Shown here: in pieces, positions 1-64,000 of the stretch
How the letters are laid out: each line of letters opens with the position of its first letter
Numbering within the stretch: position 1 is the first letter of the stretch
Origin: Candidatus Doudnabacteria bacterium
GTDB taxonomy: Bacteria > Patescibacteriota > Doudnabacteria > UBA920
Direction of reading: 5' to 3'
NCBI GenBank assembly: GCA_020850635.1
Contig: JADZEH010000004.1
Span: 11,085 to 75,084 of the forward strand
Length of the DNA stretch: 64,000 nucleotides
The notes under the pieces: generated by a model
Databases searched by the model: none
Seen by the model: the letters and a program-made list of their open reading frames with translations, nothing else
Told to the model about the DNA's origin: nothing
Translations under genes and position numbers: made by a program

Positions 1-562
1 CGTCTGCCTCTTGATTATAAATAGTAGCATCGCTATTAGATAGCGTAAAAAGCAATCCATCACTTCCACCTACGCCAGCGGTAGAATTAGTAAGCACAAA
101 ACTAGTAGTGGTTACATTATCACTGACATGAAGTGTAAACGCTGGATCGGCAACTCCTATTCCTACATCCCCTGCACCCTCAAGAACTATAGAACTATCT
201 GCACCAGTTAACGAAGCTCCAGATTTTATTCTAAATCTATCCCCGGTAGTATCATCAATGCCCATAGTGTACTTATTTGTCCCAGCAACAATTTGAAAGC
301 CAATTTGCGGATTATAATCACCGGCGTTTGTATTTTGGATGGTAAGCTGTGTATGTGCGGCTGCACTTGAACCAATTTCAAAAAGTTGGCTAGGGGTTGT
401 AACTCCAACTCCAACATTACCACCCTGAAGACTCAGCGTTGAATCTGTAGTCACTGATGTTGCGCCAACAGTTAAAGCCGCTGTTGCTATGTGTGGTGTT
501 AATAATAGCAAGGCGATAAGTCCCCAAGAAAAAATCAGATTTTTATTCAAGATATTATTCAT
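1..562 (-). CDS. Partial (3'-truncated by window edge) secreted protein with signal peptide and tail-fibre-type repeats (GNVGVGVTTPSQLFEI / GDVGIGVADPAFTLHV)
   Basis: Reverse complement of 1-562 reads MNNILNKNLIFSWGLIALLLLTPHIATA... with no stop before the window edge. The ATG is revcomp of cat at 560-562. It is absent from the ORF track because it runs off the edge. The repeats match those in the two giant proteins. Confidence 0.6.
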   Translation of the reverse strand, partial: MNNILNKNLIFSWGLIALLLLTPHIATAALTVGATSVTTDSTLSLQGGNVGVGVTTPSQLFEIGSSAAAHTQLTIQNTNAGDYNPQIGFQIVAGTNKYTMGIDDTTGDRFRIKSGASLTGADSSIVLEGAGDVGIGVADPAFTLHVSDNVTTTSFVLTNSTAGVGGSDGLLFTLSNSDATIYNQEAD

Positions 563-607
563 AACTTTGTTTCTACTTAATTAGCATTATAATACCACAT
601 TATACCA

Positions 608-1357
608 CTATTCTACAACTGGAATTTGAGTTTGATACTTTCGAGTCAGTCCCAAATAACTTGCGGTAATATCAACAAAAGTTAAACCAAAACTTGGAAT
701 ACCTTTGTCACCCCCACCGCCATCGTATGTGTAAACTGTGACTGTAATAGCCTCACTACTACCTTCATGGAATAATTGAAGATCATACTGCATTGCGGTA
801 TTTAAACTTAAGTCTTCCCATTCTTCGCCGTTTTCAGTGAGAGGATCGAGGGTAGTAGATTTTAAGGTACGTTCACCAGTCGAAGGATTAATCTCATACA
901 AATCAATACGCAAAGGTTCAGCTGCATTACCAGCATACTGAACACGAACAGAACCATAACCACCAGCACCGTAAGGGTCTGCGGAATCAATCAAGTTATA
1001 CTGCCTTGCCGTTCCAGGATCAATTACATCTATAAGCGGCATCGGATAGGTTTGGGTATCCGTAGCCTCAACAAAAACTCCGTTAATTTCATCCCCTCCT
1101 AACAAATAACCATAAGTAACGTTGCGAGAGTATCGAAACAAAGCTTCTTCCGTAACAGCATATGACGCATACAAAGCTCGTTCGGAACGAACAATGTCTG
1201 ACGACGAACGAATTTCTGTTAAAACAATTGTGGCCAAACTAAAACTAATGGCTGTAATTGAGGCCAACACTAAAATCGCCATCAACAAACTGACGCCAGC
1301 TTGATTGTCCTGTTCTTGTTGTTTACTCTGGATTAACATTATTGTCTTGAATATCAT
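608..1357 (-). CDS. PilX-like minor pilin/pseudopilin (N-terminal hydrophobic pilin-like helix AGVSLLMAILVLASITAIS)
   Basis: N-terminal pilin-like transmembrane segment and last position in a run of prepilin genes. The true start may be an internal Met (MLIQSK...). Confidence 0.5.
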   Translation of the reverse strand: MIFKTIMLIQSKQQEQDNQAGVSLLMAILVLASITAISFSLATIVLTEIRSSSDIVRSERALYASYAVTEEALFRYSRNVTYGYLLGGDEINGVFVEATDTQTYPMPLIDVIDPGTARQYNLIDSADPYGAGGYGSVRVQYAGNAAEPLRIDLYEINPSTGERTLKSTTLDPLTENGEEWEDLSLNTAMQYDLQLFHEGSSEAITVTVYTYDGGGGDKGIPSFGLTFVDITASYLGLTRKYQTQIPVVE

Positions 1358-1934
1358 ATTGATCAGTAGAGATTGTCGTTTGGTATGGAATAATACGTTC
1401 TTCTCCTGTCGGTAAAGTTACCTTAAATCGTATAACCATAGATACATGAGGCTGTATTGCAGGGCACTGACCCGATTCGCAATCGGTTGAAGGATTAACT
1501 GTTGGACGAACATAAAACTGAGCGAGGTCAACTTTAAAATTAGTTGGGTTTAAAGTTTGTACCGGAACCCCGTTTTTGTACAAATATAATAACTGCTCTT
1601 CTGCACCACTCCACACAAAACATTTATTTTCACCGCTAGCATTCACTAATTTTAAAAAGGTAGTATACCCTGTTGGTGAAACGTAATTACCGCTACATTG
1701 GGCAATAGAATCCGAATAGTCGATCTGACCATTGCGAACTTCTTTTACCAAATACTCTGTAAAATTACGCATACCTTGAGTTACCTGCCTCAGCGCTTCA
1801 GTGCGACGGTTGATCTTTAAAGTGTAGTTAAACAGCGAGAGCATTAACGTTAAAACCGTAGCAAAAATCGTCGTGGAAATCACAATTTCCATAAGCGTAA
1901 ACCCAGACTGATTTTTTGCTTTAAATAACCTCAT
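1323..1934 (-). CDS. Prepilin-type minor pilin (class III signal KNQSG|FTLMEIVIST)
   Basis: Canonical G|FTLxE prepilin peptidase site with Glu at +5. Confidence 0.65.
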   Translation of the reverse strand: MRLFKAKNQSGFTLMEIVISTTIFATVLTLMLSLFNYTLKINRRTEALRQVTQGMRNFTEYLVKEVRNGQIDYSDSIAQCSGNYVSPTGYTTFLKLVNASGENKCFVWSGAEEQLLYLYKNGVPVQTLNPTNFKVDLAQFYVRPTVNPSTDCESGQCPAIQPHVSMVIRFKVTLPTGEERIIPYQTTISTDQYDIQDNNVNPE

Positions 1935-2644
1935 TAAAAAGTCTTCCAGTTAGTTAAATAAGTTTGGAGTGTCACCAAACAGCGAACATCACCCGAATCA
2001 TTTCGATTAGGAGCTTTAGCACGAACAGGGCATCGACGATCATTCCACCACACCTGAGAGGTCACTATAATTAGTGGATACTCTCCATCAATCTCATCAT
2101 AAGGAAAGGTTGTTGAGTAGTACTCTAAAGTCACTTTGCGAAAGTATTCTGAAGTAGGAGCAACCAGACTAGAACTTGGCTGGTAAAAGCCATTTAGCGC
2201 ATCGGCATCATAATCCAGTGAAAATAAGGTGGCTGATAACGTGGTCGAATCTTCGCCCGATCCTTTTTCAATTAAATTCCAGGGGAGGTCTGCCGTGGCA
2301 TCAAAGTTTAAAGCATAAGACTTAACATCACCAGGCTTAGTTAAACCAAAATCAAAGCCTTTTGATGCATTCAACCACCCTAAATAACAATCCGCGGATT
2401 TTTCTCTTGTTACAAAATCATAACAAGTGGTACTGACTGGATCCTTCAACCAGTTTGTATCACGCATATTTTTTACAACTTCCAAACCTTCACGTGCCAA
2501 ACCAACCGCAACAATCTGTTTAGTAATTCCCGTGGAAGCATTTAAAGAGTACAAAGCCAAACCCAAAGCCGAAACGATGCCCATCACCATGATGAAAATC
2601 GCAACCATTGTCTCTATTAAAGTTTGTCCTTGTTGATTCTTCAT
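1934..2644 (-). CDS. Prepilin-type minor pilin (MKNQQG|QTLIETMVAIFIM)
   Basis: Prepilin leader. The start is re-called at the internal Met (cat at 2642-2644), which makes the leader canonical; the track ORF extends to 2677. Confidence 0.6.
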   Translation of the reverse strand: MKNQQGQTLIETMVAIFIMVMGIVSALGLALYSLNASTGITKQIVAVGLAREGLEVVKNMRDTNWLKDPVSTTCYDFVTREKSADCYLGWLNASKGFDFGLTKPGDVKSYALNFDATADLPWNLIEKGSGEDSTTLSATLFSLDYDADALNGFYQPSSSLVAPTSEYFRKVTLEYYSTTFPYDEIDGEYPLIIVTSQVWWNDRRCPVRAKAPNRNDSGDVRCLVTLQTYLTNWKTF

Positions 2645-2645
2645 G

Positions 2646-3257
2646 TTATGGAACTGAAACGATCCCAGAAACCCCATTAATTATTACGGAACGAGTGGTG
2701 TTTGATTGTGAATCGAGCATTGTAATCGTGACCAGTGAGTTATCTAAATTATCGAGCGCACCCTGATCACGAATGACCGAATTACTGGCACCACTAATAC
2801 TGCAAGTTGTGTCTAAAAACATTTTGTTAAATGGTAAGGAAAAAGCAATTTGAGCGCACCTTGAATCCACTGTTGAGGAACCGAGTGGTTGTTGAGTATC
2901 AACTGCTGTGATTGTAATGCCAGTGGGTAAACTAAAAGTTTCTACTGAGTCAGAGAAATTGTCGTAATCTTGTTGCACCGCTTGCAAAATATACTGCGTG
3001 GGATTTTCTTCATCAAACTTTAAAACATAATACTTCACCGGTCCTTCGGAAGTGTTGCGCGACGACAAAACATAACTTTGAACTTTACGAATATTTGTGA
3101 CCATTTCATTTTGGGCAATCCGTAAATTACGTGGGCCACGTGTCCGAGCATAATTAACTAAAACCGCACCCAAAAACAAGCCCATAATAGCCAGAACTAC
3201 CAAAAGCTCGATAATCGTAAAACCTCGTTGATTTTTGCGTTTTTGTGTTTGTTTCAT
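2646..3257 (-). CDS. Prepilin-type pseudopilin/minor pilin (KNQRG|FTIIELLVVLAIMG)
   Basis: Textbook type IV pilin N-terminus. Confidence 0.7.
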   Translation of the reverse strand: MKQTQKRKNQRGFTIIELLVVLAIMGLFLGAVLVNYARTRGPRNLRIAQNEMVTNIRKVQSYVLSSRNTSEGPVKYYVLKFDEENPTQYILQAVQQDYDNFSDSVETFSLPTGITITAVDTQQPLGSSTVDSRCAQIAFSLPFNKMFLDTTCSISGASNSVIRDQGALDNLDNSLVTITMLDSQSNTTRSVIINGVSGIVSVP

Positions 3258-3308
3258 GCCAATATACTTTATTTAAGTATACTGGGACATTGTTAAAATG
3301 ACAAACTT

Positions 3309-4112
3309 TTAGACCACCCCGACCAGCCCTAGATACCAGGTAAGAAGCTCCCCTCCCCATAATAAACCAGCCACCGCACCAACCGCCAAAAAAGTCCCTA
3401 ATGGCAATTTGCTTTGCATGGTTTTGTTTCCAAACAGTAATAACCCTGTTCCTACTAACCCACCCAATACAAAAGCCAAAAACAACCCCACCCAAATATT
3501 TGGCCAAGCCAAAGCTAACCCTAAAAATATCATAAATTTTACATCACCAAAACCAATCCATTTTCCCTTAGAGATAGACCACAAAGCAAAGAAAAATCCG
3601 AAAGATATTAACCCAGAAACTAGCCCCCCAACGGTGAAGCCTGACAAACTTATGAATGGAACACCACTCATTAAGTCTAAAACAACATTCAATCCCAACA
3701 CCAAAACCGCTGCGGGATAAATGACTTTATCTAAAATTAAAAAATGTTCCAAATCGATGACAAAGACCACAATAAGTACGGCTAAAATTAACCACGTTCT
3801 TAAAATTACAATATAATCCATCGCCGTGACCGGACTCAAAACGTACAAGGCCAGTGCAAAAAACAATCCAGTAAGAAGCTCAATGATGAAATATCTAGGA
3901 GAGATTGGGGAACTGCAACCACGACATTTCCCACGCAAACTAAAATAAGAGACTACAGGGATCAAATCCCAAGCGGTTAGTTGTCGCTTACACGTCACAC
4001 ACTCTGAACGACCACCAATTGAACGCCCCTGAGGTAACCGTAAAATCAGGACGTTTAAAAAGCTCCCAATAATAATTCCATATGTAAATGCAATAGCAAG
4101 CGCTAAATTCAT
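3309..4112 (-). CDS. pilD: Prepilin peptidase (A24 family) PilD
   Basis: Multi-TM protein with CxxC...CxxC zinc motif (CVTCKRQL...CRGCSSPI) and conserved peptidase-domain helices, immediately upstream of prepilin genes. Confidence 0.85.
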   Translation of the reverse strand: MNLALAIAFTYGIIIGSFLNVLILRLPQGRSIGGRSECVTCKRQLTAWDLIPVVSYFSLRGKCRGCSSPISPRYFIIELLTGLFFALALYVLSPVTAMDYIVILRTWLILAVLIVVFVIDLEHFLILDKVIYPAAVLVLGLNVVLDLMSGVPFISLSGFTVGGLVSGLISFGFFFALWSISKGKWIGFGDVKFMIFLGLALAWPNIWVGLFLAFVLGGLVGTGLLLFGNKTMQSKLPLGTFLAVGAVAGLLWGGELLTWYLGLVGVV

Positions 4113-4113
4113 T

Positions 4114-5424
4114 TTATCTCCCTGATCCTGTTAAAACTGAACTTATGGTTTTAAGAATAACTTCGATATCAAACAACACTGAACGATGTTTAATATAGTA
4201 TAAGTCATATTGTAACTTACGTCGGGTTTCCTCAACTGTTCCGGCGTATACATGAAGTTGAGCCCAACCAGTGAGTCCTGGTTTGACGGCATGTCGTTCA
4301 TCGTAAAATGGAATTTGTTTTCGTAGTTCCTCAACAATAGCAACGATTTCAGGTCGAGGCCCAACCAGGCTCATGTCCCCTTTCAAAATCATTAATGACT
4401 GAGGAAGTTCATCCAGCCGGGTTTTTCTTAAAAATTTTCCAACAACGCCCGTTATGCGTTGATCATTTTCAGGAGACCACTCATCTTTAGAATCTACTCT
4501 CATCGTTCGATACTTATAAAGCGTAAATGGCTGACCATCTTTACCAATTCGTTTTTGAGAGAAAAATAATGGCCCAGGTGAGCTTAGTTTGATTAAAATC
4601 GCCACCACTGGAAAAGTCACAATCAAAGCCAGGGTTCCCACTAAACCACAAAGAATATCAATTACTCGTTTTACTAATTTGTAAAAATGCTTCTCGGTAT
4701 AATGAACATTCTGCAAAAACCATAGCTCATTTAAAGTCGGTAAGTATATACTTCTCAACAACTCTTCGTGAAATTGCTTGTGATCCAACAAGCGAATTCC
4801 TTGAGTACGTAATTCGTATAGAGCTTGCCACATATCAGGTCGAGTATAGATCTGATCCGGGATAATCACGACGCTGTTAAGCCTAATCTCCTGGGAATGA
4901 ATTGAAGTTTCGGAAATAAAGTCGACAAAATGAAATCCTAAATACCGATTATTTTCAATGGTATATCGTAAATCAATTAGTTCGTTATCTACGGTTAAAA
5001 TGTAAACCGGAGTAACAAAAGAATTCCTAAATAACAAACGAAGAGTGAGAGCCCATAGTAGTAATAAGACACTCGTAATTAAGATGTGGAGCAACAAAAA
5101 ACGACGCGGGGTAAGAATTAAACCTGGTTGAGCATAAAAATACACAATCGCAATAATACCATTAGCCACCATACTAAACAGTAAAGCCTTGAACAATACC
5201 GACAAGCGACTAAAAGTCTGTTGTTCAAAAAAGCGAAACACAAAAAAACTTACCAACCACAAGACGTAAATAATACTAAACGAGATCAAGTGAGCATTAA
5301 CGCTCTCCTGAGGAAGACCTTGTGGGTACCTAAACAAAATTGTCAGCCACAAGCTCACATAAAGCAAACCAATCGTTGGGACGATAATTAACCAAAATTT
5401 AAGGGCAGAACTAGACAGAGTCAT
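4114..5424 (-). CDS. Polyprenyl-phosphate sugar phosphotransferase (WbaP/WcaJ bacterial sugar transferase family)
   Basis: C-terminal catalytic block VKRVIDILCGLVGTLAL...PGPLFFSQKRIGKDGQPFTLYKYRTM...DELPQ...GDMSLVGPRP with N-terminal TM helices. Confidence 0.85.
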   Translation of the reverse strand: MTLSSSALKFWLIIVPTIGLLYVSLWLTILFRYPQGLPQESVNAHLISFSIIYVLWLVSFFVFRFFEQQTFSRLSVLFKALLFSMVANGIIAIVYFYAQPGLILTPRRFLLLHILITSVLLLLWALTLRLLFRNSFVTPVYILTVDNELIDLRYTIENNRYLGFHFVDFISETSIHSQEIRLNSVVIIPDQIYTRPDMWQALYELRTQGIRLLDHKQFHEELLRSIYLPTLNELWFLQNVHYTEKHFYKLVKRVIDILCGLVGTLALIVTFPVVAILIKLSSPGPLFFSQKRIGKDGQPFTLYKYRTMRVDSKDEWSPENDQRITGVVGKFLRKTRLDELPQSLMILKGDMSLVGPRPEIVAIVEELRKQIPFYDERHAVKPGLTGWAQLHVYAGTVEETRRKLQYDLYYIKHRSVLFDIEVILKTISSVLTGSGR

Positions 5425-5436
5425 AGAGTCTCAGTG

Positions 5437-6150
5437 CTAATGCTTAATAAACTCATAATACATGGATTTTGGAAAAAAGCGATCTCCTATAAGGTTTATA
5501 AGAAATCCGAGCGGAATCAGTACTATCCACGCAGGAAATAGCCATAACCAAGTACTAAACACGAATTCTGGCTTAGTGTAAGTCTGAAGAGCAAAAAGGA
5601 TCGTCCCAAGACGCGAATCACTCCACCGCCCTATTCCTAACTGCGTAGAAGAAGGGTTAACTCGTTTAAATAAATAATAGAGCAATAAGTGATCGATGAA
5701 CCCTTTGCGCTTATATTTAGCTAACAATAATCCTCTCTCGGAAAATAGCTTTTCCATCTCCCCCACTTTAAATATTCTCACATGATGCATCTCTTCAAAA
5801 TAGCTAGGGCGAATTTTTAACAACCACTGTTCGGATTTTTCTGCTGGAACGTTTACCACCAACACACCGTTCGGTTTTAATACACGCACAATCTCATCAA
5901 CAGACTTAATTAAATCATCGACGTGTTCTAACACGTCAATAGCGTATATCCGATCAAAGACTTTATCAGAAAAATCTAAGGACTCAAGACTCATCACGCT
6001 AAATTCTACCGTAGGATGAAGTCGCTTTGCGGTTTCAATTATTTCCGAACTGACATCAATCCCAACGACTTTAGCTTTCCACCTCTTTTGTAAGACTTCA
6101 GCATTACGACCTTTTCCGCAGCCAACCTCTAAAATCTGAAAATCACTCAT
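5437..6150 (-). CDS. Class I SAM-dependent methyltransferase
   Basis: Motif I ILEVGCGKGRN and post-I VIDVLEHV. The start is re-called at MSDFQILEV (cat at 6148-6150), which gives an ATGA overlap with the upstream GT2 stop; the track ORF runs to 6216. Confidence 0.75.
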   Translation of the reverse strand: MSDFQILEVGCGKGRNAEVLQKRWKAKVVGIDVSSEIIETAKRLHPTVEFSVMSLESLDFSDKVFDRIYAIDVLEHVDDLIKSVDEIVRVLKPNGVLVVNVPAEKSEQWLLKIRPSYFEEMHHVRIFKVGEMEKLFSERGLLLAKYKRKGFIDHLLLYYLFKRVNPSSTQLGIGRWSDSRLGTILFALQTYTKPEFVFSTWLWLFPAWIVLIPLGFLINLIGDRFFPKSMYYEFIKH

Positions 6151-7001
6151 ACTAACCTCCGTAAAGAATTTTGGGCCATGCGTATTACAGCAAGCACCAT
6201 CAATCCAATAAACCACAAGGGCTTAAAGACCTGGAACCACATCGAACGAGAATGCTTCGACATATAACGAAAAAAACCCTTGTGAGAATGGTAAATCATT
6301 TTCGCTTTCACTTGTTTTATCGCCTGGCCATAGTAGTGAATAATCTGAGCTTCTGGAACAAACCAAATTTGCCAGCCGGCTTGCTTCACTCGAAAACACA
6401 AATCGACTTCTTCAAAAAGCATAAAAAATCGTTCATCAAACACACCGACTTTATCAAAAACTTCTTTACGAATTAACAAACACGCGCCTTCTGGTTGATC
6501 GACTTCTTTTGTTGAGCGATGGTCAAAGTCACGCATTAAATAATCACTTTTGTTGCCAGCTTTTAAACCGAGTAAGCCATAGATCATGCCTCTAATCGAG
6601 GGGAAGCGCCGACATGATAACTGAACAGTGCCATCAGCATTTAATAACTGTGGTGAGACAATCCCCGCTTGCGGGTGCTGCTGGGCAAAAGCAACCAAAA
6701 TTTTAATTGCTCCTAGTAAAACTTTAGTATCTGGATTTAACAACAAATAATAATCACTTTTTACCGTGGTTAACACTTGATTGTTAGCCGCGCCAAATCC
6801 TTTGTTTTCTTTATTCGCAAGAAGAGTCACGCTGGGAAACTCTGTCCTGACCATCTCTGCAGAGCCATCTATTGAAGCATTGTCGACGACAAAAACAGTG
6901 GTCAGTAATTCAACTTGATTTAACTCGGCAAACAAGCTCGACAAACATTGACGAAGTAAATCTTTAGTATTCCAGCTAACAATTACAACAGAAAGAGTCA
7001 T
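6147..7001 (-). CDS. Family 2 glycosyltransferase
   Basis: N-terminal LSVVIVSWNTKDLLRQCL...VVDNASIDGS typical of GT2 (GT-A fold, DxD-type). Confidence 0.8.
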   Translation of the reverse strand: MTLSVVIVSWNTKDLLRQCLSSLFAELNQVELLTTVFVVDNASIDGSAEMVRTEFPSVTLLANKENKGFGAANNQVLTTVKSDYYLLLNPDTKVLLGAIKILVAFAQQHPQAGIVSPQLLNADGTVQLSCRRFPSIRGMIYGLLGLKAGNKSDYLMRDFDHRSTKEVDQPEGACLLIRKEVFDKVGVFDERFFMLFEEVDLCFRVKQAGWQIWFVPEAQIIHYYGQAIKQVKAKMIYHSHKGFFRYMSKHSRSMWFQVFKPLWFIGLMVLAVIRMAQNSLRRLV

Positions 7002-7004
7002 AAA

Positions 7005-9017
7005 TTATAATGCGATTGGTGGAAAAACTACAGGAAAATAAATCTCTTTAACCGATTCCGCTTCTTTAACTGACTGTAAGAATCTTTTAAATACGATTGT
7101 GTCCGTATTAAGAGCGTACGCTTTTTCTAATGCAAATAGCATTTTTGGTTTATCATTCTCTCCCTGATAGTACTTGGCGAGCAAGATCCAACTATAAAAA
7201 TCATTAGGGTTGAGAATCAAGGCTTGCCTTAAATGGGTCAACATTTTTTCATAATCTTCTAAACGAAAATACGAGTAAGCAAAAGTTCCTTCTGTTAAGG
7301 CGTGACGTGGCTCCATGGCCAAAGTCTGCTCGATGGCGTTAATAATTTCCGCTTTGTCTTGATCATCGTGCGTTTTGTCATAAAGCATGAAGTACAAAAC
7401 AGTTTGACGACGTTGTAAATCTGCCGACATTGGATTAATCCGCTCAGTCTTCCGAATAAGCTCACGAGTCTGTTCAAAATCCAAATCCAATCGTACGCGG
7501 GCAGCAACTTCATACTGGCGGGGTACAGTCATCACCGGATTTAAATATCGCGTCCACCGCGCAAAACGAATTGTCCGCTCATATTGCTTATTATTATATG
7601 ACCTCACAACTTGATATGTAAAAGCGTCTGCCGCCACAAAGCAAAGACTGTAAACAAGAAGTCCGCCAGCAAACACGACTCCCGCAAACTTGGCCCACTT
7701 AAAAAGCATTTTCTCCTGCGGTTGGAAAGACATAACAATAAGTGCACCCAAACAAAAGGCCATCAAATACCATACACCAATAGTCACTGGATTAAAACTT
7801 CCCCCAGCTAAAGCAGCAACTAATGCTGAAATTAAACCCACAACTATGGGATCACGACTTCCGCGAAGCGCACGCCAACCTAAAAATATAACAGAGCAAA
7901 TAATTACTATGAAAGTCGCCAAGGCCGGCAACCCCACCGAGCCACCTATATGCAAAAATATGTTATGTGGATCATCAAACCGTTCGTTTAAAGCTAAAGA
8001 CTGGTCTCCTAACAACCTAAAACCAGTCAAGAAATTACCTGGGCCCGTACCAACCAACGGCCTGTTAGCGATAATTTCAAGCGCATCGTTCCAGGCTAAT
8101 AAACGAAACGAAGAGGTTTGGTCCGTTAAAGATATAACTTCTTTTGCAGCATCAGGGCGATTTAACAAATAAAATGTATAGAAAAATCCGACTGAAAACA
8201 TTAACGTTACAATCAAGCCTACAAACAACCACCTCTTGTTCTTTAGATACAACGAGAAAAATCCAAAACTTCCCAACCCAGCCAACAGGCCAACTATTGC
8301 CCCTCGACTACTAAAACCCATTAAAGCCCATAAAATCAAAACTAAACTTACTCCATAAACGTATCGAACCTGCCTTGATTTTGCCAAGATTAAACAAGTT
8401 GCCGTAATTGGGGCAATACCCGCCAAAAACATACTTGAAAAATTGGGGTTTCCTAAAAAACTTGGTGCAAGTGAACGTACTGTACGATCAAGCCCACTAT
8501 AAAAGCCGAAGCCCTGCTGTTGAATAATTCCATACACAGCCACAGCCACACCAACCACAGATAAAGCTTTGAGTAAAAGGATAATCTTTTCTCGATCCAG
8601 TGACATTGTTAACACGACTATCCAGCCAACCCACAACAAACTAAATAACAAGGAACTTGTAAACCGACCGTACCAACCTACCAAACTTATCACTGGGCTA
8701 TACGAAAAAATTGTTGAAACAAGAGTAAAAACTAAGTACAAGACTAATAATACTGTAATAAATTTAGGTAATCGCCATTGTGCAGATGATTTCTTAAAAA
8801 GATATACCAAAGCCAAGCCAAAACATAACAGCCACATAAATAATTTAGGCGATTCAGAACCATCGCTTAAATAATTAAACATGGCCAACGGTACAAACAA
8901 GCTTCCAAAAAAAACCACGCTAAATAATGAGTCATTCCGATACGGAAAACGTAGAGACTGAAAGATTTTAGTAAAAAAAGAAAAGCGGTTAGATTCCGCC
9001 TCCGAGGTTTCGTTCAT
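7005..9017 (-). CDS. Wzy_C/O-antigen-ligase-family polytopic membrane protein with C-terminal TPR repeats (candidate O-oligosaccharyltransferase or polymerase)
   Basis: At least 10 TM helices, the ligase-type loop motif DPHNIFLHIGGSVGLPAL, and C-terminal TPR-like repeats. Confidence 0.7.
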   Translation of the reverse strand: MNETSEAESNRFSFFTKIFQSLRFPYRNDSLFSVVFFGSLFVPLAMFNYLSDGSESPKLFMWLLCFGLALVYLFKKSSAQWRLPKFITVLLVLYLVFTLVSTIFSYSPVISLVGWYGRFTSSLLFSLLWVGWIVVLTMSLDREKIILLLKALSVVGVAVAVYGIIQQQGFGFYSGLDRTVRSLAPSFLGNPNFSSMFLAGIAPITATCLILAKSRQVRYVYGVSLVLILWALMGFSSRGAIVGLLAGLGSFGFFSLYLKNKRWLFVGLIVTLMFSVGFFYTFYLLNRPDAAKEVISLTDQTSSFRLLAWNDALEIIANRPLVGTGPGNFLTGFRLLGDQSLALNERFDDPHNIFLHIGGSVGLPALATFIVIICSVIFLGWRALRGSRDPIVVGLISALVAALAGGSFNPVTIGVWYLMAFCLGALIVMSFQPQEKMLFKWAKFAGVVFAGGLLVYSLCFVAADAFTYQVVRSYNNKQYERTIRFARWTRYLNPVMTVPRQYEVAARVRLDLDFEQTRELIRKTERINPMSADLQRRQTVLYFMLYDKTHDDQDKAEIINAIEQTLAMEPRHALTEGTFAYSYFRLEDYEKMLTHLRQALILNPNDFYSWILLAKYYQGENDKPKMLFALEKAYALNTDTIVFKRFLQSVKEAESVKEIYFPVVFPPIAL

Positions 9018-9034
9018 ATCTGTATTGTATTCTT

Positions 9035-9430
9035 TTATTTTGAGACCGTAAACTCGCTATACCCCTTAGGTAGACCTCGATAACCGGACGGCAAACAAAC
9101 ATTTAAACTATACTCATCAAATCGGAAATTTTTATACTCAATACTTTGATTACATAGATCACTACTAAACTGAGTAACTGGCCATGGCTCAAAATAACTA
9201 TCCATTAACTCTTCTGTCTCAAATTCAAGCTCGGTGGGGTATCGATCATAGTCACTTTGAAAAAAACCGATGCCTTGAGCAAGTGCCTCAGTATTTAAAA
9301 CAATCAGTTTGCTCTGTGCTCGAGCATGGCCAGAATTAATTCCTAGCCAAATCACCAAGACTAAAGACAGAACCAAAGCAACCACTAAGCTCGTTTGTAA
9401 GATACGGTATTTATCCATAGATACTAACAA
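9035..9430 (-). CDS. Hypothetical small membrane-anchored protein
   Basis: Single N-terminal TM helix, no recognisable domain. Sits between pilA and the Wzy_C gene. Confidence 0.4.
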   Translation of the reverse strand: MLVSMDKYRILQTSLVVALVLSLVLVIWLGINSGHARAQSKLIVLNTEALAQGIGFFQSDYDRYPTELEFETEELMDSYFEPWPVTQFSSDLCNQSIEYKNFRFDEYSLNVCLPSGYRGLPKGYSEFTVSK

Positions 9431-9476
9431 GGGTTCCGGGGATTAACCACGGAACCCTCGACATAATTAACCATGA

Positions 9477-9908
9477 CTATTGGATTCCACCCTGAGTTAG
9501 GGTATGGACTCCGGCCGGACTGACACCACCAGTTACTGCACCCAAACAGAATGTAAGAGCATAAGTACTTGCATCAGCAGCTGCTGCTGAGTATGTGTAT
9601 GTGTTTTGAGTTGAGGTACAGGTACCATCCTGAGGTCCTGGTGCTACTGGGATTTGACCTAAGTAGTCAGTAGCCAACGATGCTAACGCAGGAGGATATG
9701 AGCTCTTGTCGTTGAAATATAGTTCAACCGCGCTTGCAATTTGGCGAACATCGGCCAAACGCTTTGCGTCACGTGATTTCTGACGAGCTGAGTTAAGCGC
9801 CAACAAAACCACGGATGCAAGCAAACCGATGATAGCGATAACGACCAATAATTCAATAAGTGTAAAACCTTTTTGGTTTGTTTTTCTAAACAATTTTTTC
9901 ACCCCCAA
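9477..9908 (-). CDS. pilA: Major type IV pilin (PilA-like)
   Basis: KTNQKG|FTLIELLVVIAIIGLLA with Glu+5 and a C-terminal Cys...Cys disulfide loop. The track start is TTG; a GTG three codons in is an alternative. Confidence 0.8.
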   Translation of the reverse strand: MGVKKLFRKTNQKGFTLIELLVVIAIIGLLASVVLLALNSARQKSRDAKRLADVRQIASAVELYFNDKSSYPPALASLATDYLGQIPVAPGPQDGTCTSTQNTYTYSAAAADASTYALTFCLGAVTGGVSPAGVHTLTQGGIQ

Positions 9909-10029
9909 TCATAGTGAGAGGTTCTCATGGCAATACAAATTGCCATAAATATTTAAACTGCTATAAGTATACCCGCTAATACTTAATGGGGCAAACTTAG
10001 TTATCAACAAGTACAAAAAGTAAATTTAT

Positions 10030-11235
10030 TTATGCCACAGTACTGGCCAAATTGTAAATCGGCAAAAGTACACCGGCAACTAAAATTCCTACTCCAATAC
10101 CAAGAATAATCATAATAATCGGTTCAAGTAAGGTCGAAAGAACCGCAACTTTATCATCAACTTCCTTCTCATAATAATTAGCGAGCTTAGCCAAGATATC
10201 ATCTAACTCAGCACTCTGCTCACCAACGCGGACCATTTGTGTGGTGATATTAGGAAATTCCTTATGTGTCGCCATGGCTTCACTGATACTGCTACCAGTA
10301 CTGACTTTAGAGGCAACCTGATTCAAAATATCTTTATATACCACGTTGTTAATGACATCACCCACAATTTGTATAGCTTTAATAATCGGGATACCACCGG
10401 TAATGAGAGTGGCTAAATTCCGTGAAAAACGAGCTAAATAAATATTATGGAATATCACCCCAAACAAAGGTAACTTAAATTTGATTCCATCACATAACTT
10501 ACGCCCATGCACTGTGTTTACATAATACCGTACTAACAGGACTGCTCCCGCGATAAGCAATAGCACCACCCACCAATAACTTTCGAAAAAATCTGTAAAT
10601 GAAATTAACAAACGACTCACAAACGGAAGCTCCCCTCCTTGCTCCTTAAGTACACCAATAAGCTTAGGCATTACAAATTTAAACATCAAAATCCCAACAA
10701 CTAATAACGCACCTAAAACAAACACCGGATATGTAAAAGCTTTTTTGACGTTAGACCGTAAGTTATAATCTTTCTCTAGCTGATCTGCCAAGTAATTCAA
10801 AGATTTGGCCACTGAACCCGAGGCTTCACCTGCTCTCACTAAACTTACGTAAACATTTCCGAAGGCTTCAGGATGCTTTGATAACGCCAACGAAAAACTT
10901 TCACCATTTTCCACAGAAGTCGTCATATCACGTATCACATTATTCAACTGCTTGCTATCTATTTGACTATCGAGAATTCGAAGTGATTGCAAAATTGGCA
11001 CACGAGCGCCAATTAATGTTGAAAGTTGACGCGAAAACAAAACCAAATCCTTAGAACTAATGTGCTTCGCAAAAGGATTAAGTTGGGCTAAAGGATTTTC
11101 GAACTGTTGCTTTAAGTTAATTATCGTAAAGCCATTTTCAGCAAGCAGAGTCTCAGCTTTTTCCTGACTCAAAGCCACCACAAAACCTTGCTTAATTTGG
11201 CCTTCGTTATTTTTAGCAGTGTAGAAAAACTTCAT
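10030..11235 (-). CDS. pilC: Type IV pilus inner-membrane platform protein PilC (GspF family)
   Basis: Two GspF-type repeats with three TM segments and pilC-size protein (401 aa) next to pilT and pilA. Confidence 0.85.
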   Translation of the reverse strand: MKFFYTAKNNEGQIKQGFVVALSQEKAETLLAENGFTIINLKQQFENPLAQLNPFAKHISSKDLVLFSRQLSTLIGARVPILQSLRILDSQIDSKQLNNVIRDMTTSVENGESFSLALSKHPEAFGNVYVSLVRAGEASGSVAKSLNYLADQLEKDYNLRSNVKKAFTYPVFVLGALLVVGILMFKFVMPKLIGVLKEQGGELPFVSRLLISFTDFFESYWWVVLLLIAGAVLLVRYYVNTVHGRKLCDGIKFKLPLFGVIFHNIYLARFSRNLATLITGGIPIIKAIQIVGDVINNVVYKDILNQVASKVSTGSSISEAMATHKEFPNITTQMVRVGEQSAELDDILAKLANYYEKEVDDKVAVLSTLLEPIIMIILGIGVGILVAGVLLPIYNLASTVA

Positions 11236-11250
11236 AGAAATAATTAACGG

Positions 11251-12321
11251 TTACGACACCAGTGACAAGAAATATTCGTTATCTAGCACAAAATTCTGAG
11301 CAACTTCCATTTCAACCGTCCCCTGCTTAACTAAAGTCGCAAGTATTTTATCGAGCGGCACCATGCCTTCATCGGCGCTAGTATGAATAATGTTGTTAAT
11401 TTCGTAGACTTTGTTTTCACGAATCACGTTTCGAACCGCATGATTTACCACCATAACCTCATACGCCGGAACTCGTCCTCCACCAGTCTTTGGTAATAAA
11501 CGTAAGGAAACTACCCCGACTAGCACGCTAGCGAGCTGAGCGCGGACCTGATTTTGTTGCTCTGCTGGAAATACGTCAACAACACGGTCAATGCTTTGGG
11601 CGGCATCGTTAGTATGCAAAGTTGCAAAAATTAAGTGACCTGTTTCAGCTAATGTCAGTGCTGCCGAAATGGATTCCAAATCACGAATTTCACCAACAAG
11701 CACGACGTTGATATCTTCACGCAACGCTGCTTTAAGTGCTTGGGAAAACGATGGAGTATCAATATTAACTTCACGCTGGCTGATAATCGATTTATCTGGA
11801 GGGAAAATAAATTCAACAGGATCTTCAATTGTTAAGATGTGCTCCCGACGAGTAATATTTATCTGGTTAATCATCGAGGCTAAGGCGGTAGTTTTTCCAT
11901 GACCAGTTGGACCCACCATCAATACCAAACCTTGTTTACGTTCTGTAAACTTATTCAAAATTGGGGGAAGTCCAAGCTCTTCTAAACTCCGAATCTTATT
12001 TGGAATTAAACGAAAGGCGATACCAGAAACTTTTTGTTGTTTATAAACGTTAACACGAAAACGGACATTATCTTTGTAGGTATACGATAAGTCGATATCA
12101 AGTTGCTTATCAAAAATAGTTTTCTGCTCAGGTTGCAACAAAACTCCGATTAAATCATTAATTCGATCGTTACTTAAAACCTCGAAGTCCTCAAGACGAG
12201 TAAGCTGGCTATCAACACGAATAACCGGTGGCTCACCAACCACAAGGTGCAAATCTGATGCGTTGCGCTCTAAAGTCAACGACAACAGTTTTTGTAATTC
12301 TAATTCACTGGCTTTATACAT
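11251..12321 (-). CDS. pilT: Twitching-motility retraction ATPase PilT
   Basis: Walker A GPTGHGKTT, PilT-size (356 aa), and Asp box/His box region typical of PilT/PilU. Confidence 0.85.
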   Translation of the reverse strand: MYKASELELQKLLSLTLERNASDLHLVVGEPPVIRVDSQLTRLEDFEVLSNDRINDLIGVLLQPEQKTIFDKQLDIDLSYTYKDNVRFRVNVYKQQKVSGIAFRLIPNKIRSLEELGLPPILNKFTERKQGLVLMVGPTGHGKTTALASMINQINITRREHILTIEDPVEFIFPPDKSIISQREVNIDTPSFSQALKAALREDINVVLVGEIRDLESISAALTLAETGHLIFATLHTNDAAQSIDRVVDVFPAEQQNQVRAQLASVLVGVVSLRLLPKTGGGRVPAYEVMVVNHAVRNVIRENKVYEINNIIHTSADEGMVPLDKILATLVKQGTVEMEVAQNFVLDNEYFLSLVS

Positions 12322-12712
12322 GGGCGTTAGTATGAGTTAAAAAATTAATTATAGTTCTTACAACCTCTTTAGGGCTTGAATGTTGTTTAGAAAGATGGGC
12401 GGCGATGTTCGTTCCCAAAGATTCTGTAGGTGAGACCACTCCCCCATGGGTTAACAAGACAACGTGGAGGGCTGGATGACTTGCGGTAGCCGCTAACATG
12501 GTGCGCCACAACTGATCATCATTTACAGCTGTACTAAACAAGGCCACAGCCGGCTTATGAATACCAATAGCATTTAAAAAGTGTTCATGGGTACCGACTC
12601 CTAATACTGGCACATGGCTAGTCTCAAGATGTCTCATATATACCGCCAACATCTCTGGCTCAGGCTCATGAATCACAACTACTGGTTCTGAAATTATTAC
12701 AGTCGTATCCAT
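12314..12712 (-). CDS. Hypothetical protein wedged between pilB and pilT (possible degenerate receiver-like fold)
   Basis: 132-aa ORF overlapping both flanking genes (4 nt with pilB, 8 nt with pilT), suggesting translational coupling. No clear motif. Confidence 0.4.
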   Translation of the reverse strand: MDTTVIISEPVVVIHEPEPEMLAVYMRHLETSHVPVLGVGTHEHFLNAIGIHKPAVALFSTAVNDDQLWRTMLAATASHPALHVVLLTHGGVVSPTESLGTNIAAHLSKQHSSPKEVVRTIINFLTHTNAHV

Positions 12713-12714
12713 AG

Positions 12715-14499
12715 CTACTCCGTGGTCACGCGGATAATCTCTTCAAGAGTAGTCTCCCCACGCAAAGCCTTAATGATACCGTCCTGCTTCATAGTTATCA
12801 TACCAACCTTTATAGTCGCTTCATAGATGGTATGAGCTGGAGCCTGTGCAAAAATCATCTCTTGAATTTCAGTTAGCATTGGTAAAACTTCATAAATACC
12901 CATTCGCCCCTTATACCCAGTATTTCCACATTTTTCACAGCCTTTTGGTGCAAATAAAGTTAATTTTTTAGGATCAAAACCAACCACATAATCGGCGGGG
13001 GTCGTTGCGAGCTCTTTTCGGATTTCCTTTTCAATAATAGAGGTAACTTCCATCGGAGTTCTACAACTTTCGCATAATCGACGGACTAAACGTTGCGCCA
13101 TAATCATGTTCATCGAGGCGGCAAGTAAAAATGGCTCAATACCCATGTTAATTAAGCGCGGAATAGCACCAACTGAATTATTTGTATGTAGCGTCGAAAA
13201 CACTAAATGTCCTGTTAACGCAGCGTGAACAGCTAACTCAGCCGTTTCTTGGTCACGAATTTCACCAACCATAATCACGTTAGGGTCCTGACGTAAGATA
13301 CTACGAAGCCCTGTAGCAAAAGTTAAACCAATATCGGGATTAATCTGACTTTGGTTCACGCCTTCCATAAAATACTCAATTGGATCTTCAAGCGTAACAA
13401 TATTAACGTTCGGAGCGTTAAGAAGCGAAAGAATTGAATACAAAGTCGTCGATTTACCACTTCCGGTAGGACCAGTAATCAAGAAGATACCGTGCGGCTT
13501 TTTTATATCCTCAGTGACCCAAGACAAAGCTTTGCCACGAATTCCCAGCTGATCCAAAGTCGGCACACCACTACTCTTGTCGAGTAAACGCATCACCACT
13601 TTTTCCCCGTACATCAACGGTAAAGTTGAAACACGAAAATCTACCGAACGCTTACCAAAGTCCATATGAAAACGACCATCCTGAGGTAAACGTTGTTCAT
13701 CAATCTTTAGGTTCGACAAAATTTTAATACGTGAGATAATCGCCGAATGAACATTTTTAGGAAGTTGTAGGAATGTATGAAGCATGCCGTCAATACGATA
13801 CCGAATGCGAACGTCGTTATCAGAAGGTTCAACGTGAATATCGGAAGCATTAGCATCAACAGCATTATTTAAAATTACGTCCACAATTTTGATTATCGGG
13901 GCGTCTTCTAAAACTTGCTGTTCAGGCTTTCCGTCCTTAACTTGTAAGGGTGTATGCTCTATCTCTTGCTTTTGTTGGATATCTTTCAAAGCCTCACCAA
14001 CAACATTAGTCAAATTCTTTTTATGACCAAGCAGAGCTTCAATTCCGGAAGCAGAAGCAACATATAACTGAATCTGCACGTTCTGTTTTTGACCCAAAAA
14101 CTCCAAAGCTTCCAAAGCCTGTAAATTAGAAGGGTCAACCACGGCAACTTTCAAAATGTTCCCCTGCAACTCAAATGGAACAATCGTATAAAAATTGCGA
14201 GACTCTTCGGGAATTTGATTTATAACTTCAGCCGGGACATTATATTTAGACAAATCAATGTAGGGCAAATTTAAAAAAGCCGCACGTGCCTGCGTGACCT
14301 TTTCTTCTGACATAAGTTTTTGCCCAAGAAGAATCTTTACTATATCCTGAATACCAACCTGACCATTCCCATCAACTAACTTACCCTGCACCTCAGCCAT
14401 TAACTGAGTATGCTCTTTAGGATTGAGAAACGAGTGGTCAAGAAGAAACTGAGCGAACGAAGATTCTGTATGGACCGTGGAAGGCTTTGCCTGTGCCAT
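12715..14499 (-). CDS. pilB: Type IV pilus assembly ATPase PilB (GspE family)
   Basis: N-terminal GspII_E-N-like region, Walker A GPTGSGKST, and tetracysteine zinc motif CESCRTP...CEKCGNTGY. Confidence 0.9.
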   Translation of the reverse strand: MAQAKPSTVHTESSFAQFLLDHSFLNPKEHTQLMAEVQGKLVDGNGQVGIQDIVKILLGQKLMSEEKVTQARAAFLNLPYIDLSKYNVPAEVINQIPEESRNFYTIVPFELQGNILKVAVVDPSNLQALEALEFLGQKQNVQIQLYVASASGIEALLGHKKNLTNVVGEALKDIQQKQEIEHTPLQVKDGKPEQQVLEDAPIIKIVDVILNNAVDANASDIHVEPSDNDVRIRYRIDGMLHTFLQLPKNVHSAIISRIKILSNLKIDEQRLPQDGRFHMDFGKRSVDFRVSTLPLMYGEKVVMRLLDKSSGVPTLDQLGIRGKALSWVTEDIKKPHGIFLITGPTGSGKSTTLYSILSLLNAPNVNIVTLEDPIEYFMEGVNQSQINPDIGLTFATGLRSILRQDPNVIMVGEIRDQETAELAVHAALTGHLVFSTLHTNNSVGAIPRLINMGIEPFLLAASMNMIMAQRLVRRLCESCRTPMEVTSIIEKEIRKELATTPADYVVGFDPKKLTLFAPKGCEKCGNTGYKGRMGIYEVLPMLTEIQEMIFAQAPAHTIYEATIKVGMITMKQDGIIKALRGETTLEEIIRVTTE

Positions 14500-14506
14500 A
14501 CGGGTA

Positions 14507-14788
14507 TTATTTTGGTTTAATCAATTGAGATAAGCTTTCAACCCCTATCGCACTTGGATCAAGCACCGTTGGATTAACACGATTAGTTTTTTGGCCATGG
14601 CTTTGAATTGGCTCAAGATTTAAGCTTGTCCCGTGAGGTAATATGGCTTCGATACCAGTCGTTTTGACCACAGGTACAGTTTCAGGAATATCAGCAAAAA
14701 ACATCGAAAACAGGATATAGGCCAAGACCAATCCAAATACGATTCCAAATCCGATTATTGCGATGTTTTTGTTAAATGAAAAATTCAT
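14507..14788 (-). CDS. Small single-pass membrane protein (pilus-assembly accessory candidate)
   Basis: N-terminal TM helix followed by a short periplasmic-side domain. Position between pilO and pilB. Confidence 0.4.
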   Translation of the reverse strand: MNFSFNKNIAIIGFGIVFGLVLAYILFSMFFADIPETVPVVKTTGIEAILPHGTSLNLEPIQSHGQKTNRVNPTVLDPSAIGVESLSQLIKPK

Positions 14789-14794
14789 ATGGGC

Positions 14795-15412
14795 TTAAGT
14801 AGAGAATGAATAACCTCGAACTTTAACTTTAAACAACAACTGTCCTTGTTCCTGCCCAGAAATATCGATGGTCTGCACATCCATAACTCGCGTTGAATTT
14901 TCAATGGCATTTAGAAACCCAACAAACTGTTCCAGCGTCCCACTTGTTGTAATTAACACCGTTGCGGTATTTAACTTTCTTTGAGCTTTATAAGGGTCGG
15001 ATAACGCGGTTTTATCTCCTGCAACAATGGCTTTGGATGATTCTGAGCCATCAACCGCAATCGATGCCACTGACATTCCATTAGACTTTGCCAAACTATC
15101 TGTTAACACAGCCATAGTAGTCAAACGTGAGTTAAGCGGTAAAGCTTCATCGAGCACAGCAACATCAATACTAGAACTTTCGAGCTTGCTAACAAGTTCC
15201 AATAATTGATTTTTCTGATCAGCGACCGAGGCTTGTTGCTCTTCGATAGCTTTTTGTTCGTTTCGAAGCGTTGTCAAAACAATAACTCGTGGCTTTAGTA
15301 CAAACCATGAAAATAAAATGATAATAATTGCGAGTAAAGCAATTTCAGTAAAATGACCACGCTCTGGCGTCATCTTTGGCACAAAGGTTTTTATTTGAGG
15401 AGAAGTTATCAT
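14795..15412 (-). CDS. pilO: PilO-like pilus assembly protein
   Basis: TM helix followed by a coiled-coil segment, PilO-size, 4-nt overlap with the pilN-like gene. Confidence 0.6.
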   Translation of the reverse strand: MITSPQIKTFVPKMTPERGHFTEIALLAIIIILFSWFVLKPRVIVLTTLRNEQKAIEEQQASVADQKNQLLELVSKLESSSIDVAVLDEALPLNSRLTTMAVLTDSLAKSNGMSVASIAVDGSESSKAIVAGDKTALSDPYKAQRKLNTATVLITTSGTLEQFVGFLNAIENSTRVMDVQTIDISGQEQGQLLFKVKVRGYSFST

Positions 15413-15987
15413 TGCGGTGTTTGTTTGTTTTTAAGCGCCCCTACACTGTAATTAAACTTTATTCGAGCGTCTAAGGCCTCAACGTTTTCATCTTGAGACT
15501 TACTCACCGAGACAATCCGGACATTACTAAAATTCCCATTATACGCAGGCAGATCGAAAACTTGTAAAAATTGGTCCAATGATTGATAATCTGGAACGAT
15601 CACTGAGGCGGTAATCACCCCATCGGCATCAACCGCAAACCCGCCATAAGCCGCAGTCTTTAAAGTTGCTTTTGCAATATCACTAAAAAACCGTGACCAA
15701 TAAACATGATTTGTAATAAGAGTGTCGGCTTGTTTTAACTGAGCTTGGCGTGTCAAAACTTCATTTCGACCGCCATTCTTAATAATATCTTGTTGATCTT
15801 GTTCAATTGCGTATTTCGCGCTAGCAATACTATTTCGTGCTGATCGAGTTGCGAGTAAAGCATATCCCCAATAAGCTAACAACAAAATCAGCACAACAAT
15901 CAAAGCTTTGCTCATCGTAGAAGCAACGGTATTTCCAATCCCCGCTTTCTGTCCACTATTATTATTGAGTAAATTTATTTCTGGCAT
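15409..15987 (-). CDS. pilN: PilN-like pilus assembly protein
   Basis: N-terminal PEINLLNN (the PilN INLLP signature), a single TM helix, and position after pilM. Confidence 0.65.
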   Translation of the reverse strand: MPEINLLNNNSGQKAGIGNTVASTMSKALIVVLILLLAYWGYALLATRSARNSIASAKYAIEQDQQDIIKNGGRNEVLTRQAQLKQADTLITNHVYWSRFFSDIAKATLKTAAYGGFAVDADGVITASVIVPDYQSLDQFLQVFDLPAYNGNFSNVRIVSVSKSQDENVEALDARIKFNYSVGALKNKQTPQ

Positions 15988-16023
15988 CTTTTATTTTCGT
16001 TTTCTTGAAATTTTTTATTTAAC

Positions 16024-17037
16024 CTATTCTTGGTCTCTCATCGCCAACCCAATTGTTACTGGTAACTGGGTCGCAAATCGTTTTATAACTGGTTCAATAC
16101 TTGGATCATAACCAACGTTTGCCAAGGGGTTACCAAATTCAACCGGGATTCCTAAATCTTGAAAATATGTGACGATACCGGGCAAATTTGACCCACCACC
16201 AGTTAGAATTAACTTTTGAACTGGGACAGAACGAGCAGCATATATGCTTACCAACTGCTTAACCTCGTTCTTAATGGTACTCATGACCGGCTTAATCGTT
16301 TCTGGGATAAAATCAGCGTTACTCAACCCAAAATCTTTTTTGAATTGCTCGGCCCGAGGAATACTAACGTTCAAAGTCTTGGCGATAGTATCAGTTATTG
16401 TCGCTCCACCAATGCTTAAATTGCGCGTAAGTTGCAATACCCCATCCATTACAACATTGAGTCCAGTATTACGTGCACCTATATCTATTATAACACTATT
16501 TTTTACAGATGAAGTCGATAAGGAGCGAATAAGTGCCAAAGCTTCAATCTCTATTATAGAGAGCTCAAGCCCGGTCATAGCAAATAACTGAATATAACTC
16601 TGTTGCACCTGCTTAGGGACCGCAATTAACAAGACTTTTTGGCGACCAAGTTGTGAATCCTTGGAAACTACTGACCAGGAAAGAACAACCTCAGCTAATG
16701 GTAGTGGGATGTACTTTTTAGCTTCAAAAGAGATGGCCGATTCCATTTGATCTTCAGAAAGTTGCTGCATCTCAATAACCGAAGTAAATACAGCATTATT
16801 CGGCAAACTAACAATACAATTTTTAGCTGTAACCTGGGCTTCAGCCAGAAGTCTTTTTAATACATCGGCTGCGGTCATAATGCTCATCTGATTGGCATGC
16901 GCGTCAAAAGACACTGAAGCATTAACAATGCCATAAGTATCCAAGGTCTTCTTTGTCCCGTGGGTAACTTGAGCAACTTTAATGAACGCAGTTCCTATAT
17001 CAACACCAACAACGCTTTTATTTTTTGAGAAAAACAT
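16024..17037 (-). CDS. pilM: PilM (actin-like ATPase of T4P alignment complex)
   Basis: VVGVDIGTAFIKVAQV phosphate-1 motif, actin/FtsA-like fold size, first gene of the operon. Confidence 0.8.
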   Translation of the reverse strand: MFFSKNKSVVGVDIGTAFIKVAQVTHGTKKTLDTYGIVNASVSFDAHANQMSIMTAADVLKRLLAEAQVTAKNCIVSLPNNAVFTSVIEMQQLSEDQMESAISFEAKKYIPLPLAEVVLSWSVVSKDSQLGRQKVLLIAVPKQVQQSYIQLFAMTGLELSIIEIEALALIRSLSTSSVKNSVIIDIGARNTGLNVVMDGVLQLTRNLSIGGATITDTIAKTLNVSIPRAEQFKKDFGLSNADFIPETIKPVMSTIKNEVKQLVSIYAARSVPVQKLILTGGGSNLPGIVTYFQDLGIPVEFGNPLANVGYDPSIEPVIKRFATQLPVTIGLAMRDQE

Positions 17038-17348
17038 TATGTGTCAGACCTGTATCGCTTTTAGCAAATACAGAAATTCCCCTGTGTTTTTATTTCAAAT
17101 CGATCGAAATCGTATATTTACCGTACTATATTTATGGACTATTGTCAAAATGACTATAATTTGATAAAATAAGTTCTAGCCCGTCATTTTAAAGGGCGAA
17201 TTTATTCGACCTGCTACTAGAAGATAAGGTTCTTTAGGAAGTGAGTGGCGACTTTGTCGACACGAACGAAGAGCGGGCGAATTAATAACAAAGTTAATTG
17301 CTATCTTTAGGGAGTAAATTTGAGCTTCGCTTAAATTTACGTTTGACG

Positions 17349-17375
17349 GGCGGTTTACCGTATCGTCAATAAATA
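17349..17375 (+). promoter_or_regulatory. Conserved motif immediately upstream of tRNA-Ile (GGCGGTTTACCGTATCGTCAATAAATA); shared with the tRNA-Ala upstream region
   Basis: CAATAAATAGGGC abuts both tRNA 5' ends, and GGGCG..GTTTAC occurs further upstream in both. Confidence 0.4.
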
Positions 17376-17452
17376 GGGCATATAGCTCAGTTGGTTAGAG
17401 CGCGTCACTGATAATGACGAGGTCCCTGGTTCGAATCCAGGTATGCCCACCA
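17376..17452 (+). tRNA. tRNA-Ile (anticodon GAT)
   Basis: Manual cloverleaf: acceptor GGGCATA/TATGCCC, D-arm GCTC-AGTTGGTTA-GAGC, anticodon arm CGTCA-CTGATAA-TGACG, T-arm CCTGG-TTCGAATC-CCAGG, encoded CCA. Confidence 0.85.
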
Positions 17453-17487
17453 CGGGTTTCTAAGTATCCAAATTAAGACCAAAATAA

Positions 17488-17739
17488 ATGCGATTCATTT
17501 TAGCTCCCCTGTTATTTGCCCTTGGTGTGTTAATGATGAAATACACCGTAAAGGTCACCGAATTTATGGGCACTGTCGGCTTTGCCGAAAAGTACATGCG
17601 TTCTGGTTTCGCGGGAACTTATACATGGTATCGACTGGTTGGTTTATTGTTTTGTATTTTGGCCGTACTTTGGATATTTGGAGTACTCAACTTTAGTTTC
17701 TTAGAAGCCGTGGTCTCTGGGCCAGGCAGTCAGAATTAG
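17488..17739 (+). CDS. Hypothetical small two-TM membrane protein between the two tRNAs
   Basis: 83-aa ORF with two hydrophobic helices. No SD; GC-richer than surroundings by eye. Coding status uncertain. Confidence 0.35.
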   Translation: MRFILAPLLFALGVLMMKYTVKVTEFMGTVGFAEKYMRSGFAGTYTWYRLVGLLFCILAVLWIFGVLNFSFLEAVVSGPGSQN

Positions 17740-17781
17740 AGAACAGGCGGGCGAGTTTACTCGATCCGCGACCAATAAATA

Positions 17782-17857
17782 GGGCCCTTAGCTCATTTGG
17801 TAGAGCGCCTGCTTTGCAAGCAGGAGGCGACCGGTTCGATCCCGGTAGGGTCCACCA
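17782..17857 (+). tRNA. tRNA-Ala (anticodon TGC)
   Basis: GGGCCCTTAGCTCATTTGGTAGAGC..CTGCT-TTGCAAG-AGCAG..CCGGTTCGATCCCGG..AGGGTCC-A-CCA; includes the G3:U70 Ala identity pair (GGGCCC/AGGGTCC). Confidence 0.85.
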
Positions 17858-17895
17858 AAAAAAATAGCGCTTAATGCGCTATTTTTTATTTATGC
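17858..17895. terminator. Bidirectional rho-independent terminator (stem ATAGCGC / GCGCTAT, loop TTAAT, A-run on one side, T-run on the other)
   Basis: AAAAAAAATAGCGCTTAATGCGCTATTTTTTATTT sits between the plus-strand tRNA-Ala 3' end and the stop of the minus-strand gene 17886-19046. Confidence 0.6.
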
Positions 17896-19046
17896 TTTAA
17901 CTGTGGTTGCCGTAACTTCGCAATTTCCTGAGACAAACCAGCGATTTGATGAAGTTCAATGTAGGCGAAAATTATAAACACAATTAACAAAATTACTAAC
18001 AACACTTCTGGTGAAGGAAATTTACTTGATGTGGCGGCAACAGGAAAGGTGGAAGACCTTACTTCAAAAATGTCAGTAGCTGTGGCGGTGACAGTCTTGC
18101 TTGGGACATTTACAATCAAAGAATATCTTCCTGGAGGAAAATTACTAACCGTTTGAAAAGTTTTCAACATTGAAAGTCGCGTTGCCACCGCAACTGTTTC
18201 AGTTGTATGTAATAAAATATTATTATCTTCATCGGTAACTAAATAATGAACGACTACATCGACGGGACTACCGGCACTTCCAAAATTTATCAATCTAACA
18301 CGAGCGGCGACTTCATCACCCTGATCAATGACTTTAAATAGCTCTAGTATTCTGACTTGAACATCAAATAATATATCTGGTCCACCGCCTTCAACAAATA
18401 TTGAATTAAATGGCCCAGCAGAATCTTGATCAACGCCATCAGATAAATCAATCACAAAATCTATAGTTAAACCGCTGAAAGTCCCTGGATTATCAAGATT
18501 ACTTACAGCAAAAGTAGCGGTGTGGCTTCCTTCGGATAATGGTACGGGACTAACCCAAGACCAGTTACCGTTATCGTCAGACCTCGTAGAAGCCGCAACT
18601 ACTATTGGTGAATGAATTTCTATATATACCGTGGTATTTGGAACTACGGTTGATCCTATAAATTTAGGGTATTGGGTTTTTATAAGCCAATACGGTCTAG
18701 GATGATTTGCATCTGTTACATATTCAGCCCCAAGAGGACCCGTGTCAGAAGAAATTAATAAACCGTTTTTATTATTCAAATTGTCAGCGAGTGGTCGTTG
18801 TGGGACAGTATTGGGAAACTCAGGAGAAGCACTACTTCCACTACTTATTTGAGTCGCTGGACTATCATTAATTCCCCCAACAACGGCGCTAATTGAAACC
18901 ACTTCTTCCGCCGCATTAGTTTGCACCCAGACAATTAACTGACCGGCAATGACCGAGCAAATAATCGCTACAAATGACAAAAACACCGAAAGATGGAACA
19001 ATCGGTGCGTATGATGGTGAGTCCATTGATGAGGTCGAGCCTGCAT
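17886..19046 (-). CDS. Hypothetical surface protein with N-terminal signal/TM, Ig-like middle and C-terminal TM anchor
   Basis: Hydrophobic segments at both ends and a beta-rich Thr/Ser/Val-rich centre. No enzyme motif. Confidence 0.5.
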   Translation of the reverse strand: MQARPHQWTHHHTHRLFHLSVFLSFVAIICSVIAGQLIVWVQTNAAEEVVSISAVVGGINDSPATQISSGSSASPEFPNTVPQRPLADNLNNKNGLLISSDTGPLGAEYVTDANHPRPYWLIKTQYPKFIGSTVVPNTTVYIEIHSPIVVAASTRSDDNGNWSWVSPVPLSEGSHTATFAVSNLDNPGTFSGLTIDFVIDLSDGVDQDSAGPFNSIFVEGGGPDILFDVQVRILELFKVIDQGDEVAARVRLINFGSAGSPVDVVVHYLVTDEDNNILLHTTETVAVATRLSMLKTFQTVSNFPPGRYSLIVNVPSKTVTATATDIFEVRSSTFPVAATSSKFPSPEVLLVILLIVFIIFAYIELHQIAGLSQEIAKLRQPQLKHK

Positions 19047-19052
19047 ATAATA

Positions 19053-19823
19053 TTATTCTATAAAATCTGAGCCTAGGATCAAGGTTACATCAGGTGCGCC
19101 AATTTGAATTTCAGTCGTGGCTTGATCATTCAATACATTATTGATTTCGGGTGCAATAGTTTTAAATTGTTCACCGTAATTCATAGAAGTAGTACCACTC
19201 ACTCCACCAGGAGCATCGCTTATAGTGACCGACTGGAAACCTAAAACTTTCAAACGCCCGGCTATTCTTTGTGCTAAACCGTCTTTACCACTTGCGTTCT
19301 GAACGTTAATTGGCACAAGAGCTTTATCGGTAACTTCAGTTATGCTTCCAGCAACCTGAGGTTCACTACCATCGACATCATCCAATTTTACTGGAGCGAC
19401 TTCGATAATTTTATTTTGCGCTGGTCGATACAGTATCGCTTTTTTAGCAGTAGCATAAATTAAAACCTTATCACCTGTTTGAGCACTCGTAAAGAAGGCT
19501 TGGCCTTCGAGCTTGGAAGGATCGGTCACAGTCGCTACAGTTGGTTGTTCATTTTCTGGTAAGACTACGAGCTTGCCAACAGTCTCTACCAACTCTTTAA
19601 CTTCTTTTTCAGAAGCACCGTTATCACCAGTCAACTGACCAACCTGATTTTTTAGCTCTTGATTTTGCTGATACTGCCATCCCCCAAACCCAATCAACAA
19701 TAAAATCAGCAACGACCCAGCTACTAAGAGTGGGTTTTTAGTAACCATATTTTTTACTTGCCCTATTTTTGTTGCTTTTATTGATGGTATGTCTTCAGTA
19801 AGCTTTGAATGTATTTTTGTCAT
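19053..19823 (-). CDS. Membrane-anchored LytR_C (LytR/CpsA/Psr C-terminal) domain protein
   Basis: N-terminal TM, then C-terminal block ALVPINVQNASGKDGLAQRIAGRLKVLGFQSVTI typical of the LytR_C domain. Confidence 0.6.
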   Translation of the reverse strand: MTKIHSKLTEDIPSIKATKIGQVKNMVTKNPLLVAGSLLILLLIGFGGWQYQQNQELKNQVGQLTGDNGASEKEVKELVETVGKLVVLPENEQPTVATVTDPSKLEGQAFFTSAQTGDKVLIYATAKKAILYRPAQNKIIEVAPVKLDDVDGSEPQVAGSITEVTDKALVPINVQNASGKDGLAQRIAGRLKVLGFQSVTISDAPGGVSGTTSMNYGEQFKTIAPEINNVLNDQATTEIQIGAPDVTLILGSDFIE

Positions 19824-19885
19824 GTCGAAAGTTAGCTATTATATAGTGTGATTATATCAAACTTGGGCAAGCCTTCCAAATATTT

Positions 19886-22800
19886 TTACTCGGAAGAGGG
19901 TAAACTCTCTTCTGATAGAGGAGGCGATTGTTCTGGTTGTTCTTCAACAGATGGTGCTGGTTCTTCAACTGGAGGTGATTCTTCTTCTACTAGAGTCTCC
20001 TCTTGAGGAGGCGCTGTTTCATTTGCTGGTTCATTATTTCCCTCAGACGGCTCCTGTTCTTCAGAGGCAGTATTTTCACCAAGAACTTCGGGATTCAATT
20101 CAGTATCATCTTCAACTTCTTCAGCTAGTCCCTCGCTTTCAAAAATCTTTGGATTTTTCACCGCAAGAGCAATCCAGCTCAAAGGCACATCTTTTGGAGC
20201 GGGTTTATTAAGCAAGATTGTAAACCCAAAGACATTCTTCTTTATAACCAAGACTTGAATACCCTGTTCGAATAACTCAATCGCAAGGTCATCTTGTAAC
20301 TTTTGAATTTCTTTAATTTTCTCCACGTCCCCTGTTTTTATAATTTCATTATCAAGTTCACCAGCAATAGAAGCCACAACTACTGGTTGCTCTATATATT
20401 CTTTATCGAACTTAATATCGACACTAGTATGGCCAGCTTTTACCAAAGCGAAGCCCGCAGTATCGTTATTGAGATATGGACGACCAAAGAATGTGACGTC
20501 GCTAAGCATATCAATAATTCCACCAAGCTTACCAATAGCCTCAACTCTCAAACCACCTGTTGTAACTTGAGGAGAAATCACTTCAAACGCAGCACTAACT
20601 CGATCTGTAAACAACTCAGCGGACACACCTTGCCCCGCTGCTACTTTTTCAGCTTTAATATGTCTTAAGAAGACTAAGATTTTTTCGTCAGTAGTTAAAG
20701 AATCATCGATGTCATTATCTAAACCCGTACCAACTAGAGCTTGAGATTCCACACCAGATTCTTCAACCAAACCTTCGGTACTGTCTTCAATTAAATCACC
20801 AACAGCAGAGACCGAGATACGCATCTCTTGCATAAGTTGTTCAATTGGTAAACCAGAGAAGTTACCATGTTCAACGAAAATACTTACTTCACCACACTTG
20901 GTTGTCTCAGGTAGACCCTCACCCATAGCTGAACATACTGCCATGTCTTGTTCAGGAATACTATCTGTTAAAGCTTTACCGATAGTTGGTCCAGCGCCAG
21001 TGGCGCGCATGGCATACCCCGGAATTGACGCCGAGGTCAAATAATCTCCTGCCTTTACTGGTCCGTTTTCCATACTAAATTTCACGGGAATACGACCAGT
21101 CAACGCTATTGCGAAACCATCTTCAGCGTGCAAGCCCAGAATTATACCTGGTTGAGTTGAAACTACACCAAGTATTCCCCCGCTATACCTACGAGTTGAA
21201 CGTACTACGTCGTCGCCATCTCCATTTTTGTCGATAACTACAACTTGACCAGGCTCGAGAGCCTCTGTTGAGTAATAATATTCAGCTAAGTCAGCACCAC
21301 CGGTAAAACCAACTTCAATCCCAGTACTTCCTACGGCTGTAATACCATCAAGAACAATTTCCTGACGAATAGCGTACAATTGGTTGGCAACATAATCCAA
21401 ACCTTGCCCAAGACGGACATCTTCGGTAATAGCTGTAAAGTGAGCTTCAGACGCTATGATAAAAGTTCGAGTTGAAAGATCCATCGAGACTATATCGTCA
21501 TAATCAGTCCCCGCCCAATCTGTACCATCGTCATCGGTTTGACTGGCTTGACTGTGATAAACGTCCGCAACAATACTTGGACCATCTTGGTGATTATAAC
21601 AAGTTACACCACCAGTATCAGTACCACTATTCGTTCCAATACACAACTGACGAGCTTCCCCCAAAGGAGTTTCTCCTGTAATGCCAATACCACCTACGGC
21701 GTCTGAACCACCATATAACGCCTCGGGGTCAATTTCAAAATCTGCTGAAGTATCCATAGTACACGCCCCTGGTACTGCAGGGGTGAACGTTATAGTATCA
21801 GCGGTGTTGGCCGAAATACGACGAGTCAAACCGACACAGTCCGCATCATCACTACCAGTAATCTCGAGAATCGAACCAGCAAAGTCATTGGCAAACCACG
21901 ACTCCCCAGTATCAGTGACCGAGGTTGAAGTCGCAGAAGTGGCATTGGCAACTGTGATTGTTCTCTTAGTAGCACGAGGACGTTCAATGTTAAAATAACG
22001 GCGAACATAGAGCTGGGTCATAGTGGCTTGAGTTGTTGTTCCCACTATATACTGAACATCATCAATAGCCCCATCCCAGGCATTGGTCACCGCCCCGCAG
22101 TTGGCAGTCACAGTTGTGACACACGAAGCCCCAATAGTCACAATTTGGCTTCCATCAAAAGTTGCAGTAAGACCGGTAGCTGTAGAAAGAGTCATACCTT
22201 GGCCATCAATCCACGAATCTACATCATTGGCATTTGTTCGAGTGATAATTAAATTGTGCCACTGGTTATCGTTATAAGCATAAGTCGAAGTTGCGGTAAT
22301 ATCGTATGAGTTTGCTCCACCACCATCAGGACGAGTCCAGGTGGCGTCATCATCATTTGCCACAACAATCTGACCACTAGTATTCATGTAAGCAACCACG
22401 CATCCAATTGCCTGCCCAGGGGTTGCTGTAACACACTTTTCAAAAAGAGTATCAATTGCACCAGAAGGAGCTGTTGTTGAATGCTTAAACCATAGGGAAA
22501 TAGTCCAACCGACAGTCGACATGTTAAACGCCGTGTCTAGGTCACACGTATTATCCTGGTTAGCATCTGAACATAAGAAATCATCAGTATTATCAAATTG
22601 TATAGCCTTTCCTTGAACACCATCTACGCCAAGAGTAGGAGTCCCATTAATTGCCATATCAGTATTTAAAATAGAGACATCTTGGGCCTGTGTGCCCGAA
22701 GTATCATCCATTGGCAAAACCATGTCATTAATGCCGGCAAGCATCATCATTGGGGTCTGGCGCGTAGAATTATAGTACTTAACCCAACCAAGCAGCTGAG

Positions 22801-25800
22801 TGGTATGCTCGTGAAGCTCTGCCATACCTAAACTATGCCCCACGTAAATGACGTCTTCTGTGTTTAAGTTATTCGAAGCACGTTCCGCGATCTCCAAGTT
22901 ATCGGGCTTCCCCGTAAGAACATCGAATGCCGAGGTTGCTAGAGCTGGTCCAGTCGCACGAGCTTCATCCCACCGACGACTGAAAGTACCGTTAATTTCA
23001 CTGGCTTTGTCTGTATCAATTGTATCCCATCGTTCAAGTTGGTCTGAAGTACTATTCAAAGCATACATAAAACCTCGACTTGAAATTACCACCGCATTAT
23101 AGTCATCAGCTGTAACGTCTGAATACTGGTTCAATACCAAACCAGAAGGGTTAATAATCGTTACGCCAGAGTCAGTAGCTAGCCCAATAAAGACTTTTCC
23201 ATATCCAGGGTTAGTGTTAGTCGCGGCACCTAAAGCTGTCACTGCGGATTGGGTACGAGACATGACTACCGCGTGCACATCATTAACTCGCTCCCACTCA
23301 GCTTGTGTACCAGTAGGTGAAATTTCAAGTTTAACATTACTATCAACGTTATATGTCACTGCAGAATTACGACCACTAATTCCGACACCAGCAGCGGCAC
23401 GAGAAGTTCCGTTATAATTCCACATACGATCGTTCACGAAGTCGATGGCATATAAACCACCAGCAGATGAACCGTTTGCTCCAACATAAATAACACCGTT
23501 AAGCGCTATTACCGACGATGGGTCGTTGTTTGTATCAGCACCAAGCGCATAACCATCAGAATGTTGAGAAAACTTCATCCACATGTCGTTTGTCGCCGCA
23601 TCAAAAATATATAAAGCGTCTGTGGTAACCACCAAAAGAGCTTTTCGAGGGAATGAGGCTTTATAACAACGGTCGTCACTTGAAATAACACAAGTGTCAC
23701 TCGCACTGTCATCTAGTGCTTCTGCGTACCAAGAAAGGTTGTCAGTAGTTGCCCAGTCAATCCAACGACCGCCATCACTATCTCCTGAAGTATCATAAAC
23801 AAATACATCCTTAATTCCCGTAAGCGGTGTGTGATCATCAGAACCCTTGCTGATAATCTCACCATACACCGAAGCATTTCCACGTCTTTCCTCAGACCCA
23901 ACCTGTAACAATCGTTCAGTAGCTGCGCTTGCACTAATTGACGAAGTTCCAATACCAACGCGACCATCACCGTCCACAATAAACGGTGTGGTATCACCAG
24001 AGACGTCATCAATTCTCAAAGCATAGTTACCCGTGCCAGTCGCACGGTGATCAATATATAAACCTGTGGTTGCACTTGCAGTGCCAGTATTATCAATACG
24101 CAATACCGAACCAGTATTAGCAGCATCGGAACCGCTAAGCGTCAACTTTGCCAAAGCCCCAGTAAGTGCTGTTGATGATGAAGCGATTGCTAAACCATTT
24201 CCACTAGTTAATGCATTCGCGGTTATATTTAATCCGACCTCACTATCAATAGTATTAGCGGTAACGTTAACGGCATTAGCCGCGTTTGATTGTTGAACAA
24301 TGTCGAGCCCGACAACAGCCGCGGTCGTGTTAGCTTGGTCAACTTGTACCACAAACGCGCTGTCAGTACCGGCCGAGGATGGGTTGGTGAAGACGAGAGA
24401 ATCGTCTGCTGTTGTAAGTGAGATAGTTGCGTTAGTGCCGTCGACATCAGCAGCATAAGAAGACTGTAAAGTTGAGCCACCTCCACCTGTTTCATCAGCA
24501 GCACAACCCCAACGTCCCCCACCAGTCGCCCATTTTAGAATTTGAGTATCAGCACAATCCACTAGCGAATCATGTTGAACGTAACCACTGGCATCAGTAA
24601 GGTTGACGTTCGATGATCCCGCTTGAATGACACCTGAGACATCGGCGGAGGCGAACAAAGCAGCACCAGCACCGCTTACACTCCAATGTGCATCGTTCAA
24701 AACTAAATCTGAACCAGAGCTAGCACCTACTGTAATTGTGCCGCCAGTTGAGTTTCCAATGGTAATGGTCTGAGTACGAGCGGCTGTTCCAATTAAAATA
24801 GAACCGTTACCAGAAGTTGAAGTTCCAACATCTAATGAAATATTACCAGCGGTACCAGCTGAAGCGTTGCCAGTGATAATTGTTACCCCGCCAGTTGAAG
24901 TTGTTCCAGTTCCAGAGTTAAGTGTTACCAAACCCGAAGCACCCGAACCGTTGTTAGCTGAACCGATTGTAGTCGCGGCACGTGAAGTTAAGTTTGGTCC
25001 AAAGTCTAATAAAGAAAAATTATCAGCATCAATATCTTGAGCCCATGGTGTTTGACTTCCGCCGCCACAACCCGTACAAGTTCCGGTAACTGTAAGGTTA
25101 CCGTCAAAGAAAACATCACCATCAACTTCTAAGTCATCTGTTACGAGCAAGTCATCTGCCGCACCAAGAGAGTGATTGGTTGTGCCACTGCCAAGTCTTG
25201 AGTATGTCGTCGCTGTCGCTCCACCACCTTGCAATACTCCAGAAATAGTTAACGCTCCTGTAACATTTGTATTATCTTGGAGTTCTAAAGTACCACCCGC
25301 AGAATCTAAATTAATATTTCCAGAAGTTGTAGTCTGTAGAATCAAAGCTGAACTGGTAGAGTTAATCACTCTCGATGAACCGCCCGCTCCCGCTAAATTT
25401 ATCCCTACCCCAGTTCCTGCTTGTGTCACAACTAAGGCTGCACCAGTAACGTTTGCTCCGCTTGAAACTTGTAACGCATTGTTACTTGATGACACGCTTG
25501 GTGAATAATCAATCTTCGCACCAGGATTCGTTGTGGTTCCAGGTGCGTACGCAATATCAATTCTACCATCACCAACAACGTTGTTGGCGTTAAAAGCAAA
25601 AGCAGAAGCAACAAGTTGTTTACGCGGTGACATTTCACCATCGTAAGCAACACCAGTCGGAGCGAAGTTCACCGACAAATACAAAGCACCACCAGTCACA
25701 TCAAAAGTTATTGCATTACATGTCCCAAGTTTGACATTAAAAACACCACTAGTAACGGTTGGTTTGGCACATGAACCACTTGGTTGATCATAAGTTTCTG

Positions 25801-26047
25801 TCCACAACAAACTTCCCGCCGTTGGATCATCATAAATTTTAAATTCCATGGCGTAAGTTCCATTCGCCACATTCGTACTAGTACTAACTGCTGTGAGTTT
25901 ACCTTGGAAATTAATTAGCTTTGGGAAAGCAGCGTTCGCTGTTGACTGAAATGAGTACGCTGTTACAAAACCAACCACTATCAAAAGCATGCAGGTTAGC
26001 GCTGCGACGGTTTTAATTATCTGGTTGTGGTTTATTTTTAAACTCAT
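19886..26047 (-). CDS. Giant (2053 aa) secreted tail-fibre-like surface protein
   Basis: Signal peptide (...AYSFQSTANA), Gly/Thr/Ser-rich beta-repeats including GDGRVGIGTSSISAS...LLQVG, and a concanavalin/LamG-like jelly-roll (TISLWFKHSTTAPSGAIDTLF...ITRTNANDVDSWIDGQGM). Also a GHSLG nucleophile-elbow motif (VIYVGHSLGMAELHEH), a C-terminal DLAEYYYS...GQVVVID block and a Pro/Glu-rich acidic tail. Confidence 0.8.
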   Translation of the reverse strand: MSLKINHNQIIKTVAALTCMLLIVVGFVTAYSFQSTANAAFPKLINFQGKLTAVSTSTNVANGTYAMEFKIYDDPTAGSLLWTETYDQPSGSCAKPTVTSGVFNVKLGTCNAITFDVTGGALYLSVNFAPTGVAYDGEMSPRKQLVASAFAFNANNVVGDGRIDIAYAPGTTTNPGAKIDYSPSVSSSNNALQVSSGANVTGAALVVTQAGTGVGINLAGAGGSSRVINSTSSALILQTTTSGNINLDSAGGTLELQDNTNVTGALTISGVLQGGGATATTYSRLGSGTTNHSLGAADDLLVTDDLEVDGDVFFDGNLTVTGTCTGCGGGSQTPWAQDIDADNFSLLDFGPNLTSRAATTIGSANNGSGASGLVTLNSGTGTTSTGGVTIITGNASAGTAGNISLDVGTSTSGNGSILIGTAARTQTITIGNSTGGTITVGASSGSDLVLNDAHWSVSGAGAALFASADVSGVIQAGSSNVNLTDASGYVQHDSLVDCADTQILKWATGGGRWGCAADETGGGGSTLQSSYAADVDGTNATISLTTADDSLVFTNPSSAGTDSAFVVQVDQANTTAAVVGLDIVQQSNAANAVNVTANTIDSEVGLNITANALTSGNGLAIASSSTALTGALAKLTLSGSDAANTGSVLRIDNTGTASATTGLYIDHRATGTGNYALRIDDVSGDTTPFIVDGDGRVGIGTSSISASAATERLLQVGSEERRGNASVYGEIISKGSDDHTPLTGIKDVFVYDTSGDSDGGRWIDWATTDNLSWYAEALDDSASDTCVISSDDRCYKASFPRKALLVVTTDALYIFDAATNDMWMKFSQHSDGYALGADTNNDPSSVIALNGVIYVGANGSSAGGLYAIDFVNDRMWNYNGTSRAAAGVGISGRNSAVTYNVDSNVKLEISPTGTQAEWERVNDVHAVVMSRTQSAVTALGAATNTNPGYGKVFIGLATDSGVTIINPSGLVLNQYSDVTADDYNAVVISSRGFMYALNSTSDQLERWDTIDTDKASEINGTFSRRWDEARATGPALATSAFDVLTGKPDNLEIAERASNNLNTEDVIYVGHSLGMAELHEHTTQLLGWVKYYNSTRQTPMMMLAGINDMVLPMDDTSGTQAQDVSILNTDMAINGTPTLGVDGVQGKAIQFDNTDDFLCSDANQDNTCDLDTAFNMSTVGWTISLWFKHSTTAPSGAIDTLFEKCVTATPGQAIGCVVAYMNTSGQIVVANDDDATWTRPDGGGANSYDITATSTYAYNDNQWHNLIITRTNANDVDSWIDGQGMTLSTATGLTATFDGSQIVTIGASCVTTVTANCGAVTNAWDGAIDDVQYIVGTTTQATMTQLYVRRYFNIERPRATKRTITVANATSATSTSVTDTGESWFANDFAGSILEITGSDDADCVGLTRRISANTADTITFTPAVPGACTMDTSADFEIDPEALYGGSDAVGGIGITGETPLGEARQLCIGTNSGTDTGGVTCYNHQDGPSIVADVYHSQASQTDDDGTDWAGTDYDDIVSMDLSTRTFIIASEAHFTAITEDVRLGQGLDYVANQLYAIRQEIVLDGITAVGSTGIEVGFTGGADLAEYYYSTEALEPGQVVVIDKNGDGDDVVRSTRRYSGGILGVVSTQPGIILGLHAEDGFAIALTGRIPVKFSMENGPVKAGDYLTSASIPGYAMRATGAGPTIGKALTDSIPEQDMAVCSAMGEGLPETTKCGEVSIFVEHGNFSGLPIEQLMQEMRISVSAVGDLIEDSTEGLVEESGVESQALVGTGLDNDIDDSLTTDEKILVFLRHIKAEKVAAGQGVSAELFTDRVSAAFEVISPQVTTGGLRVEAIGKLGGIIDMLSDVTFFGRPYLNNDTAGFALVKAGHTSVDIKFDKEYIEQPVVVASIAGELDNEIIKTGDVEKIKEIQKLQDDLAIELFEQGIQVLVIKKNVFGFTILLNKPAPKDVPLSWIALAVKNPKIFESEGLAEEVEDDTELNPEVLGENTASEEQEPSEGNNEPANETAPPQEETLVEEESPPVEEPAPSVEEQPEQSPPLSEESLPSSE

Positions 26048-26059
26048 ACAATCGATGTA

Positions 26060-26266
26060 CTAGCTTTGAACCTCCGGTGCGGCCACAATAAAACCGCCTA
26101 AAAGCAAAATGGTGTCTTTTGCAAAACGGCGGTCACGACGATTACCAATGCGCACACCGGCAAGAACACCATCGCGTTCCCAATTGCGAATAGTGTTCGG
26201 ATGAACATTCAAGACTTCAGCAGCCTGACGTACAGTCAACAATAACGGTAAATTTCCTATGGACAT
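26060..26266 (-). CDS. Small excisionase-family helix-turn-helix DNA-binding protein
   Basis: LTVRQAAEVLNVHPNTIRNWERDGVLAGVRIGNRRDRRF matches the excisionase/MerR-superfamily HTH pattern. Lies 12 nt upstream of the giant gene. Confidence 0.7.
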   Translation of the reverse strand: MSIGNLPLLLTVRQAAEVLNVHPNTIRNWERDGVLAGVRIGNRRDRRFAKDTILLLGGFIVAAPEVQS

Positions 26267-26425
26267 TTTATTTTATTTTCCGGGTCAAAACAAGAAAGAG
26301 CACCCGGGGTTGCTTGGCTGTTTCAGAAACAAATTTTGGTCTCTGAATTAACTTAAATTGTTTTTTTCTTTCTATTCGCCTGTTAGGTAAGACTGATTTT
26401 GGTCTAACTTAACAAATCTATACTT

Positions 26426-26454
26426 ATTATAGCAAAAATTACGACAATTGTCAA
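26426..26454 (-). promoter_or_regulatory. Consensus sigma70 promoter TTGACA-N17-TATAAT (minus strand), extended -10 TGCTATAAT
   Basis: Reverse complement of 26426-26454 is TTGACAattgtcgtaatttttgcTATAAT, about 160 nt upstream of the HTH gene. Flanking context TCATTGACAA...TTTTTGCTATA is shared with the 38037-38065 promoter. Confidence 0.55.
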
Positions 26455-26566
26455 TGAAAAATGGCGCTATCAAGCCTTATTTTTGTAAATCTCTCTTAAA
26501 AAATTCAAAACCCGCTCATTAAATTTGAACGGGCTTCCAAAATTGCTATCCGATATTTTCTATTCG

Positions 26567-27577
26567 TTACGAGCGGGTACGTTTAAGTATGAATAGAGCA
26601 ATAATTACTGCCGCTCCAAGTAGTAATCCCCCAACAAGCACGACCACGATCAAGATTGTGGTAATCAACTGCCATGGGAAGACCCAAAAGCTTAAAGCCT
26701 CTGTATAATGGCGGGCGGCATCATTGTTGACTGTAAACTGGAGAGTGGCGGTATAACGACCCAAAGCAAAATGATTCCACTGCCACTTTAAGGTTTCGAA
26801 GTAAGACAAATCATCAGGAGCATAAAAGATATCAGTGCTGTGTTGCTCTGTCCTGTCCCCTCCAGACGTAACCCAAGCCGTGGTATAACGGCGAATACTT
26901 CTTGGTAACACACTACCACCGGTACGATTAGCATCAATTACTTTACTAGTGAACCCAAATAAATTTCGGATCGTAATGTCCCCGACTGGCTTCACCCTAT
27001 CTTCACCGCTATTTTGAAAACGATATTCAAACTCAACTGGTAAAGAAGAAAACATCGACTTCTTCTTTGTTGTGTTAAAACTTAAAATTGTTTCCCCTTC
27101 TGTAAAGGCACCGTTCACTCGAAACAAAATTAAAGAACCAACCTGACTCTCAAGTGCGATGTCAACTTCTTCTTCAGAGCTTGGAACATTTTTAGTTGCC
27201 AGGATACCAGCAAAGTACCCACCTGGATCAACATCTCGTGGTACTGTAATTGTAAAATCCACCGTGAGAAATTCTTTCGGGGGAATCTCAACACTTGAAG
27301 GCGCGCTTACCCAACTTGGTAAACCATCACTCCCACGAACAAAAGATGGTTCACCAGTTTCATCTTTAGTTTCAAATTTAACAAACTTAATATAATAAGT
27401 TTGGGTTGTGGTTAATTCATTGAAAAGTTTAAACGACCCGCTCGCTTCACCACCAGGGTCAGCCGCAAGTTCAACTCGGATAGGAGATATCGTTAGAGCC
27501 TCAACCGACTGAGGCAAAAACCACCAACCGCCAAGAACAAACACTGCGCCAAATATTATACCAAGAAATCGTGTCAT
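26567..27577 (-). CDS. Secreted beta-sandwich protein with C-terminal TM anchor and basic tail (CscA/DUF916-DUF3324-like family, paralog 1)
   Basis: Signal peptide, conserved blocks RFQNSGEDRVKPVGDITIRNLFG, ILPRSIRRY..W, GRYTATL, FWVFPWQ, then TM plus KRTRS. Rho-independent-like hairpin downstream (about 26490-26540). Confidence 0.6.
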   Translation of the reverse strand: MTRFLGIIFGAVFVLGGWWFLPQSVEALTISPIRVELAADPGGEASGSFKLFNELTTTQTYYIKFVKFETKDETGEPSFVRGSDGLPSWVSAPSSVEIPPKEFLTVDFTITVPRDVDPGGYFAGILATKNVPSSEEEVDIALESQVGSLILFRVNGAFTEGETILSFNTTKKKSMFSSLPVEFEYRFQNSGEDRVKPVGDITIRNLFGFTSKVIDANRTGGSVLPRSIRRYTTAWVTSGGDRTEQHSTDIFYAPDDLSYFETLKWQWNHFALGRYTATLQFTVNNDAARHYTEALSFWVFPWQLITTILIVVVLVGGLLLGAAVIIALFILKRTRS

Positions 27578-27584
27578 AAATATA

Positions 27585-28526
27585 TTACGAATTACTATTG
27601 CGCGACAGCAACCAGCGATTGTATCGCTTGACTGCAGTATAGCCTAACAAGACCAGAAGTACGAGCACGAAAATACCGACAACAAGTCTTTGCCACGGGA
27701 CTATCCAAAAAACTGTTGTTGTACGAATTTCTAACTTTGGATTGCCATAAAACAATATAGCTGTCGCCGTATAGCGACCAAAGCGCCAGCCTGATTCCCA
27801 GGTGCTTTGGAAGTTACGTTGTGATTCTGGCAGAATAATATTTGCATCACGGTTTACTGGCACGCTGCCAACCTGACGTCCGAACATGTTCTCAATAACC
27901 ACATCGCCTTTTGGTTTGATATGAGCGTTGCCCTGGTTGAAGATTGAAGTAAAAAAATTAACGCTTGAATAATCTAAACTAGGCTCTGCACGAAAGTTTG
28001 TCACTGTTGCACTGTAATTCGCGTTACCTAATTTAGCGATGACCAACACCCCAGCTTTTTGAGTAACTGTAACCGATGTCTCTGCTAGAACCGTGGGACG
28101 GTATGAAAACAACAATCCACCATAATGAGAACCCGGCTCAGCGTCTACTGGTGGTTCAATTGCAAATTGAACTTCCGTTTGGGCGCCTGGCTCAATCGTA
28201 AAATCTGGTTGATTAATAATACGAATCCACGAGCTTAAAGAAAAACGAGGATCGCTTTCCTCTCCGCTATTTAAAAAAACAGTCTCCCCTGTTTCTCCGT
28301 TTGGCACAAAATCATTGATACTAATTTCAATTGGCAGCGGAAGATTTGTTGTATTAGTTAGTGTAATAGTATGGAGTTGCACGTCCCCTGCTTCCAGCTC
28401 AGTTTCGATTAAGAAAGGACTCAAGGCTAAGCCCTGAACCTCTAAACGTTGTTCGCTATTCTGCGCAAATAATTGCAAAGGAAAAATGAACAGAACCAAA
28501 GCCACTATTAAAGTCTTTAAGTGCAT
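27585..28526 (-). CDS. CscA/DUF916-like secreted protein with C-terminal TM anchor (paralog 2)
   Basis: Same architecture and motifs (GDVVIENMFG, ILPESQRNF..W, GRYTATA, FWIVPWQ, TM, KRYNRWLLSRNSNS). Confidence 0.6.
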   Translation of the reverse strand: MHLKTLIVALVLFIFPLQLFAQNSEQRLEVQGLALSPFLIETELEAGDVQLHTITLTNTTNLPLPIEISINDFVPNGETGETVFLNSGEESDPRFSLSSWIRIINQPDFTIEPGAQTEVQFAIEPPVDAEPGSHYGGLLFSYRPTVLAETSVTVTQKAGVLVIAKLGNANYSATVTNFRAEPSLDYSSVNFFTSIFNQGNAHIKPKGDVVIENMFGRQVGSVPVNRDANIILPESQRNFQSTWESGWRFGRYTATAILFYGNPKLEIRTTTVFWIVPWQRLVVGIFVLVLLVLLGYTAVKRYNRWLLSRNSNS

Positions 28527-28527
28527 A

Positions 28528-29616
28528 TTAGTATTGCGCTGAAGTAATGTAAGTTAAAATATTTTGATACGATCCTGACTCCTGCAAGCTCCCAATCTCA
28601 AGTTTGTAGACCAAAGTTGTAGCTTCACTTGTTGCTGGTCCTGTATTACACGCAACCTCAGATGGCGTTGTTGTGATAGCCGCATAAGTATTATTCGCCG
28701 AGAAACGATTAGTACTACCAGTGCATAGAACACTGTCTGTTGTATGATATCCAAACGCGCCAGTAGTTACCGCAACTGGCCAAACATCAGGGCTAGCGTT
28801 GGTACCAGAAACACTATCGATATCAGCACCAGCAGATGTCCTCAATTCGCCATCATGCTGAAGAGTGGTTGTATACCCACTCACACCGTTTGTGCTCACT
28901 GTAACCGTATGAGCCGCTACAGCTGGGGTACTCACAACCAAGCTCCCATAAGTAATGGCGTTACTTGTTGTAGTTATAGTTGTAGTTTCGCCAGCCACAC
29001 TTGTACTCGATGCAACTCCTGAAAACGTTATAGCCAAACTTGGGCTACTTGTACTCGCACTAGCTTCAGAAGAAAAACCTGTCTCAGTGTCTGCTCCATG
29101 ACGAGCTTTGACTTTAATTTTGTAAGTCGTACTTGGAGTTAACCCAACAATTCGTTCACCACTACCGCTTCCCCAGTTAGTAAAAGTTTGCCAGGCTTCC
29201 GTCGTGGAAACAGTATCATCTGTTTGAACATAATTGGTAGTTACAAAGTTATCAGATGAAATCGCAATAGCATACTCCGTATCACTACTGTTACCACCAA
29301 TGGCAATGACAAAATCAAGTGAGTTATACAAAGTCCCACCTGTGTTGGTTAAGGTTGGCGCTCCAGGAACTCCCGGATAGGCCGGCCAAATAAACCCGAG
29401 TAAGGAACGAAAGTTAGTTGAACTTGAACCACTATCACTTACTGCCCCAATAGAATCCACCGAGCGATAGTTAGCCGAAGCACTGTTTTCGCCACCTCCG
29501 TCAATGGTCGCATCTTCAATACGATAGTTGCTTCCAGTTAAAGTTTCAGCCAAAACTGGAGTCGCCAAAACTGAGAAGACTAAAGATAAAATTGTAATTT
29601 TTTGTATCGAGTTCAT
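28528..29616 (-). CDS. Secreted protein with FN3-like middle and a conserved about 150-aa C-terminal domain (WxL-like candidate; paralog B1)
   Basis: Signal peptide MNSIQKITILSLVFSVLATPVLA; the C-terminus ...GSYQNILTYITSAQY matches that of 30943-32034. The start is moved to the second ATG (29616) because an extended -10 (TGGTATAAT, 29634-29642) lies 3 nt from the track's first ATG (29631). Confidence 0.55.
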   Translation of the reverse strand: MNSIQKITILSLVFSVLATPVLAETLTGSNYRIEDATIDGGGENSASANYRSVDSIGAVSDSGSSSTNFRSLLGFIWPAYPGVPGAPTLTNTGGTLYNSLDFVIAIGGNSSDTEYAIAISSDNFVTTNYVQTDDTVSTTEAWQTFTNWGSGSGERIVGLTPSTTYKIKVKARHGADTETGFSSEASASTSSPSLAITFSGVASSTSVAGETTTITTTSNAITYGSLVVSTPAVAAHTVTVSTNGVSGYTTTLQHDGELRTSAGADIDSVSGTNASPDVWPVAVTTGAFGYHTTDSVLCTGSTNRFSANNTYAAITTTPSEVACNTGPATSEATTLVYKLEIGSLQESGSYQNILTYITSAQY

Positions 29617-29633
29617 ATGGTTTTTATACATTC

Positions 29634-29642
29634 ATTATACCA
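29634..29642 (-). promoter_or_regulatory. Extended -10 element TGGTATAAT(GAAT) upstream of B1
   Basis: Reverse complement of 29634-29642 is TGGTATAAT. The same TGnTATAATGAAT occurs upstream of the CAP gene (39625-39633). Confidence 0.4.
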
Positions 29643-29656
29643 TATAGCCTAAGTTA

Positions 29657-29728
29657 GCAGGTGGTTGATGTTGTACTAAAACCAGTCGCTCCGCTCCGAT
29701 GGTTTTCTTAACAACATCAACCACCTGC
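29657..29728. repeat. 72-nt perfect-stem hairpin element (copy 1): 18-bp outer stem GCAGGTGGTTGATGTTGT/ACAACATCAACCACCTGC enclosing a conserved core with inner stem AAAACCA/TGGTTTT and loop GTCGCTCCGCTCCGA
   Basis: A 49-nt core is identical to the reverse complement of 39701-39749. The outer stems differ between copies yet each pairs perfectly. Confidence 0.6.
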
Positions 29729-29843
29729 ACCAATAGGCATTCAAAGGTAAAGACGATTCCCTTGTTGTTAAGAAAAGTATTTGGTCCCCTCTACTTTTCG
29801 TACAATAAGGGAATCGGATTTATCAAAAAAACCGCCCGGTTTC

Positions 29844-30920
29844 TTAGAGCGGTTCTTTGTCTTTCTTAGTTCGTCTTTTTTTAGGAGATTTGTTATTAGT
29901 CGCCTGATTGATAATGTAACGGTTGTATCGCTTAATACTGAAACGTCCAACAATAAAGGCGACAATTAATCCTGAAATTACAACAGTTATCAATTGCCAT
30001 GGAATGACGTAGAACGTGTAGCTTTTTGAGTCCGACTTTAATTCTTTGGTTCCAAAGACAACACTTAGCGATGCTTTGTATTTTCCAAAAGCAAAATTGT
30101 GCCATTGATACTTTACTTGATCCCAAAATCCAGGACCCGCTGGGCTTGGAATTTCCGGATCGGCTCCCTGTTGCAAGTCTCCCCAGCTACTAGCCCAAAC
30201 AGTTTCAAAACGCCTAATGCTTTTTGGCAAAATACTTCCATCAACAGGGTTGGCTGGCAGAATCTTTGTCGTACGTCCGAACATGTTCGTAATCAAAACA
30301 TCACCAACTGGTCTTAAATGATCTTCACCAACATTTTGAAAACGATAGTAAAAATAAACCGGGAGAGCTGTAAAAAAACGCTTTTTGTCTTTAGTCGCAA
30401 ATTCTAAGATATTAGCGTTTTGAACAAAATCACCATTTACTCGAAGTAACAACAGGGTTCCTAACTTTGAACTAATGCCCACCTGACCACCCTGGTCAGC
30501 ATTGGGAGGGGTTGTTTCTAAAAACATCGCAGCGAAATGACCACCAGGGTCAGCGTTCTCCGGCACATTAACTTTAATAGGAATTTCCAAAGTCTCACCA
30601 GGGCCAATAGTAATGACTTCCGCAACTTCAACCCAAACCGCTAAATCTTCTTTACGATTTGTAAACCGAGGACTACCACTTTCATCCTGAGATTCGAAAT
30701 TTTGTAAATTAGTATAAAAAGTTCGAGATTGTTTTTCCTCATTACTAATTTTCAAAATTTCAGTTACCGACTCTCCAGGATTAGCGTTAATTTCTATTCT
30801 GGGGGTTGTGGTTATGGCTTGTACGGGTCGGACAAAAGCCCCAAAAATTAAAACGAAAACCGCTCCGACAAGTAACGCGGCGCGGCTATATCTTAATTTG
30901 AAAATTTCTGGAAAATTCAT
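29844..30920 (-). CDS. CscA/DUF916-like secreted protein with C-terminal TM anchor and Lys-rich tail (paralog 3)
   Basis: Motifs RFQNVGEDHLRPVGDVLITNMFG, ILPKSIRRFETVW, GKYKASL, FYVIPWQ, TM, then KRYNRYIINQATNNKSPKKRRTKKDKEPL. Confidence 0.6.
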   Translation of the reverse strand: MNFPEIFKLRYSRAALLVGAVFVLIFGAFVRPVQAITTTPRIEINANPGESVTEILKISNEEKQSRTFYTNLQNFESQDESGSPRFTNRKEDLAVWVEVAEVITIGPGETLEIPIKVNVPENADPGGHFAAMFLETTPPNADQGGQVGISSKLGTLLLLRVNGDFVQNANILEFATKDKKRFFTALPVYFYYRFQNVGEDHLRPVGDVLITNMFGRTTKILPANPVDGSILPKSIRRFETVWASSWGDLQQGADPEIPSPAGPGFWDQVKYQWHNFAFGKYKASLSVVFGTKELKSDSKSYTFYVIPWQLITVVISGLIVAFIVGRFSIKRYNRYIINQATNNKSPKKRRTKKDKEPL

Positions 30921-30942
30921 TTAGTAAACAATCCCAAACAAT

Positions 30943-32034
30943 TTAAAATGTACCTGTGGCGATGTATGTGATGTTCGTACTATAACTACCAGCCTCTGTG
31001 TTTCCCGCGATGTTGGCGAGATAAAAAGCACTTACAGTTTCAGTATTAGTTGGTGTTGTTCGTGAAATAATCGTCGTGGTCGTGCCAGCAACAAAGGCCC
31101 AATCTCGGTTTCCTGGTGTAGAGTTGTGATCATAACCAGTTGCCACGGTAGAAGAGCCATTCGTGGAAATACCTAAACCAAACTCTTCTGCAGACTGAGT
31201 ACCATCAGCATCGTTAGTAATAGCGGCAACATCAATAGTATTACCACCACTGGTTAAAGTGGCTCCATTGTAACTTAGGACATACCCACTAGCGGCGTTA
31301 GTAGCAACAGCTAAAGTATGAGCGGCGGCAGAGTCTGTACCAGAACCATTAGTATCACCAGTAGCAAATCGGGCTGCTGTTGAACTAAGTGAGCCAAACC
31401 CGATTGTTGTATCAGAAACGCTAAAGGTAATTGTAGGGTCAACTGTAGCTGTAACGTTAACCTGATCTTCTGTAATAATATCTACAGCAATTGTCCCTGT
31501 GTCACCAAAGCTACCACTAATGGCAATCGTATCGTCATCATCAATTGCGCCATTACTAATTTGGTTTGTGCCAGTTGCCTGACTTACAGCATTTGTACCA
31601 ATACGGAAACGGACGCAACGCCCAGCCGTGACTGTACCAGTACCTGAAGTTAGAGTTACAGTTGTTGCGCTGTCCCCATCTGCTCCCCAAGTCGCACCAG
31701 AGGGAGAAGCGGCCAAAGTTCTTTCTGTAAATGATGCTGTACTACAGTTACTTGAGTCACCTTCAGCAAAGTCAATATCAGTATGAACTATATTGGTAAC
31801 GTTTGTGAAGTCAGCTGAAAAAGTTAAAATAATAGTTTGACCCGCGGTTAATCCGGTAGGTGTGACAAACTTGATTTCATGATTAGCTGCCTCGCTCGCC
31901 TTTAAACGAGACATGACGTCAGATAAACTTGTCACTGAAGCGGCTTGTGCAACAGGTACTCCCTGAAAAACAACGCTAGCAACCAATGCCACCATCGCAA
32001 TCTTACTATATATACGCTTCGTTTTTTGTTTCAT
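30943..32034 (-). CDS. Secreted protein sharing the C-terminal domain of 28528-29616 (WxL-like candidate; paralog B2)
   Basis: Signal peptide ...VPVAQA; the C-terminal block AHTLAVATNAASGY...AGSYSTNITYIATGTF aligns with AHTVTVSTNGVSGY...SGSYQNILTYITSAQY of B1. Confidence 0.55.
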   Translation of the reverse strand: MKQKTKRIYSKIAMVALVASVVFQGVPVAQAASVTSLSDVMSRLKASEAANHEIKFVTPTGLTAGQTIILTFSADFTNVTNIVHTDIDFAEGDSSNCSTASFTERTLAASPSGATWGADGDSATTVTLTSGTGTVTAGRCVRFRIGTNAVSQATGTNQISNGAIDDDDTIAISGSFGDTGTIAVDIITEDQVNVTATVDPTITFSVSDTTIGFGSLSSTAARFATGDTNGSGTDSAAAHTLAVATNAASGYVLSYNGATLTSGGNTIDVAAITNDADGTQSAEEFGLGISTNGSSTVATGYDHNSTPGNRDWAFVAGTTTTIISRTTPTNTETVSAFYLANIAGNTEAGSYSTNITYIATGTF

Positions 32035-32060
32035 TATTTTATGAAGTAATATTTAGGTTA

Positions 32061-32090
32061 ATTATAGCAGATTTTTTGACTTTTGTCTAA
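32061..32090 (-). promoter_or_regulatory. Promoter for the B2-A3 pair: TTAGACA-N17/18-TGCTATAAT (minus strand)
   Basis: Reverse complement reads TTAGACAaaagtcaaaaaatctgcTATAAT, 27 nt upstream of the 32034 start. Confidence 0.45.
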
Positions 32091-32105
32091 CCTGTGTGGA
32101 TAAAA

Positions 32106-35100
32106 TTACTCCACCAAGCTAACTTCAGTTCCAGATTCTACTGAATCTTGAACCTCGGGTTCTTCTTGGGTTTCCTCTGGTTCAGTAACAGGCATTTGTT
32201 CATCGGGAGATTCTTCGCTTACAACGCCGGCAACAGACCCTTCGTCAATTACTGGTTCCGGGTCCTCTGATAATGAATCCGATTCTGACGACTGCTGTCC
32301 AGCAATAACTAACTTGATAGTGCTAGTATTACCATTTGACACAGTCAGTTTTGCATCCTGTCCTGCAAACGCATGCCAGTTAAATTCAACTGCTTCGTTT
32401 TGATCGTCGCTAATCTTAATGGTAAAGCCAGATGAGTCTTCATCAACCACCGTGTAGCGGAAACTATTATCCAATGCGGCTTCACCACGAGGACTAATCG
32501 TGACGATTGGCTGATACTCATACGGCTTAGTAAAGTTTACTCTCACCTCTGTTTCCCCAGAAAGAATTTTTACCTGACCTACTGAGTCTGAGGTTAAATA
32601 CAAATGACCCTTGATGACAATCGGTGTATCAATGTTTCCACCTAAATTGCCTTGTAAACTATTTACTGAAACTTGTAAGCTCTCAATTCTGTCTTGTTGT
32701 TCGTGAATCGCATTAACTAAGATCGGAGTGAAACCAACATAGTTCACAGATTTTAATCCAGTCTTTGGATCAATCTTAACTAGCTCAGGTGAAATCACTT
32801 CAACCTCTTGTGCCAGAAAACCAATTCTCAAAGCATCATCAGTTTGAGACTTCCAACGGAAATTAACCCCCCTAAAATTAAGAACTTTCTCTAAGGCACT
32901 TTCAATTGTTGCTACATCCTCTTTAAGACGTTGGTCAGAGGTACACACCAAAGCGGTACTCGTTGGATCAATATCGCATGACCCATCAGAATCAGTAAAA
33001 CGAGCCACCACACCTGCCGCACCCAACACCACATGAAGCGGATAACTAGGAGTGGTTATGCCGATACCGACATTTCCCGCGCTAAATATTGCAGCATAAT
33101 TATCTGTACCACCTGAAGCACTTACAGACAAACCCACATTGACTGCAGTAGTTCCCGTATGTGTATTAGCGACTTGAAGACCATATGTGGTTTGGCTCGC
33201 GCCATTATTGGAACCCGAGGTAGCAATATTTAAGACCGTTTGATTAGTTAAAGCCTTGGAGGTACCAGAAATTTGTAAGTCAACTAGCTTGCCAGAAGTT
33301 AAGTTGGATGACGCAGCATACAATCCAGTACCAGTGGTTAAAGAGTTAACATTTAGTGCTAAGGCAGAAGCGGTTGTAACTTGAGTCGTATTTGCAGAAG
33401 TAACCGACATTGTTCCTGAACTTTGAATATATCCCTTGACCGCAGCAATTGCACCAGAGGAGTTGACTTGGAATAAGTCACCACTTCCAACGGTCAGCAA
33501 CGCGGTAGGTGAAGCATCTCCAATCCCGACATTGCCACCCATAAACTGAGCAGCGTAATTATTTGTCGCACCGGTTTGAGCGTTTACAGTTAGACCAAAA
33601 CTATTAGTTGCTGTCGAAACAGCACCGGCTGAAATCAAAATACCATGGGTATTCGTAATAGTTGCGTTCGTACTTTTGACTGGAGCACCTGTTATTCCTA
33701 AAGTCGCCGCGTTGGTTAATGTGGAAGCTCCGTTAAATGCATAAGTCGGTGCATTGATTAATACTGCGCGTTGTGTCGCTAAGCTACCAGTACTAAAAGT
33801 TACAGTTCTGTTGAGTGCAAAATTTATATCCGCGGCTTCGATTGTAGAATCTAAGTTAACATGTGCTGGCCCTGTAACGGCGAGTAAATTTGGGGAGCCA
33901 GAACCAGATGGATCGGGGGCCATAATTAATCCGCCAGTTTCGTTGACAGTAGCCAAAGCAGAACCGCCTGAATTTTGCCACTCCTGCAAATTTGCCGACT
34001 GACCACCACTTGAAGCCGATACAGCAATATTATATTTGTCAGACAAATACTTTTCTACGGATTCTTTGTCGGCAATACTTAACGCTGAGCTATAGACTAT
34101 AATTTCCGCGATATCTCCCTCCCAATATTGTGATACTCCTAAGTAGTGATAAGTATCCCCAATCCAATTAAAAGAACTATTTGCAGTTCCCACGATTGTT
34201 ATAATACTATAAGTATTTGCCGGTTTTTGAATATTAAGAACTGAGGTATAAGTACCATTTGTATAACCCTGACCACTAGCAATGTCGCCGTTTGTACCTC
34301 CTAATGAATTAATCAAATCAGTACCAGTTTCACCAAAATAATCAAAACCGGTGCTCTCTCCAACTGGTGACTCCCCAGCAGGCGAACTCCCATCAACATG
34401 TCTGATTACCATTATCAGAGTCCTAGAATTAGTCACTACTGAATCCATAGCCAAAAAATCATCGGTACCATCGAAGCGAACCACAGGCTTGCCGTTAGTT
34501 CCACTAGCAATATAAAGAGGCTGACTTGCTCCAGTTCCTTGAGTAGCATCATTACCCGACCCGCTTGAATTAGTCCAGCTTGCAACAGGGTCATTATTAT
34601 TTAAAGACAAACTATCAGCCTTTAACCACACCACTAAACCACTGATATCATCAGGTTCAATTCCACTACCTAAAGGCGAACCTTTAACAATTATGCCTTT
34701 AGTATTCGCTGTGCCTGTTACAACTTTCAGCCTTGCATCAGGTATGGTAGTGCCTATACCCACGCTTCCATTTTCAAAGATGGCAGCATAGTTATTAGTT
34801 CCACCTGAAGCAGAAGCATATAAACCGACATTAGTTGAGTCTGTCCCTGTATGAGTATTAGTAATATATCCACTGTAAGTTGTTTGGGTGGAAGTAGCAT
34901 TGGCTCCAGATAAACTAAGAGATAAAAGTTTTTGTGTGTTGCTTGCAGCAGCGGTTGTGTTGGCTGATAAAGCTAAACCTGTCCCACCTGCTAAAGTGTC
35001 CCAGGCCCAATTCTGCTGATAATTGGTATTATCAATAGAATTTGTTGCTGTGGCGGCAGTCAACCCTGACAACGAGCCACCGCCTACACCGTCACAAGCC

Positions 35101-37670
35101 TGCCATTCGAAATCGCCAGTAGTTGATTCGTAAGTTAAACATTCTTCATCAACAGAAGAGTCCACTGCTTTTAAATCTGCTTCAGTAACTTTCTCATCAA
35201 CAATCGCGGTGGCTCCAGTACTATCAATCACAATATCTCCACTCATTGCTACGGGATTATAGTTTGTACCATCCGCCACTAGAATAAATCCAGAGGTATT
35301 TGTGCCCATAAATAAATCATCGCCCGAAATAGTAAGATCGCCATCTAGTTGGACGTTACCAACACTGGTGATAAGAACGCGTTCCGTACCAGCCATACTA
35401 ATAGATAAATCATCTGATCCACCAAGCACAGCAATCTGCACTTTCTCAACACCAGCCTTATAAATGTAATACCCAGCTTGTGAAGCAGCGTCTCCATCAA
35501 CCTGAATTAATGCATGCCCAGCAGCATTAGTGTACGACATACCTACTGCCGCGGTTCCCACAACGCTCAGACCTGCAAAAGTTGGCAATGAAGTCGTTGT
35601 TAAATTTTGTCCTGTATTAAAAGTTAATTGCGAATCGCTAATCGAGTCGGCAGCAACAGAAATGCTAACAGCAGCGGTTTCTGATCCTGAACCACTTACA
35701 GAAATCTGGCTGTCGCCAGCAATAGTCGCAACATAGTTGCCAGCAGTATCAGTACCCAGCGCTACACTATTGGATTGAATCGTAGTTGCACCAGTATTAT
35801 CGATTGCAATATCACCAGACACCGACACAAACACAGGAACGCCACTGACATTACCAATAAGCAACTGTCCGCTCGTTGGCGCAGCCGTTACCTGCACTGC
35901 CGAAGTTCCATTCCCGTAAACCAAACCATTTAAAGAGAGAGACGACGTTCCTGTTCCACCATTCGAAACAGCAAGTACACCAGTCACATCGGTAGCTAAG
36001 TTAGTTGTACCACCACCAATAGCTCCCCAAGTTGCACCGTTATAGACATTAAATGCATCTGTTGTTGAGTTGTATACTAAAAGACCTGTCGCTGGGCTAC
36101 TAATCGCATCGCGTTCGACAGTCGTCATCCGTGGTGCTAAAAACCCACGTGTGGTTGAATTTGCTTGTAAGATTGCAGAAGCATCCAAAGTGCCTTCACC
36201 AATGAGCAGTTCACTTGAATCAAAACTACTACCTGAGGATACCGAGCTTGAACCAGCAGCACCACGTGCTCCCGTTTCACCAGTTGCCCCCTGTGGACCT
36301 TGTTCGCCCGTGTCCCCTTTGTCACCTTCTAAAAAGTCGAAAAGACCTAAGGCAATAAATCGATTCATCACTCTTGTTACTGCAGTCTCAATAGCACTTT
36401 CACCAAAGTTTACTGTTGTTGTCGGGGTCGGTGGTGTTATTGGTGTTGAGACAATAGGAACTTCTTCTGGCACGTAGACTATCGTAGGTGTTGGCTCTGG
36501 CTCAGAGCAAACAACTAACCAACACAAAACTTTCTCCCACCAAGGAATTTCGGTACTCTCTCCCAAAACACGACCACTATATTGGCCAGTCTCCGCGTTT
36601 GCTATTTTTGTTTGTGCTGAAAAATCATCAACTGTTAATTGAGGAGAAAATCTGTCTTGTAAATATTTACCATTAGTAGAAAAATTTTCAAGCAAGGGAC
36701 TCTGTAGCATGGCAACAGTTACATTGTCTGCTTTTTTAGCCACGATCTCAGCCAGCATCAAAGTCTTGTTAAACAATGTACTTGCACTGACTGCTACACT
36801 ACTATCAACACTCGCAACTATAAACTGACCTTCATTAAATATTTGATTAACAGAAACAGTAACTCTATCTTGCGAAGATACAAGATCATTTACAACAAAA
36901 TTTGCTAAAACAATATCAGCGTTATCGAGTATGTTATTACTAAATTTTTTAACATCTTCTATTGTCACCTTTGGCACACTCACTGTTGGAACAATATTAT
37001 CAAAAGCACGATGATTCTCTAAACTTTGACTAGCAAGGGTTTGCCCTGTAGTTATAAACTGGACAGACCCTGAGAACTGAGCGAGGACCTTGCCATCACT
37101 AACCCAAGTTGCGACTACCGAATCAACAATTCCAGCAACACGATCAAACGCTCCACTAATACTATTTGGTAAATTGCCAATATCGACCAATACCTGCTCA
37201 TACGACAGCTTGATCAAACTTCCTAAAGTTGAACTATTACTCCCTACTTCGGAAACTAATTCTTGTGAATATTGTTTGGAGTATTTCTTTGTGTTCCGGA
37301 TACCGATTGAAGCATGATCAGCAACGAACTGTTCTGCCTTTGATGTTATATCCTGTGCATCATAATAAAGATTTGCAAATTTTCGCTCATGCCACTCACT
37401 AAATTTAGTGAAGGTTACATAGCCTTCATAAATTGATTCTAGAATAAACTTGCTAGTTTTCGCATCGTAATAATTTAGAAATGCCGAGGTGTCTCCAATT
37501 ATGCCATAGGCTTGATTTTGCCAAGAAGAAACTATTGTCCCTGAATTATTAATTGAGGAATACTCTATATTGGATGGTTGGCTGGCGTATACTCTGTTTG
37601 AACTTAGTGACGCACATAATATAACAACAACCAAGAGGCTATAGACAAGTTTATTTATAACTTTCATCAT
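32106..37670 (-). CDS. Giant (1854 aa) secreted phage-tail-fibre-like protein: collagen-like GXY run, tail-fibre repeats, LamG-like domain, C-terminal S74-type intramolecular chaperone domain, acidic tail
   Basis: Signal peptide ...SSNRVYA; GDKGDTGEQGPQGATGETGARGAAG (collagen triplets); repeats GSVGIGTTIPDARLKVV / GNVGIGDASPTALLTVG / GNVGIGITTPSYPLHVV. LamG-like region LVVWLKADSL...YWEGDIAEIIVYSSAL; endosialidase-chaperone motif SDQRLKEDV...RIGFLAQEVEVISPELV. Confidence 0.85.
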   Translation of the reverse strand: MMKVINKLVYSLLVVVILCASLSSNRVYASQPSNIEYSSINNSGTIVSSWQNQAYGIIGDTSAFLNYYDAKTSKFILESIYEGYVTFTKFSEWHERKFANLYYDAQDITSKAEQFVADHASIGIRNTKKYSKQYSQELVSEVGSNSSTLGSLIKLSYEQVLVDIGNLPNSISGAFDRVAGIVDSVVATWVSDGKVLAQFSGSVQFITTGQTLASQSLENHRAFDNIVPTVSVPKVTIEDVKKFSNNILDNADIVLANFVVNDLVSSQDRVTVSVNQIFNEGQFIVASVDSSVAVSASTLFNKTLMLAEIVAKKADNVTVAMLQSPLLENFSTNGKYLQDRFSPQLTVDDFSAQTKIANAETGQYSGRVLGESTEIPWWEKVLCWLVVCSEPEPTPTIVYVPEEVPIVSTPITPPTPTTTVNFGESAIETAVTRVMNRFIALGLFDFLEGDKGDTGEQGPQGATGETGARGAAGSSSVSSGSSFDSSELLIGEGTLDASAILQANSTTRGFLAPRMTTVERDAISSPATGLLVYNSTTDAFNVYNGATWGAIGGGTTNLATDVTGVLAVSNGGTGTSSLSLNGLVYGNGTSAVQVTAAPTSGQLLIGNVSGVPVFVSVSGDIAIDNTGATTIQSNSVALGTDTAGNYVATIAGDSQISVSGSGSETAAVSISVAADSISDSQLTFNTGQNLTTTSLPTFAGLSVVGTAAVGMSYTNAAGHALIQVDGDAASQAGYYIYKAGVEKVQIAVLGGSDDLSISMAGTERVLITSVGNVQLDGDLTISGDDLFMGTNTSGFILVADGTNYNPVAMSGDIVIDSTGATAIVDEKVTEADLKAVDSSVDEECLTYESTTGDFEWQACDGVGGGSLSGLTAATATNSIDNTNYQQNWAWDTLAGGTGLALSANTTAAASNTQKLLSLSLSGANATSTQTTYSGYITNTHTGTDSTNVGLYASASGGTNNYAAIFENGSVGIGTTIPDARLKVVTGTANTKGIIVKGSPLGSGIEPDDISGLVVWLKADSLSLNNNDPVASWTNSSGSGNDATQGTGASQPLYIASGTNGKPVVRFDGTDDFLAMDSVVTNSRTLIMVIRHVDGSSPAGESPVGESTGFDYFGETGTDLINSLGGTNGDIASGQGYTNGTYTSVLNIQKPANTYSIITIVGTANSSFNWIGDTYHYLGVSQYWEGDIAEIIVYSSALSIADKESVEKYLSDKYNIAVSASSGGQSANLQEWQNSGGSALATVNETGGLIMAPDPSGSGSPNLLAVTGPAHVNLDSTIEAADINFALNRTVTFSTGSLATQRAVLINAPTYAFNGASTLTNAATLGITGAPVKSTNATITNTHGILISAGAVSTATNSFGLTVNAQTGATNNYAAQFMGGNVGIGDASPTALLTVGSGDLFQVNSSGAIAAVKGYIQSSGTMSVTSANTTQVTTASALALNVNSLTTGTGLYAASSNLTSGKLVDLQISGTSKALTNQTVLNIATSGSNNGASQTTYGLQVANTHTGTTAVNVGLSVSASGGTDNYAAIFSAGNVGIGITTPSYPLHVVLGAAGVVARFTDSDGSCDIDPTSTALVCTSDQRLKEDVATIESALEKVLNFRGVNFRWKSQTDDALRIGFLAQEVEVISPELVKIDPKTGLKSVNYVGFTPILVNAIHEQQDRIESLQVSVNSLQGNLGGNIDTPIVIKGHLYLTSDSVGQVKILSGETEVRVNFTKPYEYQPIVTISPRGEAALDNSFRYTVVDEDSSGFTIKISDDQNEAVEFNWHAFAGQDAKLTVSNGNTSTIKLVIAGQQSSESDSLSEDPEPVIDEGSVAGVVSEESPDEQMPVTEPEETQEEPEVQDSVESGTEVSLVE

Positions 37671-37918
37671 GCCAGCCTCCTTTCAGATTTTTCTAAAGAA
37701 GCTAGAATGCGACGATGTTTTTGTTCTTGAGACTTTACATAAGACAAAACGGCCTCACGTGTTGTGAGCCAGTCTCGAGATATTTTAATCGCTTTCAGTT
37801 TGCCTTTACGAGCAAGTAAGCTCAGATATTCCTGTGAGTACGGTGTATTTGTCGCCGCTTCACCAATGGAAATCAAAGAACCAGATGCCAAAAAACGGCT
37901 CTTTTCCTGTTCGGACAT
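37667..37918 (-). CDS. Small excisionase-family HTH DNA-binding protein, translationally coupled (ATGA overlap) to the giant gene
   Basis: ISIGEAATNTPYSQEYLSLLARKGKLKAIKISRDWLTTREAV matches the same HTH family as 26060-26266. Its stop overlaps the start of 32106-37670 by 4 nt. Confidence 0.7.
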   Translation of the reverse strand: MSEQEKSRFLASGSLISIGEAATNTPYSQEYLSLLARKGKLKAIKISRDWLTTREAVLSYVKSQEQKHRRILASLEKSERRLA

Positions 37919-38036
37919 TGTCTCTGCTTATGTTTTGTTTTTGTTTCTATCTACGAACTATCGAGCAACCGCGCATTCCTAAACTAATTTTGGCTTAAGC
38001 ATGCACTATCGATCATCCGATACTTTTCTAAATTCA

Positions 38037-38065
38037 GTATAGCAAAAAAAACGTGTTTTGTCAAT
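38037..38065 (-). promoter_or_regulatory. Near-consensus sigma70 promoter TTGACA-N17-TATACT (minus strand), paralogous to 26426-26454
   Basis: Reverse complement is TTGACAaaacacgttttttttgcTATACT, with shared flanks TCATTGACAA and TTTTTTGCTATA. About 120 nt upstream of HTH2. Confidence 0.55.
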
Positions 38066-38122
38066 GATTTTCAATGTACTAAACAAAAAACCTCCTAAAC
38101 AGGAGGTCTTAAAATTTACATT

Positions 38123-39469
38123 TTATCCAAAATACCACAACAGCGTCGCGAAGATTGCCACAAAGGAACCGTTCGCTACCAAATTTACATGTTGGATATG
38201 TCGATGAACCGCAATCGCGACAATTAATGAGACTAAGACGAGAGACACAAATACTAAATAAAATTTACTTTCGAATTGTTTGACGTCTAAAGTTCTTCCA
38301 AGAACAGATATTGTCGCTCCGGCAACTTCTGGTGCAGTACTATAATTTCCAACCAAGCTACTAGAAAAACTTGCTAAACGAACTGAACCAAGCTTACCAT
38401 CAAGTCCATACGCTTCAATCATCATAGAGTTGTTTTCTGAAGCAAGCTCAGATAACGGTATAGTCCCCTTCCAACTATAATCACTCACTGGATCAAGCAT
38501 GATCGCTTTTTGACCATACTGCACAATAACGCGACTTGCGTTGGGTGCCCAAGCTAATATCTCAACATTCGATCCATACACTGAAACTAATGTTGGAATT
38601 TCTGTTCCAGCAATCAGCGCAGAATTTTCTTGCTCGGGTGTGGCCACCGGAACTACTTCAGCAGGCCCAGCCTGAACCTCTGCTTGTGCCACTGGCTGAG
38701 CAGTTGGCTGAGCAGCGGGAGCTTGAGCTACTGTAGTTGGCGCTGGTTGTGGTGGAGCTTCTACTGCTGGTTCAACTTGAGTAGGAGTAGCTAAGGTTTG
38801 AATTGGTTGGTCAGAGCTAGCGCCAAACATCTGGACCACAAAAATACTGCTATGACCCTCAAATTGACCCTGAGCAATACCGATCCCAATTTCTTCAAAA
38901 TTTTCATTTAAAATATTAGCTCGATGTCCAGGACTGTTCATCCAAGCATCTTCCACGTTTTCAGCTTGTACAAAATCAACTGCCAAGTTTTCACCGGCAA
39001 TCACATACTTATAACCAGCGGCTTTGATGAAATCCCAAGGAGTTCGCCCATCTGGCGAATTATGAGCAAAATACTGATTAGCCAGCATGTCGTCTGCCTT
39101 AGCCTGTGCCGCTGCTCTTAATTGTGAGTTTTGGGTTACAGTCCCAATTCCATATTCAATACGGGATTCATTGGTTAAACTGATAATGTTTTCAGGAGTA
39201 ATCGCTGAGGAAAATGCTGGAGATACTGGTCCAAGACTTAAAAGTACAAGACCACCAATCTTTACCGTAACCAGCAACAACGAAAACAAAGCCACCGCCC
39301 GATGCCCAAGCATGTGAGGATGGTAGTTATTTCGATGATGCGGCACAAAATGGTCTTTAATATGACGACCAAATTGCTTGAACGATGGGAACATCTCCCC
39401 ATACGGTTCATATTGCACACTTCCAATAAAAGGAATTGCGATACTCATTTTTGTTTCTCGAACTTTCAC
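38123..39469 (-). CDS. CAP/SCP/PR-1-like domain protein with Pro/Ala/Gln-rich linker and C-terminal TM anchor
   Basis: CAP motifs YKYVIAGENLAVDF...WMNSPGHRANIL...IGIGI; linker PQPAPTTVAQAPAAQPTAQPVAQA; hydrophobic C-terminus. Confidence 0.75.
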   Translation of the reverse strand: MKVRETKMSIAIPFIGSVQYEPYGEMFPSFKQFGRHIKDHFVPHHRNNYHPHMLGHRAVALFSLLLVTVKIGGLVLLSLGPVSPAFSSAITPENIISLTNESRIEYGIGTVTQNSQLRAAAQAKADDMLANQYFAHNSPDGRTPWDFIKAAGYKYVIAGENLAVDFVQAENVEDAWMNSPGHRANILNENFEEIGIGIAQGQFEGHSSIFVVQMFGASSDQPIQTLATPTQVEPAVEAPPQPAPTTVAQAPAAQPTAQPVAQAEVQAGPAEVVPVATPEQENSALIAGTEIPTLVSVYGSNVEILAWAPNASRVIVQYGQKAIMLDPVSDYSWKGTIPLSELASENNSMMIEAYGLDGKLGSVRLASFSSSLVGNYSTAPEVAGATISVLGRTLDVKQFESKFYLVFVSLVLVSLIVAIAVHRHIQHVNLVANGSFVAIFATLLWYFG

Positions 39470-39624
39470 GTTTGCAGGATTTTATGCAAACGCTATTTGC
39501 TGGCAAGAAAAAAACTAGAGACAAGCTCTTCATTTCTTTCAACCAACTATATTTACTTGTATTTTTGTTTCACTTGTATCGATGAACTAATTTTGGCTCA
39601 TCAATATTCGTTAAATCTAAATTC

Positions 39625-39653
39625 ATTATAGCATAACTAGCGAAAAAAATCAA
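39625..39653 (-). promoter_or_regulatory. Promoter for CAP gene: TTGATT-N17-TGCTATAAT(GAAT) (minus strand)
   Basis: Reverse complement is TTGATTtttttcgctagttatgcTATAATgaat, about 150 nt upstream of the 39469 start and about 40 nt downstream of hairpin copy 2. Confidence 0.45.
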
Positions 39654-39690
39654 GACACACTTTATAAGTCTAGATTGTCTCTGAATAGAC

Positions 39691-39762
39691 AGAACAGGAA
39701 GATGTTGTTAAGAAAACCATCGGAGCGGAGCGACTGGTTTTAGTACAACGTCTTCCTGTTCT
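39691..39762. repeat. 72-nt hairpin element (copy 2, inverted relative to copy 1): outer stem AGAACAGGAAGATGTTGT/ACAACGTCTTCCTGTTCT around the same core
   Basis: Core 39701-39749 is the reverse complement of 29670-29718 (49/49 nt). The outer stem has a single T:G position. Confidence 0.6.
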
Positions 39763-39770
39763 AGAATATT

Positions 39771-39804
39771 CGAACAAAACAAAACTCCCCACCGAAGTGG
39801 GGAG
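39771..39804 (-). terminator. Rho-independent terminator of the RRM-protein gene (stem CTCCCCAC/GTGGGGAG, tetraloop, U-run)
   Basis: Minus-strand RNA reads CUCCCCACUUCGGUGGGGAG followed by UUUUGUUUUGUU, 30 nt past the stop codon. Confidence 0.6.
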
Positions 39805-39833
39805 CTAGTTTGATTTAAAACGAAAGTTCTAAA

Positions 39834-40145
39834 TTAGAAGTTATCGCGGCCACCCTGTGGGCGATCTGCCATTGGGCGAGCTTCGTTAACTAACAACTTA
39901 CGGCCACCGTATTCGGTACCGTTCAATTGTTCTACTGCGGCGTCTGCTTCAGCATCGTTATCGAATTCTACGAATCCGAAACCGCGGCTGCGGCCAGTCA
40001 TTTTGTCAGTGATGATGGTAGCTGTAGATACAGTACCAGATGCTGCAAACAACTGCTTAAGGTCGTCGCTCGTGGTTGCCCATGGAAGGCCACCAACGAA
40101 AAGTTTCTTTGCCATTTTACTAAGGCTTTCTCGTAAGCGCACCAT
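39834..40145 (-). CDS. RRM-type RNA-binding protein (glycine-rich RBP-like)
   Basis: RNP-2 LFVGGL and RNP-1 RGFGFVEF; 103 aa with RG/G-rich tail. Confidence 0.8.
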   Translation of the reverse strand: MVRLRESLSKMAKKLFVGGLPWATTSDDLKQLFAASGTVSTATIITDKMTGRSRGFGFVEFDNDAEADAAVEQLNGTEYGGRKLLVNEARPMADRPQGGRDNF

Positions 40146-40280
40146 CTAAACGCTTATCAAACTTATTAGATACTTTAAATCGCGCTTACTAGACTACAAA
40201 GCCTGAGTCTCGCTGACACTTAACGTAAGATAGTAAACGCATTATAGCACGTTAGCTGGTATTAATCAATGGCTCTATTA

Positions 40281-40309
40281 TTGACTTTTTGGTCATTATA
40301 TTGTACTAT
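40281..40309 (+). promoter_or_regulatory. Candidate promoter TTGACT-N17-TACTAT for the Nudix-like gene
   Basis: ttgactttttggtcattatattgTACTAT about 45 nt upstream of a TTG start, which is preceded by an AAGGGGG SD. Confidence 0.3.
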
Positions 40310-40355
40310 AACGAGTTCCCAGCAGTTCAAACCAGTTTAAAAGGGGGTATAGGCC

Positions 40356-40829
40356 TTGCCATATACATCAGCGTTTGCGCTTGTTAGAAATGGAGCAAGA
40401 GAAATCCTGCTCGTTCTTCGGGAAGATGGCCAGCGATGGACTCTTCCCGGTGGATCGCTTCTGAAAGGAGAGATCCCGCGCGTGGGAGTCACGCGAATCA
40501 CTCAACTGAAGACGGGAGTAGAAATCGCCGTCTCAAAGATGATCGGCGTCTTCGCTCACGTCGAGCACGAAGGGTTGTGCGTCGCCTACTTCGCCGACCC
40601 GATTGGCGGTACAATGCTCGACTCGATGCCACCCATGGTCTCGGACTACCGTTACTTCGATGTTCGTGAGATCGTGCAGATGGGAAGCGCGGTGTACAAC
40701 GCGCAACAACGAATCATCGTCGATGCGCTTCTCGCTCGCCGGCGCGGGATAGAATTCCCGCTCGAGGCACAATTCACGCTTCCCACCCGACAGGAGTGGG
40801 AGAATGTGATCACGGTTCTCAAGGCATAG
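40356..40829 (+). CDS. Nudix-fold protein with degenerate Nudix box (catalytic Glu positions replaced: ...GEIPRVGVTRITQLKTGV)
   Basis: GGSLLKGE-x7-R present but REx2EE is replaced by RITQLK. TTG start with strong SD. Visibly GC-richer than flanking DNA. Confidence 0.55.
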   Translation: MPYTSAFALVRNGAREILLVLREDGQRWTLPGGSLLKGEIPRVGVTRITQLKTGVEIAVSKMIGVFAHVEHEGLCVAYFADPIGGTMLDSMPPMVSDYRYFDVREIVQMGSAVYNAQQRIIVDALLARRRGIEFPLEAQFTLPTRQEWENVITVLKA

Positions 40830-40910
40830 AGCTCCCCACTCCATCACACGACGGGGCCATTCAGCATAAAGCCGCGCACCAAACGATTGGTGCGCGGCTC
40901 TTTCTTTATC

Positions 40911-41657
40911 TTATTCCAAAAATAACAACGAACCCATCAAGGCGATACCAACAACAAACCAAGCGAACTGAATTAGAGAACGACGCTTCCCTACTTCTTT
41001 ATGAAGTTCGGGAACTAAATCTGACAAAGCGATGTAAATAAAGCTGGCACCAGCAAAAGCCAATAAGAAAGTTGGTGGTTCTTCTAAATTTTGAGCAAAG
41101 ACTAAAACGATAACGGCACCGATTACCGAAGTTAATCCAGATAATAAGTTATACCATAAGGCTTTGGCCTTACTCCACCCACCGTGAATCAAAATCGCGT
41201 ACTGACCAATCTCTTGAGGAATTTCATGTAACACCACCGCGATGGTCGCCGCAATACCTAAAGTTGGACTAACTAAGAAACTGGCGGCAATTACAATACC
41301 ATCAATAAAGTTATGAAGAGAATCTCCAAACATGGTGAGATAAACCGAGCTGTGAACTCGTTCATCATGTTCATCACCGTGGGTGTGCTGCCAATGAATA
41401 AAGCGTTCTAAAATAAAGAACACGACAATTCCAAACAAAAAGTAAAGACCTTCGCGAGTTCCGAATTGCGTCTCTGCCATTTCAGGAATAACATGAATGA
41501 ACACATCACCCAGCAAAGCACCAGCCGAGAAACTGACTAAGTAGTAGAGGATACTTTTCAAGCGATCGTGATTTAGACCAAGTGTAATTATTCCCACTAA
41601 TGATACAGCACTAACTATCAGCACAGCTAACAAAGTATAAAGCCAAACTTCAGACAT
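40911..41657 (-). CDS. zupT: ZIP-family zinc/metal transporter (ZupT-like)
   Basis: HNFIDGIVIAASF...AVVLHEIPQEIGQYAIL signature; 8 TM. Confidence 0.8.
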   Translation of the reverse strand: MSEVWLYTLLAVLIVSAVSLVGIITLGLNHDRLKSILYYLVSFSAGALLGDVFIHVIPEMAETQFGTREGLYFLFGIVVFFILERFIHWQHTHGDEHDERVHSSVYLTMFGDSLHNFIDGIVIAASFLVSPTLGIAATIAVVLHEIPQEIGQYAILIHGGWSKAKALWYNLLSGLTSVIGAVIVLVFAQNLEEPPTFLLAFAGASFIYIALSDLVPELHKEVGKRRSLIQFAWFVVGIALMGSLLFLE

Positions 41658-41662
41658 AAGAG

Positions 41663-42160
41663 TTATTTAATGATAATGTATAAAGCCATAGCCGCCATGA
41701 GTAAATCTTCAGTCAAACTCACGGTGGTTAATGGCAGTTTAATATAAGTTCCGAGACAGGCACACTTGATTTTACTTCCGCGTAACAACTGACGACCAAC
41801 ACCAAGCGCTCCAATAAGCATAATCACAAGAGTCACCCAGTTAATACCAGCCGGCGCGTTACTTAAGTAGGCAATACCCAAACCAAGCTCAATAAACGGG
41901 TACAAATATGCATAAGCGGTGCTACGTTTTGCGATTAGATCATAACCAATGTACGAACTAACAAAGCCACGTAAATCTAAGAGTTTAAAGATAGCGAAGA
42001 CCACAAAGAACACGCCCATAAAAGCGGTCATAAAATTTACGGAACCAAAACTCGTATAGCCCCATGACAGCAAAAGAATAGCAATAATTACTAACGCGAA
42101 CTTGGCGTACTCTTTTGGTGTACCCTCTTGACTATGGTCCATGTTTTCGTGATCGTGCAT
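41663..42160 (-). CDS. Hypothetical 4-TM membrane protein in metal-homeostasis operon
   Basis: Hydrophobic helices and an N-terminal His/Asp-rich stretch (MHDHENMDHSQE); between a CsoR-family gene and zupT. Confidence 0.45.
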   Translation of the reverse strand: MHDHENMDHSQEGTPKEYAKFALVIIAILLLSWGYTSFGSVNFMTAFMGVFFVVFAIFKLLDLRGFVSSYIGYDLIAKRSTAYAYLYPFIELGLGIAYLSNAPAGINWVTLVIMLIGALGVGRQLLRGSKIKCACLGTYIKLPLTTVSLTEDLLMAAMALYIIIK

Positions 42161-42466
42161 TTATTTGTTGTTTAAAAAATAAATATCAAGCAACTCTTTA
42201 ATCTCTTTTTGCTTCTTGTTAGATTTCCAATCTTTGCTCACATGTTCTTGGAGATGATTCTCGAGCATCGATTGATTAAAGCTTTGGAGTGATTTCTGCA
42301 CAGCTAAAGACAAGCGGATAATATCAACGCAATATTTGTCATTAGTAACCATGCGTTCAAGTCCTTCAATCTGCCCTTGAATAATATGGAGCCTGGTCAC
42401 TGCTTTCTTCTGAGTCTGTGCAATCATGTTAATATGATATACCCCTAGGGGGTATATGTCAAACAA
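42161..42466 (-). CDS. CsoR/RcnR/FrmR-family metal-sensing transcriptional repressor
   Basis: VTRLHIIQGQIEGLERMVTNDKYCVDIIRL...LENHLQEH; Cys and His at the family's metal-ligand positions. Confidence 0.7.
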   Translation of the reverse strand: MFDIYPLGVYHINMIAQTQKKAVTRLHIIQGQIEGLERMVTNDKYCVDIIRLSLAVQKSLQSFNQSMLENHLQEHVSKDWKSNKKQKEIKELLDIYFLNNK

Positions 42467-42517
42467 AAAGAAAGGCGTGAGTTCACGCCTTAGTTACCAG
42501 CCACCACCAGGGTTCGG

Positions 42518-42793
42518 CTACTGCTCCGATTCGAATTCGCGGAGAAGCGAATCGAAGAGCAAACACTGCTTCGCGCGGTGAGAGATTTCGCCCAGCCGTC
42601 CTTGCGACTCAAGCTCGATGATTTGGTCGGGGTTAATTGCTTCCCGAAGTCTGTGACGAACCCCAGAGACAACACAATAGAAATCATCCCCTCCCATGGA
42701 TCGAGTGAGTTTGAGATCGACCCCAGGGATGAACTTGCCAAGAGCGATCTCAGCAGGCCCAACTACTCTTTCCGAAAAAACAGCAGAACTCAT
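42518..42793 (-). CDS. Hypothetical 91-aa protein (GC-rich, strong GGAGG SD)
   Basis: ATG at 42793 preceded by GGAGGTCGT. No recognisable family. Confidence 0.35.
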   Translation of the reverse strand: MSSAVFSERVVGPAEIALGKFIPGVDLKLTRSMGGDDFYCVVSGVRHRLREAINPDQIIELESQGRLGEISHRAKQCLLFDSLLREFESEQ

Positions 42794-42912
42794 ACGACCT
42801 CCGATTTCGAGAATGCAAATAGTGCGCCAACACCATCTGCCCGCGCAACAATCAGTTGGCGAAGATTTGAATATAGCAAAAAGTGAAACTTTTGTAAATT
42901 TTACATTATAGA

Positions 42913-42949
42913 TAAAAAAACTGCGGGACCCAACTAAATGAGTCCCGCA
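42913..42949 (-). terminator. Rho-independent terminator downstream of purL (stem TGCGGGAC/GTCCCGCA plus U-run)
   Basis: Minus RNA reads UGCGGGACUCAUUUAGUUGGGUCCCGCAG followed by UUUUUUU. Confidence 0.55.
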
Positions 42950-42974
42950 AGACAGAGACACCGCGAAGGTGCTC

Positions 42975-45900
42975 CTAGGTTTGGCACCAGGCAAACGCGT
43001 TCCGGAACATACGCAGCCAGGGGCCGTTTTCATGAGATCGCCAATCGTATGGTGACCAAGGCGACTGCCATGGCAAGAAGCATCGCTCCGGGTGCGGCAT
43101 CATGGCCAAGTGTCGACCATCAGCCGAACACAGAGCAGCGATACCTTGAGGACTCCCATTCGGATTGAACGGATAGTCGCAAGTGATGTCGCCGTCATGA
43201 TCAAGATACCGAATCGGAGCCAGGTAGCCCTGGATGATCCCCTGTAGAACCTCTGGCTGAGGAACATACAAGCGACCTTCACCATGCGCAACCCACACGC
43301 CCAACCGAGAACCCTCCATCCCTTGAAGGAAGATAGACGGACTAGGCAGAATTTCAACAGTAGAAAACCGCGACTCAAACCGTCCAGACTTGTTCGCAAT
43401 GAAACGCGGCTGTGAAGAGTCGGGAAGGTCCGCACCAGGGACCCGTCCGAGCAAAGCCATGAACTGGCAGCCGTTGCAGACACCGAGAGAAAACGTGTCG
43501 AGACGGGCGTAGAAACGATCGAACTGATCACGGACGTGGTCGTTGAATTTGACCATGCCCGCCCAGCCCTTACCCGCATCAAGCACATCACCAAACGAAA
43601 ACCCTCCCGGAAAAACGAGGCCAGAAAAATCTTCGAGACTGTAACCCTCGAGCAAATCGCTCATGGTCAAGTCGTAGACCTCGAAACCTACCATGTAAAG
43701 CACGGCAACCATTTCACGGTCACCGTTAGTTCCCGGAGCGCGCAACACCGCAACCTTCGGCCTTGGCCGAAGAGACACAATAACTGCCGAACGATCTGGA
43801 TCGAAAGTCAAACGTCGCGGCGGGTCACTGAGGAGGCTACGAACCGCTTCCCGTTCAGCTGCGACACACTCAGGGTTAGCCTGTAAAGCGTCAAGCTGGA
43901 AGCTCGTCTCTTCCCAGACCGCACGAAGCGCGGTCATGGTATTGTTGAGCACCGGGATGCTGTTGTGATAGATGGTCACCTCGTTGGTATCAACCGTCGT
44001 CGCCACGTAGTGAACCTTGAGACCGGCCTGCCGGAACCAATAGCTCACTGTGTTTGGGTCAGGTGTCTCGATCAGGAGTCCAACTTCTTCGTTAAACCAA
44101 GCTTCAATCGGATCATGAGCCGTTTTGAAATGGCCTATGAATCCAAAATTGCTGGCGAATGACATCTCAAGGAGAGCCGTGATCAAACCGCCATCACTGC
44201 GATCATGGACCGCCGTGATGAGACCTTCCCCGATCATGTCCTGCACACACTGGAACAGGAACTTCAGATCCTTCGCGCTTGTGACATCGGGAGCCTCATC
44301 GCCAAGCTGACCCAAACTCTGGGCCAGCGCCGAACCACCAAGACGACAAGCATCACCCAACTCAACGAGCAAAACCCCGTTGAGAGCACCCTTGAACTCG
44401 GGAGTGACTTTGGCCGTTACGTCGGCCATTGTCGCGTAACCCGCGATCACGAGTGTCCCTGGAGCCTTGCTCTTTTCCGACGTGCCATCAGGAGCGGTCA
44501 TTTTCGCGGCCATCGATGAACTGTCCTTACCACCGTCACCGGCGATACCGAGAGTCATCATAATGTCGCTCATGGCTTCCGCAGCCTGGTAAAGTCGAAC
44601 ACCCTCACCAGGTTCCTTCGCGGCCCACATCCAGTTCACCGAGCACTTGATGTGTTCGATATCAGTGATGCAAGCACCCGCCATGTTGAGAAGCATCTCT
44701 GCCACAGACATGCGAGCCATGGCCGCAGGATTGATGAGCCCAATAGTGGGACGTTCGCCGAGACTCATCGCCGTACCGACCGTGTCGAAATGGCTCTGAG
44801 CCATCACGGCATAGTCAGAAAGTGGCAAATGATTCGGTCCGACGCACTGTTGTTGGGCCACAAGCCCACCCACACTACGATCGAGTTTCGTCGTCAAGAA
44901 CCGTTTCGAACCAACCGCAGGTTGGCGAAGCACGCCATCGAGCGCCGATTCGAAAGTTAGATCAGACGGCAGCACAAGCGGAGTGAGATCGAGTGGAATG
45001 TCCTCGAACTCGAAGGTCTTGCGCGGAGGATTCCCGAACAGTTCCTTGAGTGGAAGATTGACCGGCGTCGAGTTGTCAGCACTGTCATGAACAATGAACA
45101 ACCCATCTCCGGTAACCTCGCCAACACAAACACACGGAGCACCTTCCCGTCGGGAAATTTCCTCAAGCAGGCCAAAGCTCTCGGAGTGAATCAGAAACGC
45201 GTTGCGCTCCTGAGATTCGTTACCAAGATACTCCAGAACCGAAAGAGAACTGTCTCCTAAAGGGATGGCGCGGAGCTGGATCTTCGCCCCCGCAGGGTCG
45301 ACTATTTCGGGAAGCGCGTTCGCGTCCCCTCCAGCACCGAGATCGTGAGCGGAAATGATCGGGTTGCGATCCAGAAGTTCGCAGCAAGCTCGAATCACTC
45401 GATTCACGCGGTTCTCCATTTCGGGATTACCACGTTGCACCGAATTGAAATCGAGCTCGACCGTATTCTCGCCATGAGTCATGGAACTTGCAGCTCCACC
45501 ACCTACACCGATCCGGTACGCAGGTCCACCAAGCTGTACGACAAGCATTTCAGCTTCGGGCGAACCCTTGCTGATGTGTTCGTCGACCATCTGGCCAAGA
45601 CCACACGTGTAAAGAATCGGTTTACGATAACTACGGAGGTCCTTGTCACCAACGCGAAGCTCGTACGTTCGCAGGGATCCGATGACCCCCGCCTCGCCGA
45701 AACAGTTCGCGTAATGGGAAGCTCCGTTGCTCCCCTCGATGAGAACATCGAGCGGAGTTGGTAGATTGGGCGTATCACGATAGCCATGATCAATCTCGCC
45801 GGGAATGGAATACCCAGGGATATTGAGCTGCCCAACGCAGTACATCAGACCACCAACACCCACGAGTCCACCGCGACCTACCACCTGGTTGTCGCGAATC

Positions 45901-46868
45901 CGACCACCAACACCGGTTGCCGCCCCTGGATAAGGAGCGATACGCGTCGGATGATTGTGGGTTTCAGCAGTCAATGTGGGATGCAGAACCACCGTAGAGA
46001 GGTTGAACGCACTGGAGCGTCCTGGACTCGTAGGAAGAAGCACCTCGACTTGGCCACCCATGATCGCCGAACTGTCGTCGCAGAAAGCGATGATGGAGTT
46101 GGAAGGGTGGTGAACCCACGGCGCCTTGACGATATGCATCAAGCTGTGTGGCAACGGCCGACCGTTAACCACATACAGACCTTTCCAGAAACCGTGTCGA
46201 CAGTGTTCGGAATTGGCCTGACCAATCTGGAACAACTCGACGTCAGTCGGGTTGCGTCCCAGAGTAATGAACAGCTCGTAGACAAAGATGAGATCAGCTT
46301 TGTCCATGGACAACCCGAGCTCAGCGTTGATTGCACAAAGGGCATCGATGCCCTCCTCGAGCAAACGCACGTACCTCACTGGAGCAGGATGGATGTGATG
46401 ATCGAACGACGTCAACGGAGATTCGTAAACCATCTCGGTCATACGATCCGCAAGAACAGACGCGAGCCCTTCGCGCTGCGATGAAGAAAGCGGTTGGTCA
46501 AAGAGATATCGAAGCGAAGCTTCGAGACGCTTGACCTCCGGCAGACCACACGCCGCACAGATCGCGACCGCTGTCGAACTCCACGCCGTCTCGAAGTTGA
46601 GCCGAGGCCCAATCTCGAGAATGCGAAGGTCCGAGAACCCTTGAAAGTTCGTCAGTGATCGCAAATTCCACGCTTCGAAAGTCTCGCGAAGAATCCAGCC
46701 CAACGAGAGGGCGTGATCGCCTTCAATAGGCTTGTCGTGACCGATGTTATAGCAGACCTCGATTTCCTGGAGCGACGACTCGTCGATTCCTGGAATGCGA
46801 GCTGCCGCGATCAGACGACCGATTGAAGCGCGGTCACCCAATCTTCGAAACAGCTTGGACAACTGCAT
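42975..46868 (-). CDS. purL: Phosphoribosylformylglycinamidine synthase, single-chain large form (PurL with fused C-terminal glutamine amidotransferase)
   Basis: About 1298 aa from the MQLSKLFRR start, which has an AGGAG SD; the track's upstream extension is ignored. The N-terminus aligns with E. coli PurL (PRLNFETAWSS...KRLE); AIR-synthase-like repeats; class I GATase SLGVCNGCQ; GC-rich. Confidence 0.9.
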   Translation of the reverse strand: MQLSKLFRRLGDRASIGRLIAAARIPGIDESSLQEIEVCYNIGHDKPIEGDHALSLGWILRETFEAWNLRSLTNFQGFSDLRILEIGPRLNFETAWSSTAVAICAACGLPEVKRLEASLRYLFDQPLSSSQREGLASVLADRMTEMVYESPLTSFDHHIHPAPVRYVRLLEEGIDALCAINAELGLSMDKADLIFVYELFITLGRNPTDVELFQIGQANSEHCRHGFWKGLYVVNGRPLPHSLMHIVKAPWVHHPSNSIIAFCDDSSAIMGGQVEVLLPTSPGRSSAFNLSTVVLHPTLTAETHNHPTRIAPYPGAATGVGGRIRDNQVVGRGGLVGVGGLMYCVGQLNIPGYSIPGEIDHGYRDTPNLPTPLDVLIEGSNGASHYANCFGEAGVIGSLRTYELRVGDKDLRSYRKPILYTCGLGQMVDEHISKGSPEAEMLVVQLGGPAYRIGVGGGAASSMTHGENTVELDFNSVQRGNPEMENRVNRVIRACCELLDRNPIISAHDLGAGGDANALPEIVDPAGAKIQLRAIPLGDSSLSVLEYLGNESQERNAFLIHSESFGLLEEISRREGAPCVCVGEVTGDGLFIVHDSADNSTPVNLPLKELFGNPPRKTFEFEDIPLDLTPLVLPSDLTFESALDGVLRQPAVGSKRFLTTKLDRSVGGLVAQQQCVGPNHLPLSDYAVMAQSHFDTVGTAMSLGERPTIGLINPAAMARMSVAEMLLNMAGACITDIEHIKCSVNWMWAAKEPGEGVRLYQAAEAMSDIMMTLGIAGDGGKDSSSMAAKMTAPDGTSEKSKAPGTLVIAGYATMADVTAKVTPEFKGALNGVLLVELGDACRLGGSALAQSLGQLGDEAPDVTSAKDLKFLFQCVQDMIGEGLITAVHDRSDGGLITALLEMSFASNFGFIGHFKTAHDPIEAWFNEEVGLLIETPDPNTVSYWFRQAGLKVHYVATTVDTNEVTIYHNSIPVLNNTMTALRAVWEETSFQLDALQANPECVAAEREAVRSLLSDPPRRLTFDPDRSAVIVSLRPRPKVAVLRAPGTNGDREMVAVLYMVGFEVYDLTMSDLLEGYSLEDFSGLVFPGGFSFGDVLDAGKGWAGMVKFNDHVRDQFDRFYARLDTFSLGVCNGCQFMALLGRVPGADLPDSSQPRFIANKSGRFESRFSTVEILPSPSIFLQGMEGSRLGVWVAHGEGRLYVPQPEVLQGIIQGYLAPIRYLDHDGDITCDYPFNPNGSPQGIAALCSADGRHLAMMPHPERCFLPWQSPWSPYDWRSHENGPWLRMFRNAFAWCQT

Positions 46869-47232
46869 ACGAACTCCTAACCGGTCATCTGACCGAATTC
46901 GGAAGTTGAATAAATAGAACAATCTCTGAAATTGTCCTCCTAAAAATTGCGTAAGAACAAACCAAGTCCAAAAACTTGGGCCTTCTAGGATAACATTCAG
47001 AGCACTTTTGAGCAATGCTCTAAAAGTTACAAAAAATAGCACAATAAAACACCCTTTGCGGGTGCTTGGTGTGCTGGTGTTTAACAGCTGAATAGCGATT
47101 AGAAAATGTGAAATCAATTACGAGTCAATTCGTTTAAGATGTGTAGCTTTCATCGAAATGAAAACTAACGACCACGGAAATAACTGAACAGAAACTTCGA
47201 AAAGCTTTTGAGCAGAGATTTAAATTCCTTAG

Positions 47233-48688
<1,456 letters not shown>

Positions 48689-49358
48689 TAATATAAGACT
48701 GCACAACACACCGAAGTGCGGCAGAATGTTTGATTCTGTTTCCGCCAAATAAATGGCGATGAACTAATCTGGTGATACTGTATCTGCCGGATGACAGATT
48801 TAAAGCGTCGTATCACACGCTTTTGATTTTGGGAAATCAACACATATTCCGAGGAGGAATATATGCTCAAAGAATTGACGTAATTGAACATCTTACCCAT
48901 CAGATTGCTCTGATAGTTTTGTTGTCTACAATGTTTGACCTCTCATATTGCTATGAAAAGGTTTTGTACAATCACATTTCTAATCACTATTCAGCTGTCA
49001 AAGTACGTAAGGAGTTATTGGAAAGACAAACCTATAGGTTTTTCTTTCCAAACGCTCGCTATCGCGAGCCCTATCTTTTCCTAGAAGTTAACTCGTGCAC
49101 GGAATAAATCCGTTGCACTCGTTTACTATTTGGAACTGAGAGGAAGAGGTAAACAAGGAAACAAAAAACACATAAGCGGATTGCCTATAGTGCCTAATTC
49201 TCTGGATGGTCCAGACCCCTTATAATCGCTGTCTTTTGGACAGATACACAAGAGTAGAATTTATGGTATTTATTGCCTTTTTAATCTCCTGTGCGCCCTT
49301 ATTGAAGCGCTTTACAATATTAAAGTATTTAGGGGTCTATGTCAAGTGATTTTTCAAG

Positions 49359-49973
49359 CTATTTCAGCTCCAAACTAGCCCAGAGATATCTACACGCCAG
49401 AGTACGGTACGGGCTCCATTTGGAAGCGATTTTTTCAGCCTTTTTCTGAGTTAATTCCCCGCGCACTTTGTACAACTTCACGATCGCATTTCGAAGACCT
49501 AAATCACCATGAGAATAGACATCAGGACGGACAACGGCGAACATCAAAAACATTTCAGCGGTCCAACGGCCAATACCTTTGACCTGAACCAGCATCTCAA
49601 TAATTTCTTCCTCACTTTTAGTTTCTACCCCGCGAAAATGTAAGTCCCCACTGGCAACTCGACTCGCCAAATCTTTAATGTACTTAGTTTTTGCCCCAGA
49701 CAAACCGACGCTCCGCATTTTCGCATCAGACATTTTTAAAACTTCTTTTGGTTTGGGAAAAAGTTTGGTTTTAAACAACGCTCTAAATCGACCCTCAATA
49801 GTTTCTGCGGCTTTCATCGACAATTGCTGCGAAATAATCGATTCAACTAAAGCCTGAAAATAATTACTGTGAGGTTTGCGTAAATCTAATTCAACACGAT
49901 CAATTACCGACCTCAAAACGGGATCGGCTTTCTTTAAATATCTAACGGCTTTTTTAAATTCCTGTTCTGTCAT
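49359..49973 (-). CDS. HhH-GPD DNA glycosylase (3-methyladenine glycosylase II / AlkA-like)
   Basis: HhH-GPD core LVQVKGIGRWTAEMFLMFAVVRPDVYSHGDLGL. Confidence 0.75.
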   Translation of the reverse strand: MTEQEFKKAVRYLKKADPVLRSVIDRVELDLRKPHSNYFQALVESIISQQLSMKAAETIEGRFRALFKTKLFPKPKEVLKMSDAKMRSVGLSGAKTKYIKDLASRVASGDLHFRGVETKSEEEIIEMLVQVKGIGRWTAEMFLMFAVVRPDVYSHGDLGLRNAIVKLYKVRGELTQKKAEKIASKWSPYRTLACRYLWASLELK

Positions 49974-50384
49974 TTATGATGTGGCGCGCACAATTAACCA
50001 AACTATTGTTGCTAACACTGCAGCACTAATTATTATAAGCGAGGCCCAAACTATAATCAAAGTCCAAATGACTTTTTTGTAGATGCTGCGAACTTTAGTT
50101 TCAAGAGGAGCTGCTTTTGCCTTAGATTCTTCCCACACGACTTGCGGAATCAAATGCTTTATCAAGCGCAAACCCAACCCGATGATGATAAAGTCATCAA
50201 TCCAGCCAAGAAACGGAATAAAGTCAGGGATAAAATCCACCGGAGATAGCGCATAGGCAACCACACCAACTGCTAAGATTTTGGCAAGCAATGGAGTCCG
50301 CCAGTCCATAACAGCAAAATACAACGCTCCGGCTTCAGCTTTAAGCGCTTCTGTTTTGTTATTGAACAAAGAAATTGAAACCAT
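49974..50384 (-). CDS. DUF1232/YkvA-like membrane protein
   Basis: Signature DFIPDFIPFLGWIDD flanked by TM helices. Confidence 0.6.
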   Translation of the reverse strand: MVSISLFNNKTEALKAEAGALYFAVMDWRTPLLAKILAVGVVAYALSPVDFIPDFIPFLGWIDDFIIIGLGLRLIKHLIPQVVWEESKAKAAPLETKVRSIYKKVIWTLIIVWASLIIISAAVLATIVWLIVRATS

Positions 50385-50387
50385 AAT

Positions 50388-51053
50388 TTAGTCAAATTCT
50401 AATGGGACGTATTCAAGCTTTATTTCGTCTGTCATAGTCTGCTGTTTCTTTGGCGAAATCTTTTTTAGAGTTCGCTCCAAAGCTTTCGTTAATACAGGTT
50501 TCTCTAACTGAGAGTTAAGCATTTGTAAAAAGTTCCATAAAACTTGAGCGTCATCAAACGCCCGATGGCGATTTTCCGGACTAAAGTTATATCGTTCAAT
50601 AAGCGCACCCAAGTTGTGATGTTTCTCTTTTGGGAATAGGGCTCTTGATAATCGAACAGTACACAACTGTTGCGCGTCAAAGCCATAACCGACTCGACGA
50701 AATTCTTCTTTGATAAAGTCGTAATCAAACCCAACGTTGTGAGCCACAAACACGGAGTCTTCAAACAGCTCCAAAATTTCATCTTTCTTGTCTTCAAAAG
50801 TTGGGGCATCGATCAAATCTTCATCGCGCAAACCTGTGAGCTTGGTAATAAATTCGGGCAACTCGCGCAACGGATTTAAAAGCGTCTGATACTTCGCCAC
50901 CACCTCGCCTTTTTCCACGCGTAAAATCCCGATCTCAATGATTCGGTTAAAGTAAGGGTTTCCCCCTGTGGTCTCCACATCAACGATTGTAAAATTAGCG
51001 GTATCTATCATATCAATAGTTACTATAGTATAAAGAATAAACGGCTCTAACAA
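50388..51053 (-). CDS. DnaQ-like 3'-5' exonuclease (DEDDh)
   Basis: Exo I FTIVDVETTG, Exo II FVAHNVGFDYDFI, Exo III HRAFDDA. Confidence 0.75.
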   Translation of the reverse strand: MLEPFILYTIVTIDMIDTANFTIVDVETTGGNPYFNRIIEIGILRVEKGEVVAKYQTLLNPLRELPEFITKLTGLRDEDLIDAPTFEDKKDEILELFEDSVFVAHNVGFDYDFIKEEFRRVGYGFDAQQLCTVRLSRALFPKEKHHNLGALIERYNFSPENRHRAFDDAQVLWNFLQMLNSQLEKPVLTKALERTLKKISPKKQQTMTDEIKLEYVPLEFD

Positions 51054-51189
51054 AAGTCAGGGCCAAATATCCACCGTCAGGCTTGATTGTTTTATTTTTT
51101 TCTCCTCCACTCTGCCATATACTAAGAGTAAGTGAAGACTTTGCTCCAGCAAAGTAAGAGTCAACGCCTAAGCCAAGGAGGCTGACATC

Positions 51190-51669
51190 ATGCGCGCGAT
51201 CGTGTACACGTTGATCTTTGTGTTTTGGTTCGTCGGTCTCGGACTGATCACGGTAAACGCCCAATTCGCCAAGGACACGGGGATGTTCAAACCGCGGAAA
51301 GACGCCCCGATAGTCATGCGGATCGATGACAAAAGAAGTCTCCACATCTCGGACAGTGGCCCTGAAGAGTGGATCTTCTGTGTTTTCAAAACCGAGTTTG
51401 AGGAGAGACTCGATGCGGTCATCATCATGAAGACCGAAAAAGCTGAATATGCCGACAAATGCCCCATCATGCTCGTCATCTCCGACCGCGTCGGCGACAA
51501 GAACAGTATTGAATTTTCAGTGGCTGTAGGAGAAGCTCAGCAGACCCTGAAAATTCCAATACTCTACATGACCAAGGAATACAATCAAGACCGCAAGTGG
51601 CTACGGCAGGGGTACAGAAGAATGGTTCTAAGCCAACAAGAACAAGAAGGGGTGACTCACTACCAATGA
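51190..51669 (+). CDS. Hypothetical N-terminally anchored protein (GC-rich)
   Basis: AAGGAGG SD 9 nt upstream; N-terminal TM then a soluble domain; convergent with the ABC transporter gene. Confidence 0.45.
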   Translation: MRAIVYTLIFVFWFVGLGLITVNAQFAKDTGMFKPRKDAPIVMRIDDKRSLHISDSGPEEWIFCVFKTEFEERLDAVIIMKTEKAEYADKCPIMLVISDRVGDKNSIEFSVAVGEAQQTLKIPILYMTKEYNQDRKWLRQGYRRMVLSQQEQEGVTHYQ

Positions 51670-51742
51670 GCACTGATGCACAATCGAGAAGCTTTCGGAC
51701 CCGACATCCGGAAGCTTTTTCATATACAAAAATTTAGACAAA

Positions 51743-51768
51743 GAAAAAAGGGAGCTGGTTAGGCTCCC
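51743..51768 (-). terminator. Rho-independent terminator of the ABC transporter gene (stem GGGAGC/GCTCCC plus U-run)
   Basis: Minus RNA reads GGGGAGCCUAACCAGCUCCC followed by UUUUUU. An adjacent second palindrome GCACGCAGTGCGTGC is also present. Confidence 0.5.
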
Positions 51769-51792
51769 CTCGCACGCAGTGCGTGCAATGTA

Positions 51793-53619
51793 TCAAACTG
51801 CTTTACCCTTCGCCTCTCCGTGCGAGTATGCATCCCATAACTGACGGAACGCTGGGCACTTCCTAAGAAGCTCTTCAAAACTTCCTGACGCTACCAAGCG
51901 ACCCTTCTCGAAGTAAAAAACCTCATCGAACATGGGTAGCAGGTGCAATCGATGGATAGACGAGACGATCGTCTTTCCGACGAACTCACGAAAGATGTTT
52001 TGGTAGACGCGCATCTCCGTCGCCGTATCCAAACTACTCGTAGGCTCATCGAGCAGAACGATGTCTTTGCCATCGCAGGCCAGCAGCCCACGTGCCAAAG
52101 CCGCTCGTTGCTGCTGTCCTCCCGACAGATTTACACCCTTTTCCTGCACGGACGACTGGAATCCATTCGGAAGTCTTAGAACAACCCCAGTGAAACAAGC
52201 CATGTCAGTGAACTTGCAGACAAACGCTTGGGTGTACTCTGCCCCAACCGTGATATTCTCCCAGATCGTAGTCGCGAAAATCTCGTAGAGCTGTGGAACC
52301 AATGCGATCGCTCTACTGATCCCGGCAAAACCATCAGGAATCACCCGACCATCCACACTAAGCTTCAAGCTTCTCGGGTGATAGAGGTCACGAATGACCT
52401 TGAGCAATGTGGTCTTACCACTACCACTCTCACCCACGAACGCGTAGCGCTTGCCTCGTATAAGCTCGAAAGAAATGTTGTCGAGATGCGACTCAATCTC
52501 ACTCGGCTCGTCGACAGGCGCGGGGTAGGAGAAGCTCAGGTCTGAAATCTCCAACTTTTGCCACGACCCCGGAAGAACGTGGTTGGTGAAATTCTCAGGC
52601 TTGAAGTCGTCTGAGAGTTCCTCGGAGTTTAGAACTTTGGCTTTCTGTTGAAGAACCTCGCTGTACTTCTCGGTGAACTGGAAGAATCGCTCTCCGATAT
52701 CCTGCAGGTATCTCCCCAGCAAGTAAAGGCTGGGAATTAGTAAGGCGCTAGAGGTCCCTATATTCTGCCAAAAGTACACACCCAGCACGAGAATGGCCAT
52801 GACGGTACAACACATATTGGTCGAGAACCACTTGAGCTCATTAAGACGCTGATTGTCTCGAAACAAAGCAGCGGGCTCGTTAAGCTTGCGCATGATTGCT
52901 TCGTAGACCAACTTCTCAACCCGCAATATGATAACGGTCGTGATGTTACTGATCGCATCAAAGGTGCTCTCAGAAATTCTGTTCTCAGCATGACCAAGTT
53001 GTTTGTATTGAGCGATGATCGTTCGGTCAAACAACATAGTGATACGGATAGAGATGAATAACATCACCAAAACGATAACCACTGAGGGAGGACTGAACCA
53101 GCCCAAAATGACACAACTAATAACGAACTTGATAACCGCGCTGATGACCTGGAAGGAACTGGTCGAAAATGAGAACAACGCATCGGTTCCCTTCCCGACC
53201 TTGTCAATCGTATCACCGGAGTGATGGTTACCATGCCACTCCAACGGGAGTGTCAAAACCCCTTTCATCAAGAAACCCCGGTAATTCACGCGGGTCTTGT
53301 ACGCATTATTGCGCTCGATGCACCGTGCTGGACCATGGAAACTCCAAAACACAATATCAATGACCAACGTCAGGCTTAAGATCCCGTAGATGGTAAAGAT
53401 ATTCTGCTCGGTAATGCCATCCTTCTGGATGATACTAAAGATTGTGGCCATGACGAGAGGCTGAAAGCACATCTCGAAAGCGTTGGCGACAATGAACATG
53501 ACCCAATACAGGACCACCTTCCGACGATTACCATCCGAGTACCTCCACGTTTTAGAGAAGAGGTACGTCAGGGGATTTCGATCACTATCAAGCTTAGCTT
53601 CCTTGCGAGAGAAGAGCAT
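51793..53619 (-). CDS. ABC exporter, fused permease (6 TM) plus ATPase
   Basis: Walker A GESGSGKTTLLKV, signature LSGGQQQRAALARGLL, Walker B IVLLDEPTSSLD. GC-rich. Confidence 0.8.
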   Translation of the reverse strand: MLFSRKEAKLDSDRNPLTYLFSKTWRYSDGNRRKVVLYWVMFIVANAFEMCFQPLVMATIFSIIQKDGITEQNIFTIYGILSLTLVIDIVFWSFHGPARCIERNNAYKTRVNYRGFLMKGVLTLPLEWHGNHHSGDTIDKVGKGTDALFSFSTSSFQVISAVIKFVISCVILGWFSPPSVVIVLVMLFISIRITMLFDRTIIAQYKQLGHAENRISESTFDAISNITTVIILRVEKLVYEAIMRKLNEPAALFRDNQRLNELKWFSTNMCCTVMAILVLGVYFWQNIGTSSALLIPSLYLLGRYLQDIGERFFQFTEKYSEVLQQKAKVLNSEELSDDFKPENFTNHVLPGSWQKLEISDLSFSYPAPVDEPSEIESHLDNISFELIRGKRYAFVGESGSGKTTLLKVIRDLYHPRSLKLSVDGRVIPDGFAGISRAIALVPQLYEIFATTIWENITVGAEYTQAFVCKFTDMACFTGVVLRLPNGFQSSVQEKGVNLSGGQQQRAALARGLLACDGKDIVLLDEPTSSLDTATEMRVYQNIFREFVGKTIVSSIHRLHLLPMFDEVFYFEKGRLVASGSFEELLRKCPAFRQLWDAYSHGEAKGKAV

Positions 53620-53657
53620 GACTTCCTCCTATTCAATTTTGGAACGGCGGCAGGGCG

Positions 53658-53690
53658 CAAAAAAGCGCCGCAGCTTTCGCCGCGGCGCTT
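53658..53690 (-). terminator. GC-rich hairpin plus U-run (AAGCGCCGC...GCGGCGCUU then UUUUUU on the minus strand) between clpP and the ABC gene
   Basis: 9-bp stem followed on the minus strand by a T-run. Confidence 0.45.
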
Positions 53691-53956
53691 AGGAGTGATG
53701 ATTTAGTTTCGAATCAAAATCATACCTAATGGTCGTGGCAAAAACGCTAAAAGAGCTTCGCTGGTGCGGGCTGGAAAAATGACGTTCTGAGTTGTAAACA
53801 TGAGTATTTTCATGTGTTCTCGACCATTTAGGTTAATTATCTTGTGTTTCGCTACTAAAAGTAGACGGCGCTTTTTAAGCAATGTTACAGAATACGACAA
53901 AAAGTCGGTCTTGTCAAGACAAAGAAAAACACCGCCACTTGGGCGGTGTTTGAAGT

Positions 53957-54532
53957 TTACTGGATAATCTTATCGATAATCCCGTACTTCTTGGCTTCTT
54001 CAGCGGTCATAAAGTAATCACGGTCTGTGTCAGTTTCAATTTTCTTTAAGCTTTGACCTGTGTGCTTTACCAAAATCTGATTAACTTGTTCTTTAATGCG
54101 CAACATTTCCTTAGCTTGAATTTCCACATCTTTTTGTCGGCCTTCAATACCACCAGCAACCTGGTGGATCATGATGCGAGCATTTGGTAAAGCATAGCGC
54201 TTACCCTTGGTACCAGCGGAAAGTAAAACAGCGGCGGCGCTAGCAGCTTGACCGATACAAATTGTAGCAACGTTAGCTTTAACGTGTTGAATTGTATCAT
54301 ACATAGCCATTGCAGAAGTTACAGAACCACCGGGAGAGTTAATATAAATTTTGATGTCGTCTTTATTATTCTCAGCATCTAAAAACAAGAGCTGGGCAAT
54401 TAAAGTATTAGCAACAGCATCATCGATAGGCTCACCTAAAAAGATAATACGATCTTTAAGTAAACGGCTGTAAATATCATACGCACGTTCACCCATCGAA
54501 GATTTTTCAATAACCATTGGGACTAAGGGCAT
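53957..54532 (-). CDS. clpP: ATP-dependent Clp protease proteolytic subunit
   Basis: ClpP fold sequence with the catalytic Ser context [11 protein letters not shown] and typical N-terminal MPLVPMVIE...[18 protein letters not shown]. Confidence 0.9.
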
Positions 54533-54559
54533 AGGATTTGTAGTTTAGTTAATAATTAA

Positions 54560-55705
54560 CTAGCTCTGAGGTTCTTCTGCTGGAGTCTCTTCGGTGGCAG
54601 CTTCGGCTTCTGGGGCTTCGTCGGTTGGTTCGGCTTCGGCCACAATTTCGCCTTCAGCAGTTTCGCCCATGTTTTCACCAGCGATATCAATTTTCCAACC
54701 GGTTAAGCGAGCAGCGAGACGAACGTTTTGTCCGGCTTTACCGATAGCTAAAGATAATTGATCTTCCAGCACCCCAACTTTGGCTTCTTTAGCTTCGTCG
54801 TCGAGCTGAACATTAACGATTTTAGCTGGAGACAAAGCATTGGCAATAAATTTTACAGGATCTTCATCCCATTCAATGATATCGATTTTCTCACCACCAA
54901 GTTCAGACATAACGGTTTGAACGCGAGTACCTTTTTGTCCGACACAAGAACCAATTGGATCAATGCCTTCTTGGGTGGACATAACGGCAATCTTGGAACG
55001 GCTTCCAGCTTCGCGAGCCACAGCTTTAATTTCTACTGTGCCGTTAAAAATTTCTGGAACTTCAATTTCAAACAACTGACGAACCATATCGGGATGACTG
55101 CGGGACAAAGTAATCTTTGGACCCTTTGCAGTTGGTTCAACATGCAAAACCAAAACTTTAATGCGCTGACCAACAGAATACTTCTCACCGCGGATTTGTT
55201 CAGATGGGAAAAGCACACCAGTCCCCTTACCTAAGTCGACCACAACTGTATCACCTTCAACACGCTGAATAATACCGTTCTGGAGTGTACGTTCTTTAGC
55301 TTTGAAATCTGAGAACTGAGCGTTGCGTTCGGCTTCACGAAGTTTCTGGATAATAACTTGCTTGGCGGTCTGAGCAGCAATGCGTCCATAGTTGGTACCA
55401 GAAGCTGGGGTAATTTCAGTTTTAATTTCATCACCAACCTTAGCACCTTTCTTAAGTGCTTGGGCGGCTTCCACATCAAGTTCTTTTTGAGGGTCTTCAA
55501 CTTCAGCAACAACTGTTTTTACATCAAAAACTTTGGCAGACAAAGTTTCTGGTAAAAACTCAACGACAATGTTCTGATCTTTCTCTCCATAGTCTTTACG
55601 AAACGCAGCGGCTAAGCTGGCTTCGATCATAGACAAAAGTTCGACACGGGAAATGCCTTTTTCGTCTTCTATTTGGGCTAACGCTTGTTCAAATTCTTCG
55701 TTCAT
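54560..55705 (-). CDS. nusA: Transcription termination/antitermination factor NusA (short form lacking AR domains, acidic tail)
   Basis: Aligns with E. coli NusA through the N-terminal domain, S1 and two KH domains (ITQTAKQVIIQKLREAER..., IEVPEI..GTVEIKAVAREAGSRSKIAV, GQNVRLAARLTGWKIDI). Confidence 0.85.
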   Translation of the reverse strand: MNEEFEQALAQIEDEKGISRVELLSMIEASLAAAFRKDYGEKDQNIVVEFLPETLSAKVFDVKTVVAEVEDPQKELDVEAAQALKKGAKVGDEIKTEITPASGTNYGRIAAQTAKQVIIQKLREAERNAQFSDFKAKERTLQNGIIQRVEGDTVVVDLGKGTGVLFPSEQIRGEKYSVGQRIKVLVLHVEPTAKGPKITLSRSHPDMVRQLFEIEVPEIFNGTVEIKAVAREAGSRSKIAVMSTQEGIDPIGSCVGQKGTRVQTVMSELGGEKIDIIEWDEDPVKFIANALSPAKIVNVQLDDEAKEAKVGVLEDQLSLAIGKAGQNVRLAARLTGWKIDIAGENMGETAEGEIVAEAEPTDEAPEAEAATEETPAEEPQS

Positions 55706-55775
55706 ATATTTGGTTCCTTATTAAGTTTTTAAAAAAGATGAGCCATCGGCTCATCAATCAAGAGGTCTTAGAAAT

Positions 55776-56186
55776 TCAGTGACTATCTTCTACTGCATTC
55801 GTTATTATTCTAACACTTTTAGACTGTTTGTCAAGCTTAGAGAGGATAACCACACAGACATCAATACGCGGTTGGAGGTGATTTAATTCGCGATGATTGG
55901 CTAAAAATATCTTTACCGCTTTCAACAACTTTCGCTGTTTAGCCAGACCAACCGCGGCGGCTCCCTCACCATATTTATCACTTCCCTCTGTCCTGGTCTT
56001 TACCTCTACAAAAACCAGTTTGGATTCATTCTTTGCCACAAAATCAATTTCACCAAGCTGTTTTCCAGTATGATTAAAGACATTGCTAGCAATTATTTCA
56101 AAGCCGTCTTTCTGATATTCTTCCTGGGCGAGACTTTCACCCAAGGCTCCAACAGACAACGCAGCTTTTCGAGCAACAACACTCAT
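55776..56186 (-). CDS. yraN: YraN/UPF0102-family endonuclease-like protein
   Basis: GESLAQEEY...GEIDFVAK...VFVEVKTR pattern of the family. Confidence 0.7.
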   Translation of the reverse strand: MSVVARKAALSVGALGESLAQEEYQKDGFEIIASNVFNHTGKQLGEIDFVAKNESKLVFVEVKTRTEGSDKYGEGAAAVGLAKQRKLLKAVKIFLANHRELNHLQPRIDVCVVILSKLDKQSKSVRIITNAVEDSH

Positions 56187-56200
56187 GACAAAAACAGCGC

Positions 56201-56605
56201 TTAGCGCTGTTTAGTTAGATACTTAAGTTTGACTTGCTCTTTCTGCCAAGTCTCAAGCGCAGCTTTGCGATTCTTGAACAGATCTTTAACCAAAAAGGCC
56301 AAACGTACCAAGAAGGCTAAACCGATTAAGCCAGCAACAAACAGAGTGCCCAAGTATGTCGCATTTTCATATCGAAACACGAACCAAATCATTTCCACAA
56401 AACCAGTGGCTAATAAAGCGTTAGCAAACTTACCAAGCAATGCTTTATCAAACGGATTTTTTGTTCGGCGATTGATCAACACCAAGACAATACCGACGAC
56501 AACAAAACCAACACCGATTCCAAGCACAACTTTATCAACCAAGTGCAAACCGATAGTGTCTATATTAAACCAATAATCAGAAGTAAGGATATTCTTGTAG
56601 TTCAT
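56201..56605 (-). CDS. Hypothetical 3-TM membrane protein
   Basis: Hydrophobic helices only. Confidence 0.45.
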   Translation of the reverse strand: MNYKNILTSDYWFNIDTIGLHLVDKVVLGIGVGFVVVGIVLVLINRRTKNPFDKALLGKFANALLATGFVEMIWFVFRYENATYLGTLFVAGLIGLAFLVRLAFLVKDLFKNRKAALETWQKEQVKLKYLTKQR

Positions 56606-56631
56606 ATACCAAGCAGATTAATCAAAAATAA

Positions 56632-57159
56632 TTATTTTGTAAAGACCATGGCGTAATGGAAAGTGTCAGCCGAAATGTCCTGTTTCTTTTTGAAACCAAG
56701 TTTGATGACTTCAGCTTCCATGGCTTCTTTAGCAATGCGCTTTTCCTGAGGTGGTCCAAATAAAGTGAAGCCTTGAATCCATTCAACCACCAAAAGCTTA
56801 CCATCGGTTTTAAGGGCGCGATACGCATTGGTAAACACTGGCTCTCGATGAGGAATCTCATGCAAGATACTGGCTGTAATCACTAAGTCGCAACTTGCAT
56901 CCGGGACTTCATTAACTTGCTGTTCCAAATTAGCCTGAACCGTATCAATATTAGTGTAACCAAGTTGATGAGCGATGGACTGAGTGAAAGCTAACTTGCT
57001 TTCCTGAATGTCGACAGCGTAAATAAGGCCGGAGGGGCCAACAATTTTTGCTGCGGGGATGGTATAGAAGCCACCACCACAACCCAAGTCCGCCACGATT
57101 TGGCCATTATGCAAACCGGTTTGGGCGACTACATCAGCTGGATTAATAAATTTATTCAT
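56632..57159 (-). CDS. Class I SAM-dependent methyltransferase
   Basis: Motif I VADLGCGGGFYT. Confidence 0.7.
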   Translation of the reverse strand: MNKFINPADVVAQTGLHNGQIVADLGCGGGFYTIPAAKIVGPSGLIYAVDIQESKLAFTQSIAHQLGYTNIDTVQANLEQQVNEVPDASCDLVITASILHEIPHREPVFTNAYRALKTDGKLLVVEWIQGFTLFGPPQEKRIAKEAMEAEVIKLGFKKKQDISADTFHYAMVFTK

Positions 57160-57175
57160 AATTTTGTTTTTACTA

Positions 57176-57976
57176 TTATAAACTAAAGCGCTTCAAGATT
57201 TTCTCAACTTTGATTGCCCGCGGGCCATCTGTTTCTATGAATAGTGCGTTCACTATAACCTCATTTCCTTCTGCAACCTCGTAGCTAAACTTTCCTTGAT
57301 CTAAAAATGGGCTCATCGCGGCTTCAATTTTTGCGCCGAGCACAGAATTTTCAGGCCCAACCATGCCCAAATCGGTCACATAAGCTGTTCCTTTTGGTAA
57401 AATTCGCGCATCAGCTGTTGGAATGTGGGTATGGGTCCCGACGACTACACTCGCTCGGCCATCTAGATGCCAACCCATCGCGACTTTTTCACTTGTCGCT
57501 TCAGCATGAAAATCCACTACTATTATATCATCTTTTTGAGATTCGTTGGCTAAAATAGTATCGATGGCAAAAAATGGGTTACTAATTTCACCACGGAATT
57601 GAGTTTCAAAAAAAACTTTACCATTTATATTGATCAGTAAAATTTGTTGACCGTTAACACTAAAGCGGTAGTGGCCATGACCTGGCCACGTGCCTTCATA
57701 ATTAGCAGGACGAATTAAATTCTCAAACTGTTCAAATGCAGCTGTAGAATGTTCACCTTTACTAAAAACATGATTGCCAGAGGTGTAGGCGTGAATACCA
57801 AGCTCAGCAAGTTCTTGCATTGTTGATGGTGTCACACCTTTACCATGAGCCATGTTCTCAACGTTGACGATGACCACGTCTGCCGAATACTCTTTTTTAA
57901 GCATAGGCAAAACCTGGGCTAGCGCATGCCGCCCAGGTCGTCCTACTACATCTCCAAAAAATAGAATTTTTGTCAT
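57176..57976 (-). CDS. ymdB: YmdB-family metallophosphoesterase (2',3'-cyclic-nucleotide phosphodiesterase-like)
   Basis: MTKILFFGDVVGRPGR, VENMAHGKG and GNHVF motifs; adjacent to rny as in Bacillus. Confidence 0.8.
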   Translation of the reverse strand: MTKILFFGDVVGRPGRHALAQVLPMLKKEYSADVVIVNVENMAHGKGVTPSTMQELAELGIHAYTSGNHVFSKGEHSTAAFEQFENLIRPANYEGTWPGHGHYRFSVNGQQILLININGKVFFETQFRGEISNPFFAIDTILANESQKDDIIVVDFHAEATSEKVAMGWHLDGRASVVVGTHTHIPTADARILPKGTAYVTDLGMVGPENSVLGAKIEAAMSPFLDQGKFSYEVAEGNEVIVNALFIETDGPRAIKVEKILKRFSL

Positions 57977-57987
57977 TAACTAATTTT

Positions 57988-59532
57988 CTAACGAGCGTAC
58001 TCGATAACTCTAAAATCACGAATGACATGAACACGAATTTCACCCGGATATTTAAGTTCATTCTCTAAGCGGTTGGCAATGTCGCGAGCCAATTTCTGAC
58101 AAGCCCAGTCATCACGCATATCGGGACGGACAAAGACACGAATCTCACGACCACCCTGAATGGCGTAAGTTTTTTCGACACCTTCGTAACTGTTAGCGAT
58201 GTTTTCAAGATCAGTTAGACGTTTGACGTAGTTTTCGAAGCTGTCTTTGCGAGCACCAGGGCGACTACCGGAAATACCATCGGCGGCATCAACGATCATG
58301 GCTTCGATAGACAAAGGTTCACGATGTGAAGCGTGTTCAGAAACATCAGTATCATGATGATGGGATTCGATAGCTTCAATAACTTTAGCGTCGAGGCCAA
58401 ACTTTTCAGCCACACGGCGACCGATTTCAACGTGAGTCCCTTCCATGTCTTGGTCTAAAGCTTTTCCAATGTCATGAAGCAACGCACCTTGTTTTACAAT
58501 TTGAACATCGGCTTTTAAGTCTTCGGCAATAAGCGCGGCGATCTTGGCCATCTCAACCGAATGGCGTAAGATGTTCTGACCATAAGAAGTACGGAACATC
58601 AAACGACCGACCAAGTGCACGAGCTTTGGCGGGAATGTGTTAATCCCAAGTTCGTAAACGGCGGCTTCACCCGCTTGCTTAATCTGCTCATTAATTTCAG
58701 CTTTGCTCTTTTCGAATGCTTCCTCAATACGGGCTGGATGGATCCGACCATCAGTTAACAATTTGTCTAACGTTAACTTCGCAATATGACGACGAATTGA
58801 GTTGAAACCAGAAACCACAACAGTGTCTGGACTATCATCAATCAAAATTTCTACACCCATAAGCTGTTCAAACGCACGGATGTTACGACCTTCTTTACCA
58901 ATGATACGACCTTTCATTTCCTCATTAGGAATACTGACAGTCGTGGTAGTAGTTTCAGCTGTAACCTCTGTTGCGACACGTTCGATAGCTTGTGCGATAA
59001 TCATACGAGCTTCTTTTTCGGCATCAGCATGCGCGGTAGCAAGTAACTTACGATGAAGCTTGACCATATCATCTTTCACACTTCGCTCTGCGTTCTCAAG
59101 CAAAACCTTGCTGGCTTCGTCACGAGTCATTCCAGCAATTTTTTCTAAATTAGCTAACTGCTTGGCGCGTAACTCTTTAACTTCTTCTTGAGCAATACTC
59201 AACTCAGCCTCACGAGCTTCTAATTGCTGCTTTTGCAAATCTAATGCCGCAGTTTTACTATCTAAGTCTTTTTCGCGACGATCGATGCGTTCTTCAAACC
59301 GAACAATCTGAGAGCGAAATTCGCTTTCAGCTTTTTTAGCTTGTTCGGTTACTTCCAAAGCTTGAGCCTTAGCTTCAAGCTGTAACTCTTTACTCTTACT
59401 CTTGGCCTCTTCTAAGATTCTTTCGGCTTTGCTTTCGGCGTTGCCGATTTTTTTAGTGGTAATGACTTGGCGAATGATATAGCCGGCAACAACGCCAACA
59501 ATCAACGCAAGTGCACTAATAATAAATTCCAT
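57988..59532 (-). CDS. rny: Ribonuclease Y
   Basis: N-terminal TM, long coiled coil, KH domain (GRIIGKEGRNIRAFE) and HD domain (ILRHSVEMAKIAALIAEDL...LLHDIGKA). Confidence 0.9.
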   Translation of the reverse strand: MEFIISALALIVGVVAGYIIRQVITTKKIGNAESKAERILEEAKSKSKELQLEAKAQALEVTEQAKKAESEFRSQIVRFEERIDRREKDLDSKTAALDLQKQQLEAREAELSIAQEEVKELRAKQLANLEKIAGMTRDEASKVLLENAERSVKDDMVKLHRKLLATAHADAEKEARMIIAQAIERVATEVTAETTTTTVSIPNEEMKGRIIGKEGRNIRAFEQLMGVEILIDDSPDTVVVSGFNSIRRHIAKLTLDKLLTDGRIHPARIEEAFEKSKAEINEQIKQAGEAAVYELGINTFPPKLVHLVGRLMFRTSYGQNILRHSVEMAKIAALIAEDLKADVQIVKQGALLHDIGKALDQDMEGTHVEIGRRVAEKFGLDAKVIEAIESHHHDTDVSEHASHREPLSIEAMIVDAADGISGSRPGARKDSFENYVKRLTDLENIANSYEGVEKTYAIQGGREIRVFVRPDMRDDWACQKLARDIANRLENELKYPGEIRVHVIRDFRVIEYAR

Positions 59533-59849
59533 ACAATAACCTGCAATAGTATCGTACGGATAGAAGTTTTATATCAGATTTTGAAAACACACTGCCAATT
59601 ACAATTGGAGTGTTGAGTCGTTTATTTTCTCAGAATAACGATCGGACCCTAGTGAAGCAAAGCAAAAATTATTGAGAGAAACAAAGTCCTTGGCTTTCAA
59701 GATATGCACTTCCATTCCAGTAAAATACAGATTAATCGATAATATTTAACACTCATAGAGTACCATAATTAACTTCCTTTGGTCAACTTCAGCTAAGTTT
59801 TAGCTTTTGTTTAACCTTTCTCAATTTCACCCCCTCTACGCTACCTTCA

Positions 59850-60596
59850 GTGGCACCAATTTTGAACTGGAGGTTCGTAATGAGAAGCCTGATAGTTTGG
59901 ATCCTGCTTGTGATGATGTGTTTGATGGCACCTGCGATGGTCTCGGCCCAAGCCACAAACTCCTGTGCTGGCTACTACAGCAACAACAATCCCTACCCGT
60001 GTTGCACTAATGGCAACTGTACCTGGTGGTCATGGAAAATGGCCAACGAGAACTGGGGGCAACAACTCGGCGTACGTGGTAATAACTGGGGTGATGCCAG
60101 ATCATGGCTGTCGCGAGCACGAAGTAACCACTTCGGAGTCAAGACTACCCCGACACCTGGCACCGTAGCCGTAAACTCGTATGTTAACGGCTACGGACAC
60201 GTCGCTTGGGTCTACGCCGTAGACAGCAACAACGTTTACGTCACCGAGATGAATTGCAACACCACTACGGGCATGCGTTACTGGCAATACCCGATCACGT
60301 GGTTCGACGGTTACATCTACCGCAAACCGAAAGTCTCGTCCATCTATCCGCAACCTACTTGGTCAACCCAAGACCGAGTGTATACGCTTTATGGCAGTGG
60401 CTTTCAGTCACGACCCAGCATACGTGTAACGTTTCCAAGTGGCGGTAGTGGTACACTTTCGGGTTCGCAAATCCCCTACACCGACAGTGGTCAAATAACC
60501 ATGATCGCGACTTTGGCCAGTGTTGGGTGGTATTCATTCCAAGTCCGCAACCGAGACGGTGGGTGGTCGGATCCATGGTGGGTCTACGTCATGTAA
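59850..60596 (+). CDS. Secreted CHAP-domain peptidoglycan hydrolase with C-terminal Ig-like domain
   Basis: Signal peptide; CHAP core NCTWWSWKMA...GTVAVNSYVNGYGHVAWVYAV...YVTEMNC (Cys/His). GGAGG SD. Confidence 0.7.
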   Translation: MAPILNWRFVMRSLIVWILLVMMCLMAPAMVSAQATNSCAGYYSNNNPYPCCTNGNCTWWSWKMANENWGQQLGVRGNNWGDARSWLSRARSNHFGVKTTPTPGTVAVNSYVNGYGHVAWVYAVDSNNVYVTEMNCNTTTGMRYWQYPITWFDGYIYRKPKVSSIYPQPTWSTQDRVYTLYGSGFQSRPSIRVTFPSGGSGTLSGSQIPYTDSGQITMIATLASVGWYSFQVRNRDGGWSDPWWVYVM

Positions 60597-60602
60597 GCCC
60601 AA

Positions 60603-60633
60603 GGGCGCGTCTTTCGACGCGCCCGTTTTTTTT
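60603..60633 (+). terminator. Rho-independent terminator (GGGCGCGTC-TTTC-GACGCGCCC then TTTTTTTT)
   Basis: Perfect 9-bp stem directly after the CHAP gene stop. Confidence 0.65.
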
Positions 60634-60700
60634 ATTGATTTTATGGTCGCAAGCGACTATTATAATAGTATAAGCATTGATTTTGAAAGGACATACTACT

Positions 60701-61270
60701 ATGCATGACGAAGTTGATCACCTATACGACACAATGTATGCGACCCCTCAAGTAGGCCAAGTCGCTCCGATTTTTGAAGACTTACAAGCTTACCAAAAAG
60801 GCGACTACAAAAGAGTCTCTTTGGGCGACTTCAAAGATAAATGGTTAGTTTTATTTTTCTATCCACGAGACTTCACTTTTATCTGTCCTACTGAAATTCA
60901 GGAATTTGGCAAGCACTACGAAGACTTCAAAAAACTTAACTGCGAAGTTTTAGGAGCAAGTACAGATAGCGAGTATGTTCACAAAGCCTGGTACGAAACT
61001 GATGATCGCTTAAAAGACGTCGCCTACCCTGTTGTCGCTGATACAACCCAAGAACTAGCAGATATGTACGGCGTCCTTGATATTGATGGCTCCGCTCAAC
61101 GCGGCACGTTTATCATCGATCCCGAAGGAGTTCTTCGCTTCATGTTAGTTTCGGGTGATTCAGTCGGTCGCAACATTCCTGAAACCTTGCGCGTTGTTGA
61201 AGCGTTGCAAACTGGAGAACGCTGTCCGGCTGGTTGGGAGAAGGGTAAGGCAACCCTTGGAAAAGCCTAA
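60701..61270 (+). CDS. Peroxiredoxin (AhpC/TSA, 2-Cys type)
   Basis: FTFICPTEI peroxidatic Cys motif and C-terminal resolving Cys (ERCPAGW). ATG at 60701 with AAAGGA SD; the track's TTG at 60677 is less likely. Confidence 0.85.
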   Translation: MHDEVDHLYDTMYATPQVGQVAPIFEDLQAYQKGDYKRVSLGDFKDKWLVLFFYPRDFTFICPTEIQEFGKHYEDFKKLNCEVLGASTDSEYVHKAWYETDDRLKDVAYPVVADTTQELADMYGVLDIDGSAQRGTFIIDPEGVLRFMLVSGDSVGRNIPETLRVVEALQTGERCPAGWEKGKATLGKA

Positions 61271-61393
61271 AACTTATTACATTTGTTCAGATTCGAGGCG
61301 CAAGCGAGTATCTGAACGAAGTGTAGTTAACCTACAGTGAGTAAAGAACGGAGCTTGCAACAAAGAAGCTGGGCAAATTATTAAGTTTTAAAT

Positions 61394-61993
61394 ATGTATA
61401 AATACGAAGCAAAACAATTCGAATCAGTTAGTGGAATGGAGGGTTTCTCTGAGCGAATGATGCAAGAGCATTACAAACTCTACGAAGGCTATATTAAAAA
61501 AGCTAACGAGATTCAAGAGAAACTCAAAACCGTTGATGCCAGCACAGCTAACGCCACGCAGTCCGATTTACGTAGTTTGAAATTGGGGTTGTCATTTGCC
61601 GTTGATGCAATAAAAAGTCACGAGCTGTATTTCTCACACCTTGGTGGGAAAAGTGTTACGCCACTTGATGGTATTTCAAAACTCATCAACAAAAGTTTTG
61701 GGAGTTTTGATGCTTGGCTTAACGACATGAAGCAAACTGGTATTGCAGCGCGCGGTTGGGTCTGGTCTGCATATGACTGGGACAGCGGTGAACTCATGAA
61801 CGTCCTCGGTGATGGTCATGACGCTTTCCCGATTTGGAACGCCACACCAATTGTCGCTCTCGATGTCTACGAACACGCATACTTTATTGATTACGGCGTC
61901 AATCGCAAAGACTACATTGAAACATTCTTCAAAAACATCAATTGGGATGTGGTTGAAAAGCGAATCACTGATCACAAAATAACTATAAACTAA
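61394..61993 (+). CDS. Fe/Mn-family superoxide dismutase (divergent N-terminal region)
   Basis: C-terminal DVYEHAYF (Asp/His ligands), WVWSAYDW, and an N-terminal QEHYKLYEGY aligning to the HHxKHH region. Confidence 0.8.
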   Translation: MYKYEAKQFESVSGMEGFSERMMQEHYKLYEGYIKKANEIQEKLKTVDASTANATQSDLRSLKLGLSFAVDAIKSHELYFSHLGGKSVTPLDGISKLINKSFGSFDAWLNDMKQTGIAARGWVWSAYDWDSGELMNVLGDGHDAFPIWNATPIVALDVYEHAYFIDYGVNRKDYIETFFKNINWDVVEKRITDHKITIN

Positions 61994-62000
61994 TTAGGCT

Positions 62001-63857
62001 TTGAGGATTATAAAAAAAATAAGCACTAAATTTGACCGATGGACTATTATTCATTTGGTCATTTTATTAGCAGCTATAACAATCGAGGGTTTTCTACTTT
62101 CTCAATCAGAATTTAATACCTACTATGCATCAGCAGTAAAAAGTATGTCACAAAGTTGGCATAATTTCTTTTTCGCGTCATACGATCCAGGAGGGTTTAT
62201 ATCAGTTGACAAGCCTCCGTTAGGATTTTGGATTCAAACACTTTTTACACTGATCTTTGGTTTTCACAGCTGGTCACTCGTTCTACCTCAAATAATTGCT
62301 CATGTCCTTTCTATAGAAGTCCTATACCGAATTGTAAAAAAATACCATAGTCAAAAAAGCGCTTTACTTTCGGCACTAATTTTTACCCTGACCCCGGTAA
62401 GCGCAATTCTTGCTGGAACGAACCATCCAGATACATTATTAACTTTGTTTATTTTAATAGCCAGTGGACTAATTTTAAAGTCATCGTCAGAAAACAAATT
62501 TAAATTTGCTGTCTATGGTGCCATAATCATTGGGTTGGGTTTTAACATAAAAGGTGCTCAAGCGTTGATGGTAGTACCGGCTATATTTTTAACACTATTT
62601 ATTGCTAACAAAGCTCAAAGCATAGGAAGAAGGGCCATGTCACTAGCTTTGATTGGTGGAATTATTTGCATCATTGGTTTATCATGGTCAGTTGTTATAG
62701 AAAATATTGACCCCATAAAACGACCATATACAGGATCTACAAGTGACAATTCTCCAGTGAACCTGGCCATTGGCTATAATGCCTCGCAGCGCTTACTTGG
62801 GCAAAGGACGACAAACAAAGAATCAAACAAAAAAATTGAATCTGACCAAAACAAAGTTTTTTCTGGAACTGGAACCTTTTTTTATGGAGGCCAAGCTAGT
62901 ATTATCAGACTATGGAATGATCCCCTAGGAAGACAAGCCAGCTGGTTTATAATAATTGCTTTGATTGGAGGATTTGCGATCATTACTAAACGACAACTAA
63001 TTTTTCCTCTATCAAACGAACAGCTTTCGGGTCTCTATTGGATTTTTTGGCTTGTCCCGTGCATGGTGCTATTAAGCTTTATGCAGTTTATGCATCCATA
63101 CTATTCAGCGATTATAGCACCCCCAGTCGCAGCACTAAGTGGCGCCGGTCTTATAGCCATGGTTAAAAGCGCCAAAGAAAGGGGTTGGAAAAGTTACCTT
63201 CTCGCTATTGCACTGTTTTTCACAAGTATTAGCTACTGGGTGATTTTGTCTAATTCATCTGCGCCCAAGTCGCTCCAATTAGTTTATATTTCACTAAGCA
63301 TACTAATTCTGATCTACATCTTCTTTAAAATAGCCCGGTTTGAAAATAAAGTTGGACGGATAGCGCGCATAGCCATTTACCCAATTATTACATTGCTTGT
63401 TGCGATGCCGCTCTTTTGGATTATTCAATCTTACCAAGTTAAAATTGACGGAATATTTCCTCAAGCAGATTCATCTGAAACCAAAATTTACTTAAACCGG
63501 TCATTTAAACTTGATAAAAAACTGTTAGAAAAAATCAAAGCTCCACAGAATACATCAAAATTTGCAGTAGCGACTGAGAGTTCTACTTTAGCGGATCAAA
63601 TCATAATTAAAACTGGTTTACCAGTAATGAATATGGGTGGTTTTTATGGTACTGATCCTATATTAACCCTAGATTCTCTTAAGGAGAAAGTAAAGTCAGA
63701 AGATATCCGCTATTTTCTCTTAAGCAACTACTGGAAAGAGGGTGAATACAATTTTGAAAAAACAACATGGATAAAAGATACTTGCAAGCTTATAGAATCA
63801 TATTCATCAGATAAACTTTTTCTCTATGATTGCCGAAAATCCGTTGACCAAAACTAA
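62001..63857 (+). CDS. PMT/ArnT-family (GT39/GT83-like) membrane glycosyltransferase
   Basis: Multi-TM protein with the family's first-loop motif SVDKPPLGFWIQ. Confidence 0.7.
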   Translation: MRIIKKISTKFDRWTIIHLVILLAAITIEGFLLSQSEFNTYYASAVKSMSQSWHNFFFASYDPGGFISVDKPPLGFWIQTLFTLIFGFHSWSLVLPQIIAHVLSIEVLYRIVKKYHSQKSALLSALIFTLTPVSAILAGTNHPDTLLTLFILIASGLILKSSSENKFKFAVYGAIIIGLGFNIKGAQALMVVPAIFLTLFIANKAQSIGRRAMSLALIGGIICIIGLSWSVVIENIDPIKRPYTGSTSDNSPVNLAIGYNASQRLLGQRTTNKESNKKIESDQNKVFSGTGTFFYGGQASIIRLWNDPLGRQASWFIIIALIGGFAIITKRQLIFPLSNEQLSGLYWIFWLVPCMVLLSFMQFMHPYYSAIIAPPVAALSGAGLIAMVKSAKERGWKSYLLAIALFFTSISYWVILSNSSAPKSLQLVYISLSILILIYIFFKIARFENKVGRIARIAIYPIITLLVAMPLFWIIQSYQVKIDGIFPQADSSETKIYLNRSFKLDKKLLEKIKAPQNTSKFAVATESSTLADQIIIKTGLPVMNMGGFYGTDPILTLDSLKEKVKSEDIRYFLLSNYWKEGEYNFEKTTWIKDTCKLIESYSSDKLFLYDCRKSVDQN

Positions 63858-64000
63858 TAAACTCCCATCACTCTCACTATTCTTTCCAGCTTATAATGAA
63901 GCTGGCAACATCGCGCGCACCATATCGGAAGCTCAATTGATTGCTGAAAAGATTAGCAATCTATATGAAATTATCATTGTAAATGATGGGAGTACTGACG
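63826..64000 (+). CDS. GT2 glycosyltransferase (DPM1/ArnC-like), 5' partial at window edge
   Basis: From ATG 63826: MIAENPLTKTNKLPSLSLFFPAYNEAGNIARTI...EIIIVNDGSTD. Overlaps the preceding gene's 3' end. Confidence 0.65.
   Translation, partial: MIAENPLTKTNKLPSLSLFFPAYNEAGNIARTISEAQLIAEKISNLYEIIIVNDGSTD

Follow-up and report, generated by a model that had tools for sequence, protein, structure and literature searches.

In a Candidatus Doudnabacteria genome, the type IV pilus operon contains, between the genes for the major pilin and the prepilin peptidase PilD, a gene encoding a Wzy_C-TPR membrane protein that we interpret as a pilin-dedicated O-oligosaccharyltransferase (O-OTase) using undecaprenyl-PP (Und-PP)-glycans. 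We put the probability of this reading at about 0.65; the enzyme would work like TfpO and PglS and stand outside PglL, TfpO/TfpM and TfpW. Most likely, the pili are sugar-coated by a hitherto undescribed enzyme family, with WsaB/WsfB set apart by description and gene context; that the pilin is glycosylated at all is what we infer. A sequence-only reading of the same DNA had proposed a pilin-linked Wzy_C transferase, and the proposal gains support from pilin/pilD synteny and from the predicted fold and residues of an Und-PP-glycan transferase.

Organization of the pilin-to-pilD module

In the window (the whole 64,000-nt stretch that was analyzed), the minus strand reads, in order, pilC, pilin, a small membrane protein, Wzy_C+TPR, a family-2 glycosyltransferase (GT2), a methyltransferase (MT), a large phosphoglycosyltransferase (PGT), pilD and four minor pilins (Table 1). 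The region from pilin to pilD had been described as a co-oriented, tightly packed module with an ATGA overlap, and each element of that description was verified: all seven genes were found, all are on the minus strand, the intergenic distances are 58, 17, 3, -4, 12 and 1 nt in order, and the GT2 stop and MT start share an ATGA at 6150-6147 that can be read in the sequence. For the small membrane protein, the ATG at 9418 is a likelier start than the TTG at 9430 of the ORF list. The first minor pilin gene (2646-3257) matches N_methyl with an E value of 7e-10, and the order of the four minor pilin genes is kept in related loci.

A strong RNA hairpin lies immediately 3' of the pilin stop codon, and hairpins with an MFE of -15 or lower, differing in sequence, occur at this position in 50 of 52 related loci (mean MFE -24.5, background -9.5). 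The hairpin is likely a terminator or attenuator that gives high pilin and low downstream expression.

Table 1. Features of the pilus locus, in positions of the window
Feature	Position	Strand	Evidence or detail
pilM	16024-17037		PilM_2
Genes upstream of PilC: pilT, small unassigned gene (receiver-like slot), pilB, pilONM	as far as 17037		ORF list
PilC platform protein; upstream border of module	10030..11235	-	T2SSF E 1.7e-62
Major type IV pilin, 143-aa precursor	9477..9908	-	N_methyl E 2e-10
RNA hairpin 3' of pilin stop codon	9428..9460	-	MFE -22.3 kcal/mol, z -4.2
Bitopic membrane protein, predicted pilin paralog, 127 aa	9035..9418	-	Profile-profile match to pilin alignment
Predicted Wzy_C (WaaL-like GT-C) membrane enzyme with C-terminal TPR domain, 670 aa	7005..9017	-	PF04932, 71 bits
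Family-2 glycosyltransferase, 284 aa, hydrophobic helix at C terminus	6147..7001	-	Glyco_tranf_2_3 E 1.8e-17, Glycos_transf_2 E 1.5e-16
Class I SAM-dependent methyltransferase, 237 aa from ATG at 6150, hydrophobic C-terminal tail	5437..6150	-	Methyltransf_11 E 8e-24
Large polyprenyl-phosphate hexose-1-phosphate transferase, 436 aa	4114..5424	-	Bac_transf E 6e-62
PilD, prepilin peptidase/N-methyltransferase; downstream border of module	3309..4112	-	A24_N_bact E 6e-30, Peptidase_A24 E 6e-12
Four minor pilin/pilin-like genes 3' of pilD	608..3257	-	2646-3257, 1934-2677, 1323-1934, 608-1357

The Wzy_C-TPR protein has the predicted fold and residues of a WaaL-type transferase

The protein scores 71.1 bits against the Wzy_C model PF04932 (gathering cutoff 31.7), which is matched by 10 of 10 family members; full-length members have about 620-700 aa. 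The best PDB fold match of its AF2 model (pLDDT 87.8, pTM 0.86) is WaaL (7tpg_B, E 1.3e-5, TM 0.64 normalised to the target), and WaaL 7tpg was also the only match when a family profile of the TM domain was compared with PDB sequences (E 1.8e-10). In the profile alignment to 7tpg, R238, R305 and H351 align with WaaL residues, and their order and spacing are those of the triads R215/R288/H338 of E. coli WaaL and R224/R298/H349 of Neisseria (Nm) PglL (PMC3643930). All 46 sequences compared, 26 of them from loci without glycan genes, share ten residues of the outward-facing catalytic loops without exception (R118, R238, R305, W309, G323, G325, D348, D349, H351 and N352), at an overall identity of 24-30%. 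Domain, modelled fold and triad all identify the protein as a putative Wzy_C/WaaL-type GT-C glycan transferase, with the predicted fold and catalytic residues of Und-PP-glycan transferases.

Thirteen TM helices are predicted, with positive-inside topology, and together with the WaaL register this places the TPR domain (~200 aa), by prediction, outside the cell. The Wzy_C assignment of the sequence-only reading stands on its Pfam score; the TPR repeats that it described hold up through matches of the region (about residues 479-652) to solved consensus TPR proteins (E 8.8e-15) and through a confident model, whereas single TPR Pfam matches each fall below the gathering score.

PglL_A (PF15864), the motif by which PglL is told apart from WaaL, was absent from the full protein at E<=0.01, and neither PglL_A nor Wzy_C_2 was found in any of 10 family members even at E<=10. 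A comparison with PglL/TfpO and with WaaL/Wzy had been suggested, and it favored a WaaL-like fold and profile but not membership in PglL, which we rejected for want of the PglL_A motif, or in TfpO/TfpM, which we rejected on the ends of the pilins (without terminal Ser/Thr) and on the 670-aa enzyme with its TPR domain. TfpW was rejected because the catalytic domain matches WaaL/Wzy_C and not ArnT, and a Wzy O-unit polymerase because the cluster, like every related locus, lacks both Wzx and Wzz. Patescibacteria are generally described as having no outer membrane or LPS and are not known to make lipid A-core; no lipid A-core acceptor is therefore expected, and a WaaL role is unlikely.

The enzyme gene is a core gene of the pilus operon, and the glycan genes are accessory

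The Wzy_C-TPR gene lies between the major pilin gene and pilD throughout the ~65 related loci from Patescibacteria (Doudnabacteria-like) that were examined. The pilC-pilin-(paralog)-Wzy_C-...-pilD arrangement was seen in every locus of sufficient length, in about 52 species-level genomes and in metagenome contigs, and holds down to 24-26% Wzy_C identity; the most distant family members (from 1.84 billion representatives searched) keep the pilin/pilD placement. With more than 60 independent occurrences, chance is far from explaining the arrangement. The tree of Wzy_C broadly agrees with that of PilC. Only more distant Wzy_C proteins, outside the family, were found in Wzz/GT4/PGT polysaccharide loci: P0028 adjoins Wzz and, like P0039, has GT4 and PGT genes around it. 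Grouping with EPS polymerases, or similar clusters away from pilin genes, had been named as observations that would speak against a role in pilin modification; the outcome was the opposite, every readable context being pilin/pilD. The Wzy_C-TPR gene and the pilin paralog described below belong to the ancestral core of the pilus operon in this lineage.

The GT2-MT-PGT genes, by contrast with this core, are an accessory, inserted and variable module. The cassette is confined to one monophyletic clade, in which the PGT is always present and the other contents vary; tailoring genes include GT2, GT4, GDP-mannose dehydratase and methyltransferases, the MT slot being filled in relatives by enzymes of three different Pfam families. 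Such variability is the pattern of a surface-glycan locus. Glycan genes are missing beside the enzyme in 31 of 54 loci, yet the catalytic residues are retained there. These loci count against our reading, as do the lack of a flippase (Wzx- or PglK-type) in the cluster and of PglL_A and Wzy_C_2 in the enzyme.

The PGT scores above the curated TIGR03025 cutoff (309.9 bits, cutoff 295.55) but not above the equivalog cutoffs of WbaP (175 vs 403 bits) and WcaJ (257 vs 411 bits), so that of its earlier description as WbaP-type the superfamily survives: it is a large WbaP/WcaJ-superfamily PGT, not WbaP itself. It would make exactly the donor type used by the WaaL-like enzyme class, an Und-PP-sugar. 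GT2 reached no NCBIfam equivalog at its cutoff and has a weak, sub-threshold likeness to HpsE, and the methyltransferase is a probable glycan O-methyltransferase.

A set consisting of Wzy_C(+TPR), a WbaP-like PGT, GT2 and a terminal O-methyltransferase is also present in Gram-positive S-layer glycosylation clusters (PMC2943079). Together with the HpsE likeness and the distant Wzy_C relatives in EPS loci, this could mean that the enzyme acts as ligase or polymerase of a surface glycan whose acceptor is something other than pilin, for example a lipid, a polymer of the cell wall or a surface protein such as that of an S-layer (as in the WsaB/WsfB systems), and that its place in the operon reflects co-regulation or pilus-machine-dependent polysaccharide export of the kind proposed for cyanobacterial Hps. 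We regard this as unlikely, because genes for Wzz, Wzx, an ABC exporter or an S-layer were missing from the cluster and its surroundings in every locus examined, and because the enzyme is wedged between pilin and pilD at full family depth, mostly without any glycan genes, whereas one would expect a polymerase and its glycan locus to stay together.

The major pilin and its paralog

The pilin leader, MGVKKLFRKTNQKG, is followed by FTLIE after the cleavage site. In pilin orthologs from more than 50 loci, the N-terminal half and two cysteines, C94 and C118, are invariant; the cysteines flank a variable Ser/Thr/Tyr-rich segment with 33% Ser+Thr (17% in the whole protein). The Ser/Thr enrichment that had been noticed in the pilin is therefore real, but it lies between the conserved cysteines and not, as had been stated, at the C terminus. 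The C terminus itself is ...HTLTQGGIQ, and in an alignment of 26 pilins the last residues are always G-I/L-Q or G-I-N; a few further pilins outside this alignment end in L or R. A C-terminal Ser or Thr was absent from all pilins inspected (the 26 and the few others), which excludes the TfpO/TfpM mode.

The small membrane protein reported earlier downstream of the pilin is indeed present and can now be described more closely, as a core pilus-locus gene whose 127-aa product is a predicted paralog of the pilin with a common helix, YP motif and disulfide pair. Profile-profile alignment to the pilin (hhalign) gave a probability of 99.0% (E 2.5e-18, 119 columns), and Pfam and NCBIfam searches of the small protein gave no match; its AF2 model was poor (pLDDT 44.7) and was not used. 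Among 26 paralog sequences, no conserved Gly or Glu occupies the positions aligned with the Gly-1/Phe+1/Glu+5 prepilin cleavage motif, Q8 of the paralog aligning to Glu5 of the pilin; the class III signal that PilD cleaves in type IV pilins is thus missing from the paralog. The paralog is as conserved as the Wzy_C-TPR gene and was found in nearly every related locus, either 5' of Wzy_C or immediately before pilD, the position to which it has moved in a sister clade whose pilin gene abuts the Wzy_C-TPR gene. In the window, the enzyme's direct upstream neighbour is the paralog and not the pilin, an arrangement that counts against the main reading. Identity with TfpX/TfpY/TfpZ was rejected for the small protein, a pilin paralog by its profile whose 127 aa include a single TM helix.

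PglS and TfpM each modify a pilin-like protein encoded directly upstream (PMC9829042, PMC3643930), and the paralog is the gene immediately 5' of Wzy_C in the window and most loci and co-occurs with the enzyme across the whole family. The enzyme might accordingly be an O-OTase whose substrate is the paralog, or the minor pilins 3' of pilD, and not the major pilin. This seems quite unlikely, since the Cys-Cys loop of the paralog is not rich in Ser/Thr (19%, vs 33% in the pilin), with almost no hydroxyl residues in the window's copy, and since it is the pilin that abuts the enzyme in the sister clade. A purely structural role in the pilus machine, as a non-catalytic TPR membrane scaffold descended from a glycan ligase, would fit a core operon gene found even without adjacent glycan genes and TPR domains as protein-interaction modules, but is highly improbable given that the invariance of ten catalytic-loop residues, Arg/Arg/His triad included, is not expected for a degenerate enzyme and that one clade recruited a PGT beside it.

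Proposed pathway

For a pilin-dedicated O-OTase there is precedent, as Wzy_C O-OTases adjoin the pilin substrate in the cases of TfpO, TfpM, PglS and 21 of 31 PglL homologs (PMC9829042, PMC3643930). At the cytoplasmic face, the PGT would load a sugar-1-phosphate onto undecaprenyl phosphate, a step supported by the curated family HMM; GT2 may then add a second sugar and the methyltransferase a cap. The short Und-PP-glycan would be flipped by a flippase encoded outside the cluster. At the outer face, the WaaL-like domain would hold the pyrophosphate through R238 and R305 and could use H351 in glycan transfer to a hydroxyl group on pilin that is still anchored in the membrane, probably in the Ser/Thr/Tyr-rich loop between the pilin cysteines or in the conserved xTGG turn. 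Speculatively, the outward TPR domain might recognise the pilin, possibly with the uncleavable paralog; the roles of the TPR domain in pilin contact and of the paralog are conjecture. Glycosylated subunits would then be assembled by PilD and the PilBC machine. Most relatives would make the donor glycan elsewhere in the genome, as for TfpO or PglL, and the window's clade would have captured a dedicated, fast-changing glycan cassette beside the enzyme.

More tentatively, these proteins may represent a fifth pilin O-OTase family and the first outside Proteobacteria, a possibility that we rate at somewhat less than even: a WaaL-like enzyme with an external TPR receptor domain and an uncleavable, membrane-retained paralog as adaptor or substrate mimic, hard-wired into the core of this Patescibacteria lineage's pilus operon. 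If so, pilus glycosylation would be constitutive, and perhaps something that these episymbionts need to assemble pili or to attach to a host, and the swappable PGT/GT/MT cassette would yield pilus glycan serotypes.

Comparison with known systems

Like the candidate described here, TfpO (PilO), from Pseudomonas aeruginosa group I and Acinetobacter, and TfpM, from Moraxellaceae, are pilin-dedicated Wzy_C enzymes of the pilin locus, co-oriented with pilA. They have ~425-460 aa without a C-terminal domain, modify the pilin C-terminal Ser/Thr and draw on Und-PP-linked glycans whose synthesis is often encoded at another site in the genome (PMC9829042). The gene described here is also co-oriented and lies directly 3' of the pilin in the sister clade, the paralog intervening in the window; it differs in encoding 670 aa with TPR, in its pilins ending in Gln/Asn, in its Patescibacterium host and in the accompanying pilin paralog.

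PglL (Neisseria and others) and PglS (Acinetobacter) resemble the enzyme as WaaL-like GT-C proteins with the R/R/H triad. The acceptors of PglL are internal Ser residues within low-complexity stretches of numerous proteins. Unlike PglL and PglS, the enzyme has no PglL_A or Wzy_C_2 signal, its C-terminal domain is a TPR array, and the equivalent of PglL E404, by position counting and not alignment, would be Phe408. The topology predicted for the enzyme resembles the model of PglS, in which 13 TM helices are followed by a C-domain in the periplasm (PMC12800693). Both PglL and PglS use internal acceptor sites and often adjoin a pilin-like substrate (PMC3643930, PMC12800693).

TfpW, found with TfpX in P. 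aeruginosa group IV, shares the outward C-terminal TPR domain and a small membrane accessory protein. It is polytopic (~650 aa), with a large periplasmic TPR domain, and is encoded directly 3' of pilA with the accessory (bioRxiv 10.1101/2020.04.19.049825); TfpX/Y/Z have three N-terminal TM helices, a periplasmic beta domain and about 235-245 aa (PMC11841053). TfpW, however, is an ArnT/Emb-like GT-C using decaprenyl-P-arabinofuranose, whereas the enzyme here is WaaL-like and the linked primer enzyme would make a pyrophosphate-linked donor.

The S-layer systems of Geobacillus and Paenibacillus (WsaB/WsfB), likened here by description, combine a Wzy_C O-OTase with a WbaP-like PGT, GT2-type transferases and a terminal O-methyltransferase; in these monoderm systems, WsfB has a C-terminal TPR motif and WsaB a separate TPR protein (PMC2943079). 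Their clusters have S-layer genes, ABC exporters and long glycans, whereas ours is a pilus operon with one GT and no exporter, whose neighbours in the window and related loci are pilus genes only. Finally, the O-antigen ligase WaaL (7TPG) is the closest solved fold to the enzyme but has 12 TM helices, lacks a TPR domain and uses lipid A-core as acceptor, whereas the protein encoded in this pilus operon has 13 predicted TM helices and a TPR domain.

A type IV pilus locus with an embedded Wzy_C-TPR gene

By the ORF list and Pfam matches, the window begins with 17 kb that form a single type IV pilus locus on the minus strand. The sequence-only reading had described a compact pilin-glycosylation-like module between the pilin gene and pilD, and gene calls, domain matches and intergenic distances (58, 17, 3, -4 (ATGA), 12 and 1 nt from pilin to pilD) bear out every element of its gene content and packing. 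Three of its assignments needed adjustment. Single Pfam matches to the TPR repeats are sub-threshold, but the repeat domain is clear from solved consensus TPR proteins (E 8.8e-15) and from the structure model; the phosphoglycosyltransferase (PGT), called WbaP-type, scores above the curated TIGR03025 cutoff but below the WbaP and WcaJ equivalog cutoffs; and the Ser/Thr-rich stretch of the pilin exists, but lies between two cysteines rather than at the C-terminal end.

Features of the pilus locus and other genes of the window
Feature	Position	Strand	Remark
pilM	16024-17037	-	Upstream part of pilus locus; followed by pilN, pilO and a 93-aa gene
pilB	12715-14499	-
132-aa gene	12314-12712	-	Between pilB and pilT; no Pfam match
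pilT	11251-12321	-
pilC	10030-11235	-
Major pilin	9477-9908	-	First gene of the block in transcription order
Hairpin	9428-9460	-	Directly 3' of the pilin stop codon
Small membrane protein, 127 aa	9035-9418	-
Wzy_C protein with C-terminal TPR repeats, 670 aa	7005-9017	-
GT2	6147-7001	-
SAM methyltransferase	5437-6150	-
Large PGT	4114-5424	-
pilD	3309-4112	-
Four minor pilins	608-3257	-
2053-aa giant protein	19886-26047	-	No Pfam match
1854-aa giant protein	32106-37670	-	Peptidase_S74 (endosialidase intramolecular chaperone) at residues 1578-1632
CAP domain protein	38123-39469	-	~21 kb upstream of pilM
purL-type FGAM synthase	42975-47117	-	Next after 16S on the same strand
16S rRNA, complete	47233-48695	-
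ABC exporter	51793-53619	-	ABC_membrane and ABC_tran (PglK/MsbA type); 42 kb from the cluster
PMT_2/YkcB-type GT-C glycosyltransferase, 618 aa	62001-63857	+

The slot of the 132-aa gene gives a Response_reg match in relatives (locus L007 and a JGI contig), and the gene may be a degenerate receiver domain within the pilus operon. Two relatives, too, have CAP genes upstream of the pilus operon, at a much shorter distance (L004 1-88; L007 386-1702). A Peptidase_S74 domain also occurs in phage tail fibres or spikes. The 16S gene is followed by purL rather than 23S, and no LSU rRNA was found in the 64-kb window; the rRNA genes are therefore unlinked.

Wzy_C-TPR genes in the pilus loci of relatives

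A word-indexed search returned 25 full-length Wzy_C-TPR homologs (631-689 aa, 26-96% identity). Among the best 150 matches of a profile search against 1.84 billion representatives, most were full-length (~620-700 aa, E 1e-253 to ~1e-87), the others were apparent fragments, and the last were still family members. A one-genome-per-species scan yielded 52 loci, in MAGs of Patescibacteria that carry the name Candidatus Doudnabacteria or an automatic Saccharibacteria label; "Doudnabacteria-like" thus reflects submitters' names for related MAGs, many of them auto-labelled Saccharibacteria. Locus order was determined both from called genes with Pfam matches and by tblastn with the window's proteins, and the order pilB-pilT-pilC-pilin-...-Wzy_C-...-pilD-minor pilins 1-4 is kept in all loci of sufficient length, as a rule with a LysM gene and ligA next. 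Among the matches listed, two of the most remote family members share this order.

The sequence-only reading would have been refuted by similar clusters lying away from pilin genes in relatives; instead, the family keeps the slot between pilin and pilD, which favours its view of a pilus-linked function. Weaker, non-family Wzy_C matches occur in ordinary polysaccharide loci that lack pilins: two such distant proteins have as neighbours Wzz, a second Wzy_C, a GT4 and a PGT (P0028), and GT4s and a PGT (P0039). The enzyme might alternatively make a surface glycan that has nothing to do with pilin, of the S-layer type or a polysaccharide exported by the pilus machine; we regard this alternative as unlikely. 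The WsaB/WsfB S-layer systems have a strikingly similar gene set (PMC2943079). Hps-like pseudopilin polysaccharide secretion was rejected: matches to HpsE and HpsC are far below threshold and no exporter accompanies the cluster.

The pilin and a paralog lacking the prepilin signal

Across related pilins, the N-terminal half is invariant, two cysteines are shared and the tail, FCLGAxTGG…HTL(T/S)xxGIQ, is conserved. None of the pilins examined ends in Ser or Thr, which excludes the TfpO/TfpM mechanism. The segment between the cysteines is variable and consists of 33% Ser+Thr (45% with Tyr), compared with 17% for the whole pilin, and conservation of the xTGG Thr is 90% or higher. By sequence, hydroxyls of this segment and the xTGG Thr are candidate acceptor sites, and the pilin peptide TSTQNTYTYSAAAADASTYALTF is a candidate place for a glycan mass (hexose or deoxyhexose plus a 14-Da methyl). 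In some cassette-clade loci (L009, L012, L013, L014 and L028, at ~8830-9420 in each), pilC and the main pilin are separated by an additional pilin gene of greater divergence, 37-57% identical to the pilin of the window, so that there are two candidates for the major pilin upstream of the enzyme.

The hairpin after the pilin gene (-22 kcal/mol, z -4.2) has counterparts of unrelated sequence in 50 of 52 related loci; in the 60 nt that follow the pilin stop (loci L001-L059), the mean MFE is -24.5, versus a background of -9.5. It resembles a conserved terminator or attenuator that would keep expression of the accessory genes apart from that of pilin, an arrangement that is typical for a highly expressed major pilin with lower-level accessory genes and that fits an enzyme-substrate relationship. 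A promoter scan (27 versus 19.4 expected from shuffling, sd 4.9) was not above expectation.

The small membrane protein has no match in Pfam or NCBIfam. Its 26 orthologs align well, and comparison of their profile with the pilin alignment (hhalign) gave a probability of 99.0% and E 2.5e-18 across nearly the whole protein, with the hydrophobic helix, a D-x-x-R-Y/F-P motif and both cysteines (…C…FCL…) in register. By this profile comparison, the protein is a pilin paralog. The prepilin signal is absent, with sequences such as DKYRILQ in place of the pilin's KG|FTLIE and no conserved Gly or Glu. Prepilin peptidases require Gly at -1, and the paralog should therefore stay uncleaved in the membrane with its pilin head outside. 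It lies between pilin and Wzy_C or, in a sister clade, just before pilD; the former order is the ancestral layout, retained in the window. We rejected identification with TfpX/Y/Z on architecture, as those proteins are 235-245 aa long with three TM helices (PMC11841053). The paralog's structure model, from a shallow alignment of only four close homologs, was too poor to be of use (pLDDT 44.7). Speculatively and with low confidence, we favour a role in which the paralog serves the TPR domain as adaptor or substrate mimic; an uncleavable pilin paralog would be a new kind of pilus accessory protein independent of the enzyme's function. That the paralog or the minor pilins, rather than the major pilin, are the acceptors is improbable; the paralog's Cys-Cys segment contains 19% Ser+Thr.

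A predicted WaaL-type fold with conserved catalytic residues

The AlphaFold2 model of the Wzy_C-TPR protein, built with 25 homologs, is confident (pLDDT 87.8, pTM 0.86), and the closest solved structure is the O-antigen ligase WaaL (7tpg, E 1.3e-5, TM 0.64 on target); the remaining structural matches are all TPR proteins. A phmmer search of PDB with the whole protein found TPR proteins only, and a single-sequence search with the TM domain found nothing; WaaL was reached only by the family profile of the membrane domain, as its sole match among PDB sequences (E 1.8e-10). In that profile, SSR238G, R305 and FDDxH351N align with the corresponding WaaL residues, and by order and spacing R238/R305/H351 correspond to the WaaL/PglL triad. 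In E. coli WaaL, R215/R288/H338 were shown to be essential, and the PglL counterparts R224/R298/H349 are conserved (PMC3643930); a model of PglS has the arginines as proposed ligands of the pyrophosphate and the histidine as proposed base (PMC12800693). R118, R238, R305, W309, G323, G325, D348, D349, H351 and N352 are invariant in 46 genome-derived Wzy_C-TPR sequences, among which overall identity drops to 24-30%, and a non-catalytic scaffold is very improbable. The topology predicted from hydropathy, the positive-inside rule and the register with WaaL has 13 TM helices, with the N terminus inside and both the catalytic loop (287-361) and the 200-aa TPR domain outside.

The glycan cassette is a variable addition to an ancestral core

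Wzy_C adjoins pilD (gap <200 bp) in 31 of the 54 loci in which both are present; in ~21 others they are 2.5-4.8 kb apart because of an insert, and in two a single unassigned ORF lies between them. Unassigned genes stand in this slot in three loci: one for a 504-aa protein without Pfam match (L046 12023-13537), one for 224 aa on the opposite strand (L003 12210-12884 (-)) and one for 259 aa (L058 11174-11953). Every 2.5-4.8 kb insert contains a PGT and the other genes differ: GT2 and Methyltransf_11 in the window's subclade, and elsewhere a single FkbM-type methyltransferase, two Methyltransf_23 genes with a GT2, or a methyltransferase with a GDP-mannose 4,6-dehydratase and a GT4. In the PilC tree, cassette-bearing loci form one clade and cassette-free loci the other, and the Wzy_C tree is broadly congruent with it, indicating that the enzyme is ancestral to the operon. 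The cassette appears to have been captured once and then diversified, in the manner of surface-glycan loci; we saw no clear GC deviation indicating horizontal acquisition. Because the catalytic residues are kept in cassette-free genomes, these presumably use a glycan made elsewhere in the genome, as TfpO and PglL do.

The constant partner, the PGT, makes an Und-PP-sugar, the very class of donor that WaaL, PglL and TfpO-type transferases use, and the minimal cassette of PGT and methyltransferase suggests that the enzyme accepts very short donors. We rejected the cassette methyltransferase as a pilin N-methylase, as an intact A24_N domain, Cys motifs included, is present in PilD itself. No flippase is encoded in the cluster; the ABC exporter is, as pure conjecture, a candidate lipid-linked-glycan flippase, the sole one noted in the window. 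Judged by its family, the PMT_2/YkcB-type protein is a second surface glycosylation activity, dependent on polyprenyl-phosphate sugar, in the same organism; L006 has PMT_2 genes on the flanks of its pilus locus.

Proposed pathway and relation to known systems

Family models show a polyprenyl-PP-sugar PGT, a GT2, a SAM methyltransferase, PilD, pilins and a WaaL-fold transferase with an intact triad. In the pathway we propose, a methylated disaccharide would be built on Und-PP, flipped by a flippase encoded outside the cluster and, on the outer face, transferred en bloc to a hydroxyl of the pilin at about the time of PilD processing or earlier; the TPR domain would provide recognition and, speculatively, the paralog would take part. 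Patescibacteria (CPR) are thought to rely on type IV pili for finding and holding hosts. A conserved pilus-embedded transferase is a concrete, testable gene, and if the proposal is true, the surface shown to hosts and phages would be a glycan coat that varies among close relatives. Glycoengineering is a possible use, as the acceptor would not be the C-terminal residue used by TfpO/TfpM and would be recognised through no PglL-type motif.

CPR protein glycosylation has been described as unexplored; the single paper that turned up went no further than applying a site predictor to Saccharibacteria pilins (PMC11623550), and a full-text literature search found no paper connecting CPR/Patescibacteria pili with an O-antigen-ligase-type enzyme. 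The four recognised O-oligosaccharyltransferase families, PglL, PglS, TfpO and TfpM, are all from Proteobacteria (PMC9829042). The Wzy_C-TPR family would act in the manner of these four; it shares with TfpO, TfpM and PglS a gene next to pilin, and its predicted topology follows the plan modelled for PglS, 13 TM helices with a periplasmic C-domain (PMC12800693). Unlike PglL, its members lack the PglL_A and Wzy_C_2 motifs; unlike the TfpO/TfpM systems, the pilins here have no C-terminal acceptor and the enzyme differs in size. TfpW glycosylates pilin and has its TPR domain in the periplasm (bioRxiv 10.1101/2020.04.19.049825), a plan echoed here, but its catalytic fold is different, and WsfB, compared by description, is a precedent for a Wzy_C and TPR fusion (PMC2943079). 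The Wzy_C-TPR proteins are thus probably a new O-oligosaccharyltransferase family that comes with a new accessory partner and belongs to a phylum whose protein glycosylation is unstudied.

What the first reader, a model, noticed from the sequence alone, without database searches (positions are those of the whole stretch)
19886..38065. Surface-fibre island: two [promoter - HTH - giant tail-fibre-like protein] modules bracketing a two-family secreted-protein cluster
Seen directly: two units each comprise a near-consensus sigma70 promoter, an approximately 70-85 aa excisionase-family HTH protein, and a secreted giant protein (2053 and 1854 aa). One pair has an ATGA start/stop overlap, the other a 12-nt gap. 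The giant proteins carry phage-tail-fibre hallmarks: GxVGIGTxxP...L.V repeats, a LamG jelly-roll, a collagen GXY run, an SDxRLK...GFLAQEV intramolecular-chaperone domain and acidic tails. Between the units lie five co-oriented secreted proteins from two paralog families. No integrase, terminase, capsid or tail-tube genes are present, so this is not a prophage. It looks like domesticated tail-fibre adhesins paired with a dedicated small regulator. In a T4P-bearing, small-genome organism this is a plausible host- or partner-cell attachment apparatus. The coupling of an excisionase-type HTH to each fibre gene has not, to my knowledge, been characterised.
Basis: partly seen in the sequence, partly recalled or inferred. 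Interest (0 to 1): 0.8.

Follow-up and report, generated by a model that had tools for sequence, protein, structure and literature searches.

The report
Pilus operon flanked by HTH-linked giant fibres
In an ultrasmall (CPR) bacterium, a recently described type of pilus operon sits between two genes for giant phage-tail-fibre-like surface proteins, and the small DNA-binding gene in front of each is the detached form of a domain that in many related proteins is fused to the fibre through a membrane helix, an arrangement I could not find described.

Summary
All nine ORFs, both junctions (ATGA overlap, 12-nt gap) and the near-consensus promoters are present. The interpretation needs two corrections.

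First, the five middle genes are not anonymous. They form a Pam pilus operon, the CPR donor-strand-exchange pilus described in a 2026 preprint. One pilin passes NCBIfam CPR_Pam_pilin_C. A chaperone-like protein models confidently as a two-domain fold with a C-terminal membrane helix, closest to Enterococcus WxLIP and chaperone-usher chaperones. That preprint notes a co-localised "tail fibre-like protein" but does not analyse it.

Second, the small HTH genes are not simply dedicated regulators. Relatives carry the same HTH_17-type domain fused through one membrane helix to the fibre: [HTH×1–3]–TM–ectodomain. HTH2 plus giant2 aligns colinearly, in two cases across the gene junction, with single proteins of 1156–1805 aa. 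The window therefore holds split forms of this architecture.

Both giants carry phage-type C-terminal autoproteolytic chaperone domains: Peptidase_S74 in giant2, and a phi29-gp12-like domain in giant1. No phage genes were found.

HTH–giant adjacency occurs in about one third of related loci. A LytR_C gene is the more constant partner. Function is inferred, not shown.

The parts
38036..38064 (-). Promoter-like site P1 (TTGACA-17-TATACT, TG-extended -10), about 110 nt upstream of HTH2
   Evidence: 11/12 match. Sequence read. Preceded by the terminator-like hairpin 38110-38087 of the upstream CAP-domain gene.
37667..37918 (-). HTH2, 83 aa. A stand-alone, divergent HTH_17-type domain with no TM helix. 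It is the detached form of the N-terminal cytoplasmic domain found in HTH-TM-fibre proteins.
   Evidence: HTH_17 18.9 bits, below cut-off; relatives P0229 and P0228 reach 36.9 and 36.1 bits; hhalign against the HTH1 family gives 80% probability; fused relatives.
32106..37670 (-). giant2, 1854 aa. It has an N-terminal signal sequence, a helical region, a Pro/Thr linker, a collagen GXY×9 run, beta-rich repeats with three G.VGIG motifs, a LamG-like region, a Peptidase_S74 intramolecular chaperone, module B and an acidic tail.
   Evidence: Start overlaps the HTH2 stop as ATGATGA, with GGAGG 6 nt upstream.
36246..36326 (-). Collagen-like GXY×9 run in giant2 (aa 449-475). It implies a trimeric fibre.
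   Evidence: regex. Pfam Collagen E=0.005, below cut-off; weak Scl1/Scl2 matches.
32775..32939 (-). Peptidase_S74 intramolecular chaperone / autocleavage domain of giant2 (aa 1578-1632). It starts at S1578-D-Q-R-L-K1583, the Ser...Lys spacing.
   Evidence: 54.5 bits against a cut-off of 22; many tail-fibre PHROGs, best E=8.6e-27; motif position.
32334..32636 (-). Module B in giant2 (aa 1679-1779). A C-terminal domain shared with giant1 and most relatives.
   Evidence: 28% over 151 aa, E=2e-8; profile E=4.6e-27; no PDB sequence match.
32061..32089 (-). Promoter-like site P2 (TAGACA-17-TATAAT, TG-extended), 27 nt upstream of the first pilin gene
   Evidence: 11/12. Sequence.
30943..32034 (-). 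Pam pilin (PamA/B-like), 363 aa, with a signal sequence
   Evidence: NF058581 CPR_Pam_pilin_C, 71.3 bits against a cut-off of 55, aa 225-363.
29844..30920 (-). Pam chaperone-like / WxLIP-like protein, 358 aa, with a signal sequence and a C-terminal TM helix
   Evidence: paralog of the 313-aa protein, with conserved PWQ and a hydrophobic C-terminus. Fold inferred from the paralog.
29632..29843 (-). Highly structured intergenic region inside the pilus cluster. It contains a short GC hairpin plus U-run, two long hairpins, and then a TATGGTATAAT -10-like box.
   Evidence: MFE -85.9 kcal/mol, z=-8.7, 0 of 200 shuffles fold as well; no Rfam match. Sequence.
28528..29631 (-). Second pilin-like protein, 367 aa
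   Evidence: C-terminal domain 29% identical over 139 aa to the Pam pilin, E=5e-6. No NCBIfam hit.
27585..28526 (-). Pam chaperone-like / WxLIP (DUF916) protein, 313 aa. Two beta-sandwich domains plus a C-terminal TM helix (aa 278-312).
   Evidence: homologs carry PF06030. AF2 pLDDT 93.2. Foldseek top hits are E. faecium WxLIP 9i25/9i1y (E=7e-11), then CfaA, Caf1M, FimC, CsuC and RbmA.
26567..27577 (-). Third chaperone-like paralog, 336 aa, with a C-terminal TM helix
   Evidence: weak fn3_5.
26507..26537 (-). Terminator-like hairpin closing the pilus cluster
   Evidence: 12-bp stem followed by a T-run.
26426..26454 (-). Promoter-like site P3 (TTGACA-17-TATAAT, TG-extended), about 150 nt upstream of HTH1
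   Evidence: 12/12; shares TCATTGACAA...TTTTTGCTATA with P1 at the same spacing.
26060..26266 (-). HTH1, 68 aa. A BldC/Xis-like HTH_17 (MerR-type) DNA-binding protein. Its TAG stop is in frame with giant1.
   Evidence: the profile hits Xis gp37 (4j2n, E=1e-5) and BldC (6amk, 6ama).
19886..26047 (-). giant1, 2053 aa. It has an N-terminal hydrophobic segment (aa 8-26), an 'FQGKLT' N-domain, beta-rich repeats, a LamG region, a phi29-gp12-like autochaperone (module A), module B and an acidic tail.
20960..21307 (-). Module A of giant1 (aa 1581-1696). It starts at the ADLAEYY motif and resembles the autocleaving C-terminal chaperone of the phi29 gp12 pre-neck appendage (Peptidase_G2 type).
   Evidence: the profile against PDB hits 3gqh_A from its residue 1 (DFAEYF), E=0.012, and 6qz9 at E=0.016; hhalign 91% probability. 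Pfam Peptidase_G2 only 12.3 bits; phrog_19602 tail fiber, E=1e-5; 44 viral loci.
20132..20539 (-). Module B of giant1 (aa 1837-1972)
19053..19823 (-). LytR_C-domain membrane protein, 256 aa. It is the most constant neighbour of module-A giants.
   Evidence: PF13399, 45.7 bits; a related ORF is present in 70 of 80 related genome loci; it usually lies directly downstream of the giant.
17886..19046 (-). 386-aa Ig-domain (Big_13) protein with N- and C-terminal hydrophobic helices. A recurrent downstream partner and a possible pilus or fibre anchor.
   Evidence: Relatives in 21 of 80 loci. Same order in L003 and L075.

Best explanation
**What it is.** This is a chromosomal cell-surface appendage locus of a CPR bacterium (the MAG is labelled Candidatus Doudnabacteria). 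It has at least three transcription units.

**Centre: a Pam pilus operon.** It encodes two pilins and three membrane-anchored WxLIP/PapD-like chaperones. By analogy with Mycosynbacter, these build thin donor-strand-exchange pili without an usher.

**Each side: a strong promoter driving a small HTH_17 protein and a giant exported fibre.**
- The fibres are inferred to trimerise. Giant2 has a collagen run. Both have C-terminal intramolecular-chaperone domains of phage tail-fibre type: S74 in giant2, phi29-gp12-like in giant1.
- They are then inferred to cleave off that chaperone.
- Giant1 is followed by a LytR_C membrane protein and an Ig-domain membrane protein, which probably hold or position the fibre.

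**The HTH genes.** They are detached versions of a domain that in many related proteins is the cytoplasmic N-terminus of the same polypeptide: [HTH×1-3]-one TM helix-fibre. That relationship is shown.

The following is inferred. The HTH is the DNA-binding output module of the fibre unit. In fused proteins it acts as a membrane-tethered, ToxR-like one-component regulator. In this split form it acts as a soluble autoregulator. Its synthesis is translationally coupled to the fibre (ATGATGA overlap for HTH2/giant2), so expression of fibre and pilus genes is tied to fibre production.

Pili, fibres and the neighbouring type IV pilus would together serve attachment to a partner cell.
For: **Pam operon identity.**
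- NF058581 passes its cut-off.
- The preprint describes the same gene kinds, including chaperones with a C-terminal TM helix and a co-localised tail fibre-like protein.
- The AF2 model has pLDDT 93. Foldseek hits WxLIP and chaperone-usher chaperones.
- Chaperone homologs carry PF06030.

**Fibre nature.**
- S74 at 54.5 bits.
- phi29 gp12 match starting exactly at the autocleavage motif.
- Tail-fibre PHROGs.
- GXY×9 run.

**Split/fusion relation.**
- Four giant1 homologs carry N-terminal MerR/HTH_17 domains followed by a TM helix.
- HTH2 finds 2052 protein clusters. Of the best 150, 106 are 200 aa or longer, and 91 of those have a TM helix after the HTH. Twenty-six are 1000 aa or longer, of which 7 carry module A and 6 carry S74.
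- Concatenated HTH2+giant2 aligns colinearly with P0339, P0324 and P0307. For P0324 and P0275 the N-terminal alignment runs across the gene junction.
- P0091 has a different DNA-binding domain (2× Phage_int_SAM) at the same position before the TM helix.

**Locus conservation.**
- L005 and L001 show the same [HTH-giant]/pam layout.
- Nine loci have a divergent HTH between the giant and the pam genes.

**Not phage.**
- HTH2-type is absent from 2.9 million viral contigs.
- The window context is housekeeping.

**Transcription units.** Promoters and terminators bracket the three units.
Against: - No experiment bears on DNA binding, cleavage, trimerisation or surface location.
- HTH2 itself is below Pfam and NCBIfam cut-offs.
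- Twenty-five of 40 related giants with a complete 5' end have no detectable HTH nearby. One is L003, which carries a 55%-identical homolog of giant1 in the same gene order. The HTH is therefore dispensable for the fibre.
- HTH1-type small genes also precede many unrelated, non-membrane ORFs in metagenomes.
- The promoter spacers are 17 bp and no shared operator-like repeat was found beyond the core promoter. A regulatory target is therefore not identified.
- The giant1 autochaperone assignment is marginal by sequence (Pfam 12.3 bits). The AF2 model of that region failed (pLDDT 48).
- Whether the giants' N-terminal segments are cleaved or remain as anchors was not computed.
- No physical link between fibres and Pam pili is shown.
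Confidence: 0.6

Rival explanations
1. HTH1 and HTH2 are ordinary soluble, locus-specific transcription factors. They have no physical or ancestral link to the fibre proteins. The fused proteins in relatives are incidental gene fusions.
For: - HTH1 is BldC/Xis-like, with no membrane segment.
- Each HTH is the first gene behind a strong promoter.
- In 9 related loci an HTH gene is divergently transcribed from the giant, the classic regulator layout.
- Twenty-two of the best 150 HTH2 relatives are stand-alone proteins shorter than 130 aa.
Against: - Fusion is the majority form for the HTH2 family, not an oddity. Ninety-one of 106 relatives of 200 aa or more have HTH followed by one TM helix.
- The alignments run across the window's gene junction.
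- An unrelated DNA-binding domain occupies the same position in P0091.
Confidence: 0.2
2. The cytoplasmic HTH is a contact sensor output. Host binding pulls on the giant fibre. The autoproteolytic module behaves like a Notch or adhesion-GPCR cleavage site. The signal reaches the DNA-binding domain by release or by a conformational change. In the window, sensor and effector have been separated.
For: - The architecture is cytoplasmic DNA-binding domain, single TM helix, giant adhesin-like ectodomain.
- The ectodomains repeatedly contain self-cleaving modules: S74, gp12-like, and an intein/Hint domain in P0248.
- The N-terminal DNA-binding domains are interchangeable.
Against: - This is purely architectural. 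No protease, cleavage site or target genes are identified.
- In phages the S74 and gp12 domains are folding chaperones, not sensors.
- The split form in the window cannot work this way without a protein-protein contact, and giant1 has only about 7 (giant2 essentially no) cytoplasmic residues ahead of its hydrophobic segment.
Confidence: 0.1
3. The HTH domain is not a regulator but a structural cytoplasmic module. It might tether the nucleoid or the gene locus to the site of fibre insertion, or simply serve as a folded N-terminal cap for a signal-anchor.
For: - Tandem copies (2-3) are common.
- The domain precedes very diverse ectodomains, including small ones.
- From general knowledge, not tested here: MerR-like HTH domains do act as chromosome anchors in RacA of Bacillus.
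Against: - Stand-alone forms such as HTH1 and HTH2 could not tether anything to the membrane.
- Divergent HTH genes at pam promoters look regulatory.
Confidence: 0.07
4. It is a prophage remnant, a tailocin-like element or a mobile island. On this view the tail-fibre genes and excisionases are what is left.
For: - Tail-fibre PHROG hits and excisionase-family HTH hits.
- Module A occurs in 44 viral contigs at 31-44% identity.
- GC content is slightly raised over the giants, 0.43-0.45 against about 0.40.
Against: - No integrase, terminase, capsid, tube or sheath gene among the ORFs scanned.
- The giants have export signals.
- The layout recurs in CPR genomes: 293 relatives were found among species-representative genomes, and almost all 80 fetched loci are CPR MAGs or carry evidently automatic labels.
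- HTH2-type is absent from IMG/VR.
- The middle genes are a pilus operon.
Confidence: 0.03

Closest known systems
Pam pilus system of Ca. Mycosynbacter amalyticus (Troman et al., bioRxiv 10.64898/2026.03.03.709456)
   Same: - CPR-specific operon of Sec-exported two-domain pilins plus PapD/FimC-like chaperones that keep a C-terminal membrane helix.
- A tail fibre-like protein is co-localised.
- One window pilin passes the NCBIfam Pam pilin model.
- The chaperone fold is confirmed.
   Different: - The genome is labelled Doudnabacteria. The preprint reports mainly Saccharimonadia and Microgenomatia.
- There are five genes here, not about seven.
- No PamT-like tip pilin was recognised and PamR is uncertain.
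- There are two flanking giants, each with an HTH gene, which the preprint does not mention.
- No ATP synthase genes lie next to it in this window.
WxL gene clusters of Enterococcus and other Firmicutes (WxL proteins plus DUF916/DUF3324 WxLIP; PMC10599100; PDB 9i25, 9i1y)
   Same: - The window's chaperone-like proteins are structurally closest to WxLIP (E=7e-11).
- Their homologs carry PF06030.
- Both are membrane-anchored by a C-terminal helix and sit next to secreted partner proteins.
   Different: - No WxL-domain Pfam hit and no LPXTG protein here.
- The partner proteins are Pam pilins.
- The window protein itself is just under the PF06030 cut-off (25.6 vs 27.3 bits).
Phage tail fibres and tailspikes with C-terminal intramolecular chaperones (endosialidase Peptidase_S74; phi29 gp12 Peptidase_G2)
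   Same: - Giant2 has a full S74 domain with the Ser...Lys motif.
- Giant1's module A aligns from the first residue of the released gp12 chaperone.
- Both also have trimer-type repeats.
   Different: - The genes are cellular, carry export signals, and are 2-3 times longer.
- The chaperone domain is followed by a further domain (module B) and an acidic tail.
- There is no virion context.
- The gp12-type assignment fails the Pfam cut-off.
Membrane-bound one-component regulators (ToxR, CadC, TcpP, VtrA)
   Same: In the fused relatives: a cytoplasmic N-terminal DNA-binding domain, a single TM helix and an extracytoplasmic domain in one polypeptide.
   Different: - The DNA-binding domain is HTH_17/MerR-type, often in tandem, not an OmpR-type winged helix.
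- The ectodomain can be a fibre of several thousand residues.
- In the window the two parts are separate genes.
BldC and phage Xis small MerR-like DNA-binding proteins
   Same: HTH1 is the same size and fold family. Its profile hits Xis gp37 (4j2n) and BldC (6amk, 6ama).
   Different: - It is below the BldC family cut-off (23.8 vs 77 bits).
- There is no recombinase partner.
- Its genomic role is tied to a giant surface protein.

Membership tests
Pam pilus system | [quoted passage not shown] | tested here: met
   30943-32034 scores 71.3 bits on NF058581, cut-off 55. The second pilin (28528-29631) is linked only by BLASTP, E=5e-6.
Pam pilus system | PapD/FimC-like two-domain chaperone retaining a C-terminal transmembrane helix | tested here: met
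   AF2 pLDDT 93.2 with helix 278-312. Foldseek hits WxLIP, CfaA, Caf1M, FimC and CsuC, E from 7e-11 to 1e-6.
Pam pilus system | Pilins and chaperones together in one operon in a CPR genome, all with export signals | tested here: met
   Signal sequences were judged by eye, not with SignalP.
Pam pilus system | Tip pilin (PamT) and RbmA-like terminator/anchor (PamR) | tested here: inconclusive
   No single-domain pilin was found. RbmA is among the fold hits for the chaperone paralog. The 386-aa Ig protein with a C-terminal helix is a candidate only.
Pam pilus system | Assembly into filaments by donor-strand exchange | not testable with these tools
   Needs multimer modelling or cryo-EM.
Peptidase_S74 tail-fibre chaperone | S74 domain above cut-off, with the nucleophile Ser and a Lys five residues on | tested here: met
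   Giant2 aa 1578-1632, 54.5 bits against 22. S1578...K1583. Cleavage itself was not tested.
Peptidase_G2 / phi29 gp12 autochaperone | Pfam PF11962 above cut-off | tested here: not met
   Giant1 module A scores 12.3 bits against 25. Relative P0123 scores 24.8. The remote match is supported by PDB profile E=0.012 and hhalign 91%. So it resembles the family, but membership is not shown.
HTH_17 / excisionase-family DNA-binding domain | Domain model above cut-off | tested here: met
   HTH1 scores 38.9 > 27 on HTH_17 and 36.1 > 28.8 on TIGR01764. HTH2 alone is not met (18.9 and 18 bits), although relatives reach 36.9.
Excisionase (functional) | Partner integrase or recombinase and attachment sites | tested here: not met
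   No recombinase among the window ORFs scanned.
MerR-family regulator | C-terminal dimerisation coiled coil and effector domain; 19-20 bp promoter spacer | tested here: not met
   The proteins are 68 and 83 aa with no such domain. The promoter spacers are 17 bp.
ToxR-like membrane-bound one-component regulator | DNA-binding domain, TM helix and sensor in one polypeptide | tested here: not met
   The window has separate genes. The feature is met in relatives such as P0275, P0307, P0324, P0339, P0081 and P0131.
WxL cluster | DUF916 (PF06030) protein plus WxL-domain proteins and a small LPXTG protein | tested here: inconclusive
   PF06030 scores 25.6 against 27.3 in the window and is present in homologs. 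No WxL or LPXTG hit was found.
Prophage | Integrase, terminase, capsid, tail tube | tested here: not met
   Only the 64-kb window was examined.

The most novel reading that the evidence does not exclude
[HTH]n-TM-ectodomain proteins would be a large, undescribed class of surface-to-DNA signalling proteins. The HTH2 query alone found at least 2052 clusters at 50% identity. On this reading a giant adhesive fibre with a self-cleaving module is the sensor, and a cytoplasmic HTH_17 domain (or, interchangeably, an integrase-SAM domain) is the output. That would give genome-reduced epibionts, which have few two-component systems, a direct way to sense host contact. The window would show the system caught in its two-gene form next to the pilus it controls.
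Probability: 0.12. Interest if true: 0.9.

Novelty: new variant of a known kind. Interest (0 to 1): 0.62.

Why it matters
How CPR/Patescibacteria find and hold their host cells is a central open question for a group that may make up a large share of bacterial diversity.

The Pam pilus was identified only in 2026. Its constant neighbour, a tail fibre-like protein, was left unexplained. This locus shows several things about that neighbour:
- It belongs to a family of giant exported fibres.
- These fibres use phage-type self-cleaving folding domains.
- They have a very constant LytR_C partner.
- They are evolutionarily welded, by fusion, adjacency or divergent placement, to a DNA-binding domain on the cytoplasmic side of the membrane.

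This yields concrete, testable candidates for regulating host attachment. It also provides a simple sequence signature (HTH-TM-ectodomain) for finding further surface proteins.

If the HTH proves to be a transcriptional output, these would be the first membrane-tethered regulators with a fibre as ectodomain.

Tried and rejected
1. **AF2 of the giant1 C-terminal region** (aa 1560-1990, 13-sequence alignment). Mean pLDDT was 48, so the model was unusable and no fold search was run on it.
2. **PDB sequence searches.** Searches with both pilins and with module B gave nothing meaningful. No sequence match to a Pam pilin structure was found in the copy searched.
3. **The search for related loci with the broad module A and B alignments.** A narrower alignment worked.
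4. **The search for homologous proteins with HTH1.** Only 3 hits were returned, so the HTH1 family size was not measured this way.
5. **Metagenome scan from the HTH1 side**. The pattern picked up generic HTH_17 genes in many contexts. Only the closest relatives and 6 fused ORFs fit the fibre link, so HTH1-type adjacency is weaker evidence than HTH2.
6. **Search for shared operator-like repeats** in the intergenic regions. Only the core promoter is shared.
7. **Rfam over the island.** No hits.
8. **A 'VLG[AE]x[ST]' motif after the TM helix.** It is only weakly enriched: 8 observed against 2.4 expected, and 11 against 6.3. It was dropped as a feature.
9. **Taxon names for the fused proteins.** None were available, so 'CPR-wide' is not proven for the HTH2 family.
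10. **The high-GC stretch at 42975-47117.** I suspected 23S rRNA. It is a PurL gene.
11. **Readthrough of the in-frame TAG between HTH1 and giant1.** This was considered. There is no evidence for recoding, and the stop is kept in the close relative L075.

Full report
**Observation check.**

The finding is accurate at its coordinates. On the minus strand lie giant1 (19886-26047, 2053 aa), HTH1 (26060-26266, 68 aa), five genes of 313-367 aa, giant2 (32106-37670, 1854 aa) and HTH2 (37667-37918, 83 aa).

HTH2 and giant2 overlap as ATGATGA, with a GGAGG 6 nt upstream of the giant2 start. HTH1 ends in TAG, 12 nt before the giant1 ATG. The two are therefore in frame.

The promoter scan gives a 12/12 consensus at 26454-26426 and 11/12 at 38064-38036. 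A third 11/12 site lies at 32089-32061, in front of the middle cluster. All three have a TG-extended -10, lie on the coding strand and are intergenic. Terminator-like hairpins lie at 38110-38087 and 26537-26507. The region thus reads as three transcription units.

The listed 'hallmarks' are real but divided between the giants:
- Peptidase_S74 (54.5 bits) and a nine-triplet GXY run are in giant2 only.
- The LamG hit is in giant1 and is borderline.
- G.VGIG motifs occur once in giant1 and three times in giant2.
- Both tails are acidic.

**Source and context.**

The proteins match a MAG labelled Candidatus Doudnabacteria bacterium exactly (MCC7356076-84; contig of 79.5 kb). The rest of the window carries:
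- a type IV pilus cluster (PilB, PilM and others);
- tRNA-Ile and tRNA-Ala;
- a 16S rRNA gene;
- NusA, ClpP, RNase Y and a PurL gene.

No phage structural or recombinase genes appear among the ORFs scanned.

**The middle cluster is a Pam pilus operon.**

The 363-aa protein passes NCBIfam NF058581, 'CPR_Pam_pilin_C' (71.3 bits, cut-off 55). That model name led to a 2026 preprint (10.64898/2026.03.03.709456). The preprint solved two pilins, PamA and PamB, of Ca. Mycosynbacter amalyticus by cryo-EM. It proposes usher-less donor-strand exchange driven by PapD/FimC-like chaperones that keep a C-terminal membrane helix.

The window evidence fits this description:
- The second pilin shares the C-terminal domain with the first.
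- The three other proteins are paralogs with a signal sequence and a C-terminal hydrophobic helix.
- Homologs of the 313-aa protein mostly carry PF06030 (DUF916, WxL-interacting protein).
- Its AF2 model (pLDDT 93) has two beta-sandwich domains and a terminal helix.
- By Foldseek it is closest to Enterococcus faecium WxLIP (9i25, 9i1y; E=7e-11). Chaperone-usher chaperones (CfaA, Caf1M, FimC, CsuC) and RbmA follow.

The cluster is therefore a member of a system that is already described. It also links that system structurally to the WxL clusters of Firmicutes.

Inside the cluster, the 212-nt spacer at 29632-29843 folds into three strong hairpins (z=-8.7) and matches no Rfam family.

**The giants.**

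The two giants share only a repeat stretch and a C-terminal domain, module B.

Giant1 has 129 homologs in the protein collection. Nearly all are 1200-3600 aa and unannotated. Of these, 102 carry module A and 79 carry module B.

A profile of module A matches the released C-terminal autochaperone of the phi29 gp12 appendage. The match starts from its first residue: DFAEYF in gp12 against ADLAEYY in giant1. The scores are E=0.012 against the PDB and 91% probability by hhalign. Pfam Peptidase_G2 stays below its cut-off.

Giant2 has Peptidase_S74 at the equivalent position. PHROGs place both C-termini at the ends of tail-fibre families. Module A also occurs in 44 viral contigs at 31-44% identity.

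From these matches I infer that the giants are exported trimeric fibres that use phage-type self-cleaving folding domains.

The preprint mentions a 'tail fibre-like protein' as a central neighbour of pamA once, without analysis.

**Locus conservation.**

A scan of species-representative genomes with module A found 293 relatives. The 80 loci fetched are almost all CPR MAGs or carry evidently automatic labels. In these 80 loci:
- A relative of the LytR_C gene (window 19053-19823; PF13399) is present in 70, usually directly downstream of the giant.
- Pam-like pilin or chaperone genes are present in 45, and in 23 of the 30 loci of 18 kb or more.
- The 386-aa Ig-domain protein has relatives in 21.

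Locus L005 repeats the whole layout. L001 repeats the pam, HTH, giant order.

**The HTH genes.**

HTH1 is a BldC/Xis-like HTH_17 protein. HTH2 is a divergent relative (80% by hhalign).

Three independent observations tie these domains to the fibres.

1. *Position.* Of 40 related giants with a complete 5' end:
   - 4 have a co-directional adjacent HTH;
   - 9 have a divergent HTH of about 95 aa, placed between the giant and a divergent pam operon;
   - 2 have one within 2 kb;
   - 25 have none detected.

   Within those loci, nearly all HTH hits sit at a giant or pam boundary.

2. *Fusion.*
   - Four giant1 homologs begin with one or two MerR/HTH_17 domains, a linker and a TM helix.
   - A full-library search with HTH2 found 2052 clusters. 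Among the best 150, 106 are 200 aa or longer and 91 of those have a TM helix just after the HTH.
   - Twenty-six are 1000 aa or longer (up to 6890). Of these, 7 carry module A and 6 carry S74.
   - P0307, P0324 and P0339 are HTH-TM-...-S74-module B.
   - Concatenated HTH2+giant2 aligns colinearly with them. For P0324 and P0275 the N-terminal alignment runs across the window's gene junction.

3. *Domain substitution.* P0091 has two integrase-SAM-type DNA-binding domains in the same place, followed by a TM helix and the giant1-type N-domain.

The split form is not an assembly error. All four cluster members of HTH2 from different assemblies are 83 aa. The junction also has a start-stop overlap with a ribosome-binding site.

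HTH2-type domains are absent from 2.9 million viral contigs.

**Limits of the HTH evidence.**

The link is not obligatory. L003 carries a 55%-identical homolog of giant1 in the same gene order and has no HTH.

The HTH1-type pattern also retrieves generic small HTH genes in front of unrelated ORFs.

No operator-like repeat beyond the core promoter is shared by the promoter regions.

**Mechanism.**

*Shown:*
- gene order;
- domain content;
- the chaperone fold;
- the split/fusion relation;
- the conserved partners.

*Inferred:*
- Sec export.
- Trimerisation and autocleavage of the fibres.
- Retention through the N-terminal segment or the LytR_C and Ig partners.
- DNA binding by the HTH proteins.
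- A regulatory role that couples fibre synthesis to expression of the fibre and pilus genes.
- Joint use of fibres, Pam pili and type IV pili for attachment to a partner cell.

I put about 0.85 on the anatomy and about 0.5 on the HTH being a transcriptional regulator. The overall figure is 0.6.

**Comparison and novelty.**

The pilus operon is a new member of a known system, in a lineage the preprint does not mention.

The fibres are cellular relatives of phage tail fibres. CPR giant surface proteins have been noted before only in general terms (PMC8080830).

I found the HTH-TM-fibre architecture and its split form in no paper in the library searched. The closest analogues are ToxR-type membrane-bound regulators, which differ in DNA-binding fold and in ectodomain.

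I rate the whole as a new variant of a known kind. A minority reading, contact sensing through the fibre, would be categorically new.

Noticed in passing
window 42975-47117 (-): A 1380-aa ORF directly downstream of the 16S gene is a large single-chain PurL (FGAR amidotransferase; GATase_5 332 bits). Its GC content is 0.50-0.55 in a genome of about 0.40. That is odd for a CPR genome and suggests horizontal acquisition. It is not a 23S rRNA gene.
   Followed up: partly
window 47233-48695 (-); 17376-17452 and 17782-17857 (+): The 16S rRNA gene has no 23S gene next to it anywhere in the window. tRNA-Ile(GAT) and tRNA-Ala(TGC), normally in the rRNA spacer, lie 30 kb away on the other strand. The rRNA operon is unlinked.
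   Followed up: no
window 29632-29843 (-): A 212-nt spacer inside the pilus cluster folds into a short terminator-like hairpin plus two long perfect hairpins (MFE -85.9 kcal/mol, z=-8.7). A -10-like TATGGTATAAT box follows. There is no Rfam match. It may set pilin-to-chaperone ratios or split the cluster into two transcripts.
   Followed up: partly
window 19053-19823 (-) and loci L007-L086: A relative of the small LytR_C-domain membrane protein is present in 70 of 80 related genome loci, usually directly downstream of the giant. This is far more constant than the HTH. Some loci have 2-3 tandem copies.
   Followed up: partly
window 26048-26062 (-): HTH1 and giant1 are in the same reading frame, separated only by TAG plus four codons. 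A single base change would recreate an HTH-TM-giant fusion. The close relative L075 keeps a stop, with a 15-nt in-frame gap.
   Followed up: partly
proteins P0229, P0245, P0250, P0291, P0308, P0375: Small proteins of 450-590 aa have the layout 2×HTH, TM, module A, two further TM helices. The gp12-like module is therefore not confined to fibres.
   Followed up: no
protein P0248 (1598 aa): An HTH-TM protein whose ectodomain ends in an intein/Hint splicing domain (75 bits). This is a third kind of self-cleaving module in this family.
   Followed up: no
locus L088 (JGI Ga0214473_10000373), around 7519-13337: The fused HTH-giant P0095 is flanked on both sides by small bAvd / 23S_rRNA_IVP-type genes, as found in diversity-generating retroelements. 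Upstream lies a 743-aa protein with integrase-SAM domains. The fibre may be hypervariable.
   Followed up: no
loci L018, L025, L026, L028, L036, L042, L043, L044, L052, L058: A distinct subfamily of HTH proteins of about 95 aa has a conserved C-terminal motif (DP[LF][LF][KR][LM][QK]GR[AG]A[ST][VL]). It is transcribed divergently from the giant, at the head of the pam pilin genes. These loci also carry pilin-domain proteins of about 920 aa.
   Followed up: partly
locus L056 4808-5239: An HTH2-type protein of 143 aa carries its own TM helix and sits 37 nt upstream of a giant. This is a third way of splitting the unit, after the membrane helix.
   Followed up: no
window 38123-39469 (-): The gene just upstream of the island encodes a 448-aa CAP / YkwD-family secreted protein (70 bits) with its own terminator. 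Whether it belongs to the surface island was not examined.
   Followed up: no
window 26426-26464 and 38036-38074 (-): The two HTH promoters share TCATTGACAA and TTTTTGCTATA at identical spacing, slightly beyond the hexamers. Both have long leaders of about 150 and about 110 nt, whose function is unknown.
   Followed up: partly

Follow-up and report, generated by a model that had tools for sequence, protein, structure and literature searches.

A probable modular promoter-leader cassette upstream of giant surface-protein operons in Patescibacteria, with candidate operators for the small HTH proteins

Several known systems resemble features of the locus described here. Sigma-70 (housekeeping) promoters with an extended -10 region carry a TGn (or, in Gram-positive bacteria, the TRTG -16 region). 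BldC, Xis, RdfS, and TraN are small MerR- or excisionase-like DNA binders, and BldC and Xis bind head-to-tail direct repeats. Among short hairpins in 5' leaders, those of lambda boxB/nut, the MS2 operator, and the iron-responsive elements bind proteins; ompA and aprE also have leader hairpins. Regulators of the ToxR/CadC type are membrane-tethered one-component systems. Finally, CccR of Yersinia pseudotuberculosis, a Fic protein with a C-terminal HTH, binds the long-spacer palindrome AGATAATCAT-N26-ATGATAATCT and represses its own promoter through it (PMC9755527).

We analyzed a stretch of 64,000 nucleotides (the window) with two modules, each of which has a promoter, a small HTH gene (HTH1 or HTH2), and a gene for a giant surface protein (giant1 or giant2). 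The HTH2-type domain, like that of CccR, is C-terminal in Fic proteins of archaea, Chloroflexota, and spirochaetes, and a spaced palindrome likewise lies just upstream of those Fic-HTH genes, but its motif and spacing differ from CccR's (TATCGGATA-N15-TATCCGATA). Unlike CccR, HTH2 of the window is a free 83-aa protein that is coupled to a giant surface protein. HTH2 of the window lacks the Fic motif HPFx(D/E)GNGR, which we saw only in homologs that are distant from it.

Patescibacteria, among them the Saccharibacteria, spend their lives attached to other bacteria as hosts, and their giant surface proteins are leading candidates for making that contact. To our knowledge, almost nothing is known about how the genes for these proteins are expressed. 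We consider it reasonably probable that the two sites upstream of the HTH genes are the promoters of a modular promoter-leader cassette that precedes surface-protein genes, and that an HTH-specific box within it is the operator. What the comparisons show is conservation, covariation, and the co-occurrence of box and HTH; from these, the start of transcription, the binding of the HTH to DNA, the direction of regulation, and the hairpin's role are inferred.

Promoters and genes of the two modules

The promoters, the terminators that precede them, and the genes are as follows.

26449..26454, minus strand: -35 of the module 1 promoter, TTGACA (motif scan; conserved in HTH1 orthologs)
26426..26434, minus strand: extended -10 of module 1, TGCTATAAT (motif scan; conserved in HTH1 orthologs)
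38059..38064, minus strand: -35 of the module 2 promoter, TTGACA (motif scan; conserved in orthologs)
38036..38044, minus strand: extended -10 of module 2, TGCTATACT (motif scan; conserved in orthologs)
38029, minus strand: predicted transcription start of module 2, at the A of the T-A step that is conserved 7 nt past the -10
26507..26537, minus strand: intrinsic terminator of the upstream gene, which encodes a 336-aa surface protein
38087..38110, minus strand: intrinsic terminator of the upstream CAP-domain gene (10-bp stem, then a T run)
26060..26266, minus strand: HTH1, 68 aa, HTH_17/MerR-type
19886..26047, minus strand: giant1, 2053 aa, N-terminal membrane anchor
37667..37918, minus strand: HTH2, 83 aa, MerR/excisionase-type winged helix; its stop codon overlaps the start of giant2 (ATGA)
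32106..37670, minus strand: giant2, 1854 aa, N-terminal membrane anchor and a Peptidase_S74 domain near the C-terminus
38123..39448, minus strand: CAP-domain membrane protein, served by a third cassette

An initial annotation had described near-identical, duplicated consensus promoters upstream of the two HTH genes, in an AT-rich genome. The first site is just as described (TTGACA-attgtcgtaatttttgc-TATAAT, minus strand, 26454..26426). The second has the sequence that was described (TTGACA-aaacacgttttttttgc-TATACT), but it lies at 38064..38036, one base below the 38065..38037 that was given. We saw the 17-nt spacer and the TGC before the -10 at both sites. The distance to the HTH start had been given as 120-160 nt; from the -10 to the start codon, we measured about 159 nt for module 1 (start codon at 26266) and 117 nt for module 2 (start codon at 37918). 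The words near-identical and duplicated were too strong, as 22 of 29 positions agree, and these positions (the -35, the T-rich end of the spacer, the TGn, and the -10) are ones that any strong promoter would share. Nor is the genome strongly AT-rich (G+C is about 41%).

The module 1 promoter matches the consensus at 12 of 12 positions and the module 2 promoter at 11 of 12, both with a TGn. Sites that match TTGACA-N17-TATAAT with at most one mismatch occur 4 times in the window, compared to 0.47 expected, and none of 100 shuffled sequences reached 4. TGCTATAMT occurs 6 times (1.14 expected), on the minus strand every time. In both modules, the promoter lies just 3' of the intrinsic terminator of the upstream gene; given the terminator at 38087..38110, a new transcription unit should begin there. 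The arrangement TTGACA-17-TGCTATAMT is kept in front of about 28 HTH2 orthologs, 19 of 28 of which have the TG and a score of 11/12 or better, and it is likewise kept in front of both HTH1 orthologs. In orthologous and metagenomic leaders, TA(G/C)A is conserved 5-8 nt past the -10, and the transcript probably starts at its T-A step, 7 nt past the -10. For module 1 and the third cassette, the predicted starts are 26419 and 39618. In line with the earlier proposal, the two sites are very likely genuine promoters, each at the head of an HTH-giant operon.

The promoter that would drive transcription is of the sigma-70 type, with a consensus sequence and an extended -10. The sites resemble other such promoters in their hexamers, 17-nt spacer, TG, T-rich spacer end, and position after a terminator and before an operon. 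As a sigma-70 promoter, each is unremarkable; what is unusual is that the promoter travels with a fixed leader across genes and genomes.

HTH1 and HTH2 have no similarity that is detectable by sequence comparison, and giant1 and giant2 have only local similarity (about 28-33% identity), in the C-terminal region and in a repeat region. The N-terminal region of giant1 is homologous to giants that lie behind HTH2-type genes in other genomes. In all 28 of the HTH2 orthologs, the small HTH gene is translationally coupled to a membrane-anchored giant, whose ORF overlaps the HTH stop codon, or the two are fused.

HTH1 scores 38.9 bits for HTH_17 of Pfam (PF12728), above the gathering threshold of 27 bits, while HTH2 scores 18.9 bits, below that threshold. 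An exact look-up of the HTH1 product found no entry on record, and a search of PDB sequences with a profile of HTH2 found nothing meaningful. In an AlphaFold2 model of HTH2 (pLDDT 91), the protein has the beta-alpha-alpha-beta-beta wing arrangement of the MerR/excisionase winged-helix fold, as in solved members. In Foldseek, the model matches the RdfS excisionase, TraN, BldC, and RacA with probabilities of about 0.87-0.99 (0.91-0.99 for RdfS, TraN, and BldC), but the E-values are weak (at least 0.03). The rmsd is 1.8-2.7 Å over about 50 residues for BldC and TraN, and 5.5 Å over 65 residues for RdfS. HTH2 is thus similar to BldC, Xis, RdfS, and TraN in size and predicted fold, but it has a long C-terminal helix, its matches are weak, and it falls below the HTH_17 threshold; the likeness implies no role in development or excision.

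The leader and its hairpin

Downstream of each promoter is a leader with a hairpin and a tract that is rich in A or CA, and a third copy of the cassette precedes the CAP-domain gene.

37973..38004, minus strand: module 2 hairpin GCATG-CTTAAGC-(CAAAATTA)-GTTTAGG-A-ATGC, loop in parentheses (37992..37985), 27.1 bits
37932..37947, minus strand: module 2 CA-rich tract GAAACAAAAACAAAAC; the ATG of HTH2 follows after 13 nt, with no Shine-Dalgarno sequence
26381..26414, minus strand: module 1 HTH1-type box and hairpin 1, TGTTAAGTTAGAC-(CAAAATCA)-GTCTTACCTAACA, 26.7 bits
26358..26373, minus strand: module 1 A-rich tract AGAAAGAAAAAAACAA
26322..26347, minus strand: module 1 hairpin 2, TTCAGAGAC-(CAAAATTT)-GTTTCTGAA, 25.7 bits
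39625..39653, minus strand: third cassette promoter, TTGATT-17-TATAAT with TGC
39577..39606, minus strand: third-copy hairpin TATTGATGAGC-(CAAAATTA)-GTTCATCGATA, no TATCGGATA box, 27.2 bits
39562..39571, minus strand: third-copy CA-rich tract GAAACAAAAA
39457..39449, minus strand: second copy of GAAACAAAAA by the CAP gene, abutting its ATG

When we aligned the two upstream regions of the window, the only parts that were identical were the -35 and -10 elements, the loop of the hairpin, and the A-tract. The cassette precedes about 28 orthologous HTH-giant operons in MAGs of Saccharibacteria and other Patescibacteria, as well as about 21 distinct surface-protein genes from metagenomes and the CAP-domain gene, the third such gene in the window. 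(Homologs of the CAP protein were found behind the same cassette in metagenomes.) In nearly all orthologs, the order is promoter, box, hairpin, GAAACAAAAA, and ATG. The metagenomic set began as 23 pattern matches, one of which (L083) lacks a stem, lies in coding-like sequence, and matched by chance. We rejected a phage origin, as the cassette had no matches in a viral collection.

The stem of the hairpin is maintained by compensatory changes across homologs. Across 17 leader hairpins, 86.6% of stem cells are paired, compared to 51% after shuffling (reached in 0 of 500 shuffles) and 31-45% in slid controls, and the covariation score is 0.93 instead of 0.22. Shifting the structure by one column gives 41.6% paired, which is background. 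An independent set of 22 metagenomic leaders, which were chosen by promoter, loop, and A-tract only, gives similar results: 88.6% paired versus 51.6% (0 of 500 shuffles) or 35-46% in slid controls, and covariation of 1.03 versus 0.28. Hairpin 2 of module 1 has a stem that covaries in two leaders (L081 and L082). Across unrelated genes and many genomes, the loop and its closing pair, C-CAAAAUUA-G, are near-invariant, and the stems vary freely. The loop is on the sense strand and downstream of the promoter every time. In the window, a covariance model finds exactly four leader hairpins, with 25.7-27.2 bits; the next match has 16 bits. Among Rfam families, none matched the leaders at the gathering threshold, and with E-values of up to 10 there was only sub-threshold noise.

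We propose that the stem-loop, with its loop CAAAAUUA, and the unstructured CA tract act on the mRNA of every cassette gene, with the CA-rich tract GAAACAAAAA(C) standing in for a Shine-Dalgarno sequence. (The genome is SD-poor.) Our preferred guess is that the hairpin is the site for a trans-acting factor that co-ordinates the translation or the stability of surface-protein mRNAs. It resembles the hairpins of boxB/nut, the MS2 operator, the iron-responsive elements, ompA, and aprE in its short form, its position in the 5' leader, its free, covarying stem, and its invariant loop and closing pair. It differs in lacking an Rfam match, in having a CA-rich tract in place of a Shine-Dalgarno sequence, and in being tied to surface-protein genes of Patescibacteria.

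The hairpin might instead be a generic stem-loop that stabilizes mRNA, as in ompA or aprE, with a loop that is conserved by compositional preference only. We view this as unlikely, although it is near the 5' end, is stable, and precedes highly expressed envelope genes. AAAAYUU loops are also found in some terminators of this lineage, and the preference for the loop may to that extent be a generic one. Against this reading, the CAAAAUUA loop and the closing C-G are nearly invariant across unrelated genes and many genomes, while the stems change freely. Also, the hairpin begins about 12-20 nt from the predicted 5' end and the preceding nucleotides are unpaired, which makes it a poor fit to the classic 5'-terminal stabilizer.

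We give less credence to the idea that the hairpin is a signal for processive antitermination or pausing (like the lambda nut boxB, the EAR element of Bacillus, or the leader hairpins of LoaP), which very long surface-protein genes would require if transcription is not to end prematurely. Known antitermination elements do sit in the leaders of long surface-polymer operons, and here a hairpin with a conserved loop is in the 5' leader of operons whose genes reach 5.5-6.2 kb. The same hairpin, however, precedes ordinary genes of 280-500 aa, and we did not identify a cognate NusG paralog or an N-like factor. And wherever the hairpin occurs, a CA-rich tract accompanies it close to the start codon, a coupling that speaks more for translation.

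We rejected three other ideas about the hairpin. It is not an intrinsic terminator or attenuator: an A- or CA-rich tract follows it instead of a U run, and it is absent from the list of terminators. Pairing of the loop with 16S rRNA is unconvincing (at best 8/10, to an internal 16S segment). The RRM protein encoded nearby (39834..40145) is not a good candidate for a partner, as the neighboring gene is syntenic in 0 of 82 loci.

Candidate operators for the HTH proteins

38006..38023, minus strand: HTH2-type box GTATCGGATGATCGATAG, candidate HTH2 operator, at about +7 to +24
26545..26556, minus strand: ATATCGGATAGC, which agrees with the HTH2-family box at 11 of 12 positions and lies about 90 nt upstream of the -35 of module 1

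A box lies between the promoter and the hairpin only when an HTH gene follows, and the type of box depends on the HTH: GTATCGGATAG for the HTH2 family, or the palindrome TGTTAAGT...ACTTAACA for HTH1. When the type of HTH switches, the box switches too, while the promoter, the hairpin, and the A-tract stay. Among metagenomic cassettes, 5 of 5 HTH2-type leaders have the box and 0 of 17 others do. The consensus of the HTH2-family box is AGTATCGGATAGC, and the box in the window departs from it in that ATAG is displaced by a 5-nt insertion (GTATCGGAT-GATCG-ATAG). For HTH1, the candidate operator is the palindrome TGTTAAGT...ACCTAACA, downstream of the -10, an assignment that is based on three sequences. 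In these three, the outer arms of hairpin 1 are conserved in sequence, and the box and the RNA hairpin are the same sequence. As for ATATCGGATAGC upstream of module 1, it may be a distal HTH2 site or a relic.

Across 746 kb of loci that were chosen by protein, TATCGGATA is present in 110 copies, compared to about 5.7 expected. It is found in 64 of 80 loci, and nearly all of the copies are just upstream of a gene with this HTH domain. Palindromes of the form TATCCGATA-N3-TATCGGATA precede small HTH genes, and the N15 form described above precedes Fic-HTH genes of DPANN archaea, Chloroflexota, and spirochaetes. Because such palindromes precede genes with the same domain in other bacteria and in archaea, TATCGGATA is probably the operator of the HTH2-type domain. 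In each such leader, the gene-specific box most likely serves as operator for the HTH protein that is encoded behind it.

Since box and HTH co-occur, autoregulation is plausible, as the initial annotation had suggested, but the operator would be elsewhere: the better candidates are at about +7 to +24. An HTH protein that bound there would block RNA polymerase, giving negative autoregulation of the HTH-giant operon; CccR, which represses its own promoter, is a precedent. The spacing of the HTH2 box also fits an operator, at a fixed 12-14 nt from the -10. Two leaders (L012 and L017) carry the box head-to-tail with a 14-nt period, which recalls the direct repeats used by BldC and Xis. We also asked if HTH2 might control the CAP gene via an ATCGATA-like sequence, but metagenomic CAP-type leaders share no box.

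Alternatively, GTATCGGATAG might act in the RNA, as a 5'-proximal element together with the hairpin, instead of as a DNA operator. Leaders of Saccharibacteria usually carry one copy of the HTH2 box, or a direct repeat of it. There, the box always lies on the sense (transcribed) strand and within the predicted transcript, and it is often predicted to base-pair partly with sequence beyond the hairpin. Nevertheless, an RNA element seems improbable. In distant bacteria and archaea, which share neither the promoter nor the leader, the 9-mer precedes genes with the same domain, as inverted repeats and in both orientations. Between the box and the hairpin there can be anything from 5 to 60 nt, in contrast to the fixed distance to the -10. 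And the predicted fold of HTH2 is that of proteins that bind double-stranded DNA.

The operator that was first proposed was a half-site in the flank TCATTGACAA, shared by two island-specific, duplicated promoters and recognized by the adjacent HTH proteins. This now looks very unlikely. Exact copies of TCATTGACAA in the window are limited to the two sites, both of which head HTH-giant modules, but with up to one mismatch it occurs 12 times, which is not significantly above the 7.3 expected. An operator in TCATTGACAA is unsupported because its TCA is not conserved: of about 20 orthologous promoters, just 1 has TCA ahead of TTGACA, and neither HTH1 ortholog has it. The rest of the shared context, TTGACAA and a T-run before TGC, is generic in strong promoters of this lineage. 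A common operator is also unlikely because HTH1 and HTH2 are unrelated. Lastly, the two sites are not island-specific, because the widespread cassette precedes unrelated genes in the window, in other genomes, and in metagenomes; that the promoter might prove generic had been foreseen as an outcome that would count against the proposal.

It is similarly doubtful in the extreme that the sites resemble each other simply because a segment with an HTH-giant module was recently duplicated, leaving residual homology with no special functional meaning. The modules do share a gene order, and the giants have regions at 28-33% identity. But similarity between HTH1 and HTH2 is undetectable, the aligned upstream regions are identical only in functional elements, and the same elements precede the unrelated CAP gene as well as unrelated genes elsewhere. 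It is highly improbable that the HTH proteins act as excisionases for a mobile element that has integrated here and to which the promoters belong: HTH_17 is an "excisionase family" domain, the RdfS excisionase is the closest solved fold, and the window has two tRNA genes (at 17.4-17.9 kb), but we saw no integrase, the viral collection had no match, and the coupling of HTH and giant is conserved across 28 species, with fusions in some.

A possible link to the state of the surface protein

The analysis provides three handles, each open to direct test, on these hard-to-grow organisms: a portable consensus promoter; a candidate operator, TATCGGATA, for an uncharacterized HTH domain that is shared with Fic proteins; and a leader hairpin, supported by covariation and absent from Rfam, that marks surface-protein mRNAs. 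Scanning complete genomes with a covariance model could define a "surface regulon," and the first genetic systems for the group could use the cassette to drive expression. Apart from CccR, a literature search turned up nothing relevant on the motif or on the promoters, leader sequences, and RNA motifs of Saccharibacteria; the coverage of this search was incomplete, so novelty is unproven.

A more speculative idea, which we think is unlikely to be correct as a whole, is that the HTH-giant pair is a split membrane-tethered transcription factor. The small HTH would signal to its own promoter, via the GTATCGGATAG operator, whether a giant adhesin for host contact had been produced, inserted, or engaged. 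The CAAAAUUA hairpin with its CA tract would be what is recognized in a Patescibacteria-wide post-transcriptional regulon that co-ordinates all surface proteins of these epibionts. Compared to ToxR and CadC, the DNA-binding fold would be of the MerR/Xis type instead of the OmpR type, the extracytoplasmic part is a giant adhesin-like protein, and the window has two separate genes that are translationally coupled. In some genomes, though, the two are fused, and these homologs (L089, L091, L103, and L023) have the same order as ToxR/CadC-type regulators: a cytoplasmic HTH, one transmembrane segment, and a large extracytoplasmic part.

Promoters of the two HTH-giant modules

Each module has a promoter, a small HTH gene (HTH1 or HTH2), and then a giant gene (giant1 or giant2).

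26454..26426, minus strand: module 1 promoter, reads TTGACA-attgtcgtaatttttgc-TATAAT
38064..38036, minus strand: module 2 promoter, reads TTGACA-aaacacgttttttttgc-TATACT
26537..26507, minus strand: intrinsic terminator of the preceding gene, directly 5' of the module 1 promoter
38110..38087, minus strand: intrinsic terminator of the preceding gene, directly 5' of the module 2 promoter
26266..26060, minus strand: HTH1, 68 amino acids, clear HTH_17/MerR-type
37918..37667, minus strand: HTH2, 83 amino acids, weak HTH_17 match only

As the initial annotation reported, the spacer is 17 nt long and TGC precedes the -10 in both promoters; it placed module 1 correctly and module 2 one base too high. 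The -10 lies about 159 nt (module 1) or 117 nt (module 2) from the HTH start codon. In the window, which has a G+C content of about 41%, four sites match the full consensus perfectly or with one mismatch (0.47 expected), and none of 100 shuffles reached four. TGCTATAMT occurs six times (1.14 expected), all on the minus strand, where nearly all genes in the window are encoded. Exact matches to TCATTGACAA were found only at these two promoters. The module promoters are very likely genuine and of an ordinary type. Calling them near-identical was an overstatement: by our count on both sequences, 22 of 29 positions agree, and these are the positions common to any strong promoter.

The proposal of an island-specific duplication did not hold up. 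BLASTP detects no similarity between HTH1 and HTH2, and giant1 and giant2 share only local similarity (28-33%). A membrane anchor opens both giants. In an alignment of the two upstream regions, identity is limited to the -35, the -10, and two blocks, one reading CCAAAAT and the other A-rich; the modules are not a recent duplication. Using a profile of HTH2 homologs (93 proteins), we retrieved 80 loci from species-representative genomes. Among promoters in these loci that match at least 11 of 12 positions and have the TG, 14 of 33 were not upstream of an HTH gene, so this type of promoter is generic for the lineage.

In most genomes, the HTH and the giant are separate genes that overlap at ATGA; in some (L023 5980-9196, L089, L091, and L103), they are fused in frame via a transmembrane segment. 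In the fused homologs, this single segment directly follows the HTH, while the giants in the window start with it, which suggests that the HTH-giant pair is a split bitopic regulator-adhesin.

The leader hairpin and the CA-rich tract

A third promoter of this type precedes a gene for a membrane protein, and hairpins lie 3' of all three promoters.

39653..39625, minus strand: third TGCTATAAT promoter, 5' of the CAP-domain gene
38123..39448, minus strand: CAP-domain membrane protein
39606..39577, 38004..37973, 26414..26381, and 26347..26322: leader hairpins

The stems differ, but the hairpins have in common an 8-nt loop, CAAAAU(U/C)(A/U), and a C-G closing pair. An A/CA-rich tract (GAAACAAAAA or a variant) comes after each hairpin. 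No Rfam family matches the hairpin. Across 17 leader hairpins, 86.6% of stem cells were paired (51% if shuffled, 0 of 500 shuffles reaching this value), and the covariation score was 0.93 (0.22 if shuffled); controls with slid positions were 31-45% paired. In the 64-kb window, a covariance model from those 17 finds the four leader hairpins alone at 26-27 bits, and the next match scores 16 bits.

Upstream of about 28 full-length HTH2 orthologs, the order recurs: TTGACA-17-TGCTATAMT, 12-14 nt, AGTATCGGATAGC, a hairpin with a CAAAAU-type loop, GAAACAAAAACAAAA, about 10-15 nt, and ATG. In all of these, a giant open reading frame follows, overlapping the HTH stop codon (or fused to the HTH, in L023). 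We also scanned metagenomic contigs for TGCTATAMT-N15-45-CCAAAAYYWG-N5-35-GAAACAAAAA, which leaves the stem free except for the closing pair. This gave 23 matches, against an expectation well below one (a rough figure, as the collection size is not given), and the covariance model recognized 22 of the 23 as hairpins. At the six stem pairs that the pattern leaves free, these independent matches were 88.6% paired (51.6% if shuffled, 0 of 500), with a covariation score of 1.03 (0.28 if shuffled) and slid controls at 35-46%; shifting the structure by one column gave background scores. Some of the genes behind these cassettes encode HTH2-type proteins, which stand alone or are joined to a transmembrane segment and giant ectodomain. 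Others encode membrane proteins fused to other HTH variants, homologs of the window's CAP-domain membrane protein, one LamG-domain protein, and further proteins whose N-terminus has a signal or anchor segment. The more interesting result is this modular promoter-leader cassette, which is found across the lineage and whose hairpin is supported by covariation and lies outside any Rfam family.

The asymmetric loop is found on the sense strand in every case, evidence for an element that acts at the RNA level. Because the loop and closing pair are invariant, the hairpin might be recognized by a trans-acting factor. It is also possible that the hairpin is an antitermination element or a simple stabilizer. 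No partner emerged: complementarity to 16S rRNA is weak, a neighboring RRM gene lacks conserved synteny in the related loci, and a search of a viral collection gave no match. The RRM gene (39834-40145, minus strand; 103 amino acids, RRM_1) has its own TGCTATAAT promoter (-10 at 40249-40241) and is directly upstream of the three hairpin-bearing units. Just 11 of 47 crude gene calls in the window have a Shine-Dalgarno-like sequence, although the 3' end of the 16S rRNA carries CCUCCUUU, so the CA-rich tract probably serves Shine-Dalgarno-independent initiation.

The CAP-gene leader also contains a 41-codon upstream open reading frame (MKSLSLVFFLPANSV...; 39408-39533, minus strand), between two GAAACAAAAA tracts; it overlaps the start codon of the CAP gene. 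Loops of intrinsic terminators in related genomes (AAAATT and AAAACTTT, at L014 1954-1981 and L104 4370-4399) resemble the hairpin's loop, which hints that this loop preference is general in the lineage.

A gene-specific box as a candidate operator

The initial annotation suggested the shared promoter flanks as a possible operator. The trinucleotide before TTGACA is variable, with TCA found in 1 of about 20 orthologous promoters, so that operator is not conserved. Autoregulation itself is plausible, from a different site. Among metagenomic cassettes, a TATCGG box is present in 5 of 5 HTH2-type leaders and 0 of 17 others. Two loci that share another HTH variant (L084 and L103) also share a different box, GTGAGTTGG. 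Orthologs of HTH1 (L081 and L082) keep the promoter, hairpins, and A-tract, and an invariant AAGTATAGATTTGTTAAGTTAG...CTTACTTAACAG (the palindrome TGTTAAGT...ACTTAACA) replaces the TATCGG box. The N-terminal part of giant1 has homologs among the giants behind HTH2-type genes in nine other genomes. Together with the switch of boxes, this suggests that HTH and box were exchanged jointly within the lineage, with the remaining cassette unchanged. A protein identical to HTH1 is found in an NCBI MAG labelled Candidatus Doudnabacteria.

In 746 kb of loci retrieved by protein, TATCGGATA occurs 110 times, against an expectation of about 5.7. Of the 80 loci, 64 contain it, nearly always just 5' of a gene with an HTH2-type domain. 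Small HTH genes of other Patescibacteria are preceded by TATCCGATA-N3-TATCGGATA. Fic proteins (HPFxDGNGR motif) of DPANN archaea, Chloroflexota, and spirochaetes carry the domain at their C-terminus, and TATCGGATA-N15-TATCCGATA lies upstream of their genes, sometimes in several copies. For example, one to several such palindromes precede the Fic-HTH genes of a Leptospirales MAG (L076 5040-5175) and an Undinarchaeota MAG (L075 788-820). Since promoters and leaders differ between these groups, the common factor is the protein domain. This cross-domain pairing of putative operator and Fic-HTH regulator appears not to have been described before. The Fic protein CccR, which has an HTH at its C-terminus, acts via a long-spacer palindrome as a repressor of its own promoter (PMC9755527).

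AlphaFold2 gives a confident model of HTH2 (pLDDT 91), whose best high-probability structural matches are RdfS, TraN, BldC, and RacA, which are MerR/excisionase-type binders of double-stranded DNA. In L012 and L017, the box is repeated in direct orientation every 14 nt, an arrangement reminiscent of BldC and Xis, which bind head-to-tail. The window's HTH2 box departs from the consensus. Overall, the box is a candidate operator of an uncharacterized HTH family. An HTH protein bound at +7..+24 would lie inside the footprint of RNA polymerase, so negative autoregulation of the HTH-giant operon is the most economical reading.

Another copy of the HTH2-family box (ATATCGGATAGC, 11/12 match; 26545-26556, minus strand) is found about 90 nt 5' of the module 1 -35, after the stop codon of a 336-amino-acid gene and before that gene's terminator; L081 and L082 lack it.

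Neighboring features of the window

The window contains a complete 16S rRNA gene (47233-48695, minus strand) and no detectable 23S rRNA, so the rRNA genes appear to be unlinked or more than 15 kb apart. Directly downstream of the 16S gene is a single-chain PurL of 1297 amino acids (FGAR amidotransferase, with GATase_5, AIRS_C, and FGAR-AT domains; 42975-46868, minus strand). Genes for de novo purine synthesis are rarely seen in this group, and the G+C content of the PurL gene (about 50-55%, versus about 41% for the genome) suggests horizontal acquisition. A perfect 19-nt palindrome, TATACCCCCTAGGGGTATA (42438-42456), lies within a promoter-like TTGACA-17-TATCAT (42462..42434, minus strand).

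Between the modules, five consecutive genes (26567-32034, minus strand) encode proteins of 313-367 amino acids with N-terminal signal or anchor segments, and three of these (358, 313, and 336 amino acids) also have a C-terminal membrane anchor. A separate promoter, TAGACA-17-TGCTATAAT (32089..32061), precedes the first gene and lacks a hairpin. In about nine other genomes, homologs of these proteins are encoded 2-3 kb upstream of the HTH.
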